A DNA stretch of 32,000 nucleotides from an uncultured Chloroflexia bacterium (GTDB taxonomy: Bacteria > Chloroflexota > Anaerolineae > Anaerolineales > Anaerolineaceae). This document shows, one piece after another, positions 1 to 32,000 of the stretch (within the stretch, counting starts at the first letter, position 1; every line of letters begins with the position of its first letter). The notes below the pieces were generated by a model. The model was not told the DNA's origin and searched no databases. It was given only the letters and a program-made list of their open reading frames with translations. A program made the position numbers and the translations under genes. Location of the stretch: NCBI GenBank assembly GCA_963704755.1, contig OY969938.1, positions 1,530,001 through 1,562,000 on the forward strand. The letters are read 5' to 3'.

Positions 1-100
1 CATATCTTTTGTTCTTTAGCCCGCTTGTACAAGAATTTGTGCTTTCCGGTTTGGGTTGTTTACCCGTTAAATGTTAAGATCACTTACCCAGGAGATGCGA

Positions 101-2197
101 ATGGAAGCGAGTTTGAACGCCTTTTTTAATCCACGCGGCGTGGCGGTGATTGGCGCCTCGTCCAGCCCGAGCAAACTGAGTTACGGCATCCTGCGTAACC
201 TGACCCTGTATGGCTACCAGGGCCAGGTTGCCCCGGTCAACCCCAAGGTGAGTGAAATCCTCGGGTTGAAATGCTATAGGGACGTGGCCTCCGTCCCGGA
301 TCCACTCGACCTGGCGGTCATCGTCCTGCCGGCACCGGCGATCCCGCCGGTGCTGGAAGCCTGCGGGCGGCGGGGGGTGCAGGCGGTGACGATCATCTCG
401 GGTGGGTTCAAGGAGATTGGGACCGAGGGCGCCGGTTTGGAGAAAACCATCCTGGAAATTGCCGCCCGTTACGCTATCCGCCTGGTTGGGCCGAATTGTG
501 TGGGTACATTGGACATGTATTCCGGCCTGAATACCACCTTTATCCAGGGCGAGCCGGAAAAAGGCGGGATCGGTTTCGTTTCCCAATCCGGGGCGGTCGG
601 CGGAGGTGTGGTGGACCTGCTGCGCAACAAAAAAATCGGCTTTGCCAATTTTTCCAGCCTGGGTAACGAGGCGGACGTGACCGAGACGGATATGATCGAG
701 TACCAGGCGGCCAACCAGCGTACAAAAGTCATTGCCGCTTACGTGGAACAAATCCGCGATGGGCAGCGCTTCATCGCCACCGCCCGCCGGGTGACCCGCC
801 ACAAGCCGATCGTGCTGCTCAAGGCCGGGCGGACACAAGCCGGAGCGCGAGCGGTTTCGTCGCATACCGGCTCGCTGGCCGGCTCGCACGCAGCCTACCA
901 GGCGGCCTTTGCCCAATCCGGGGTGATCGAGGTGAGCAACGTGACCAACCTGTTCGACGTAGCCCAGGCGCTGGATACCCAGCCCTTGCCGGGCGGTAAA
1001 CGGGTAGCCATCCTGACCAATGCCGGCGGCCCGGCCGCCCTGGCTTCCGACAGCCTGGCCGATCACGGGCTGCAAATGGCCGATCTTTCCGAAGCAACCC
1101 GCCAGTTGCTGCGGGATAACCTCAACCCGGCGGCTCAGGTAGGCAACCCGGTGGATATGTTGGGCGGCGCTGAACCGGGTGAGTTTTACCTGGCGTTGCA
1201 GGCCGTGCTGAGCGATCCCAATGTGGATGCGGCCGTCCCGATCCTGGTACCGCAGGCGCTGGTGGACCCAGCCGCGGTGGCCAGAAGCATCTGTGAGGCC
1301 TCTCAGGGCAGCGCCAAGCCGGTGCTGGCCTGTTTTATGGGGGATTGGTCGGTAGGCCCGGCGCGCGAGCTGCTGCACGCGCACGGCGTGCCGATGTACG
1401 TGTCACCCGAAACGCCCGGGCTGGTGTTAGGCGCCATGCTGGATTATGCCGCCTGGCTAGCCCGGCCGGCCGAGGAAAGCCAGGTCCTCGAGGGTGTCGA
1501 CCACGACCAGGCCGCGGCCTTAATCCGGGCGGAAAGCGGGCACGGCTCGCTGGGCGAGGCGCTGACTCGCCCGCTGCTGGCGGCCTACGGCATGCCGGTC
1601 GTGGCCGGCGAAACGGCTCACGGTGCCGCGGAGGCTGCTGAAATTGCCGGACGGATCGGTTTCCCGGTAGTGATGAAGATCGTCTCGCCTGATATTCTGC
1701 ACAAGTCAGATGTAAGCGGTATCCGGCTCGACCTGGCAGACAAAGATGCTGTGGCCCTTGCTTACGATGATTTGATGCGGAGCGTGGCTTTGCGTGCGCC
1801 TCAGGCGCGGCTGGACGGGGCTTTGATCGAGGCCATGGCGCCCAAGGGACAGGAAGTGATCGTGGGCATGCGCCGGGATGCAAATTTCGGTCCGCTGATG
1901 ATGTTCGGGCTGGGTGGGGTGTACGTCGAGCTGTTTGGGGATGTCGCTTTCCGGGTGGCGCCATTAAGCCGCCAGGATGCGCTCGAGATGATCCGCCAGA
2001 CCCATGCCGGCCGGCTGCTGACCGGTTTTCGCGGCATGCCCAAGGCCGACCTGGACGGGGTAGTGGATACGCTGTTGCGCCTGGCTCAGTTGGCCCTGGA
2101 CTTCCCCGAGATCGAGGAAATCGAGATCAACCCGCTGCTGGTACAGCCCAAAGGCCAGGGCGTGCTGGCCCTGGACGGGCGGGTGATATTGGCTTAA
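101..2197 (+). CDS. ADP-forming (NDP-forming) acetyl/acyl-CoA synthetase, fused alpha-beta type
   Basis: ORF 71..2197. It has an N-terminal CoA-binding fold (FFNPRGVAVIGAS), a phosphohistidine loop (AVSSHTGSLAGS) and a C-terminal ATP-grasp-like half. GGAG at 91-94 lies 6 nt before ATG 101, so 101 is preferred over 71 or 95. Confidence 0.85.
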   Translation: MEASLNAFFNPRGVAVIGASSSPSKLSYGILRNLTLYGYQGQVAPVNPKVSEILGLKCYRDVASVPDPLDLAVIVLPAPAIPPVLEACGRRGVQAVTIISGGFKEIGTEGAGLEKTILEIAARYAIRLVGPNCVGTLDMYSGLNTTFIQGEPEKGGIGFVSQSGAVGGGVVDLLRNKKIGFANFSSLGNEADVTETDMIEYQAANQRTKVIAAYVEQIRDGQRFIATARRVTRHKPIVLLKAGRTQAGARAVSSHTGSLAGSHAAYQAAFAQSGVIEVSNVTNLFDVAQALDTQPLPGGKRVAILTNAGGPAALASDSLADHGLQMADLSEATRQLLRDNLNPAAQVGNPVDMLGGAEPGEFYLALQAVLSDPNVDAAVPILVPQALVDPAAVARSICEASQGSAKPVLACFMGDWSVGPARELLHAHGVPMYVSPETPGLVLGAMLDYAAWLARPAEESQVLEGVDHDQAAALIRAESGHGSLGEALTRPLLAAYGMPVVAGETAHGAAEAAEIAGRIGFPVVMKIVSPDILHKSDVSGIRLDLADKDAVALAYDDLMRSVALRAPQARLDGALIEAMAPKGQEVIVGMRRDANFGPLMMFGLGGVYVELFGDVAFRVAPLSRQDALEMIRQTHAGRLLTGFRGMPKADLDGVVDTLLRLAQLALDFPEIEEIEINPLLVQPKGQGVLALDGRVILA

Positions 2198-2305
2198 CCA
2201 AAGAAATTCACCGCAGAGGGCGCGGAGAGGATTAAAACCACGGAGGCACGGAGTTCACGGAGAAGAAAAGAGTTTAAGAAAAAGGGGTGAAGTTTTTAAG
2301 TGATC

Positions 2306-2362
2306 GGCCCGGTCTCCAGACCGAGGCCGCTCTTATCGGCCGGCCGGGAAGAGCGGCCTCGG
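2306..2362. repeat. Dispersed 38-bp repeat (copy 1) embedded in a 14-bp-stem hairpin
   Basis: 2306-2343 (ggcccggtctccagaccgaggccgctcttatcggccgg) matches 13919-13956 at 35/38 positions, counted by eye. A shorter relative is at 14091-14117. The arms 2321-2334 and 2349-2362 are complementary. Confidence 0.8.
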
Positions 2363-2556
2363 CTGAGGGTTGCGAGATAAGAAATGTAGGGTGGTGCGGT
2401 GCTCCTAAAGAGCATCGGGGGTTGATGACATCGTTTGGTAAACCAATCCCTTGCCCGTAACCCACCGGGCGTATTGCCGGCTTGCTTGCCACATAAAAAA
2501 AGCTCTTTGACCGTTTCTGGGCGAGGGGTGCCTGGCTAACAAAGCGTGATTTTTAA

Positions 2557-2780
2557 CCGGCGCTTGCCCCCATCCTCCGGCTCCTTCCCCCAGAGCAGGG
2601 GAAGGAGTGACTGGCTGCCAAAACGCAACTTTCGACCGGCGCTTGCCCTCATCCTCCGGCTCCTTCCCCAGAGCAGGGGAAGGAGTGACTGGCTGCCAAA
2701 ACGCAACTTTCGACCGGCGCTTGCCCTCATCCTCCGGCTCCTTCCCCCAGAGCAGGGGAAGGAGTGACTGGCTACCCAAA
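2557..2780. repeat. Tandem repeat, 79/78-bp unit, about 2.8 copies plus a degenerate partial unit at 2524-2556
   Basis: Units are 2557-2635, 2636-2713 and 2714 to about 2780, nearly identical. Each unit contains a 10-bp-stem REP-like hairpin, ctccttcccc-N7-ggggaaggag (for example 2581-2607). Confidence 0.9.
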
Positions 2781-2785
2781 TGTGA

Positions 2786-3000
2786 TCGTCAGCCATTTCA
2801 CTTTAGCCCCCATTCTTTCTTCCCTTGTTGCCTTCTCGCCTCGTTGCCTTGTTGCCTTGTTGACTTATCGCCCCGTTGCCTCATCCATTATTCCCTGTTC
2901 TCTACTCTCCCCATCCCCTCGTTGCCTTGTTGACTTATCGCCTTCTCGCCTCATCAACCATTCTCTAATCTCTAATCTCTTTTCTTCCTCTTTTTTGTAA
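2786..3000. repeat. Pyrimidine-rich low-complexity satellite (family S1; about 8-nt CCTYGTTG units and 7-nt TCTAYTC-like units)
   Basis: The + strand is overwhelmingly C/T. The block cctcgttgccttgttgacttatcgcc is duplicated internally, near 2841-2871 and at 2918-2943. The same motifs recur at 5763-5838 (inverted) and 6205-6301. Confidence 0.8.
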
Positions 3001-3045
3001 CTTTTTCTTCCCATTTACGTCAAAAGGATAGAAACAAAAAAACGG

Positions 3046-3157
3046 GTAACCACTCAGATTATTGGGAAAAAGGCCGAATTTGATGTGTTTGCTGGGACGA
3101 AGCTCCCAGCAAACACATCAAATTCGGAAATCTAAGCACAAGAGCCTGAGCAGTTAC
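3046..3157. mobile_element. MITE-like element, copy A (outer arms plus core-1 palindrome)
   Basis: Ends are GTAACCACTCAG and CTGAGCAGTTAC. The core is a perfect 24-bp stem, 3074-3097 against 3104-3127 (ccgaatttgatgtgtttgctggga). No clean target duplication is visible. Confidence 0.7.
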
Positions 3158-3197
3158 TAAAAGCAAAGCTCTTCTTTCAAAATTGGAGGATTATAAA

Positions 3198-3398
3198 ATG
3201 TCATTCCGTAACGAATCAAGCATCGATCGTATCATCCGGGTTGTCGTGGGTGCGGCTTTATTGGCCTTAGGTTGGGGTGGGTTGGTCTCAGGTATCCCTG
3301 GGACAATTTTGAGCATCGTTGGCGTGCTCGCGCTGGTCACCGGCGTGGTTGGCTTTTGCCCGGCTTACGCCCTGCTGAAAGTACGCACCAACAAATAG
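3198..3398 (+). CDS. DUF2892 (YgaP-like) small two-helix membrane protein
   Basis: Sequence IDRIIRVVVGAALLALGW...VTGVVGFCPAYALL matches the DUF2892 pattern, including GFCPxY. GGAGGA at 3185-3190 lies 7 nt before ATG 3198. The TTG at 3183 in the ORF track is unlikely to be the start. Confidence 0.7.
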   Translation: MSFRNESSIDRIIRVVVGAALLALGWGGLVSGIPGTILSIVGVLALVTGVVGFCPAYALLKVRTNK

Positions 3399-3442
3399 CA
3401 CTTCCAGGGGAGGCCATCATCAACCACGTACAATATCGCCAA

Positions 3443-3940
3443 ATGTTAACCCGCAAAAAGCTACCGGTCCTGGTGGAATTCTGGGCACCCTGGTGTATGC
3501 CCTGTAAAAGCATGGCCCCTTTGATCCAGGCAGCCGGGGAAAAGCACAAGGACCGCGTCGAAGTCTGGAAGATCAACGCCGACCAGAACCCCGAGCTGCT
3601 GCGCGCGTTGGGTATCCGCGGCATACCAACCATGCTGGGCTACCGCCAGGGCGAGGAAGTTCTGCGTAAAACCGGGGCTGTGACGGCCGGTACCCTGGAC
3701 AAGCTCTTCTCGGCGCTGGCCGAGGGCAAAGAAGTGCCCAGCGGGCCGGAGCCCATCGCCCGCGCCCTGCGGATCGTTGTTGCGTTGTCGCTGGGTGTAC
3801 TTGGCTTCACCCAGGGTCCCAGTTATTGGCTGCTGGCACTGGGTGCCCTGGTCCTGATCTGGGCGTTTTACGACCGCCTGGCAGCAATCAAAGCGCTCAA
3901 ACCGCTGCTGGCCAGGTCGCGTTCACAGAATAAAGATTGA
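3443..3940 (+). CDS. Thioredoxin-domain protein (WCMPC) with a C-terminal two-helix membrane anchor
   Basis: Trx core is PVLVEFWAPWCMPCKSMAP...GIRGIPT. The C-terminal segment RIVVALSLGVLGF...WLLALGALVLIWAF is hydrophobic and resembles DUF2892. The first ATG (3443) has no Shine-Dalgarno (SD) sequence. A GGGGAGG at 3407-3413 precedes in-frame ATC codons at 3416 and 3419, so the true start is uncertain. Confidence 0.7.
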   Translation: MLTRKKLPVLVEFWAPWCMPCKSMAPLIQAAGEKHKDRVEVWKINADQNPELLRALGIRGIPTMLGYRQGEEVLRKTGAVTAGTLDKLFSALAEGKEVPSGPEPIARALRIVVALSLGVLGFTQGPSYWLLALGALVLIWAFYDRLAAIKALKPLLARSRSQNKD

Positions 3941-3953
3941 ATCCATAAAAAAA

Positions 3954-4064
3954 GTAACTACTCAGGCTAGGTCGGAAGTTAGGGGCGTTTTTATGTTTTT
4001 TCGCGTGCTTTGCACGCGATAAAACATAAAACACCCCTCTCTTTTGCGGTAGCTGAGCAGTTAC
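3954..4064. mobile_element. MITE-like element, copy B (outer arms plus core-2 palindrome)
   Basis: Ends are GTAACTACTCAGG and CTGAGCAGTTAC. A run of 7 A flanks each side (3947-3953 and 4065-4071). The core-2 hairpin, 3981-4008 against 4012-4038, is imperfect and is followed by ctcttttg. It starts 14 nt after the trx stop, so it may act as a terminator. Confidence 0.8.
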
Positions 4065-4070
4065 AAAAAA

Positions 4071-4119
4071 ATACAGGCCGTAATTGGGAGAAATTTACTG
4101 TCCCAATTACGGCCTGTAT
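4071..4119. repeat. Perfect 19-bp-stem palindrome (single copy in this window)
   Basis: atacaggccgtaattggga (4071-4089) pairs with tcccaattacggcctgtat (4101-4119) across an 11-nt loop. It begins at the last A of the 7-A run flanking MITE B. Confidence 0.85.
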
Positions 4120-4382
4120 CGATTTGGGGGGGCTTTGTTTGATTCGATTTAACTTATCTAAACAATTTCCCACGCTTGCAACGAAATTGCCCGCTTTCAG
4201 GCTATAATCTATAAAACACTGAAAAATTCTCAACAAAATACTTTACAGAAAAACAAAACAGCCTATTCTACCGGTGGCTTCGCGAAAGAATTTGTCTCTG
4301 CGGTCTGGCTTGAAAAATGCGGGGAATAAATTAGTCTCGTATTCAGGAGAGCCATAAACATGCCGATCAAAAATCCAGGCCT

Positions 4383-5762
4383 ATGCTAACCATTGATAGT
4401 TTCCAAACCACGACCCTGCGTTCCCTCCCCGAAGGGGAAAATATCCGCAAGATCTTATTGGCTGCCCTGCAAGCCGTTGAGCCAGGCGCAGCGGTCGCAC
4501 GCAACCTGGTCCGCGAAGGTAACTTGCTCCACTCGGGCGATTTCAATTACGACCTGAGCCTGTTCAAGCGCATTTTTATCATCGGCGCGGGTAAAGCCGG
4601 GGCACCGATGTTGCGGGCAGGTGTCCGTATTTTAGGCGACTGCTTCGACGACAGCCTGGTGATTGTCAAGGATGGTTCCCTGGGTTGGCCGCGCGGTGAA
4701 ACCATACCCCTCAAGGTCCGCCTGGTGGAAGCCGGGCACCCGCTGCCCGATCCGCGCGGTTTACAGGCCACCCGCCAAATGCTCGACCTGCTCGCGCAGA
4801 CTACCAGCGAAGACCTGGTTATTTGCCTGATCTCCGGCGGCGGATCGGCGCTGTTGACCGCCCCGGCCGAAGGAGTTAGCCTGGGGGATATGCAGGACCT
4901 GACCACCCGCTTGCTGCGCTGCGGGGCATCGATCAACGAGATCAATACCCTACGCAAGCATCTCGACACGGTCAAAGGCGGCGGGCTGGCCCGTGCGGCC
5001 GCCCCGGCCCAACTGCTGACCCTGGTGCTTTCCGACGTGGTCGGCAGCCCATTGGACGTGATCGCCTCCGGCCCGACCGTGGCCGACCGCTCGACCTATG
5101 CCGACTGCCAGGCGATCCTCAAACGCTATGGCCTGGAAGAAGACCTGCCGGACGGCATCCTGAAACACTTGCGCGATGGCGCCGCCGGCCGAATTGCGGA
5201 CACACCTAAGCCCGGTGACCCCATTTTCGAACGTACCCACACCCTGGTGATCGCCTCGAATCAGCAGGCCGCCCAGGCGGCGGTCCACGAAGCCGAGAGC
5301 CTGGGGTTCAACAGCCTGCTGCTGACCACTTTCCTGCAAGGTGAAGCGCGCCAGGCCGGGCGGACGCTGGCCGCCATTGCCCGCCAGATGAACACCAGCG
5401 GGCAGCCCGTATCGCGCCCGGCCTGCCTGGTGACCGGCGGCGAGACCACCGTCAGCCTGCGCGGGGATGGCCTGGGCGGGCGCAACACTGAGTTAGCCCT
5501 GGCCGCGGTGCCCGGATTGGCCGGCCTGGAGAAGTGCCTGCTGGTCAGCCTGGCCACCGACGGCGGCGATGGGCCAACCGACTCGGCCGGGGCGGTCGTC
5601 AGCGGAGAGACCCTCGAGCGCGCAGCGCGCCTCAAGCTGTCCCCGGAAGACTTCCTGGCCCGCAACGATTCGTACCATTATTTCGAAAAACTCGGCGACT
5701 TAATAAAAACCGGTCCCACCCAGACGAACGTCAATGATTTGGTGTTTGTGTTTGCGTTGTGA
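4383..5762 (+). CDS. Glycerate 2-kinase / MOFRL-family protein (TtuD-like)
   Basis: 459 aa. It has IIGAGKAGAPM near the N-terminus, the GGGSALL motif and a C-terminal MOFRL-like GGETTV...GGRNTE...TDGxDGPTD region. Confidence 0.85.
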   Translation: MLTIDSFQTTTLRSLPEGENIRKILLAALQAVEPGAAVARNLVREGNLLHSGDFNYDLSLFKRIFIIGAGKAGAPMLRAGVRILGDCFDDSLVIVKDGSLGWPRGETIPLKVRLVEAGHPLPDPRGLQATRQMLDLLAQTTSEDLVICLISGGGSALLTAPAEGVSLGDMQDLTTRLLRCGASINEINTLRKHLDTVKGGGLARAAAPAQLLTLVLSDVVGSPLDVIASGPTVADRSTYADCQAILKRYGLEEDLPDGILKHLRDGAAGRIADTPKPGDPIFERTHTLVIASNQQAAQAAVHEAESLGFNSLLLTTFLQGEARQAGRTLAAIARQMNTSGQPVSRPACLVTGGETTVSLRGDGLGGRNTELALAAVPGLAGLEKCLLVSLATDGGDGPTDSAGAVVSGETLERAARLKLSPEDFLARNDSYHYFEKLGDLIKTGPTQTNVNDLVFVFAL

Positions 5763-5838
5763 AGGAAAGAGAATAGAGAAGAGAGAGTAGAGAGTAGAGA
5801 GCAGTCAACAAGGTGATCAGTCAACAAGTTGACGAGGG
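5763..5838. repeat. S1 satellite block, inverted orientation
   Basis: The reverse complement reads ccctcgtcaacttgttgactgatcaccttgttgactgctctctactctctactctc..., the same motif family as 6205-6301 and 2786-3000. It starts right after the glycerate kinase stop. Confidence 0.75.
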
Positions 5839-5875
5839 AAGAGGTTGTTATAAGCAGCCTCCCGGTAGCAAAGCT

Positions 5876-5903
5876 CCCCTTCTCCCGCAACTGGGAGAAG
5901 GGG
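5876..5903. repeat. REP-like hairpin (ccccttctccc-N6-gggagaagggg)
   Basis: 11-bp stem followed by ccgggggttgaggg. The same architecture occurs at 2581-2607 (in each of the three tandem units), 28773-28795 and 28899-28919. Confidence 0.8.
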
Positions 5904-5960
5904 CCGGGGGTTGAGGGCATGGCGCTGGCTGTCTTGTCGTCCAGGGAACGAGTCGCCTTT

Positions 5961-6241
5961 TTCCCTATCTTCTCCCCTGCCAATTCAGGCATTAGCCCCC
6001 GGCTTCGAAAGCCGGGCTACGTGTTCCGCCCTCATTGACTTATTGCCTTGTTCCCTATCTTCTCTTCTGCATATTCAGGCATTAGACCCGGCTTCGAAAG
6101 CCGGACTACGCTTTCCGCCCTCATCGATTTATTGCCTTATTCCCTATCTTCTCTTCTGCATATTCAGGCATTAGACCCGGCTTCGAAAGCCGGGCTACAC
6201 GTACCACCCTCATCGCCTCGTTGCCTCGTCGACTTATTGCC
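5961..6241. repeat. Tandem repeat, 90/89-bp unit, about 3 copies
   Basis: Units are 5961-6050, 6051-6139 and 6140 to about 6241; the third carries an extra cctcgttgcctcgt segment. Each unit contains the hairpin cccggcttcgaaagccggg. Confidence 0.9.
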
Positions 6242-6246
6242 TAATC

Positions 6247-6301
6247 TCTATTCTCTATTCTCTACTCTCTACTCTCTACTCTCTATTCTCTACTCTCTTT
6301 C
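6247..6301. repeat. 7-nt microsatellite TCTAYTC, about 7.5 units
   Basis: The units tctattc and tctactc repeat head to tail. The array overlaps the last codons and the TAG stop (6283-6285) of the histidine kinase on the opposite strand. Confidence 0.9.
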
Positions 6302-7545
6302 TTCTCCCCAAGCACAAACGTAAAACACGTCCCCTTGGCCAGCTCGCTTTCGGCCCAGATGCGCCCACCGTGGGCGTTGATGATCCCGCGGGCGATGGCC
6401 AGGCCCAGGCCGGCCCCGCCGGTCGAGCGATTGCGCGATTTATCCCCCCGGTAGAAACGCTCGAACACCCGCGGCAAATCTTCCGGGCTGATACCTTCCC
6501 CGCTGTCGCATACCCGCACCGCCACCATGTCGCCCTCCCGCTGGGCGCAGATCGTCACCGACCCGCCCGTCGGGGTATGCCGTAAGGCATTGCTGACCAG
6601 GTTCGACAGCACCTGGCCGATGCGCTGGCCATCGATCCAGACCGGGTCCACGTCCGGGTCGGCCGAACCGCTCAACGCTACCTGCTGGCGCCGGGCCAGC
6701 TCCGAAAAGCTCTCGATCGTGTCCGAGATCAGGTCACCCAGTGAATTGTCCTGGCAGTCCAGCTTCAGCCCGCCCGCGTCCATTTGCGAGATCTCGAACA
6801 GGTCATCGATCAGGTGCGAAAGCGAGCGTACGTCCCGCTGGGCGGTTTGCAGATAGCGCTGGACCGTCTCGGGTTCGTCCACTACCCCATCTCCCAGCGC
6901 TTCCAGGATGGCGCGGATCGAAGTGAGCGGTGTGCGCAGGTCGTGGCTGACCCAGGCGATCAGGTCGCGTTGCAGGCTGTCCAGCTCGCGCTTTTTCTGT
7001 TCAACCGCCTCCAATTGGGCGGTCATGGCGTTGAAGTCCAGCCCCAGGCGGGCCATTTCATCCTGCCCGCGCACCGGCACCCGCACCGAAAGGTCTCCGC
7101 GGGCAATTTCGCGGGCCGCCTGGCCCAGCACCAGGATCCGGTCGGTGATCGCCTCGGTGACAAAATAGCCCACCGACAGGGCAATGCCGGTCGCAAATAC
7201 CAGCAGCACCGTGGCTAACAGTAAATCGTGCCGGCTGGCGAACATCATCCGCGCCGTGACCCACACGTTGAGGAAAACCACCAGCCCGGCCAGTAAATAG
7301 CCCAGCATCAAGGTCCAGCGGATGCCCGGCGAACGGTAGATCCACCCCAGGCGATAAGCCAGATAAGCCGCCGCGACCGAGATGAACGCAGTCACCCCCA
7401 TCAAGGCCAGCATCAAAGCAAAATCCTGGATCGGTGGGTGCATCAACAGGACGAACAGGGCCAGCCCGACGGCCAGCGGGAACAAAAAACTGCTCAGAAA
7501 GCGCAACAGCAGGGCCGGGCGTTGATTAATTTGAATGGTTTGCAT
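6283..7545 (-). CDS. Sensor histidine kinase (4 TM segments, HAMP, HisKA, HATPase_c)
   Basis: H-box is VSHDLRTPLTSI, N-box LVSNALRHTP, G-boxes DSGEGI and GGAGLGLAI. There are four N-terminal hydrophobic segments with connecting loops of 11 aa or less. ATG 7545 lies 7 nt after the response regulator stop, and GAGGGGA overlaps that stop. Confidence 0.85.
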   Translation of the reverse strand: MQTIQINQRPALLLRFLSSFLFPLAVGLALFVLLMHPPIQDFALMLALMGVTAFISVAAAYLAYRLGWIYRSPGIRWTLMLGYLLAGLVVFLNVWVTARMMFASRHDLLLATVLLVFATGIALSVGYFVTEAITDRILVLGQAAREIARGDLSVRVPVRGQDEMARLGLDFNAMTAQLEAVEQKKRELDSLQRDLIAWVSHDLRTPLTSIRAILEALGDGVVDEPETVQRYLQTAQRDVRSLSHLIDDLFEISQMDAGGLKLDCQDNSLGDLISDTIESFSELARRQQVALSGSADPDVDPVWIDGQRIGQVLSNLVSNALRHTPTGGSVTICAQREGDMVAVRVCDSGEGISPEDLPRVFERFYRGDKSRNRSTGGAGLGLAIARGIINAHGGRIWAESELAKGTCFTFVLGEKKESRE

Positions 7546-7552
7546 GGTCCCC

Positions 7553-8239
7553 TCACGGTTCGAAGCGATAGCCCACCCCCCATATGGTCACCAGGTGGCG
7601 TGGATTGGCCGAATCCTGCTCGATTTTCTCGCGCAGCCGGCGGATGTGCACTGTGACCGTGCTCGGATCGATGTATTCAGCCAGCCCCCAAATCGATTCG
7701 AGCAGTTGGTCGCGGGTAAACACCTGGCGGGGGTGGCGGGCCAGGTGCAAGAGCAGGTCGAATTCTCGCGCGGTCAGGTTGATTTCTTTGCTGTTGACGC
7801 ATACCACCCGCGTCTGCGGATCGATGCTCAGGTCGTTGTGCGTCAGCGGTGTGGAAGGCTTTTCCACCGGCGGCGTCGTCCGGCGCAGCACAGCCCGCAC
7901 CCGGCTGACCAGCTCCTGGGGGCTGAATGGCTTGGTCACGTAATCGTCCGCGCCGATCTCCAGCCCGGCGATACGATCCATCTCGGAAGAGCGCGCGGTC
8001 AGCATGATGATCGGCACGTCGCTGCGCGCCCGCAGCCAGTCGGTGATCTCCAACCCGCTCGCGCCTGGCAGCATCAGGTCCAGGATGAGCAGGTCCGGCA
8101 GCTTTGTTTCCAGTTCGGCTAATGCCAGGTGGCCGTCGGCAATGACGGTCACCTGGAAGCCGGCCCGCCGCAAATACAGACTGACCACCTCACCCACGCT
8201 GGGTTCGTCCTCGACTACCAGAATATTTGTCTCGTTCAT
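7553..8239 (-). CDS. OmpR/PhoB-family response regulator
   Basis: The receiver domain starts MNETNILVVEDE, with LILDLMLPG and DDYVTKPF. The C-terminal winged helix ends VGYRF. The start was moved to ATG 8239; the 5' extension in the ORF track overlaps msrQ. Confidence 0.9.
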   Translation of the reverse strand: MNETNILVVEDEPSVGEVVSLYLRRAGFQVTVIADGHLALAELETKLPDLLILDLMLPGASGLEITDWLRARSDVPIIMLTARSSEMDRIAGLEIGADDYVTKPFSPQELVSRVRAVLRRTTPPVEKPSTPLTHNDLSIDPQTRVVCVNSKEINLTAREFDLLLHLARHPRQVFTRDQLLESIWGLAEYIDPSTVTVHIRRLREKIEQDSANPRHLVTIWGVGYRFEP

Positions 8240-8916
8240 GCCAGTTTTTCCCGTACCGGAGTTGCTTTGCGAAAGGGTCCGCGGAACCGCCGCACGAAGC
8301 GCTGCCCGACACCCGAAAGGGTCTTCCGCACTGCCGGGATACGCATGACCATGAAGATCGTCAGCGCGATCACCGCCAGCAGGGGCTTCCAGATATTCCC
8401 GCGCAGGGCCAGCAGGTTGCCTTTGACCACCCAGGCCAGGTGCAGCACAGCCGCTCCGGCGGCAAAATAGACCAGGGTGTGCAATTTCTTCCAGCCTTTG
8501 CGTAATTTTTTCTGCCACCAGACGTGCGAGGTGATGGTTAGCGGCACCATCAGCAGAATGGCAGATATCCCGGCGATCATGTAAGGCTTGTCAGCGATCG
8601 AGGCATAGATCTGGGGAAAGTCAAAACTGTAATCCCAGCCCGTGTAGGCCAACAGGTGTAAAGTGGCGTAGAAGAAAGCGTAGAGACCCAGCGGCCGGCG
8701 CAGCTTGAGCAGTTCCGGGATCTTGAAGATCGTATTGAGTGGCGTACAGGCCAGCGAGAGCAGCAGAATGACGATGGCAATGTCGCCGGTGCGTTGTTGG
8801 GCCATCTGGATCGGGTTGATGCCCAGGTAACCGTTATAGTAGGCGATCACCAGGACGATCAGCGGCAGGATGGCCAGGATGTGGGTAGCAATGTGCAGTT
8901 TTGACCAGTGTTTCAT
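8236..8916 (-). CDS. msrQ: MsrQ (YedZ-type haem-binding membrane subunit of the MsrPQ methionine sulfoxide reductase)
   Basis: Six-TM ferric-reductase-like protein with conserved His residues in the helices (THILAILP, YATLHLLAY, AAVLHLAW). It lies directly downstream of msrP with a 3-nt gap. Its TGA overlaps the response regulator ATG (ATGA at 8236-8239). Confidence 0.8.
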   Translation of the reverse strand: MKHWSKLHIATHILAILPLIVLVIAYYNGYLGINPIQMAQQRTGDIAIVILLLSLACTPLNTIFKIPELLKLRRPLGLYAFFYATLHLLAYTGWDYSFDFPQIYASIADKPYMIAGISAILLMVPLTITSHVWWQKKLRKGWKKLHTLVYFAAGAAVLHLAWVVKGNLLALRGNIWKPLLAVIALTIFMVMRIPAVRKTLSGVGQRFVRRFRGPFRKATPVREKLA

Positions 8917-8919
8917 GAC

Positions 8920-9876
8920 TTAGAAATTCGCTTTCAGGTCCATATTCGAATACATTTGGGCGACCTGGTCGCTGTAACCGTTGAACATCAAGGTGTCGAT
9001 CCGGTGTGTCTCGCCGATACGCCGTTCGGTAGCCTGTGACCAGCGCGGGTGCGGCACATTCGGGTTGACGTTGGCAAAAAAGCCGTATTCGTTGAAGGCG
9101 ATCGCCGGCCAGAAGGTCTGCGGCATGTCTGCCACAAACTCGATCTTGACCAGGGATTTGCCGCTCTTGAATCCGTACTTCCAGGGTACCACCTCTCGTA
9201 CCGGCGCGCCATCCTGGGCCGGCAGGTCTTTGCCATACAGGCCGGTGACCAGCAGGGTCAGGTCATTCATGGCCTCGTCCATACGCAGCCCTTCGACGTA
9301 GGGGAAGGGATAAAACGGGCTGCTCAGGCCGGGCATATTTTTGGGATCATCCACAGTGGTGAACTTGACGTACTTGGCGCTGGCCATGGGGTCCACCTCT
9401 TTGATCAGCAGGTTGAGCGGAAAACCGTTCCAGGGGATGACCATCGACCAGGCCTCCACGCAGCGCAGGCGGTATACCCGTTCTTCGATAGGGAACTTGC
9501 GCAGGTCGTCGATGCTGTAGGTCTTGGGGTTCTGCACCAGGCCGGAGACTTCCACCTGCCAGGGTGAGGTCGGAAAATTGGCTGCCAGGTCGGCTACCGC
9601 GCTTTTGCTCTCACTGAACTCGTAATAGTTGTTGTAATGGGTGATGTCGTAGTAGGTGTTAGCCGGCGAGCCCAGTTCATCGGTCAGGCCCTGCTGGTCG
9701 GTGGGCAGATCGGTTTCTTGCGAATTATCCCCTGCCGCTGGCGGCACGCCACAAGCGGCCAGGGCCACGCTGATCCCGGCTGTGGCGGCCAGTTTCATGA
9801 ATTTACGCCGGTTGAGATACAGGAACTCCGGAGTGATCTCCGAAGAAGGGATTTTAGGAAAACTCATTTTTGCCAT
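8920..9876 (-). CDS. msrP: MsrP (YedY-type molybdopterin methionine sulfoxide reductase catalytic subunit) with Tat signal and lipobox
   Basis: The twin-arginine motif NRRKFMKLAA is followed by LAAC|G. The body matches the YedY/sulfite-oxidase fold (YYEF, RLRCVEAWSMVIPWNGFPL, GFKSxKSLxxI). GAGG lies 7 nt before ATG 9876. ATG 9894 and ATG 9867 are alternative starts. Confidence 0.8.
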   Translation of the reverse strand: MAKMSFPKIPSSEITPEFLYLNRRKFMKLAATAGISVALAACGVPPAAGDNSQETDLPTDQQGLTDELGSPANTYYDITHYNNYYEFSESKSAVADLAANFPTSPWQVEVSGLVQNPKTYSIDDLRKFPIEERVYRLRCVEAWSMVIPWNGFPLNLLIKEVDPMASAKYVKFTTVDDPKNMPGLSSPFYPFPYVEGLRMDEAMNDLTLLVTGLYGKDLPAQDGAPVREVVPWKYGFKSGKSLVKIEFVADMPQTFWPAIAFNEYGFFANVNPNVPHPRWSQATERRIGETHRIDTLMFNGYSDQVAQMYSNMDLKANF

Positions 9877-10041
9877 TTTCTCGCCTCGTTCCATTAATAA
9901 ACTGATCCAATATATCCTGATTGTACATTAATCAGACCGTCCTGGTCGCGATAAGCTCACTTATAAGCCCTTGGAGGATTGTGGTTGTAAACGCGCTTCG
10001 CACGTTTCCAACCGCAATATTGAGAAGTATTAAGTGCTCCT

Positions 10042-10635
10042 TCACGATATCGGGCCGGGTTCGGCCAGCAGCTTTTGGATGGCCGCTTCGGTAGTTGCAT
10101 AGCTGCCTTCGCCGACGTGGGTGTAGCGGATGTGCCCGTCTTTGTCGATCAGGTACAGGCTGGGCCAGAAGTGATTGTCGTAGGCCCGCCAGGTAGCCCC
10201 GTCATTATCCTGGGTGACCGCGTAGCGGATATCCTCATCGGCGACGGCCTGCTTCAGGTTATCCAGGTCCTTCTCGAAAGAGAATTCCGGATAATGATTG
10301 GCGATGATCACCAGGCCCTGGTCGTGATAAGTGCTGTACCAGTCCTTTAAGGAAGGGATCACGTGCTGGCAGTTGATACAGCCAAACGTCCACATTTCCA
10401 GCAGCACCACCTTCCCGCGCAAATCCGCCAGGCGCAGGGGCTGATCGGTGTTGATCCATACATCGTTGGTCAGCTCGGGAGCCGCACCCAGGTCCGGCAG
10501 ATCGGCTGCGGCGGTCGCTGCGGTGGCCACCGCCTGGGCCGACGTCAGATTAGGGCTGGTATCCGCTGCCGGCTGGCCGGCGGCACAACCCGCCAGGAGG
10601 AAAGTTCCGACCAACAACCAGATGGTTTTTTTCAT
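10042..10635 (-). CDS. DipZ/TlpA-like redoxin lipoprotein (CINC active site)
   Basis: The signal peptide has lipobox LLAGC. The core is LLEMWTFGCINCQHVIP...HYPEFSFE...WPSLYLIDKDGHIRYTHVGEGSY, typical of the DipZ C-terminal thioredoxin domain. GGAGGTG lies just upstream of ATG 10635. Confidence 0.8.
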   Translation of the reverse strand: MKKTIWLLVGTFLLAGCAAGQPAADTSPNLTSAQAVATAATAAADLPDLGAAPELTNDVWINTDQPLRLADLRGKVVLLEMWTFGCINCQHVIPSLKDWYSTYHDQGLVIIANHYPEFSFEKDLDNLKQAVADEDIRYAVTQDNDGATWRAYDNHFWPSLYLIDKDGHIRYTHVGEGSYATTEAAIQKLLAEPGPIS

Positions 10636-10704
10636 GCTCACCTCCATCGATAGACTTCCAATCCGATAAATCCAAGGACCTCTGGGATCTACCGTGGAAG
10701 AAGT

Positions 10705-10755
10705 TATAGATGGGGGTTATGCGAGCGCATCGCGCACGCATAACCCCCATCTATA
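10705..10755. repeat. Perfect 19-bp-stem palindrome
   Basis: tatagatgggggttatgcg (10705-10723) pairs with cgcataacccccatctata (10737-10755) across a 13-nt loop. It lies in the divergent intergenic region. Confidence 0.85.
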
Positions 10756-11001
10756 CAACCCATCTCCGAAAATCATCTTGTGTATTGGGTGTTTCTAAAT
10801 AGATGCCAAATCGGATTGAATTTATCTTATCGTCTAAACCTTAAAGCAAGGCAAAGAGAATATTACGAAATCATTACAGAAAACCCGTCTCGTTCAGGTT
10901 TCTGTAAGAGAAAATTAAAGTCCGCGTAATAGTATTTTGTCATGATGAAGGAGCACTTCAATAATTTAATCCAAGCACCTGCTCGGCCGGATGGGAAGGA
11001 C

Positions 11002-11056
11002 TACGAATTTGAGTGGTCGGTGTGGGTTTTGCTCACGCAAACCACTCAAATTCGTA
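11002..11056. repeat. Core-1 variant palindrome, stand-alone
   Basis: tacgaatttgagtggt (11002-11017) pairs with accactcaaattcgta (11041-11056). It is related to the ccgaatttgaggtg core, with matching substitutions in both arms. Confidence 0.75.
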
Positions 11057-11111
11057 AATTCCAGGCATGAGCCCGATTAATTGGGAATACAATTGAATAA
11101 GGAGTAAAGAG

Positions 11112-11927
11112 ATGCGAAAAGGATTATTTGTAATTGTTTTGTTGTCATTGGCCCTGGCTGCCTGCCAGGCCACTCCCCAGCCGGCCAGCAGCACCGAGGC
11201 CATGATGAGCGCAGGCGCGACCAGCACCACAGCGATGATGGGAACCACGCCAGAAACCGCCATGGGGACCGAGGCTATGGGTAATGAAAGCATGGGCACG
11301 GAAACCATGGGAACCGAGGCCATGGGGACCGAGGCCATGGGAACCGAGGCCATGGGCACGGAAGCTATGGGCACGCAAGCCATGGGCACGCAAGCGATGG
11401 GAACGCAAGCGATGGGAACCGACACTATGGGCGCCACTGCCGATATGTCGATGGGTGAGACGATGGTCACCGGGACGCCGGATTTCTTCAGCACCGACCT
11501 GACCGACGTGACCAGCGGGGATACCTTCAGCCTGGCGTCCATGCAGGGTAAGGTCATTGTGGTGGAAGATATGGCACAGTGGTGCCCCACCTGCCTGGAC
11601 CAGCAGAAGCAGATCAAGGCCTTCCTCGAGCAAATGGGTATGCCGGCCGACCTGGTTGTGGTCAGCCTGGATATTGACCCCAACGAGAACGCCGCCACTC
11701 TCAAGAATTACGTGGCCACCAACGGCTTTGGCTGGCATTATGCCGTCGCCCCTGCGGCCGTGACCCGCGAGATCAGTGACAAGTTTGGCGCAGAATTCCT
11801 CAACCCGCCTTCGACCCCCATGTTCGTCATCGACCGTCACGGCGCAGTACAACTGCTGCCCTTCGGCGTCAAATCCGCCGACGACCTGGCCAAAACCGTC
11901 CAGCCTCTGCTCGACGCGGGAATGTAA
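11112..11927 (+). CDS. Thioredoxin-fold (TlpA/redoxin-like, WCPTC) lipoprotein with an N-terminal methionine-rich repeat region
   Basis: AAGGAG at 11099-11104 precedes ATG 11112. The lipobox is LALAAC. Residues 31-120 contain 19 Met, including 12 tandem MGT[EQ][AT]-type pentapeptides. The redoxin core is VIVVEDMAQWCPTC...VVVSLD...PMFVIDRHG. Confidence 0.8.
   Translation: MRKGLFVIVLLSLALAACQATPQPASSTEAMMSAGATSTTAMMGTTPETAMGTEAMGNESMGTETMGTEAMGTEAMGTEAMGTEAMGTQAMGTQAMGTQAMGTDTMGATADMSMGETMVTGTPDFFSTDLTDVTSGDTFSLASMQGKVIVVEDMAQWCPTCLDQQKQIKAFLEQMGMPADLVVVSLDIDPNENAATLKNYVATNGFGWHYAVAPAAVTREISDKFGAEFLNPPSTPMFVIDRHGAVQLLPFGVKSADDLAKTVQPLLDAGM
11262..11441 (+). repeat. In-frame 15-bp tandem repeat, 12 units, inside the CDS
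   Basis: Units of the form atggg[a/c/g]ac[c/g]ga[g/a]gc[c/t] start every 15 nt from 11262 to 11427. Confidence 0.95.
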
Positions 11928-11933
11928 AAAACT

Positions 11934-12087
11934 TGTGTCAAGTGTCGGGGGTCACGAAGTGCTTCCGTGTTACAGTGTTACAGTGATCCAGTGCCTTGGG
12001 GTTGCAAGCGAGCACACGATAAACCAACTCACTGAAAAACGGAAACACTGAAACACCGAGACACGCCGTGACACCCGATACCTGACC
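11934..12087. repeat. S2-family foldback (imperfect inverted repeat of GT-rich and CA-rich satellite arms)
   Basis: The left arm (about 11934-11995) reads gtgtcaagtgtcgggggtcacg...gtgttacagtgttacagtg. The right arm (about 12021-12087) reads ...cggaaacactgaaacaccgagacacgccgtgacacccgatacc. The left arm shares gtgtcaagtgtcggg with 26325-26339. Confidence 0.7.
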
Positions 12088-12140
12088 CTTGATACTCTTT
12101 CCCAACACCCGGCACTTAATCTTCGAAACGAGATGGCCCT

Positions 12141-12815
12141 ATGTTTACCAACGCCCTCACTTCTATCACCATCGGCCTGCTGGCTACCACCAGCCCGTGC
12201 GTTTTTCCGCTCTACCCGGGCTACCTGGCCTACCTGAGCGGCGGGCAGGAGTCGTTACAGCACAGCAAAGGCCGTTACCTGCTCGGCTTCCTGGTCCTGG
12301 CCGGGGTGTTGACTATGATGGTCGCCCTGGGCGGGCTGATTGCCGCCCTGGCCATCCCCATCGGCAGCGCCTTGGCTGTGGTGGTTCCCCTGGCCGACGC
12401 CCTGATCTTCGCCCTAGGCATCCTGCTGCTGCTCGACAAGAACCCCTTCAAGGCCCTGCCGACCCTGCAGGCACCGGTCGTGTCCAACCCCTATTTCAAC
12501 GCCTATATCTACGGGCTACTCTACGGACCGATCGCCTTACCCTGCTCAGGCCCCCTGGTTGTCAGTATCTTCGCCATCTCGCTTTCGGCCGCGGATGCCA
12601 TCGGGCGATTGACCGTTTTCCTGTGGTTCGGCCTCGGGTTTGGCCTGCCGCTGCTGGCCCTATCCTTCCTGGCCGGCGCCACCCAGCGCTGGATCACCCG
12701 CCAGTTTGCCCTGCACAGCCTCTGGATCAACCGGGTCGCCGGCCTGCTCCTGGTCGGCATCGGGATCATCGATTTTGTGACCAATTGGCCTTTTTTGAAG
12801 GCCGCCTGGTTTTAA
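12141..12815 (+). CDS. ccdA: CcdA/DsbD-family transmembrane thiol:disulfide electron transporter
   Basis: Six-TM protein with the two conserved Cys-Pro motifs (TSPCVFPLYPGYL and LPCSGPLV). Confidence 0.85.
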   Translation: MFTNALTSITIGLLATTSPCVFPLYPGYLAYLSGGQESLQHSKGRYLLGFLVLAGVLTMMVALGGLIAALAIPIGSALAVVVPLADALIFALGILLLLDKNPFKALPTLQAPVVSNPYFNAYIYGLLYGPIALPCSGPLVVSIFAISLSAADAIGRLTVFLWFGLGFGLPLLALSFLAGATQRWITRQFALHSLWINRVAGLLLVGIGIIDFVTNWPFLKAAWF

Positions 12816-12820
12816 AAAGC

Positions 12821-12861
12821 GGGTGTTTTGTGTGTGTGCTCCGCACACACACAAAACACCC
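12821..12861. terminator. Core-2 variant perfect palindrome, probable terminator of ccdA
   Basis: gggtgttttgtgtgtgtgc (12821-12839), loop tcc, then gcacacacacaaaacaccc (12843-12861). It starts 6 nt after the ccdA stop. The downstream T-tract (ctttcc) is only weak. Confidence 0.55.
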
Positions 12862-12895
12862 TTTCCACGTAGAATTGCTTGGCAATCAAGAAATA

Positions 12896-12934
12896 AAGGG
12901 CTATTTTGCCGGTGATACCGGCAAAATAGCCCTT
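12896..12934. repeat. Perfect 18-bp-stem palindrome
   Basis: aagggctattttgccggt, loop gat, then accggcaaaatagccctt. Confidence 0.85.
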
Positions 12935-12967
12935 CTTCATTTGTACCTGTTCAGCCTAACGAGAAAG

Positions 12968-12987
12968 AACCCCGAATTTGAGGGGTT
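12968..12987. repeat. Collapsed core-1 remnant hairpin
   Basis: aacccc-gaatttga-ggggtt retains the ccgaatttgagg signature. It lies 13 nt downstream of the stop of the minus-strand membrane protein gene and is followed by a T/C-rich run on that strand. Confidence 0.5.
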
Positions 12988-12999
12988 ACGCACTTTTAA

Positions 13000-13740
13000 T
13001 TACCTGCGCCGGAAAACGCCCAGCAAAATGGTTGCACCGACCAGGATAAGCAGGGTCGGTCCCAGCAGGTTCCAGTTGAGGCCCAGAAAGGCCACTGCCC
13101 CGGTCGCCCCGGTCAGCAGGCCAAAGAACACCAGCGAGATGACCGAACCATTGACGCGCTGTTGGCGTACGGCCACGATCAGTGCATTGATGATTGCGCC
13201 GACGGCCGGGATGAAAATGCCAACCGCCCACCATTGGTAAGGACCAAAGTAGGTTTGCAGGGTGAACCAATTTAAGTTTTTGCCCAGGAAACCCGCGCCA
13301 ACGTACATCACGCCCAATCCCAGCCAGAAAGCCATGTTGATCAGCCCGGTGCCTTTGTGTTTCTGGCCGGTCTCGATCCCGTCCAGCAGCAGGGCAAAAC
13401 CGGGCACAATGACCATCAGCGGCCACCAGTAAAACCAGTCCAGCCCGAACAGGAACATAAACGCCACCGTGAAGATGACCAGCGCCGAACCAAAGGCGCC
13501 CAGCGTACCGGCCGTCACCCGGCCGTGTTTTTGTACATCATAAACGGCCCCGCTGAGGGTGCCAAATGCCGGAACCAGGATAAACAGGGCCCACCAGTTA
13601 TAGCTCGGGCCAAGCCAACCGGCCTGTTGGGCAAAAATGATCAGCCCGCCCAGGATCAAAACCAGGCCCCACCAGGCGCCGCCCAGGGGTCGTTTGGTGA
13701 CCTTGCGGTCCTCGTCTGAATAAGAAGTTGGTTGTTCCAT
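13000..13740 (-). CDS. Polytopic membrane protein of unknown function
   Basis: 246 aa with about 8 hydrophobic, Trp/Gly-rich segments and internally repetitive architecture. I did not recognise a family. Confidence 0.55.
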   Translation of the reverse strand: MEQPTSYSDEDRKVTKRPLGGAWWGLVLILGGLIIFAQQAGWLGPSYNWWALFILVPAFGTLSGAVYDVQKHGRVTAGTLGAFGSALVIFTVAFMFLFGLDWFYWWPLMVIVPGFALLLDGIETGQKHKGTGLINMAFWLGLGVMYVGAGFLGKNLNWFTLQTYFGPYQWWAVGIFIPAVGAIINALIVAVRQQRVNGSVISLVFFGLLTGATGAVAFLGLNWNLLGPTLLILVGATILLGVFRRR

Positions 13741-13918
13741 TAGATACGCTCACTTTACCTGAATCCCGGGCCAGCCCGGGGATTAAATAGATCATTGGAT
13801 GCCTATGATTTGTATACGCAAGAATCCCGGCCGGGTTTCAAGGTAGCTCGGGTTTCAAACCCGAGTTTCTTCGGTTGCCACGATAAATAGCGCATCAGAG
13901 AGGCTCCTGCCATTGTTC

Positions 13919-13956
13919 GGGCCGGTCTCCAGACCGAGCCCGCTCTTATCGTCCGG
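13919..13956. repeat. Dispersed 38-bp repeat (copy 2)
   Basis: 35/38 identical to 2306-2343. Confidence 0.8.
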
Positions 13957-14002
13957 TGGTTGATAACCTATGAACGCACGGCAAAGCGCCTTAACGGTCC
14001 CG

Positions 14003-14228
14003 GATGTTGGATTGGGTCATGCCCAGGTTGATTTTGCGCCTGGTGGCCAAATGAGTTTTGCCTATGTTCGTCCCGGACCCTCCGCAGCGCCGGCCGAGGC
14101 CGCTTTTATCGTTCGGCAGGCAATAAATTTTGAACGCGTAGAATTTGTACCCTCAATGTTGGGTTAGGGGCACGCCCAGGCCGATTGAGCGCCTGGTGGT
14201 CAAACGTTGTGTGTTCGTCCGCCCCCAA
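14003..14228. repeat. Two direct copies of an approximately 75-bp repeat
   Basis: Copies at 14003-14080 and 14155-14228 share gttgg.ttgggg..a.gcccagg..gatt..gcgcctggtgg.caaa.g...gttcgtcc. A related inverted fragment forms the hairpin at 14284-14324. Confidence 0.7.
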
Positions 14229-14525
14229 CCCAACCTACGCCTGCGTTTCAACTGGCTATACGCATTACATTTCCCCGTTTAAATGTCAAACGCCTGGGTG
14301 AGGGGGGCACCCAAACGTTTGACAACCTAATCTTAGCATGAAAGCCCCAGGATTGCAATGATATTGGTTTGCTTTTTGTATAAGGTTTTTTCTTAATCCC
14401 CTTTTCGACTTGGTTACAATCCTGCTTTTATCTATAATTAAAGAGCCTGGATGATGCCCGATGCAAGCGATTTGCGCAGCCCAATCGCCCGCGAAGCCCC
14501 CAACAAAAATTACCCTTTCGGTAAA

Positions 14526-14554
14526 TTGACTCACTTTCCAGAACATGCTATGAT
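14526..14554 (+). promoter_or_regulatory. Sigma-70-type promoter of the ECF transporter operon
   Basis: TTGACT (14526-14531), a 17-nt spacer, then TATGAT (14549-14554) with an extended -10 TG at 14546-14547. It lies about 140 nt upstream of the start at 14703. Confidence 0.6.
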
Positions 14555-14702
14555 TTGCCATCCATTAATTCCATCGGGCATTAATTTTAATTCATTCCCG
14601 GTAAGACAATCCCTTCTTACTCATTAATCAGATCCGTGACGGCATCTGGGTGCACGGGTTTTATATCCTTAACGAATTTATTTAGCTATCAAGAGGTGCT
14701 TT

Positions 14703-16331
14703 TTGGCAGTTGACCTCCCTTTGCTCATCGAGGACCTCTCTTTCCGCTATCGCAGCCGGGAAGAATTCGCCATCCAACACATTAACCTGTCGGTCGAACC
14801 CGGCCAGGTGGTGCTGATCGCCGGCGCCAGCGGCTGCGGCAAAACCACCCTGGCCCGCTGCATCAACGGGCTGATCCCGCGCAGTTACAAAGGCGAGTTC
14901 CAGGGCCGCATCCTGCTGCAAGGCCAGGACATCAAGGCCTTGACCCTGGCCCGTATTTCACAGATCGTCGGCACCGTGCTGCAAGACCCCGAACGCCAGA
15001 TTTTGGGCTCGATGGTCTTGAATGAGGTCGCTTTCGGCCTGGAGAACCTGCACCTGGAGCGCGACGAGATCCGCCAGCGGGTGGACGAATCGCTGGCACG
15101 GCTCAAAATCAGCGATCTCATCTACCGCCAGACCCATTACCTTTCCGGCGGCGAAAAGCAAAAGGTGGCCCTGGCAGGCGTACTGGCCATGCACCCGCGC
15201 CTGCTGCTGATGGATGAACCCCTGGCGTCTCTCGACCCGGCGTCCGCCGGTGAAGCCCTGGATGCATTTCGCGGGCTGGCCGACGAAGGTATGACCGTCC
15301 TGCTGGTGGAACACCGCGTCGAGGATGTGTTGCGCATCCACCCCGAGCGAGTGCTGTTCATGAAAGACGGGATTATCCGCTACGACGGCACCGCCGAACA
15401 CCTGGCTGAAAAAGTGGACTACCACGAAGTGAAGCTGCCCGCCCCCATGATTCTCAAGCTGGCAGCCAAAGACCCGCCCCCACCCGAGATCAAACCCCTG
15501 CCCTCGGCTGCCTCGGCAGCCGGTGGGAAGCCATTGGTGCAGTTTAACGACGTCGCCTTCGGCTACGAGGACGGCCCGGAAGTGCTGCACGACATCAACC
15601 TGGAGATCCGCCGCGGTGACGTGATCGCAGTGTTGGGGCCGAACGGCGCCGGCAAAACCACCCTGGTCAAACACGCCATTGGCCTGCTCAAACCCCGCAG
15701 CGGCCAGGTTCTGATCAACGGTAAAGATACCCACAGCGCCAGCGTCGCCGAAATCGCCTCGACGCTGGGATACGTCTTCCAAAGCCCCAGCCATATGCTG
15801 TTTGCTCCTACCGTACGGGAGGAGCTGGCCTTTGGCCCCACCAACCTCAAACACACCCCCGCAGAAATTGGAAAGGAGGTACAGGAAGCGATAGAGATCG
15901 TCAACCTGCAAAGCTACGAAGAAACCCCGCCCCTGTCTATGTCCTTCGGCCAGCAAAAGCGGGTCAGCATCGCCTCCATTCTGGCCATGCGTTCACGCAT
16001 CCTGATCATGGACGAGCCGACCGCCGGACAGGACTACAAGAATTACATTGACTTCATGACCTCTATCTTGCAATTGCCGGGGTTCGAAGCCGTCCTTTTC
16101 ATCACCCACGATGTCGATTTGGCCGTCATTTTCGCCAACCGGGTGCTGCTGGTCAACCAGGGCACCCTGGTGGCCGACGGCGCCCCCCAGGACGTGTTGG
16201 CCGACCTGGATCGCATCCGCCAAAACCGGCTGGTGCCAACTTCTCTATTGCAGACCAATTTGAAATATTTTGCCCAAACACATCATTTTTTCAGCGCTGA
16301 AACGCTGGCCCACCGTGTGCCGGCCCAATAA
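14703..16331 (+). CDS. ECF transporter ATPase, fused duplicated EcfA-EcfA' (YkoD-like architecture)
   Basis: There are two ABC cassettes. Walker A motifs are GASGCGKTT and GPNGAGKTT, signature motifs LSGGEKQK and MSFGQQKR, Walker B motifs LLLMDEP and ILIMDEP. TTG start, with AAGAGGTG at 14691-14698. Confidence 0.85.
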   Translation: MAVDLPLLIEDLSFRYRSREEFAIQHINLSVEPGQVVLIAGASGCGKTTLARCINGLIPRSYKGEFQGRILLQGQDIKALTLARISQIVGTVLQDPERQILGSMVLNEVAFGLENLHLERDEIRQRVDESLARLKISDLIYRQTHYLSGGEKQKVALAGVLAMHPRLLLMDEPLASLDPASAGEALDAFRGLADEGMTVLLVEHRVEDVLRIHPERVLFMKDGIIRYDGTAEHLAEKVDYHEVKLPAPMILKLAAKDPPPPEIKPLPSAASAAGGKPLVQFNDVAFGYEDGPEVLHDINLEIRRGDVIAVLGPNGAGKTTLVKHAIGLLKPRSGQVLINGKDTHSASVAEIASTLGYVFQSPSHMLFAPTVREELAFGPTNLKHTPAEIGKEVQEAIEIVNLQSYEETPPLSMSFGQQKRVSIASILAMRSRILIMDEPTAGQDYKNYIDFMTSILQLPGFEAVLFITHDVDLAVIFANRVLLVNQGTLVADGAPQDVLADLDRIRQNRLVPTSLLQTNLKYFAQTHHFFSAETLAHRVPAQ

Positions 16332-16341
16332 TTCAAACCGG

Positions 16342-16402
16342 GTGACCACTCGCTCTCCCGCGGATTGTTACAGGCCTTTTCACCGCGACCCCGAGTAGTT
16401 AC
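16342..16402. mobile_element. Short core-less MITE-like relic
   Basis: It runs from GTGACCACTCG to GAGTAGTTAC, which resembles the outer arms of copies A and C but has no palindromic core. No clear target duplication. Confidence 0.4.
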
Positions 16403-16444
16403 CCAATCGCATTCATCGCCCAAAGGATTTGGAGGTTTCATACC

Positions 16445-17374
16445 ATGCGTAAACTTACGTCTGTCATTCTCTCCATTGTCGCTGTTTTCGTATTTTTCCT
16501 CGGAATCGTCTGGATCGGCGGCCTGATCAACCCGGACCTGAAGCTGGACGAGACCGGCGTGCTGCGCTTTGCCTTCGTCGCCATTGGCCTGGTGATCGTC
16601 TTCCTGGTCTATCTCATCACCCGCCAGAGCAATATCTGGGAAGTCGGCACGCGTGAAGTGGTCTATATGGCCATTGGTGCGGCCTTGTATGCCATTTTGT
16701 CCTTCCTCTTCAACGGCACGGTCTTCGTGGTGCCATCGGTCAGCCAGGTGTCCCTGCGCCCGGCCATCGCCATTCCCATGTTCTTCGGCTACGCCTTCGG
16801 ACCGGCCGTGGGCCTGTTTACCGGCGCAGTCGGTAACATGTTCGGCGATGCGCTCACCGGCTTCGGACTTTCGCCGCAATGGTCGGTGGCCAACGGCCTG
16901 GTCGGGATGATCGCCGGCCTGGCCCTGCTCTTCCCCGATCGCAAGAAGGGTCTCAACACCGTCCTGATCGTCAGCTTTGTGGTGGCCGCTCTGGCGACCG
17001 TGTTCTACCTGCTCAATACCAACGTTGCCAACCTGAACTTCTACGACCCGGCCAATAACATCTTCGGCGACGCGACCATCAGCGCCTTCGCCGGCTTCTC
17101 GGTCGTAATTGGCTTCGCGCTGGTGCTGCTGGTAAGATTTATATTCGGCAAGAACATCGACGTGGCCGCGGCGGTCACCTGGAGTTTGCTGGGCAACTTC
17201 CTGGGTATCGCCTTTGCGGCCATTTCGGATATCTGGATCAACGGCTACCCGCCGGCCGTAGCCATCGTCGGCGAGTACCTGCCGGCTGCCGGCCCGAACG
17301 CGATCTTTGCCGCCATCCTGGTCCCGCTGCTGGTGGCCGCATACGCCGCCGTCCAGCGCCAGACCGGGCGCTAA
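16445..17374 (+). CDS. ECF-transporter S (substrate-capture) component, specificity unknown
   Basis: 309-aa polytopic membrane protein lying between the ATPase and T genes. It has a TREVVYMAIGAALYAILS-type S-component helix and a GPAVGLFTGAVGNMFGD motif. GGAGG lies 9 nt upstream of the start. Confidence 0.6.
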   Translation: MRKLTSVILSIVAVFVFFLGIVWIGGLINPDLKLDETGVLRFAFVAIGLVIVFLVYLITRQSNIWEVGTREVVYMAIGAALYAILSFLFNGTVFVVPSVSQVSLRPAIAIPMFFGYAFGPAVGLFTGAVGNMFGDALTGFGLSPQWSVANGLVGMIAGLALLFPDRKKGLNTVLIVSFVVAALATVFYLLNTNVANLNFYDPANNIFGDATISAFAGFSVVIGFALVLLVRFIFGKNIDVAAAVTWSLLGNFLGIAFAAISDIWINGYPPAVAIVGEYLPAAGPNAIFAAILVPLLVAAYAAVQRQTGR

Positions 17375-17435
17375 ACGGACTCGCTTTGCGTGAATTGCGT
17401 CTCCGCCGCAATTCACACAAAGCATATCAAGAGGT

Positions 17436-17533
17436 GTAACGCGTAAGCAAATGTGGAAGGACCCCGAATTTGAGGTATTTGCTGAGGCATTGCCTCAAAT
17501 TCGGGAACTTACATATCTGTGCAGAGTAGTTAC
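17436..17533. mobile_element. MITE-like element, copy C (core-1 variant)
   Basis: Ends are GTAACGCGTAAGC and CAGAGTAGTTAC. The core arms are 17463-17475 and 17493-17505. Its flanks are CAAGAGGT (17428-17435) and AAAGAGGT (17534-17541), a 7/8 match. The right-hand copy serves as the SD sequence of ecfT. Confidence 0.75.
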
Positions 17534-17547
17534 AAAGAGGTCCCTTC

Positions 17548-18420
17548 ATGCTGGTTACCTGGCGCTACCAGAAGCGTAATTCACTCATCCAATCCTTCGA
17601 CCCGCGGGCCTGGATCATTTTCTTCGCCTGCTACCTGGCCTGTACGGTCTTATTCTGGGACCTGCGCTTTCTGCTAATTTTGTTAGCCCTGGCGCTGGTG
17701 GTGGTTTTCACCTCGAAAATCCCCTTCCGTGAAATGCGCCATGCCTGGATCTTCATCGGCGGTTTCGTGGTCTTTTTCTCGGTGCTGACTTTTCTGACCG
17801 GGCGCGGGGGCATCGAGCTCTACACGACCGAGCATCTCATCGCCCGCTACCAGGCCTCTTTCACCATCCTGGGTTGGCGGCCCACTTTGACGATCACGTC
17901 CGAGAAGATCATGTATTCCATTTCGATGCTGGTACGCGTGTTCAGCCTGGCCAGCATGACCATCCTGATCCCCTATTCGCTCAACCCGGCCCATTACGGC
18001 ATCACTTTCAAGGGCCTGGGCCTGCCGGATAAAGTGGCCTACGGTATGGACCTGACCATGCGCTTCATCCCCTCCTTTGGCCGCGACTTCATGCTCACCC
18101 GCGACGCCCAGCGCGCCCGCGGTTACGAGCTGGAAAAATTGAGCGGCGGGTTGATCGCCCAGGTGCGCAAACTGGCTCCCCTGATCGTCCCGGTGACCAT
18201 CCACGCCATCGTCAGCAGCGAGGATATAATCGACGCCATGGATCTGCGCGCTTTCGGCATCGGGCCGCGCACCTGGCTGGAGCAGCTCCACTTCCGCACC
18301 CGCGACCGGGTCCTGCTCGTCGTCGGGATCGTTATGCTGGTGATTTGCATATCCCTCTCGCTGTTCGGCATCGGCAAATTCTGGGTTCCGCAGTTCCTGA
18401 TCCGCCTTGCCGGTGGATAA
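17548..18420 (+). CDS. ecfT: ECF transporter T component (EcfT/CbiQ family)
   Basis: 290 aa, polytopic. It carries the characteristic Ala-Arg-Gly coupling motif (RDAQRARGYE) and a second DAMDLRAFG motif. Confidence 0.85.
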   Translation: MLVTWRYQKRNSLIQSFDPRAWIIFFACYLACTVLFWDLRFLLILLALALVVVFTSKIPFREMRHAWIFIGGFVVFFSVLTFLTGRGGIELYTTEHLIARYQASFTILGWRPTLTITSEKIMYSISMLVRVFSLASMTILIPYSLNPAHYGITFKGLGLPDKVAYGMDLTMRFIPSFGRDFMLTRDAQRARGYELEKLSGGLIAQVRKLAPLIVPVTIHAIVSSEDIIDAMDLRAFGIGPRTWLEQLHFRTRDRVLLVVGIVMLVICISLSLFGIGKFWVPQFLIRLAGG

Positions 18421-18426
18421 ATCTTG

Positions 18427-18515
18427 AGAGAGGGGTGTTTTTAATGATTCTCGCGTGCTTCGCACGCGAGAATCATTAAAAACACCCCTCTCTTTTGCGG
18501 TAGCCGAATTGTTGC
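18427..18515. terminator. Core-2 perfect 32-bp-stem palindrome with a degenerate right MITE arm, probable ecfT terminator
   Basis: 18427-18458 pairs with 18462-18493 across loop ttc, followed by ctcttttgcggtag and ccgaattgttgc (compare ctgagcagttac). It starts 7 nt after the ecfT stop. No left outer arm is present. Confidence 0.65.
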
Positions 18516-18700
18516 TTAAAAGTTATCTGTTTTTAATAATTAAGAGTTAGTATTAAGTGAATAGTGTTGTGGGGTCATCACTAAATCATTAATAAAATAA
18601 GAAGGGTTACTCATACAGGCTAAATCACCAGTCCCGTCATTATTTTTATACACCTGCGTCTGCTAGCCCAATATCTTTCAACCGCGAAAGGGGAGAATTG

Positions 18701-19051
18701 ATGGAAGATATCGATCAGCTAAGTTCTGAGGTCGGCGCCCTCGAAAACGAAATAGAAGAGATCGAACTCCAAATGAAAGAGGTACACAATAAAGCCCAGG
18801 CGACCGTGGGAAGGAGCGCGTTTGGCGGGATCAATATTCTCTTTGGTGTATTTGGACTGATTTTTTTCTCGAAATTATGGTATCTTTGGGCAATTCTCCT
18901 GGCCATCGGTTCGCTGGCTTACTTGAGCGCAAAAGCTGCCGACCGCAGGTATAAACGCGAAATAACCGGGCTTCAGGAACAAATCTCGGTTATTCGCGAA
19001 CAACTGAGCACCAAACAGGCTCACCTGGCTACGTTCCTACATTTACGGTAG
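18701..19051 (+). CDS. Hypothetical small protein (coiled-coil, two TM helices, coiled-coil)
   Basis: AAAGGGGAG precedes ATG 18701. The gene and its 200-bp upstream region are visibly more AT-rich than their neighbours. I did not recognise a family. Confidence 0.45.
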   Translation: MEDIDQLSSEVGALENEIEEIELQMKEVHNKAQATVGRSAFGGINILFGVFGLIFFSKLWYLWAILLAIGSLAYLSAKAADRRYKREITGLQEQISVIREQLSTKQAHLATFLHLR

Positions 19052-19068
19052 GCAGGCAGCCTTTATTT

Positions 19069-21975
19069 TTATAGAATTTTCTCGACCTGCATGTCCTGTT
19101 TCGCTGCGCTGGCCTGGATCGATTCGGCCGTGCCCAACACGACCACGTCGCCTTTTTGGCGAACTATGTCGAGCACATCCGCGAAGGCATGAAAATCGGC
19201 GCTGGAAGTGGCCAATACCTGGTCGCGGATGCGCTGGCGTTCCTCGTCACTGTACCCGGTCATGTAACGCAGCAAAGCCGAATAGCCTTTGGCATCCGGG
19301 AGCTGGTACCCATCGATATCCCCGATCGCACCGATGATGGACCGGGTCAGCTCGTCTTCGCTCAGGTCCAGGTTGCGCAGAAAGTCCGCCGCGCCGTCGT
19401 AGGCGGCCAGGGTCTGGTCTACGTTCGGGTCGCGGTAGGAAACATAATTCAACACCCCACTATAATGGTCGAAAGTGGTGAATCCGCCGTAAGCCCCACC
19501 CATAACCCGGACCTTTTCCCACAGGTAGGTATTGCGCAGGTACGGCAGAATCACGAAAGCCGAACCTTGCAGCTTATACCCCTGCTCGAAGATATTGGCC
19601 CCCTTGCCGACGAAGTTGACCTGTGAGGGCAGGGTCCAGCCTTCCGACCGGGGATAAGCGGCCGGTTTCCAGATTTCAGCCTTCAAGGACCGCTCGGGCA
19701 GCCCGGCGATGAAGCGCTCGATCGACGGGCGGCATTGGGCAAAGTTAGCCTCGTCCAGGGTCAGGTTCACCAGGCTGGCGCCGCGGGTGAACAGGCGCTC
19801 GCGGATATCTTCCAGAATGGCCTGAACACTCGCCCAATCGCTATCGATTTCCTGCTGCAAGCGCCGTAAAAAGAGCAATTGGGTCAATCCGCCGGTCTGT
19901 TCATTGGCCCAATTGGCTTCGTTGAAGTGCGCCTTCAGGCGGGTATTGATCATGATATGGCCGGCATCGGTCAGGCCGGATTTGTAGGATGCCTTATCCT
20001 CCAGCACCATCTGGCGGATACGTTCGCGGTTGTCCAGGCGGGCATTGAATATCGTTTCTCGCAAGATATCCAGCAAATCGTCCGTCTGCCCGGCCATGAC
20101 TTTCCCGCGCAATATCAGCCAGGCTGCGCTTCCGGCCGATCCACGTTTGCCCGAGATGAAGGTAGTGGGATGGATACCGCCCGTTCGCTGGCCGATCTTC
20201 TGGATGAGCTGGACAAAGTTCAGGCTGGTCGTGCCGGTTTCCAACAAAGCCCGGCTGAAGAGCGGCAAATACGGCAGCCAGGCCGGTGGCAAGCTGTGCA
20301 GGTCGAAACCCAGGTCGAGGTAAGCAATTCCATTGGTGAACAAATCGTGGAACAGAATCTTTCCACCTCCGGCAGCAATTTCCTGGCCGGGAACCTTCTT
20401 GATCAAGGGCTCCAGGTCGCTGCGCTGTAACATCGGGATGGTCGCCAATGCTTCCGGGCTGTCCGGGGTCTGCTGGCGCTGTTTGAGATCCTGGGTCGCC
20501 GCCACGATTTCATCGATCTGGGCAGGATTCATCCCGGCCCGCACTTTGGCGATGCGTTCCCTCTCGCGAGCCGCGCGCTGTTTACCCAATTCCGGGTCCG
20601 GCTTGAGCAGTACCACCGCCCGGTGGGTGTTTTGCAAGAAATACGTGCGGATCAGGTTCTCGAAATAGGGTTCGCCCTTTTCCAGGTGTGATTTGACGCC
20701 TGCCAAGGGCGCTTCGAACGCCAGGGTATGGATAGGATCCTGGTCATACAGCCAGGTGTGCAGCGAGCGCAGCATCAGCGATAAGCCGCGCGGGAAGGAG
20801 CCGGTGTTATTCTCACGCAGGTGGAACTCCACCGTGTTTAACGAAGCCGAGACGGTATCCGGATCGATGCCTTTGTCCGCCAGGTCTTGCAGCGTGTCCA
20901 GGATCAGCTTTTCGGTCGCGGCCGCCTTGTCTTCCTGGATGCCCTTCAAGCCGGTCGAAAACATCGGCTGGCGGAAATCTGTGTCCAGGCCATTACCGGT
21001 CAGGTCCTCGCCCCAGCCCGAGTCGATCAGCACCTTGCGCAGCGGCGCAGCCGGCGTCCCGATCAAAATATATTCCAAAATTGCCAGACCCAACGAGGTT
21101 TCCGCGTCGCTTTGCTCAGGCAGCATCCAGTTGACGCATACCTGTGCGCGCGGGTTTTCATCCTCCCCACAGTCGTAGAATACCTCTTTGCGAACCGGCT
21201 GGGTAAACGGCTTTTGCAGGCGGATGGACGAATCGATCGGGCGTTTCTCATACCCGGCCAGGGCCTTGTCGATCAAAGCCAGGCGCTGGTCGGGGTCGTC
21301 GTCGCCATAGAACCAGATACGGGCATTGGTGGGATGGTAGTAATCCTGATGGAAGGATTTGAACTCCTCAAAAGTCAGGTCTGGGATGATCTCAGGATCT
21401 CCGCCGGAATCCAGGCTGTATAACGTATCCGGGTAGAGCGCCTTGCGGCTCTGGTCAGACAGCACCGAATCGGCCGAAGAATAATCGCCCTTCATTTCAT
21501 TGAACACCACTCCCTTATAGGTCATCTCGCCATCTACCGCATCCAGCTCGTAATGCCAGCCTTCCTGCGCCAGGGTATAGGGCGTGATAAAGGGATGAAA
21601 AACCGCGTCGAGGTACACATCGATCAGGTTATAGAAATCCTGCAAATTGGCGCTGGCCACGGGATAGCAGGTCTTGTCCGGAAAGGTAAACGCGTTCAAA
21701 AAGGTATTCAAAGAGCCCTTGATCAGCTCCACGAACGGCTCTTTGACCGGGTATTTCTCGGACCCACACAGCACGGAATGCTCCATGATGTGGGCCACGC
21801 CGGTCGAATCCGGCGGCGGCGTGCGGAAAGTGATTCCGAAGGTCTTGTTTTCGTCCTCATTTTCCAGGCTTAATAACTCAGCCCCGGTACGGATATGCCG
21901 CCACCGGCGGACACGCGTTTTTAATTCAGCAATCTGCCGGTCTTGCAGCAGTTCGAAACCATGTACTTCAATCAT
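19069..21975 (-). CDS. M16C-family zinc metallopeptidase (PreP/falcilysin-like insulinase)
   Basis: 968 aa with the inverted zinc motif HIMEH (HxxEH) near the N-terminus and a four-domain length typical of M16C. AGGAGG lies 9 nt before ATG 21975. Confidence 0.9.
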   Translation of the reverse strand: MIEVHGFELLQDRQIAELKTRVRRWRHIRTGAELLSLENEDENKTFGITFRTPPPDSTGVAHIMEHSVLCGSEKYPVKEPFVELIKGSLNTFLNAFTFPDKTCYPVASANLQDFYNLIDVYLDAVFHPFITPYTLAQEGWHYELDAVDGEMTYKGVVFNEMKGDYSSADSVLSDQSRKALYPDTLYSLDSGGDPEIIPDLTFEEFKSFHQDYYHPTNARIWFYGDDDPDQRLALIDKALAGYEKRPIDSSIRLQKPFTQPVRKEVFYDCGEDENPRAQVCVNWMLPEQSDAETSLGLAILEYILIGTPAAPLRKVLIDSGWGEDLTGNGLDTDFRQPMFSTGLKGIQEDKAAATEKLILDTLQDLADKGIDPDTVSASLNTVEFHLRENNTGSFPRGLSLMLRSLHTWLYDQDPIHTLAFEAPLAGVKSHLEKGEPYFENLIRTYFLQNTHRAVVLLKPDPELGKQRAARERERIAKVRAGMNPAQIDEIVAATQDLKQRQQTPDSPEALATIPMLQRSDLEPLIKKVPGQEIAAGGGKILFHDLFTNGIAYLDLGFDLHSLPPAWLPYLPLFSRALLETGTTSLNFVQLIQKIGQRTGGIHPTTFISGKRGSAGSAAWLILRGKVMAGQTDDLLDILRETIFNARLDNRERIRQMVLEDKASYKSGLTDAGHIMINTRLKAHFNEANWANEQTGGLTQLLFLRRLQQEIDSDWASVQAILEDIRERLFTRGASLVNLTLDEANFAQCRPSIERFIAGLPERSLKAEIWKPAAYPRSEGWTLPSQVNFVGKGANIFEQGYKLQGSAFVILPYLRNTYLWEKVRVMGGAYGGFTTFDHYSGVLNYVSYRDPNVDQTLAAYDGAADFLRNLDLSEDELTRSIIGAIGDIDGYQLPDAKGYSALLRYMTGYSDEERQRIRDQVLATSSADFHAFADVLDIVRQKGDVVVLGTAESIQASAAKQDMQVEKIL

Positions 21976-22068
21976 TGGAAAATACCTCCTAAAACCGAAC
22001 CATGTGCGCCGGAATGGCGCTATAAGGAATGGGCTCTCGTTGCATGCCCGAAATTATTTTGAAACCTC

Positions 22069-22180
22069 GTAACTACTCAGGCTTATGTTAGAAATTTCCC
22101 GAATTTGAGGTGTTTGCGGGGGCGAAGCCCCCGCAAACACCTCAAATTCGGTTTTCTTACCTGATAGGCTGAGCAGTTAC
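22069..22180. mobile_element. MITE-like element, copy D (core-1), with a perfect 8-bp target-site duplication
   Basis: Ends are GTAACTACTCAGG and CTGAGCAGTTAC. The core is a perfect 25-bp stem, 22099-22123 against 22127-22151, with loop gaa. It is flanked by GAAACCTC at 22061-22068 and 22181-22188. Confidence 0.85.
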
Positions 22181-22260
22181 GAAACCTCAATTGCAACCCA
22201 GGTCCCGCGACTCAGGACAGGCGCACGGAAACGCCGGCGCCGGAAAAAACCTGTGCGTTT

Positions 22261-23472
22261 TTACGCGACAGCTTTTCTTTTTTCCGGTAAGCGAATTATA
22301 AAGAATAAACCGGCTAAAATGACAATACTGCTGACCAAATAGGCGTAGTGCATACTGAACAGGTCGGCAACGCGCCCGACCGAAACGGCCGAGATGGTCT
22401 GGCTGAGGAAACTGATGGCCATGAAAATGCCGTTCGCCAGGGCCCGGTTTTCAGGGTAGCTCTCCTGAACGATTGCCATCAATGCCGGTGGGGAGCACAA
22501 CAGGGCAAAACCCAACCCCAGTAAAATAGGGTATTGCACCCAACCATTCGAGATCAGCAGCAGGAAAATGAACAGCGCCGTAAAAGCGACCGAAAAGGCC
22601 AGCACCGGCCGGCGACCCAGGCGATCCGAAAGGCTGCCGCCCAGGAAAGCCCCCACCACCCCGGCCGCCTCCATGACCGACAGGGAAACTCCGGCCAACA
22701 CCAGGCTGGCGCCTTTCTCGGTCAGGTAAGTAGGCAAAAATGTGCCGACGCAGGCGTTGGCAAACGAACGGGCAAATAAATAGCCGGCCACCGGGAGGAT
22801 TACCGGCCACATTTTCCGGAGTGCTTCACCCCAGGGCATATCCAGGCCGTTCTGCGGTTTTACCTCGCGCACCTTGCCCAACTGGATATACAACATTATC
22901 GAAATGATAACGCCCAGGATCGAGATCAGCGGGGTACGATCGGGTCCCAGGTAAGTAATGGCGTTCACGATGATGATCGGGCCAATGGTCCGGCCGATCT
23001 CACCGCCCACCATCCAGAAGCTCATTCCCAGCCCCAGGCGATCGCCAGACAGGCGCCCGGCCAGCACCGGCCCGGTGGAGTGCAGCACGGCCGAACTGAA
23101 GCCGGCTACCAACAAGAACAAGGCCACCAGGATATACGACGGCGCCACGCCGATAAAACTCATGGCGATAGCCGAAATCGCCGGGGTGGCAGCCACGAAA
23201 ACCCGCAGGGCCTTGCGGTCGGCTGCGTAGCCGATGAACGGCTGTAACAGGGAAGGCGCCTGGATAAAGACGGACAAAAGCCCGGCTTGCATTTTTGCCA
23301 GGCCAAACTTTTCGATCAACACCGGCAGCAACGGCGGCAAGAACGCGGTGAAAGTATCGTGCAGGCCGTGGCCCGCAGCGATTGTGGCTACCAGGCCGGT
23401 ATTGAATGAATTGGCCGGTTGAGGTGCTTCTATCAATATTTCAGGTGAGTTCTGCGCAGTCGTATTTTCCAA
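22261..23472 (-). CDS. MFS transporter (Fsr-like)
   Basis: 403 aa, about 12 TM segments, with an N-terminal GHGLHDTFTAFLPPLLP...QPFIGYAADR pattern. TTG start, with GGAG 5 nt upstream. Confidence 0.75.
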   Translation of the reverse strand: MENTTAQNSPEILIEAPQPANSFNTGLVATIAAGHGLHDTFTAFLPPLLPVLIEKFGLAKMQAGLLSVFIQAPSLLQPFIGYAADRKALRVFVAATPAISAIAMSFIGVAPSYILVALFLLVAGFSSAVLHSTGPVLAGRLSGDRLGLGMSFWMVGGEIGRTIGPIIIVNAITYLGPDRTPLISILGVIISIMLYIQLGKVREVKPQNGLDMPWGEALRKMWPVILPVAGYLFARSFANACVGTFLPTYLTEKGASLVLAGVSLSVMEAAGVVGAFLGGSLSDRLGRRPVLAFSVAFTALFIFLLLISNGWVQYPILLGLGFALLCSPPALMAIVQESYPENRALANGIFMAISFLSQTISAVSVGRVADLFSMHYAYLVSSIVILAGLFFIIRLPEKRKAVA

Positions 23473-23526
23473 AGATACTCCAACGGCTTCCGCCCTATGC
23501 TCTACTGATCATGGCAAAAAGCAGGT

Positions 23527-25002
23527 CTATGATTCCGCGGCTGGCTCGGCTTCGAGTTGTTTCGAATGGCTCTTGCGGCGTTGGTCGATCAGGATCGCTG
23601 CGACCGCAATCAAAGTGGAAGCCAAAATGACCAGCGCTGCAATCTGAAAAGTATTGTGAATCCCGGCGACCAGCGCTTCCGGGCTGGCCGTGGTAATGTC
23701 GGTGCTACTCGGCAGTCCGGCAAATACCAGCACGTTGGCCGCAAAGATGGCCCCAATCAACGGCAGGCCGGTGGATTGGCCTAACGTACGCGACAACGCC
23801 AGGAGCCCGGAGGTGATCGACAGGCGGTCCCTGGGCACGGCTCCCATAATTGCGCTGTTGTTCGGCGACTGGAACATACCCATGCCCAGGCCAATGGGTA
23901 CCATGCGGATCACAAAACCCAGGGCCGTCTCGCCCACATTGTAGGTAGAAATCAAATAAGCACCCAGGCTAACCGAGATCAACCCGATCAACGCGATGAC
24001 CCTGGTTCCGAAGCGGTCGGAAAGTGCCCCGGCGAAGGGAGCGATCAGGCCCATACAAACCGGGTCGGCCATCATCAGCAGGCCGGACATGGTCGTCGAA
24101 TAACCTAACACCAGCTCCAGATAATAAGGGATGATAAACATGCCGCCGAGCACCAGGAACACCAGGAAAGACATGACCAGGTTCATATTAAAAAGAACGT
24201 TATTGAACAAGGACAGGTCGATCATCGGCTGCCTGGCCCGGCGTTGAACCGCCAGGAAAATTACAATTCCTATCACTGAGGCGGCCAGCAAGAGTTTGAT
24301 GCTGAACGAGCCAAACCCTTCCAATTGTCCAATTGTCATAGCCAGGGCATAAAGGCCCAGGGTGACGAACATAATGGAGGCGCCCAACCCATCGAAGACC
24401 TGGTTGGGCTGGCTGGGTTGCAGGGTGGGGATAAAACGCAGAATGATGAAGGTAGAAATAATCCCGATCGGCACGTTGACCAGGAAAATCCAATGCCACG
24501 AGGCCAGGCCGATAATCAGGCCGCCCAACGGGGGGCCAACGGCAATACCCACCGATACGATGCTGCCCATCAACCCCAGGGCCCGGCCGCGTTCCGAAGG
24601 CGGAAAGACTTCGGTGATGATCGCCATACCCAGCGCCTGGGTAAACACGGCCCCCAGGCCTTGCAAAGCGCGAAAGGCAATCAGCATATAAATGTCGGTG
24701 GAAACCGAGCACAAAAACGAGCCGATCGTGAACAGGATCAGTCCGCCCAGGTAGAGGACTTTCTTGTTATGCATATCCCCCAGGCGGGCAGCGCCCAGCA
24801 TTAGCGATGTGACCACCAGGACATAGCTCAACATGACCCATTGCACGGTGGCGAAGTTGGTGTGAAATACCAATTCCAGCGTTGGCAGCGAAATATTAAC
24901 GATGCTGGCGTCGATGGTCGCCATCAAAACACCCATACCTACGCCAATAAGAGCCAACCACCGTCTGGATGGTGGAGAAAGAACCAAGGAATTATTTTCC
25001 AT
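23527..25002 (-). CDS. MFS transporter, DHA2 (EmrB/QacA-like, 14-TM) family
   Basis: It is long enough for 14 TM segments and has motifs such as GDMHNKKVLYLGGLILF and FRALQGLGA. ATG 25002, with GAGG 8 nt upstream, is preferred over the TTG at 25053. Confidence 0.8.
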   Translation of the reverse strand: MENNSLVLSPPSRRWLALIGVGMGVLMATIDASIVNISLPTLELVFHTNFATVQWVMLSYVLVVTSLMLGAARLGDMHNKKVLYLGGLILFTIGSFLCSVSTDIYMLIAFRALQGLGAVFTQALGMAIITEVFPPSERGRALGLMGSIVSVGIAVGPPLGGLIIGLASWHWIFLVNVPIGIISTFIILRFIPTLQPSQPNQVFDGLGASIMFVTLGLYALAMTIGQLEGFGSFSIKLLLAASVIGIVIFLAVQRRARQPMIDLSLFNNVLFNMNLVMSFLVFLVLGGMFIIPYYLELVLGYSTTMSGLLMMADPVCMGLIAPFAGALSDRFGTRVIALIGLISVSLGAYLISTYNVGETALGFVIRMVPIGLGMGMFQSPNNSAIMGAVPRDRLSITSGLLALSRTLGQSTGLPLIGAIFAANVLVFAGLPSSTDITTASPEALVAGIHNTFQIAALVILASTLIAVAAILIDQRRKSHSKQLEAEPAAES

Positions 25003-25156
25003 TAATGAGACCTCAATGTAAACGTTCGAAATTGTATCACTTTTTGTATACAAAACTCAGAAAAATAAGCAGGCTTAATGGGGATCGCCGTGGCGACGGC
25101 CTGTATTTGGGGGTGTGCATGCAGAGGAGCCGCAGCAATTCGCCTGGTGATACTTC

Positions 25157-25240
25157 GTGACTACTCAGGCCAGATCGAAAATTAGGGGTGTTTTTATTAT
25201 TTTTCGCGTGCTTCGCACGCGAAAAATAATAAAAACACCC
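25157..25240. mobile_element. MITE-like element, copy E (left arm plus core-2; right arm degenerate or absent)
   Basis: The left end is GTGACTACTCAGG. The core is a perfect 26-bp stem, 25186-25211 against 25215-25240, with loop ttc. Confidence 0.7.
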
Positions 25241-25297
25241 TTTTTGCAAAAAGCTATCCCCTCAAGAGCCAGCAGAGGGGTAAGCACCAAAAGCAAT

Positions 25298-26008
25298 TCA
25301 ATCCGGCTTGAACAGGTACCCGACTTCTGTATGCAGCAGGATCTGCGGCTGGTCCGGGTTGGCCTCGATTTTGCCTTGCATGTTGCGGATGGTGTTATCC
25401 ACCAGGGCCTGCATCGTCCGCGCGGGCAGCATCTCTCTGCCCCAGCCGGCCGAGTACAATTCCCCGGTCGTCACCTCGATGTACGCATCCTGCATCAGGC
25501 GCTTGAACAGGCGCGTTTCGGTGGGGGTCAACTCGATGGCCAGGCCAGCATGTTCCAATATTTCGTTGGTCTCGTCGAGTTTGTAATTCTTGGACCAGGC
25601 CGGCTCCTCCGGCTCGCTCGAGGGCGGCAATTGGCGCGCAAGCCGCTCGATGCGCTCGATCAGTTTATTCATGGTAAACGGCTTAACCATATAATCGTCC
25701 GCACCCAGGAGATAGCTTTGCTGCATAATGCCTGTATCCGAAAGCGCTGTCAACATCAACACCGGCGCTTTGGAGGTTTTGCGGATTGAGGTAAGCACAT
25801 TCAGGCCGTCCACATCCGGCATCATAATATCCAGCAGGACGATATCGATCTTTTCGTGCTCCAGTAACAGCAAACCTGCCTGCCCGTGAGCCGTTGCCTG
25901 GATTCTATGGCCGGCTTTTTCGACCATCATGGTCACCAGTTCGCGGGTATCCGGATCATCATCGATTAACAGGATCTTCAGCTTCCGTTTCGACGGGACA
26001 TCGCTCAT
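25298..26008 (-). CDS. Orphan response regulator (receiver plus OmpR-like winged helix)
   Basis: Receiver motifs are KILLIDDD, VLLDIMMPD and DDYMVKPF; the C-terminus reads ...EVGYLFKPD. GAGGA lies 5 nt before ATG 26008. No adjacent kinase gene. Confidence 0.8.
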   Translation of the reverse strand: MSDVPSKRKLKILLIDDDPDTRELVTMMVEKAGHRIQATAHGQAGLLLLEHEKIDIVLLDIMMPDVDGLNVLTSIRKTSKAPVLMLTALSDTGIMQQSYLLGADDYMVKPFTMNKLIERIERLARQLPPSSEPEEPAWSKNYKLDETNEILEHAGLAIELTPTETRLFKRLMQDAYIEVTTGELYSAGWGREMLPARTMQALVDNTIRNMQGKIEANPDQPQILLHTEVGYLFKPD

Positions 26009-26084
26009 CTCATTCCTCATGGCCAGTACCTGGGTAGGCCAACCCTTGCATCCTGTGCGGTTATTCGCCCCTACGTTTCTCCTA

Positions 26085-26113
26085 ATTGTAACGTGAAACG
26101 AGAGAGATGTCAT
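26085..26113 (-). promoter_or_regulatory. Candidate sigma-70 promoter for the orphan response regulator
   Basis: On the minus strand: ATGACA (26113-26108), a 17-nt spacer, then TACAAT (26090-26085), about 75 nt upstream of ATG 26008. Confidence 0.45.
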
Positions 26114-26143
26114 CCGAAAAGACCGTGCCGGGGAGAAGAGGAC

Positions 26144-26394
26144 CGGTGTGTCAGTGATTCGGTGGTTCGGTGTGTCAGTGTGTCAGTGATTCGGTGGTTC
26201 GGTGTGTCAGTGTGTCAGTGTTTCGGTGTTTCGGTGTTTCGGTGTTTCGGTGTTTCGGTGTGTCGGTGTGTCGGTGTTTCGGTGTTTCGGTGTGTCGGTG
26301 TGTCGGTGGTTCGGTGTTTCAGGTGTCAAGTGTCGGGTGTCAGGGGTCGGGTGTCAGGGGTCAGGTGCCAGGGGTCGCTGGTCGGGGGTCGGGT
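26144..26394. repeat. S2 satellite array, 8-nt unit GGTGTKTC and variants, about 30 units
   Basis: The run reads ...ggtgtttcggtgtttcggtgtttcggtgtgtcggtgtgtc... It degenerates at the left into cagtgattcggtggttc blocks and at the right into ggggtc and gggtgtca units. It is strongly G/T-rich and A-poor on the + strand. Confidence 0.9.
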
Positions 26395-26597
26395 GCCGTG
26401 TGAACTGTTGAATTGCCAGAATGAAGGTTTTGATAGCAACACTCCATTTATTGTCCTTGCGAATAATGAGGCTTCCAAAGCCGCTATTCTAACCAGGGTT
26501 GAGATTGCTCCGTCTGCAAAAGAAGTCTTCTCGCAACGACATTAAGCGAGAGGAGCGGGCTTGCCAAAAAGTGGGTTCATTCCTGAGATTTGGCCCG

Positions 26598-26633
26598 GTC
26601 ACAGAAACACAAAGCCCCACCTGCGTGGGGCTT
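26598..26633 (-). terminator. Rho-independent terminator candidate downstream of the ABC exporter
   Basis: The stem is aagcccca (26612-26619) against tggggctt (26626-26633). On the minus strand it is followed by a T-rich TGTGTTTCTGTG run. Confidence 0.5.
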
Positions 26634-26657
26634 ATTTCTGAATTGGCCATTATTCCC

Positions 26658-26691
26658 GGCCGGGGAAAGGGAGCAAGCCCTTTCCCCGGCC
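26658..26691. repeat. 14-bp-stem GC-rich hairpin immediately after the ABC exporter stop
   Basis: ggccggggaaaggg (26658-26671) pairs with ccctttccccggcc (26678-26691). Confidence 0.8.
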
Positions 26692-26698
26692 ACAAAGC

Positions 26699-28624
26699 TC
26701 AACTCCTCCCGAGGATCACGTCCAACAGGCCGGCCGGCTTCTCAGCGACAGCCCGATCCTCATCGAACGCAGGCTCCGGCCCGCGCACCGGCGAACGAAA
26801 CGCGTCCAGCTCCTCCTCGGGGTTGCGGAACTGCATGGTGTACAGGCGGGCATACAGCCCATTCAGCGCCATCAACTCTTCGTGGGTGCCCAGCTCGCTG
26901 ATGCGCCCGTTTTCCAGCACAGCGATGCGATGGGCGACCTTGATGGTGCTCAAGCGGTGGGCGATGATGACGGTCGTGCGTTGCTTGTCGTGCATCAACC
27001 GGTCGAGTGCTTCCTGCACCAGGCCTTCCAATTCGTTATCCAGTGAGCTGGTGGCTTCATCCAGCAGCAGAATGCGCGGGTCTTTGAGAATAGCCCGTGC
27101 GATGGCGATGCGCTGGCGCTGCCCGCCACTCAGGTTGGCGCCCCGCTCCCCGACCAGAGTCTCGTACTGTTGAGGCAGGGCCAAAATGAATTCGTGAGCG
27201 TTGGCCGCCTGAGCAGCCGCGATCATTTCATCTTCGGTTGCATCCAGCTTGCCGTACAGGATATTTTCGCGGATCGTGCCGCCAAACAGGATCGTCTCTT
27301 GCGGGACGATCGCCATCTGGTCGCGCAGGCTCTGCTGGGTAATCGAACGCAGGTCGTGACCGTCGATCTGAACGCTGCCTGCTTTGGGGTCGTAGAAGCG
27401 CGGGATCAGGTTGAACATGGTGCTCTTGCCGGCGCCGCTCGGGCCGACCAGGGCCAGGATTTCCCCTTCCTGGATATCCAGGTTTATGTTCTGCAGCACG
27501 GGTGTTTCGCCATCGTAACTGAAGGAGACATTCTCGAAGGAGATCCGTCCGTCCGCCTCGGGTAAAGCCACGGCATCCGGCGCATCCTGCACACCGGGTT
27601 CGGTATCCATGATCTCGAATACCCGCCGGACACCGCCCAGTGCCGAGCGCACCTGGCCAAACACTGATCCCAGGCCACCCAGGCTGCTGGCGATTGAGAT
27701 ACCGTACATCAAAAAGCCGGTGATCATGGCCAGGGTCAACCGGCCGGCGATCACCTCGCGGCCGCCATACCACATGATAGCCGCGATGGAACCAAAACCG
27801 AGGAACATCATCACTCCCTGGAAGAGTGAGCTGTCCACTGCCAGTTTCAGCGAGGCCTGGAATGTTTTGCGCATAGCGGTGTTATAGCGCTGGGTTTCAT
27901 ATTTTTCCCGCCCGAAACTCTTGACGATGCGTACACCCTGTAAGCCTTCCTCGGCCACCACGGTCGAGTCCGCCAACTGGTCTTGAATACGGGTGCTGGA
28001 GCGCTGGATGCGGCCGCCAAAGAACACCGCAACCAGAATCAACACCGGGATCAAAGCCAAAATAAAGAGGGTGAACCGGGCGTTCATCGACAACACAATA
28101 GCCACCGAACCGACCAGGGTTACCACCATGCTAAGCAGCATGGTGATGTTGCTGGTCAGCATAGTGCGCATCTGGGTCACATCATTCGATAACCGCGAGA
28201 CCAGGTCACCCACCCGCCGGGTGGCGTAAAAATCCAGCGAAAGCTCTTGCAGATGAGCGTAAAGCGATGTGCGCAGGTCCATCACGATCCGCTCGCCAAT
28301 ATACGCCAGCAAGTAGGATTGCAAGAAAGTAAACCCGGCTTGTATTAAAAAGACCAGGATCAATGCCCCCGCCAGCATGTTAAGCGGGCCATAGCTTTGC
28401 GATTTCGTCACCGAATCGAGTAACTTGACGATAATGGCCGGAAATGCCAGCCCGGCGCCCGTCGAAAACAGCAAGGCCAAAACAGCCAGCCCCATCCGCC
28501 CCCAATAGGGCTTCAAATAACCGAACAGTCGTTTCCAGTTGACCGATTTCAGCGATACCGCTGGTTCATTTTGATTGGATAAAGCCGGGCGCCCCCGCCC
28601 CCGGCTGTTTGCGCGATTTTCCAT
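26699..28624 (-). CDS. ABC exporter, fused permease-ATPase (ABCB/MsbA-like type I exporter)
   Basis: 641 aa with 6 TM segments followed by an NBD. Walker A is GPSGAGKST, the signature LSGGQRQR and Walker [10 protein letters not shown]. Confidence 0.9.
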
Positions 28625-28772
28625 GAATAATTTTTCTCCTTATAAGTTCACCCTGCATCCACTGACGCAAGGATTGATTTCGGCAATCAGATTAGCAGGT
28701 GTATGTAAATTCAATATAAACAGCCAGAAAATGTTTTTTGCATTAATGGGCCGGCATCTACCCGCATCCCAG

Positions 28773-28795
28773 CCTTCTCCCTGGGAGGGAGAAGG
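28773..28795. repeat. REP-like hairpin (ccttctccc-N5-gggagaagg)
   Basis: 9-bp stem, same family as 5876-5903. Confidence 0.75.
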
Positions 28796-28898
28796 TGTTA
28801 AGCCCAGCTCGCCGGCAGGAAACGGTTGAAAAGTGTCATGGCCAATCTGATTTGATATGACTCTTGAGAATATCTCTCAATCAGGCCATTGCCTGACT

Positions 28899-28919
28899 CC
28901 TCTCCCCTTCGGGGAGAGG
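28899..28919. repeat. REP-like hairpin (cctctcccc-ttc-ggggagagg)
   Basis: 9-bp stem followed by ccaggtgagg, same family as 5876-5903. Confidence 0.75.
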
Positions 28920-29110
28920 CCAGGTGAGGAGTACGGCCGGCAGGCCAGAACCTTGTGCCGAAACAGAACATTCGCCAACAGACGATTTCCCGTCACTGAA
29001 TGCCGGATTATGTCGGACTTCCTCGAAGAGTTAGAGACCCACGAAGGTGGGTTTTCATGTTTTTGCAGCGGTGATTTCAATCGCCAACGCCGGCCAACCG
29101 GTAATCACAT

Positions 29111-29980
29111 CTACTTCAACAAGAAATTCTTCACCAGGGCCGCCACCACCTCGGGCGCCTCATCATCCGGCGCGGTGTGGTTCAGGCCCGGCAGAATATG
29201 AGCCTGCGCCGAAGGGATCGTCCTGGCCAGCACCTGCAGCGAATTCAACAGGTAGCCCGGGCTCTTCTCGCCTCCCAGGAGCAGGGTTTCAGCGGAAATA
29301 TCCCGGTAACCCTCGTACATCTGGCCTGTGTTGAGCCTGCGTTCATAGGCCTTTACCTCTCCCAGCAAGGTCGGTAGGAGCGCAACCATTTCCTGGCCTT
29401 CATCCATATTGGCCATCATGCGCGAAAACACAGCCAGGGCCCACACCGGCAAACTGCTCATCCAATTTAGCTGCATGGCCCTGAAAAAGATGGCGATCGA
29501 TTTGGCCCAATCCCCCTTCGCCATGGCGCGTTCGAAACTGGGCAGCCAGCCCATGGGGATACCCACGGCCGGCTCGTATAACACCATCTTCGCGATGTCG
29601 AGCTTCTGGGCCGCTTCCAGGGCGATCGCGCCGCCGGCGCTGTGCCCGAACACATAGCGGGCGCCGGTCTTCTGCTGGATCGCGCTCAAGTCCTCGATCT
29701 CCTTTGTGTAGCAATAATCGGCTCCCTGCGGCCCACTGGCACCACGCCCGCGCCGGTCCGGGATGTACACCGTGAAATCATTTGCCAGGAACTCGCCTAT
29801 GCGCATATAGTGATGCGCCATACGCAAGCCGCCGTGCAGGATTACCAACCCCGGCCCGCTTCCAATTTTCTGGTAGCCAATAACCGTACCGTCCGCCGAA
29901 GTGACCTGCCCGGCAGTATAAGCAGCCAGCGAAACGCGCTCTGCCTCTGAAACCATTTCAAAATCTTCTCTGACCATCAT
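29111..29980 (-). CDS. Alpha/beta-fold hydrolase
   Basis: The nucleophile elbow is GHSAGG, with an HGG-type oxyanion region (VILHGGL) and a C-terminal His (GLNHTAPD). Confidence 0.8.
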   Translation of the reverse strand: MMVREDFEMVSEAERVSLAAYTAGQVTSADGTVIGYQKIGSGPGLVILHGGLRMAHHYMRIGEFLANDFTVYIPDRRGRGASGPQGADYCYTKEIEDLSAIQQKTGARYVFGHSAGGAIALEAAQKLDIAKMVLYEPAVGIPMGWLPSFERAMAKGDWAKSIAIFFRAMQLNWMSSLPVWALAVFSRMMANMDEGQEMVALLPTLLGEVKAYERRLNTGQMYEGYRDISAETLLLGGEKSPGYLLNSLQVLARTIPSAQAHILPGLNHTAPDDEAPEVVAALVKNFLLK

Positions 29981-30021
29981 GATTTAATTCCCTTCAAAAT
30001 CAATTTGTTCTACGCAACGGC

Positions 30022-31030
30022 TCAGCCTATCCGGTAATAGCCGGCTACCGCCTCGAAGGCCTTTTTGGGGTCCCAGGGCAGGCCGGAGTAAGTCGTTCCC
30101 ATGCGATCAACGTAATTCTTCACCAGCCCATAGTTAGCCATATCCAGGTCATAACGGGGATCAGGGTTGTATGGCTGCGCCGGTGTTGTAAAGGTGAACA
30201 CGAAGGCCCCTTCGGCCCCGGCTGAAATCGACAATCCGCAGCATGTCAGCGATTTCGCTGGCCTGCACCGTTTCGTCGCGGACCAGGTCAACATTGAGCC
30301 GGGGTGGATTAGCATTCGCGTCCACCACCATCCAGCCGCGGCCGCCCTGGTCTTCGGCGCCTTGGTAGGCACAGCAGCCCAACTCGGTGATCACCAGCGG
30401 TTTGCCGAATTCACAGTAACGCTGCGCGGTCTCGCCATACCGGTCTTTGTTGCGGGCCTCGCGGTAATGATCCAACCCAACATAATCGAAGGGGTTCCAA
30501 TCCACTTTCTCCAGCGGGATAGAGGCATAAGTCAGCGGCCCGTGGAAATAGCGCCGGATTTCGGCCGTCGCCTGTGCCAGGAAATCGTTCAACGGTTGGT
30601 TATGCTCGCCCCGGCGCATCCGCTCCCAGTTCGACTGGTTCCCCAGCCGCTCGAGAATGTTGGTGCCTTCCAGAATACCGTTTAAAAACAAGGTGTACTC
30701 GCAGCCGGCCACAAAGACCACTTCCGCCGATTTCTGGCGCAGGTTTTCGGCTGCCTGGGCACACTCCGCCAGGTAAGGCAGGGTTTCCTGCGCCGTGGCA
30801 TCCACATATTTCGGTAAAAGCCAGACCTGCAAGCCCTGCTCCAGGGCGCATTCGGCCGCAAACATCATCCGCTCCGGATCATGGCCATTCAAGCGGATCG
30901 CGTTACAGTTCAAGTCGTTTTTGATGATCTCGATTTCGCGCCTGACCTCTGCCTGCACAAACACCGGCCGGGAATCGATCCCTTGCAGGTAAGAAACGCC
31001 GAAATCGTAGTCCACGCCTTTAATCTTCAT
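30022..31030 (-). pseudogene. Clan GH-A-like TIM-barrel glycoside hydrolase, interrupted by a single frameshift
   Basis: ORF 30161..31030 carries ...VFVAGCEY... and the PLVITELGC nucleophile-type motif. It continues in another frame as ORF 30022..30372 (AGAEGAFVFTFTTPAQPYNPDP...). Removing one C from the C4 run at 30216-30219 joins the two frames. AAGGAG lies 8 nt before ATG 31030. Confidence 0.6.
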
Positions 31031-31176
31031 GTAATAAGCTCCTTTGAAAACGCGCTAGATTTTCAACTGACTCGGTTGCCGGCAGGGAAAACACCTGCCG
31101 GCAAGAGCAGCCAAAAATTCTTCGTCGCAGAAGATCATACGGCGGACATATAAACTGAATTTAAACAAATTGTTGG

Positions 31177-31226
31177 AAAGAAACCCGAATTTGAGGTGTC
31201 ATGACACCTCAAATTCGGGTTTCTTT
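31177..31226. terminator. Core-1 perfect 50-bp palindrome, probable terminator of the upstream (minus-strand) kinase gene
   Basis: aaagaaacccgaatttgaggtgtca|tgacacctcaaattcgggtttcttt. It overlaps two bases of the kinase TAA (31225-31227) and has no outer MITE arms. Confidence 0.6.
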
Positions 31227-32000
31227 ACTTATTGGCGGGTTCCAGCGGCAGCGAGACGATGAACATGGCCCCCGCACCCGGCCGGCTTTCGACCGCGATG
31301 GTGCCCTGGTGCATCTCGATTATCTTTTGGGCAATCGAAAGGCCCAGGCCGCTGCCCTCTTTCGAGCGGGTGCGCGATTTGTCGGCTTTATAGAAACGTT
31401 CGAAGATGCGCGCCTGGTCCTCTTCGGCAATGCCGACCCCGCTGTCTTCGATCCTGAATTCCACCCGGCTGCCGTCGCGCTCCAGGCTCACGCTGATCTT
31501 TCCCCCTTCGGGCGTGAACTTGATGCTGTTATGGATCAGGTTATTCCATACCTGGCTGAGCAAATCTTCATCGGCGGTAATGCTGACCTCGTCCAGAGCA
31601 GCATCCATCTCGATTTGTTTGCCTTCCCACTGGGGCTCGCTGGCCAGAATCAGGCTGCGGATTTGCTTATCCAGACGGTAGGGTTTGGGTTCGAATTTCA
31701 CGTGATCTGATTCCAGCGAGGCCAGTTTGAGCAGGTTCTCGGTGATCCGCGACAGGCGCGTGCTCTCTTCTTCGATCACCCGCAGGTAATGCTCCCGTTC
31801 CTCGGGATTAACCCGCTCGTTTTGCAGCGCCTGGGCGAACCCGCGGATCGAGGTCAGCGGGGACTGGATCTCGTGGGACACGTTCGAGATGAATTCCTGG
31901 CGCATTTTCTCCATCTCGCTCAATTCCATGGCCATATTGTTGACGGTGGAAACCAACTGGCCAAACGGCTCGTTCTCCCGAAAGTTATCCTCTACATGGA
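31225..32000 (-). CDS. Sensor histidine kinase, C-terminal part (the gene runs off the window)
   Basis: The H-box is VSHEIQSPLTSI, and the HATPase_c motifs are DSGVGI and GSGLGLSIA. The reading frame stays open upstream of 31956 to the window edge (...NFRENEPFGQLVSTV, HAMP-like). Confidence 0.8.
   Translation of the reverse strand, partial: HVEDNFRENEPFGQLVSTVNNMAMELSEMEKMRQEFISNVSHEIQSPLTSIRGFAQALQNERVNPEEREHYLRVIEEESTRLSRITENLLKLASLESDHVKFEPKPYRLDKQIRSLILASEPQWEGKQIEMDAALDEVSITADEDLLSQVWNNLIHNSIKFTPEGGKISVSLERDGSRVEFRIEDSGVGIAEEDQARIFERFYKADKSRTRSKEGSGLGLSIAQKIIEMHQGTIAVESRPGAGAMFIVSLPLEPANK

Follow-up and report, generated by a model that had tools for sequence, protein, structure and literature searches.

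The window, a stretch of 32 kb of DNA analysed here at its full length, carries short palindromic repeats in which one pair of outer arms encloses two different interiors. This raises the question of what these elements are, which enzyme would mobilise them, and how the same arms came to surround different cores. A first-pass annotation had read them as non-autonomous, MITE-like elements and had tentatively linked them to the IS66 family.

Element copies in the window

A profile census of the window counted ten copies or remnants, all of them intergenic (Table 1). In their layout, a long palindrome occupies the interior and is joined by short linkers to a 12-nt terminal inverted repeat, GTAACT[A/G]CTCAG, at either end; the paired arms read GTAACTRCTCAG ... 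CTGAGYAGTTAC, and the window copies are 98-112 nt long, without coding content. With at most one mismatch, the GTAACTRCTCAG arm has nine matches in the window against 0.08 expected (0/100 shuffles). Core 2 (TCGCGTGC-NNN-GCACGCGA) is matched three times where 0.03 matches are expected, while core 1 (CCGAATTTGAGG...) has 13 matches at up to two mismatches, 10 of which lie in core-1 copies, with 3.7 expected by chance. A search of Rfam 15 gave no match in the window at or above any family's gathering score.

Table 1. Copies and remnants of the element in the window, with arms, core, profile score, folding score and genomic surroundings.
Feature	Position	Strand	Structure	nhmmer E	Fold z	Surroundings
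Copy A	3046..3157	.	112 nt, core 1; arms GTAACCACTCAG / CTGAGCAGTTAC	2e-25	-8.5	upstream of small ORF starting at 3199
Copy B	3954..4064	.	111 nt, core 2; perfect arms	3e-33	-10.9	between thioredoxin-like gene stop (3940) and native hairpin 4072-4120
Decayed core-1 copy	10975..11082	.	hairpin intact; degraded arms, left GCACCTGCTCGG, right ...GAGCCCGATTAAT	2e-22		divergent intergenic region
Core-1 copy, truncated, left half	12943..12987	.	arm GTACCTGTTCAG	2e-7		directly downstream of LiaF-TM gene stop at 13000
Relic	16342..16402	.	61 nt; arms GTGACCACTCGC ... CCGAGTAGTTAC			separates ecfA from ECF S-component gene
Copy C	17436..17533	.	98 nt, core 1; left arm degenerate	2e-18	-7.0	7/8 duplication copies the ecfT ribosome-binding site (ecfT ATG at 17548)
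Copy F	18405..18514	.	core 2; perfect 32-bp palindrome; arms decayed	1e-31	-12.1	left part overlaps final codons of ecfT (stop at 18420)
Copy D	22069-22180 (with duplications 22061..22188)	.	112 nt, core 1; perfect arms	2e-29	-13.0	MFS gene stop on one side, M16 peptidase start on the other
Copy E	25157..25254	.	core 2; left arm GTGACTACTCAG, right arm lost; perfect 26-bp palindrome	4e-27	-8.9	from response-regulator stop to MFS start
Decayed core-1 copy	31159..31240	.	hairpin shortened; arms unrecognisable	6e-14	-6.7	histidine-kinase gene stop codon (31225) inside right linker

The seven copies listed by the first-pass annotation were all recovered where it had placed them. Its limits for copies F and E are better drawn as in Table 1, and it had missed the three core-1 copies that begin at 10975, 12943 and 31159. 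The intact arms of copies D, A and B suggest that these are young; the remaining seven are decaying remnants. The flanks described earlier for copies D, C and B are as noted: copy D lies between two occurrences of GAAACCTC (22061-22068 and 22181-22188), a target duplication matching at 8/8; the flanks of copy C, CAAGAGGT and AAAGAGGT, match at 7/8, the right one containing AAGAGGT; and copy B is flanked on either side by seven A, a low-complexity context. The flanks of copy A match at 4/8, which is no clear duplication.

Comparison with a syntenic relative (L246), made at the level of the locus at 75% amino-acid identity, showed that the gap matching that of copy D is about 10 bp long and empty. 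This relative has core-2 MITEs, and the gap equivalent to that of copy E holds an intact 112-nt core-2 element. In another locus-level comparison, the elements of L107 are missing from syntenic L009. A base-level empty site was not found, since amino-acid identity to the nearest relative is only 75%.

Spread across genomes and a probable IS66-type partner

Both scans of the sequence collections demanded perfect arms, so that arm conservation is partly imposed by the search. The genome scan found paired arms in at least 119 blocks against about one expected, in Chloroflexota, Zeta-/Gammaproteobacteria, Desulfobacterota, Elusimicrobia and others, with many element copies per MAG among the loci scanned. 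At an initial pass, 65 of 129 elements had perfect 8-bp flanks and a further 13 matched at 7/8, against a maximum of 6/8 in the shifted-flank control. The seeming exceptions were longer elements of 152/172 nt, whose true ends are flanked by 8/8 duplications. In all, 109 elements are bounded by duplications (7–8/8 flanks), with lengths of 72-268 nt and a mode of 112. These consistent flanking duplications across many genomes support the non-autonomous MITE reading of the first-pass annotation; their length, which it had put at 7-8 bp, is 8 bp. The interiors fall into 35 unrelated clusters, and what they have in common is the 12-bp ends only. The earlier description of two interchangeable cores holds in that two interiors occur under the same arms, but it is one case of this general rule.

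The autonomous partner was sought in metagenomes with a scan for the arm, 216-276 nt and the IS66 transposase motif DNNxAE, using ISEc8 as positive control. Among the at least 120 loci found, 112/120 encode a transposase according to an HMM, with the domains DDE_Tnp_IS66 (Pfam E = 1e-40 to 1e-53), zf-IS66 and DUF6444. Both arms are present in the full IS elements, which measure 1.5-1.7 kb or about 2.5 kb; 8-bp duplications accompany them where the flanks are clean, perfectly so in eight. Among 67 full-length IS from metagenome contigs, duplications at 7-8/8 were seen in only 11, a low rate that we attribute to putative chimeric repeat flanks in short assemblies. The termini of IS and MITEs have an identical 12-nt consensus, in which A and G occur at position 7 in the same ratio of ~80:20, and conservation drops from position 13 in both. 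Moreover, Flexilinea flocculi (Anaerolineae) carries an IS with exact arms, another IS (L245) is flanked by the duplication CTTCTTTT, and in a single metagenome contig (L209) the remnant of a transposase accompanies a core-1 MITE whose duplication matches at 8/8. An IS with matching terminal repeats, which the first-pass annotation had proposed to seek in the window's own genome, was found in metagenome loci and in F. flocculi. The IS66 link that it had suggested is supported: full-length elements that encode DDE_Tnp_IS66 have these 12-nt ends together with 8-bp duplications. The family was right; the partner belongs to the single-ORF ISBst12 group, without the classical three-gene IS66 layout.

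Taken together, the window elements are very probably MITEs with the ends and the 8-bp footprint of the IS66 family, ISBst12 group, whose transposase would be encoded elsewhere. Indeed, they are short and non-coding, with terminal inverted repeats, a fixed 8-bp duplication, a dispersed multicopy distribution and ends common to an autonomous IS. The element family is an ordinary parasite of an ISBst12-group transposon, previously undescribed, in many bacterial phyla. A single-ORF IS66-type DDE transposase (DUF6444 + zf-IS66 + DDE_Tnp_IS66), encoded elsewhere, would recognise both termini and move the element, and a staggered cut of 8 bp at the insertion site would give rise to the 8-bp duplication.

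For the window's own genome we infer mobilisation in trans. As reported earlier, the window has no transposase: Pfam found neither a transposase nor an IS66 domain in 20 ORFs, and the cognate-transposase HMM had no match in any ORF of 100 aa or more. A transposase was also absent from 800 kb of MITE-bearing loci. The cognate enzyme is unproven in this genome, since the window's contig (4.87 Mb) carries none of the 120 best transposase homologues, and the window copies may be fossils.

Interior palindromes and alternative explanations

Within the interiors, mirrored changes were found at nine pairs (0/500 shuffles), against zero pairs in the arms. The loop is TTC or GAA in each of both sequence subtypes, and a folding score of z < -4 was obtained for 82 of the 109 interiors. 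In the explanation that we favour, the interior palindromes are not derived from the IS and turn over quickly by DNA-level processes acting across the palindrome, namely mirrored substitutions and loop inversion, while constraint falls on the 12-nt ends only. This is why the same arms surround different cores.

The presence of core 1 and core 2 under the same arms within one genome could instead mean that they are independent mobile or recombining modules exchanged within a common arm scaffold. The linkers beside the core are similarly purine-rich in both types, and at 18405-18514 and 31159-31240 cores occur without recognisable arms. The latter, however, still match full copies in alignments that cover the linkers and degraded arms, and are thus decayed elements and no free modules. 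The core-1 profile reaches the core-2 copy B through the arms only (nhmmer E ~1e-3), no chimeric core was seen, and 35 unrelated interiors with common ends across genomes are what is usual for a MITE superfamily defined by transposase-binding termini; we therefore give module exchange little credence. Still less can be said for ends that are coincidental, or for another mobiliser, be it a RAYT acting on REP-type palindromes or an ISL3, IS256 or IS1595 element with 8-bp duplications. The failure to find the cognate transposase in the window or in MITE-bearing loci would fit such a scenario, which is nevertheless hardly credible: the same arms bound IS66-type transposases in 112 of the 120 arm-plus-motif loci, the published termini of ISDge4 are the same sequence, and the classical IS66 elements that we fetched also start with GTAA and have 8-bp duplications. 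In the ISfinder family tables, the ends of ISL3, IS256 and IS1595 begin with GG or are of GA type, and are not known to start with GTAA. REP elements leave no target duplications, and REP/BIME (RAYT-associated) sequences, imperfect short palindromes that often form arrays, were rejected on account of the 8-bp duplications found here and of the arrangement of the elements, which are scattered singly and have distinct arms.

Another reading holds that the elements are kept mainly for the use that the host makes of the interior hairpins, which would act between genes as portable intrinsic terminators or as stem-loops that stabilise mRNA, the arms being a delivery vehicle only. The ten copies in the window all lie between genes, and copies B, F, E and the remnant at 12943-12987 come straight after stop codons; purifying selection against genic insertions would equally yield such a location. 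Some copies have terminator-like scores, one family of L006/L107 has an A-tract, a GC stem and a T-tract on both strands, and in L009 the orthologous gaps hold plain terminator hairpins where L107 holds elements. Yet the terminator-like matches in copies D and A disagree in orientation with the upstream gene, core 2 has its T-run within the stem instead of after it, and at least five T on either strand occur in only 21 of 81 elements. The position after the main hairpin shows no overall T-run enrichment, with 2.5 T among nine positions where 2.2 would be expected. An intrinsic terminator motif, a GC-rich hairpin with a T-run behind it and in the orientation of the upstream gene, which the first-pass annotation had named among the alternatives for the arms, was rejected on this ground and on the inconsistent orientation in copies A and D. 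The strong folding noted above also speaks for a host function, whereas the mirrored changes and the loop inversion are changes of the kind that template switching at the DNA level yields, for which selection on RNA is unnecessary. On balance we consider retention for the host unlikely.

Within the reading as IS66-type MITEs, the hairpins might themselves serve transposition. GAA/TTC triloop hairpins belong to the very stable d(GCGAAGC) type, and to our knowledge the IS66-type transposase is poorly understood. It is conceivable, if quite improbable, that these hairpins are a required cis-acting structure, an extruded hairpin or cruciform joining the 12-bp ends for the transposase. If true, this would explain the convergence of dozens of unrelated interiors on one architecture, as well as the maintenance of pairing through mirrored changes and loop flips.

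Comparison with known mobile elements

A close named relative is ISDge4 from Deinococcus geothermalis, which belongs to the ISBst12 group within the IS66 family and is an autonomous element with a 449-aa transposase, TIRs GTGACTACTCAGCA / GTAACTGCTCAGCA and an 8-bp direct repeat, whose transposition was shown experimentally (PMC12898284). Its termini match the window arms, and copy E likewise begins with GTGACTACTCAG. The window elements differ from it in their length of 98-112 nt, in encoding nothing and in their unrelated interior palindrome. They share GTAA termini and 8-bp direct repeats with the IS66 family and the ISBst12 group, and are classed here among the derivatives or hitch-hikers of that group, outside the IS66 members proper, because they encode nothing and the window contains no IS66 domain.

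The same 12-nt consensus and 8-bp duplications characterise the ISBst12-type single-ORF IS (L160, L175, L176, L224, L236, L242, that of F. flocculi, L243, and L245), which also occur in Anaerolineae, the class of the window's relatives. These IS are 1.5-1.7 kb long, or reach about 2.5 kb where an ORF with a DruA domain is present, and their similarity to the short elements ends by ~18-20 nt from the terminus. Plasmids of Acaryochloris and Ca. Chlorohelix also carry ISBst12-type single-ORF IS66 elements, and the cultured cyanobacterial and Chlorohelix copies have the variant arms GTTACTGCCCAG and GTAACARTTCAG. The classical IS66 elements ISEc8 and ISCro1 have GTAA termini and 8/8 duplications, verified here, as in the window elements, and the left end of ISCro1, GTAACCGGCTCAT, is similar to the window arm. 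They differ in having tnpA/tnpB/tnpC, a length of 2.4-2.7 kb and termini of the form GTAAGCG...; their proteins are only weakly similar to the cognate transposases, and no homologues of these proteins were detected in the MITE loci.

Bacterial MITEs such as Correia of Neisseria, Nezha and Chunjie are short, non-coding, multi-copy and intergenic, with terminal inverted repeats, target duplications of fixed length and strong hairpin folding. The window elements differ from them in their ends, in the length of the duplication and in the transposase family; furthermore, in contrast to these MITEs, the ends of the window type are common to at least 35 unrelated interiors in many phyla.

Copies of the element in the window

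The arm GTAACTRCTCAG is matched nine times in the 32 kb with at most one mismatch, against 0.08 matches expected (0/100 shuffles). The arms enclose either core 1, a long hairpin that begins CCGAATTTGAGG, or core 2, a hairpin with the centre TCGCGTGC-NNN-GCACGCGA. Every copy listed in the first-pass annotation was found in the sequence, but that list was incomplete, as repeat finding and nhmmer profiles added three decayed core-1 copies. The census thus stands at ten copies or remnants, all ten intergenic, at a density of about one copy per 3 kb; Rfam gave no match within the window. The claimed flanks were also recovered, with GAAACCTC as a perfect duplication on either side of copy D, CAAGAGGT and AAAGAGGT around copy C, and seven A on each side of copy B. 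No clear duplication was found in the flanks of copy A.

Element copies and other repeats in the window
Feature	Position	Detail
Copy A	3046-3157	core 1
Copy B	3954-4064	core 2
Decayed copy	10975-11082	core 1; unlisted in the first pass
Decayed copy	12943-12987	core 1; unlisted in the first pass
Remnant	16342-16402	gap between ECF genes
Copy C	17436-17533	core 1; gap between ECF genes
Copy F	18405-18514	core 2; directly after ecfT
Copy D	22069-22180	core 1
Copy E	25157-25254	core 2
Decayed copy	31159-31240	core 1; unlisted in the first pass
78-nt tandem, x2.9	2556-2780	
8-mer CCTTGTTG, x7	2823-2881	
89-nt tandem, x3	5955-6226	hairpin CCCGGCTTCGAAAGCCGGG in each unit
7-mer CTACTCT, x8	6241-6298	inverse at 5763-5804, 93% complementary
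15-nt unit GCCATGGGCACGGAA, ~10 repeats	11259-11431	within ORF 11112-11927
8-mer CGGTGTTT, x23	26144-26326	plus 14-mer x5; inverse partner at 12017-12064

Element remnants occupy both gaps between the ECF genes as well as the position directly after ecfT. Copy C, which spans 17428-17541 with its flanks, is inserted in this ECF-transporter operon. Its duplication includes AAGAGGT, the ribosome-binding site of ecfT, and a correctly spaced AAGAGGT copy remains before the ATG at 17548.

The window belongs to a 4.87-Mb contig, and the nearest relative of this genome, at 75% amino-acid identity, is represented by a locus (L246) that is syntenic with the window. Its MFS-M16 gap, of about 10 bp, contains no element, whereas the window carries copy D there. 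The gap matching that of copy E contains an intact core-2 element, and another two core-2 elements are present in the locus, of which one is flanked by a 7/8 duplication. A LiaF-like gene with its downstream element was considered as an orthologous pair between the two loci and rejected.

The window is also rich in intergenic repeats unrelated to the MITEs (2556-2985, 5763-6310, 26144-26395 and 12017-12064). Because of the position of its inverse, the CTACTCT array and that inverse flank the 89-nt array. Since the Redoxin/AhpC-TSA domain of ORF 11112-11927 is at the C-terminus, the 15-nt repeat in this ORF is likely to specify a repetitive peptide in the N-terminal part.

Short elements in other genomes and their 8-bp footprint

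Paired arms 70-100 nt apart were searched for in 185,579 species genomes (596 Gb) and found in at least 119 genome blocks, against about one expected by chance from the information content of the pattern and the 596 Gb searched. The blocks among the matches listed are mostly from Chloroflexota (Anaerolineae, Thermoflexales), with others in Zetaproteobacteria, several Gammaproteobacteria, Desulfobacterota, Elusimicrobia, Armatimonadota, Fibrobacterota and Acidobacteria. Two MAGs of the Anaerolineaceae (L007, L066) also carry the core-1 family of the window, and viral contigs scanned for paired arms gave no match.

The 8-bp flanks are identical in 65 of 129 elements and agree at 7/8 positions in 13 more, among the matches listed, while a control with the flanks shifted by 8 nt reached at most 6/8. 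The apparent duplication-free exceptions are in fact longer elements with perfect 8/8 duplications at their true ends, of 152 nt in Zeta- and Gammaproteobacteria (L011, L018, L025, L080, L084, L087, L095 and L112) and of 172 nt in Desulfosarcinaceae (L005, L021, L078 and L110). Besides the two terminal arms, these elements have one more inside, and the inner pair mimics an element of 121 or 106 nt without duplication. The first-pass description of the family as MITE-like is thus borne out, with 8-bp duplications bounding 109 elements among the matches listed. Clustering of the interiors of these 109 elements gives 35 unrelated groups, so that all the elements share is the 12-nt ends and the 8-bp duplication.

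Long arm pairs in L030, L097 and L054 enclose host genes or non-coding DNA and no transposases; unpaired arms proved to be decayed short elements. Interiors in L057, L075, L079, L093 and L032 contain the motif GTCATTCTGAGCGAAGCGAAGAATC or GTCATTGCGAGGAGC...GACGAAGCAATC, which resembles a short palindromic repeat in its own right, widespread and nested in the MITE.

Interior palindromes

Folding of entire window copies gives z = -6 to -13, and z is below -4 in 82 of the 109 interiors. Of 39 perfect stems with 10 bp or more in the genome loci (L001-L119) and in window copies A and D, 25 have GAA or TTC triloops closed by G-C pairs. Sequences of this d(GCGAAGC) type form an unusually stable DNA minihairpin. 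The stretch following the hairpin contains 2.5 T of 9, against 2.2 expected, hence no T-run enrichment, and the orientation of the elements is inconsistent; a family-wide terminator role is therefore not supported.

Pairing in the core-1 family across genomes is kept by two-sided changes in 16 of 34 pairs. In the largest family (20 copies in two MAGs), nine interior pairs vary by mirrored changes only, a number reached in 0/500 shuffles, with slid controls giving 0-3; mirrored changes are absent from the arm helix of the same family, which has four unpaired departures. With the asymmetric linkers used to set the direction of each copy, about half of the copies have TTC in the loop and the others have the reverse complement GAA, in both sequence subtypes. 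Quasipalindrome correction is an established mechanism across DNA palindromes. The mirrored changes and loop flips probably arose in this way, by inversion or template switching across the DNA palindrome, a process that would keep the stems perfect yet let them drift, and to which the diversity of the cores could then be due.

An IS66-type transposase between the same ends

The first-pass annotation reported no transposase gene in the window, and none was found there, its genes being housekeeping or regulatory. No transposase-like gene was found either in 800 kb of element-bearing loci, which also contain no multi-copy ORFs. The GTAA termini and 8-bp duplications given in that annotation as IS66 traits were both verified on ISEc8 (2442 bp, termini GTAAGCGTACA..., 8/8 duplication GTTAAACC) and ISCro1 (2699 bp, left end GTAACCGGCTCAT..., 8/8 duplication CAAAGTGT). 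A tblastn search with their TnpA/B/C proteins gave no match in the element-bearing loci or the window.

In both ISs the distance from the right end inwards to DNNxAE, a conserved motif of TnpC, is 243-250 nt, and metagenome contigs were therefore scanned for the arm followed, after 216-276 nt, by the reverse-complemented motif, the ISEc8 positive control having been recovered beforehand. At least 120 loci (L123-L242) were found; only a few chance matches are estimated from the information content of the pattern, the total size of the collection not being given. With an HMM based on eight verified proteins, 112 of the 120 listed loci were seen to encode the transposase, whereas neither the short-element loci nor the window gave a match. 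Pfam assigns DDE_Tnp_IS66 (E = 1e-40 to 1e-53), zf-IS66 and DUF6444 domains to these transposases, and finds no TnpA or TnpB with them.

Full-length elements that have both arms form two main size classes, 1.5-1.7 kb and about 2.5 kb, with perfect 8-bp duplications in eight and 7/8 in three. Their 12-nt terminal consensus is identical to that of the short elements, including an approximately 80:20 A/G ratio at position 7. Conservation collapses from position 13 in both groups, and the similarity between them ends by about 18-20 nt. The ~2.5-kb variants have a second ORF with a DruA domain (PF14236, Druantia DruA / DUF4338; E ~1e-33), directly upstream of the transposase, in the same orientation and within the terminal repeats (24 of the 120 listed loci, e.g. 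L180:472-1371 and L207:1388-2272); no DUF4338-IS66 link was found in the searchable literature.

One metagenome contig (L209) combines an arm, the frameshifted remnant of an IS66-type transposase, host genes and, 5.5 kb away, a core-1 element of 112 nt flanked by an 8/8 duplication. Among the closest relatives of this remnant is an IS66-family transposase from a cultured member of the Anaerolineae, Flexilinea flocculi, whose 1545-bp IS has exact arms (L243:5385-6929, DF968181.1). The Flexilinea transposase is split into overlapping ORFs at 5457-6026 (DUF6444 and zf-IS66) and 6001-6921 (DDE), which could be a frameshift or a pseudogene, and its TGA stop falls within the right terminal repeat CTGAGTAGTTAC. 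No target duplication was found for this copy; the same IS on a 496-kb contig (L245) has the duplication CTTCTTTT. Plasmid-borne relatives (40-47% identity) include ISs with 8/8 duplications from Acaryochloris (1551 bp, ends GTTACTGCCCAG) and Ca. Chlorohelix (1504 bp, ends GTAACARTTCAG), and relatives from Bacillus thuringiensis and Pseudanabaena with one exact arm each.

The short elements are thus a genuine MITE family with the termini of the IS66 ISBst12 group, and the first-pass reading of them as non-autonomous elements, probably mobilised in trans, is supported. A repeat class that is very abundant in Anaerolineae-type genomes, and also present in many other phyla, can now be labelled precisely, which helps annotation, assembly and comparative genomics of mostly uncultured lineages. 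Furthermore, at least 35 unrelated interiors on one 12-bp end pair, with mirrored substitutions and repeated loop inversions, form a clean natural data set on palindrome evolution. No concept is changed, as MITEs parasitising a known IS family are expected. No prior description of the arm sequence, of IS66 MITEs or of MITEs in Chloroflexi was found in the searchable literature, and PMC8024623 does not give terminal sequences.

The IS66 link is supported by the arm-bounded DDE_Tnp_IS66 elements and can be sharpened to the ISBst12 group by ISDge4 of Deinococcus geothermalis. This member of the group has the TIRs GTGACTACTCAGCA and GTAACTGCTCAGCA, an 8-bp direct repeat and demonstrated transposition (PMC12898284, 2026). 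It ties the repeats to one transposase group and offers an experimentally tractable handle on them, its TIRs being the same as the arms of the window.

Follow-up and report, generated by a model that had tools for sequence, protein, structure and literature searches.

The methionine-rich peptide MrpX of Azospira suillum, 20% methionine and 44% charged residues, is encoded with yedYZ; HOCl oxidizes it, and the same authors proposed that YedY/MsrP reduces it again (PMC4436054). In Brucella melitensis, BcrX is the MXKDX repeat protein of the bcrXQP operon (PMC8315932). MrpX consists almost entirely of methionine and charged residues; it is a small, free periplasmic protein whose gene belongs to the msrPQ operon and is controlled by an ECF sigma factor (SigF/BcrS). 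These peptides are proposed to act as sacrificial sinks for HOCl that MsrP recycles (PMC4436054, PMC8315932), and we propose the same role here for part of a larger protein. Thiol chemistry is joined to methionine repair in Streptococcus pneumoniae, where the Etrx surface lipoproteins, of thioredoxin fold, are fed by CcdA, lie beside a methionine sulfoxide reductase and serve extracytoplasmic oxidative-stress resistance (PMC3914529).

We analyzed a window of 32,000 nucleotides from an uncultured member of the Anaerolineaceae (Chloroflexota), in which a methionine-rich tract and a thioredoxin domain belong to one lipoprotein. Like MrpX and BcrX, the tract is disordered-looking and apparently exported, has about 20% methionine together with polar or charged residues, and shows genetic linkage to msrPQ and to a stress regulator of its own (here msrP in 41 of 58 loci, a two-component system and a promoter box). 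Unlike MrpX, it is built into a lipoprotein as the N-terminal tether of a CXXC thioredoxin domain, in a different phylum, and its gene lies in a divergent operon with ccdA, beside a two-component system. As in the Etrx1/Etrx2-CcdA1/CcdA2-MsrAB2 system of S. pneumoniae and its equivalents in S. gordonii and Fusobacterium, there are two thioredoxin lipoproteins per cluster, and structure and sequence searches with the protein both match Etrx1 (4hqs), with weak sequence similarity (E ~1e-6). The linked reductase here, however, is the molybdoenzyme MsrP with MsrQ, independent of thiol electrons, rather than MsrAB, and the Etrx proteins have no methionine-rich tether. With TlpA, ResA and DsbE (CcmG) the protein shares the fold, the CXXC, the cis-Pro loop, a membrane anchor and a CcdA/DsbD-type supply of reductant, but it scores about 20 bits against cut-offs of 123 to 230, carries its own signature motifs and the methionine-rich tether, and has no linked cytochrome c maturation or CuA-assembly genes in a crude motif screen. 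The parts are thus known from MrpX/MsrPQ and Etrx/CcdA; what appears from the sequences to be new is the methionine-rich tract as the tether of a thioredoxin lipoprotein. The initial annotation of this DNA had not recognized such an architecture, and we likewise found no account of the fusion in the literature searched.

A thioredoxin-like lipoprotein with a methionine-rich tether

The gene at 11112..11927 on the plus strand, stop codon included, encodes 271 residues; the ORF translation, Pfam matches and 425 homologues define it, and AAGGAG lies 8 nt 5' of its ATG. Residues 1 to 18 (11112..11165) are a predicted signal peptide, MRKGLFVIVLLSLALAAC, with an L-A-A-C lipobox and a predicted lipidated Cys18. 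Read as a motif, MRKGLFVIVLLSLA-LAAC agrees with the bacterial lipoprotein pattern [LVI][ASTVI][GAS]C. Cys18 is invariant in an alignment of 57 homologues, and residues 2 to 16 are helical in the AlphaFold2 (AF2) model. The lipobox predicts an extracytoplasmic location. Two overlapping antisense ORFs, 11033-11704(-) and 11145-11852(-), lack support and were set aside as by-products of the repeat.

Between the lipidated cysteine and the folded domain lies a tether rich in Met, Thr, Ala, Gly and Glu (residues 19 to 121, 11166..11474, plus strand). It contains 19 methionines, which make up 21% of residues 31 to 120; the mean in nine other proteins of the window is 2.5%, so that the excess has a binomial P of ~1e-12. 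AF2 predicts residues ~20 to 120 to be disordered, with pLDDT ~50 and no secondary structure. The sequence observation made in the initial annotation is real: the LAAC lipobox, the 19 methionines in residues 31 to 120, the TlpA/redoxin fold with WCPTC, the adjoining ccdA and msrPQ some 1.2 kb away were all recovered.

Within the tether, 12 units of 15 bp run in phase (11262..11441, plus strand), each encoding MGxxx, so that methionine recurs every five residues from 51 to 106. The phase described earlier therefore holds in all 12, but the motif MGT[EQ][AT] fits only nine, the rest being MGNES, MGTDT and MGATA. Tandem Repeats Finder (TRF) places the array at 11259-11416, with a period of 15, 81% matches and 10.5 copies. 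As DNA, no more than two of the units are identical, and adjacent ones differ by 1 to 7 nt. As adjacent units encode the same peptides with different codons, the array is no recent product of pure slippage, and its degeneracy leaves only two cores of ~45 bp prone to slippage. The expectation that the repeat would slip is for this reason weakly supported, although copy number does differ sharply from that of the nearest relatives.

The five-residue period with methionine first is shared with MrpX and the TIGR02953 (penta_MxKDx) model, which matches residues 49 to 106 at 17.3 bits (E=0.0035), below its cut-off of 41, so that the match does not establish homology to MrpX. Across the family, 5 of 57 members match TIGR02953 at E<=0.01 (best E-value, 2e-7). 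A classical pentapeptide-repeat protein, the right-handed quadrilateral A(D/N)LXX beta-helix of PF00805, was considered and rejected: there is no Pfam pentapeptide match at E<=0.01, and AF2 models the tract as coil at pLDDT ~50. A protein search with the tract only, for the same tether on other domains, gave two matches, both frameshifted fragments of the same family; such a search is uninformative because low complexity defeats it.

The C-terminal part (residues 122 to 271, 11475..11924, plus strand) is a TlpA/ResA-like thioredoxin-fold domain according to Pfam, AF2, Foldseek and its invariant residues. Over residues 130 to 247, Redoxin (PF08534) scores 36.4 bits against a cut-off of 26.6 and AhpC-TSA (PF00578) 30.8 against 26, and AF2 models residues 121 to 270 confidently as a thioredoxin fold (pLDDT 93 to 98). 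The active site W157-C158-P-T-C161 (nt 11580-11594) directly precedes helix 159-175 in the model, which places the CXXC at the N terminus of helix 1. C158, C161 and P236 are invariant in the 57-sequence alignment, and P236, in NPPSTP, is likely the cis-proline. The best Foldseek matches are ResA, TlpA-like proteins, DsbE, Etrx1 and BsSco, with a probability of 1.00 for the ResA/TlpA-like proteins and target-normalized TM-scores of ~0.8 for ResA and 0.61 for BsSco. No NCBIfam equivalog for these reductases is matched (TlpA, 20.6 bits against a cut-off of 230; ResA, 19.1 against 170; DsbE, 16.9 against 123; StoA, 17.7 against 210), and the 57 family members likewise score below these four cut-offs. 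The family has signature motifs of its own, GKVVLVE, LDIDPNE and QFLNPPSTP. We also considered a Sco1/SenC copper chaperone, which needs CXXXC and a His for the cis-Pro; the protein has CXXC and an invariant TP236, and its likeness to BsSco is at the level of the fold.

Methionine enrichment across the family

Orthologous loci were collected with patterns drawn from the thioredoxin domain only, from 80 species-level Chloroflexota genomes, mostly Anaerolineae, which with the window give 81 loci. The tether has at least 10% methionine in 75 of the 81, with a median of 18.8% and a range from 0 to 29%, and its length has a median of 60 residues and a range of 15 to 232. Neither its sequence, its unit nor its length is conserved. 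Units include AMMEKPTE, MTDDA, MMHDTPTPD and MGTEA, most members using an eight-residue unit containing MM rather than MXKDX, and both unit type and copy number shift fast among the close relatives P0001, P0002 and P0003. The MGTEA unit is lineage-specific, and methionine richness is the conserved feature: the methionine-rich tether is a trait of the family and no one-off. Retention of the tract in orthologues had been named as a check on the initial annotation, and general loss is not what the survey found.

Family tracts are rich in Met, Ala, Glu, Thr, Asp and Pro. The enrichment is specific to this family, as linkers of the second thioredoxin lipoprotein in the same clusters have 1.9% methionine. 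Methionine-poor tethers also occur with msrPQ adjoining, in Bellilinea (loci L030 and L044, 3 to 6%) and at locus L031 (no methionine in 15 residues), which indicates that the tract is dispensable for thioredoxin function and for the cluster. The methionine fraction is 0.20 in loci with msrP nearby and 0.16 in those without, a nonsignificant difference (p=0.065; loci <=20 kb, no phylogenetic correction). The initial annotation did not include the lineage specificity of the MGTEA unit, the MXKDX/MrpX link, the second thioredoxin lipoprotein or the conserved two-component system.

Gene neighborhood and divergent promoter

Downstream of the lipoprotein gene by 214 bp lies ccdA (12141..12815, plus strand; Pfam DsbD_TM, 37.2 bits), predicted to be a membrane electron conduit with PC-motif cysteines in SPCVFP and LPCSGP; ccdA follows the gene in 73 of 74 loci. 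On the minus strand, a second TlpA/ResA-like lipoprotein gene, tlpA2 (10042..10647; Pfam AhpC-TSA/Redoxin/Thioredoxin_8), encodes a CINC active site and a methionine-poor linker. It is the first gene of the msrPQ operon, between msrP and the gene under study. The msrP gene (8920..9894, minus strand) encodes a molybdoenzyme methionine sulfoxide reductase that matches the NCBIfam MsrP equivalog at 433 bits (cut-off, 207) and has a Tat motif, RRKF, and a LAAC lipobox. Its start lies 1,218 bp from that of the lipoprotein gene on the opposite strand. Since the Tat motif and lipobox occur in 42 of 43 MsrP orthologues, pointing to Tat export and lipidation, the enzyme and its proposed substrate would both be membrane tethered. 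The haem-binding membrane partner of MsrP is encoded by msrQ (8236..8916, minus strand; NCBIfam MsrQ equivalog, 143.6 bits, cut-off 130).

The start of an OmpR/PhoB-family response regulator gene (7553..8239, minus strand, by Pfam) abuts the msrQ stop, and a histidine kinase gene follows (6283..7545, minus strand; Pfam HAMP/HisKA/HATPase_c). The kinase begins with four TM helices and has no extracytoplasmic or sensor domain; across 53 orthologues, residues within these helices are strongly conserved. Orthologues of the regulator (63 to 71% identity) are divergent from the lipoprotein gene in 59 of 72 loci; in the window, the two-component system instead stands last in the msrPQ operon, and among relatives with long contigs the closest shares the gene order of the window. 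Within 6 kb of the orthologue, the kinase is present in 48, msrP in 41, msrQ in 40 and tlpA2 in 41 of 58 loci, and msrPQ is absent in 17. The predicted linkage to ccdA and msrPQ is therefore borne out by the survey. Assignment of the two-component system as CusRS/CopRS/HprRS-like was rejected, as NCBIfam gave only generic OmpR/PhoB and HisKA matches, all below cut-offs.

Between the divergent operons lies a candidate regulator-binding module (10862..10930), read in the sequence as ATTACGAAATCATTAC-N14-GTTCAGGTTTCTGTAAG-N17-GTAAT, in which the GTAA half-sites begin at nt 10904 and nt 10926, 22 bp apart. In 21 loci, the orthologue is preceded by a conserved GTAA direct-repeat box with the consensus TTCAtACTTTCGTAAg..TTtGGCAGG..TTTcGTAAG. 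Its best position weight matrix match in the whole window is 10838-10877(-), with a score of 9.6 (20 shuffles reached at most 4.4). On the plus strand, the copy that faces the lipoprotein gene has a whole-box score of -6.3, its central part being divergent; we accept it as a candidate only on the ground that GTTCAG on its flank and both GTAA half-sites retain the exact 22-bp spacing and the architecture of other loci. Two strong hairpins in the 5' regions were dismissed as parts of the system, as they are missing from close relatives.

Discussion

What is observed in silico is the architecture, the predicted disorder, the methionine enrichment throughout the family, the synteny and a promoter box shared by the operons. 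These features are consistent with an extracytoplasmic thiol reductase that is fed by CcdA and tethered as a lipoprotein, the tether being a sacrificial methionine sink like MrpX that the lipoprotein MsrP recycles with MsrQ. We give this reading a probability of about one half. The gene product would be a lipid-anchored extracytoplasmic thiol:disulfide reductase of the TlpA/ResA type, kept reduced by the adjoining CcdA, which would carry electrons from cytoplasmic thioredoxin across the membrane. Its disordered tether of ~100 residues, presumably under selection for very high methionine, would be a membrane-bound equivalent of MrpX/BcrX, a free periplasmic peptide. HOCl, chloramines or peroxide would oxidize the exposed tether thioethers first, at the outer side of the membrane, which would also shield the CXXC cysteines, and the resulting methionine sulfoxides would be re-reduced by the neighboring MsrP with electrons supplied through MsrQ. 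In parallel, envelope proteins with oxidized cysteines may be reduced by the thioredoxin domain and the tlpA2 lipoprotein. Met-Trx-ccdA and tlpA2-msrP-msrQ, the divergent operons, would together with the response regulator and kinase make up a single regulon for oxidative damage in the envelope, controlled by the two-component system.

Of the two functions suggested initially, one was a methionine sink tethered to the membrane and fused to a redox domain fed by CcdA; it is supported in part: export predicted from the lipobox and predicted disorder of the tract favor the sink, whereas oxidation of the tract, recycling by MsrP, electron flow through CcdA and control by the two-component system are steps that we infer. 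MsrP of R. sphaeroides prefers unfolded substrates with clustered methionines (bioRxiv 10.1101/243626). The same enzyme reduces methionine sulfoxide more poorly when Thr or Pro is C-terminal to it (10.1101/243626); both residues are plentiful in the family tracts, which counts against recycling of the tether by MsrP. Moreover, MsrP does not use thiols, so the chemistry of recycling leaves fusion to a CcdA-fed thioredoxin domain unexplained. The position of the tract on a thioredoxin lipoprotein may be a simple reuse of an existing lipoprotein tether.

The second suggestion was copper. Here the tether would bind Cu(I) or Ag(I), the CcdA-reduced CXXC would keep Cu-binding or target cysteines reduced in the manner of ScsC, TlpA or Sco, or would reduce Cu(II), and MsrP would maintain the Cu-binding methionines, as with CusF. 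Methionine clusters of the form MM-x6-MM and M-x4-M could supply three to four thioethers, MMH motifs occur in part of the orthologues, some JGI annotations label family members SCO1/SenC, and BsSco is among the Foldseek matches. Escherichia coli provides a precedent, as its msrPQ is induced by copper stress and its CusF is repaired by MsrP (PMC9302797). Methionine clusters in flexible extracytoplasmic segments are, in addition, a feature of the Cu(I) sites of CusF, CopA/PcoA, CueO and the Ctr1 "Mets" motifs. Such sites, however, usually come with His or Asp, MXXM or MXM spacing and copper operons, whereas His makes up 1% of tract residues in the family survey, where Glu, Asp, Thr and Pro dominate. 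A crude regular-expression screen covering up to +/-10 kb in the 81 loci detected neither an HMA domain nor a CPx P-type ATPase nor a multicopper oxidase, and only a single CuA-type ORF turned up. The Sco signature is missing, the two-component system is not specifically Cus-, Cop- or Hpr-like, with matches far below cut-offs, and the family is present in species described as strict anaerobes (Levilinea and Pelolinea). Assembly of CuA is an unlikely need in strict anaerobes. Handling of Cu(I) has thus gained no support, given the low His content, the lack of copper genes in that motif screen of the loci and the character of the two-component system, and we consider it unlikely.

Of still lower probability is a sensory role, in which the methionine or methionine sulfoxide state of the tether (hydrophobic to polar) would be read by the adjacent kinase, and the lipoprotein would be an accessory sensor switching on msrPQ and itself. 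The regulator-kinase pair is the nearest and most conserved neighbor after ccdA, and intramembrane kinases that lack a sensor domain, like the four-helix kinase here with its conserved intramembrane residues, often depend on accessory proteins. Yet simple co-regulation explains the divergent placement equally, the methionine-poor orthologue at L031 retains the two-component system, and in the window that system has moved behind msrQ. That the tether is the input of a new envelope redox-sensing circuit, a rheostat set by oxidant flux against MsrPQ and tuning both repair operons, is equally speculative. It is similarly improbable that the tract is an inert, low-complexity spacer grown by replication slippage, its methionines without function, on an ordinary ResA/TlpA-type reductase serving, for example, cytochrome c maturation. 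Lipoprotein tethers are commonly disordered and of low complexity, the units of this one turn over fast, and a few orthologues manage without methionine. Against this, enrichment persists in 75 of 81 species despite full turnover of sequence and unit, the paralogue linker in the same clusters stays at background methionine, and adjacent units reach identical peptides through different codons. Nor do the neighbors point to cytochrome c maturation: no ResB/ResC-type WWD-motif ORF was found by crude motif screen in the 81 loci up to +/-10 kb, the resB/resC (ccsBA) family is absent among conserved neighbors, and scores for the NCBIfam ResA, TlpA, DsbE and StoA models are far below cut-offs.

Our analysis suggests that the tether may be a rechargeable oxidant sponge built into a thioredoxin lipoprotein beside a methionine-repair system, for which we found no earlier description in fused form. 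If this is true, MrpX/MsrPQ scavenging, so far demonstrated only for free periplasmic peptides of Proteobacteria, would reach another phylum and take another physical form, with the sink lipid anchored beside a lipid-anchored MsrP. The cluster would be a single compact regulon that mends both extracytoplasmic methionine, through MsrPQ, and cysteine, through CcdA and two thioredoxin lipoproteins. The family also offers a natural series of tethers on a conserved protein, from 0 to 29% methionine and 15 to 232 residues, that can be used for testing protection against oxidants by methionine content alone. Such a system would help account for the oxidant tolerance of the largely anaerobic Anaerolineae in wastewater, sediments and groundwater.

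Results

The ORF at 11112-11927(+), which encodes the 271-residue lipoprotein MetTrx, starts at an ATG preceded by an AAGGAG ribosome-binding site. Its N-terminus, MRKGLFVIVLLSLALAAC, reads as a textbook lipoprotein signal, with a lipobox Cys that is invariant in a 57-sequence alignment, and residues 130-247 match Pfam Redoxin and AhpC-TSA, both above threshold, with WCPTC at 11580-11594, bearing out the lipobox and redoxin-type domain of the initial annotation. Among solved structures, those of ResA, TlpA-like proteins, DsbE, DsbF, and pneumococcal Etrx1 come closest; Bacillus subtilis Sco resembles MetTrx at fold level only. An AlphaFold2 model with the family alignment as input has three regions: a signal helix, a stretch at residues ~20-120 with a pLDDT of about 50 and no secondary structure, and a thioredoxin fold (pLDDT 93-98). 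Disorder is thus predicted for the Met-rich tract.

Residues 31-120 contain 19 Met, as previously counted (21%, versus a mean of 2.5% in nine other window proteins; binomial P about 1e-12 against that background). Exact five-residue Met spacing over residues 51-106 defines 12 in-phase 15-bp units at 11262-11441. All 12 had been described as MGT[EQ][AT]; the phase holds, but only 9 of 12 fit, the others being MGNES, MGTDT, and MGATA. TRF detects a 15-bp period repeated 10.5 times with 81% matches. The array is degenerate in DNA, with just two identical units, only two near-perfect cores of ~45 bp each (units 4-6 and 8-10), and the same peptides spelled with different codons, so it is not a fresh slippage product.

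Among the top 120 of 425 homologues in the protein collection, a Met-rich tract at the N-terminus is nearly universal, built of varying units (AMMEKPTE, MTDDA, MMHDTPTPD, MGTEA) and always ended, just before the fold, by a conserved MM-x-PAWF junction. In some assemblies (homologues P0121 and P0061, on one 319,733-bp contig, and P0122) the gene is split or frameshifted where the tract ends, leaving an 84-aa tract ORF and a 153-aa Trx ORF, which may be a genuine frameshift or an artefact of sequencing the repeat.

As the tract itself would bias sampling, species-representative genomes were scanned with Trx-domain patterns alone (LDIDPNE, QFLNPPSTP, GKVVLVE), yielding 296 relatives. Virtually all of the best 80 come from Chloroflexota, mainly from Anaerolineae; the cultured species Levilinea saccharolytica and Pelolinea submarina are among them. 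Loci L036 and L053 are labelled Oscillospiraceae and Omnitrophota MAGs; L053 equals the Anaerolineales locus L045 in gene layout, spacings, and identities, which points to contamination during binning, not to a spread of the family beyond Chloroflexota.

Across these 80 loci and the window (81 loci), tether length ranges from 15 to 232 aa (median, 60), and Met makes up a median of 18.8% of the tether and at least 10% in 75, so the orthologue survey upholds the Met-rich tract. Pooled, the tethers contain M 16.8%, A 14.9%, E 14.7%, T 11.3%, D 10.1%, P 8.3%, K 4.9%, and H 1.0%; in the same clusters, linkers of the paralogous TlpA2 have 1.9% Met. It is the composition that is conserved (Met-rich, acidic, disordered), not the sequence, unit, or length. 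The MGTEA unit is lineage specific: a relative at 71% identity has about three, and one at 58% has other units yet shares the gene order of the window. The tether is acidic yet Met-poor (3-6%) in two Bellilinea genomes, and in one genome it has 15 residues and no Met; msrPQ is nearby in all three.

The next gene, ccdA (12141-12815, +; DsbD_TM), starts 214 bp downstream of MetTrx. On the opposite strand lie msrP (8920-9894; 433 bits) and msrQ (8236-8916; 143.6 bits), both NCBIfam equivalogs, with 1.2 kb between the msrP and MetTrx starts. Both linkages, noticed initially, recur in the orthologues. The initial annotation had missed tlpA2 (10042-10647, -), a TlpA/ResA-like lipoprotein gene with active site CINC, which heads the minus-strand operon tlpA2-msrP-msrQ-RR-HK; the response regulator gene (7553-8239) starts against the msrQ stop, and the kinase gene occupies 6283-7545. 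In MsrP, as in 42 of 43 orthologues, a lipobox follows a Tat motif; for this clade the prediction is a lipoprotein exported by Tat, not a soluble enzyme of the periplasm. Since MsrP too has a lipobox, the cluster's three extracytoplasmic proteins would all be membrane tethered.

Counting only loci with enough flanking sequence, ccdA lies directly downstream in 73/74, an orthologous OmpR-type regulator (63-71% identity) is adjacent and divergent in 59/72, and its kinase is present in 48/58; msrP, msrQ, and tlpA2 occur within 6 kb in 41, 40, and 41 of 58. Usually the genes run RR-HK-tlpA2-msrP-msrQ and diverge from MetTrx-ccdA; in the window and a near relative the two-component genes sit at the opposite operon end. 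Unsupervised clustering of all neighbour ORFs recovered the same families only, plus a DsbA-like protein (FSDFQCPYC) in 19 loci. It gives part of the family a third thiol-redox protein in the cluster and is encoded just past msrQ, about 4.9 kb upstream of the MetTrx gene (4308-5141 in L074); the window has none at that position. The remaining window genes are housekeeping and transport genes unrelated to the cluster. A 222-aa thioredoxin-domain protein (3272-3940, +; Pfam Thioredoxin, 81.5 bits) is encoded about 7 kb upstream, outside the conserved cluster. Two terminator-like palindromes directly after ccdA (12821-12861 and 12895-12935; perfect stems, 19 pairs each) separate it from the convergent gene (13000-13740, -) for a LiaF-TM membrane protein, conserved in near relatives alone.

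Between the divergent operons, 21 loci share the well-conserved element TTCAtACTTTCGTAAg..TTtGGCAGG..TTTcGTAAG, often with ATTACGAAAtcCTTAC upstream in opposite orientation. Its GTAA half-sites are 22 bp apart, a spacing typical of sites bound by OmpR/PhoB-type regulators. The same architecture occurs at 10862-10930, which also holds the highest-scoring PWM match of the 32-kb window (9.6, versus at most 4.4 in 20 shuffles). The element is consistent with a single regulon under the adjacent two-component system, for which no assignment to CusRS, HprRS, or another named system is possible. Each predicted 5' leader in this intergenic region holds a strong palindrome (10705-10755, with 24-nt arms 96% complementary, and 11002-11056, with 23-nt arms 87% complementary); the latter folds at -39.8 kcal/mol (z=-10.3). 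As the two closest relatives lack both, these palindromes seem to be elements specific to this genome and not components of the system. Intergenic repeats are abundant in this genome (26144-26326, 11967-12064, 2556-2780, 5955-6226) and include, in that order, an 8-bp array, CGGTGTTT x22.8, a CAC-rich stretch of 8-nt periodicity filling the unusually long (213 bp) MetTrx-ccdA gap, and two further arrays (78 bp x2.9 and 89 bp x3).

Discussion

The best-supported reading, by analogy with known systems, is that the cluster combines a CcdA/Trx-lipoprotein/Msr system with MsrPQ and a Met-rich sacrificial peptide. Pneumococcal Etrx1/2-CcdA1/2-MsrAB2, which confers extracellular oxidative-stress resistance (PMC3914529), likewise places CcdA and surface Trx lipoproteins beside an Msr. 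Azospira MrpX (20% Met, 44% charged residues), from the yedYZ-mrpX operon, is oxidised by HOCl, and its regeneration by YedY was proposed by the authors (PMC4436054); Brucella BcrX is an MXKDX repeat protein of the HOCl-induced bcrXQP operon (PMC8315932). Like the MXKDX model, which 5 of 57 relatives match (best E value, 2e-7), the window tract repeats every five residues with Met first, but it scores 17.3 bits against a cut-off of 41, and for this reason at most works like MrpX, without demonstrable family membership.

In such a system the lipoprotein tether would have become a tethered methionine sink, oxidised first at the membrane surface, thereby shielding the CXXC, and recycled by the neighbouring lipoprotein MsrP with MsrQ, while CcdA-fed Trx domains would handle oxidised cysteines. 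Tethering may be needed because all partners in the clade are lipoproteins. R. sphaeroides MsrP favours unfolded substrates and clustered Met, but reportedly disfavours Thr or Pro C-terminal to MetO (bioRxiv 10.1101/243626), and both residues abound in the tracts. Also counting against a sink, Met-poor orthologues adjoin msrPQ, the relation of tether Met content to msrP proximity is not significant (p=0.065), and the Trx fusion has no chemical rationale, as MsrP is thiol independent.

The main rival is that the tether's Met clusters bind Cu(I). Such binding is possible, and MsrP services CusF under copper stress (PMC9302797), but tether His is scarce, the Sco signature is absent from MetTrx, and the two-component system is not Cus-like. 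A crude motif screen of the 81 loci found no linked copper genes (no HMA domain, CPx-ATPase, or multicopper oxidase) and no CcsA/ResC-type protein; we consider a copper role unlikely, and a ResA-type role in cytochrome c maturation finds no contextual support. The kinase, whose N-terminal ~130 residues form four TM helices with no extracytoplasmic domain, keeps strongly conserved intramembrane motifs (AYRLGW and NVW..A..MFAS.HDL.LA, including a conserved Met) in 53 orthologues and is possibly an intramembrane or oxidant-sensing kinase; that the tether signals to this sensor-less protein seems quite improbable. It is just as doubtful that the Met-richness is a functionless property of an inert spacer, as Met enrichment outlives complete sequence turnover in 75/81 species and the paralogous TlpA2 linker remains at background.

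The components and concepts of the cluster are known already; the literature searched, with incomplete coverage, yielded no description of either the Met-tether/Trx fusion or the conserved cluster. What is new is a Met-rich tether borne by a CcdA-fed Trx lipoprotein, its divergent pairing with the two-component system, tlpA2, and msrPQ, MsrP as a predicted lipoprotein, and the conservation of this combination across the clade. Its value is that it can be tested clearly and cheaply by experiment and that its tether variants form a natural series.
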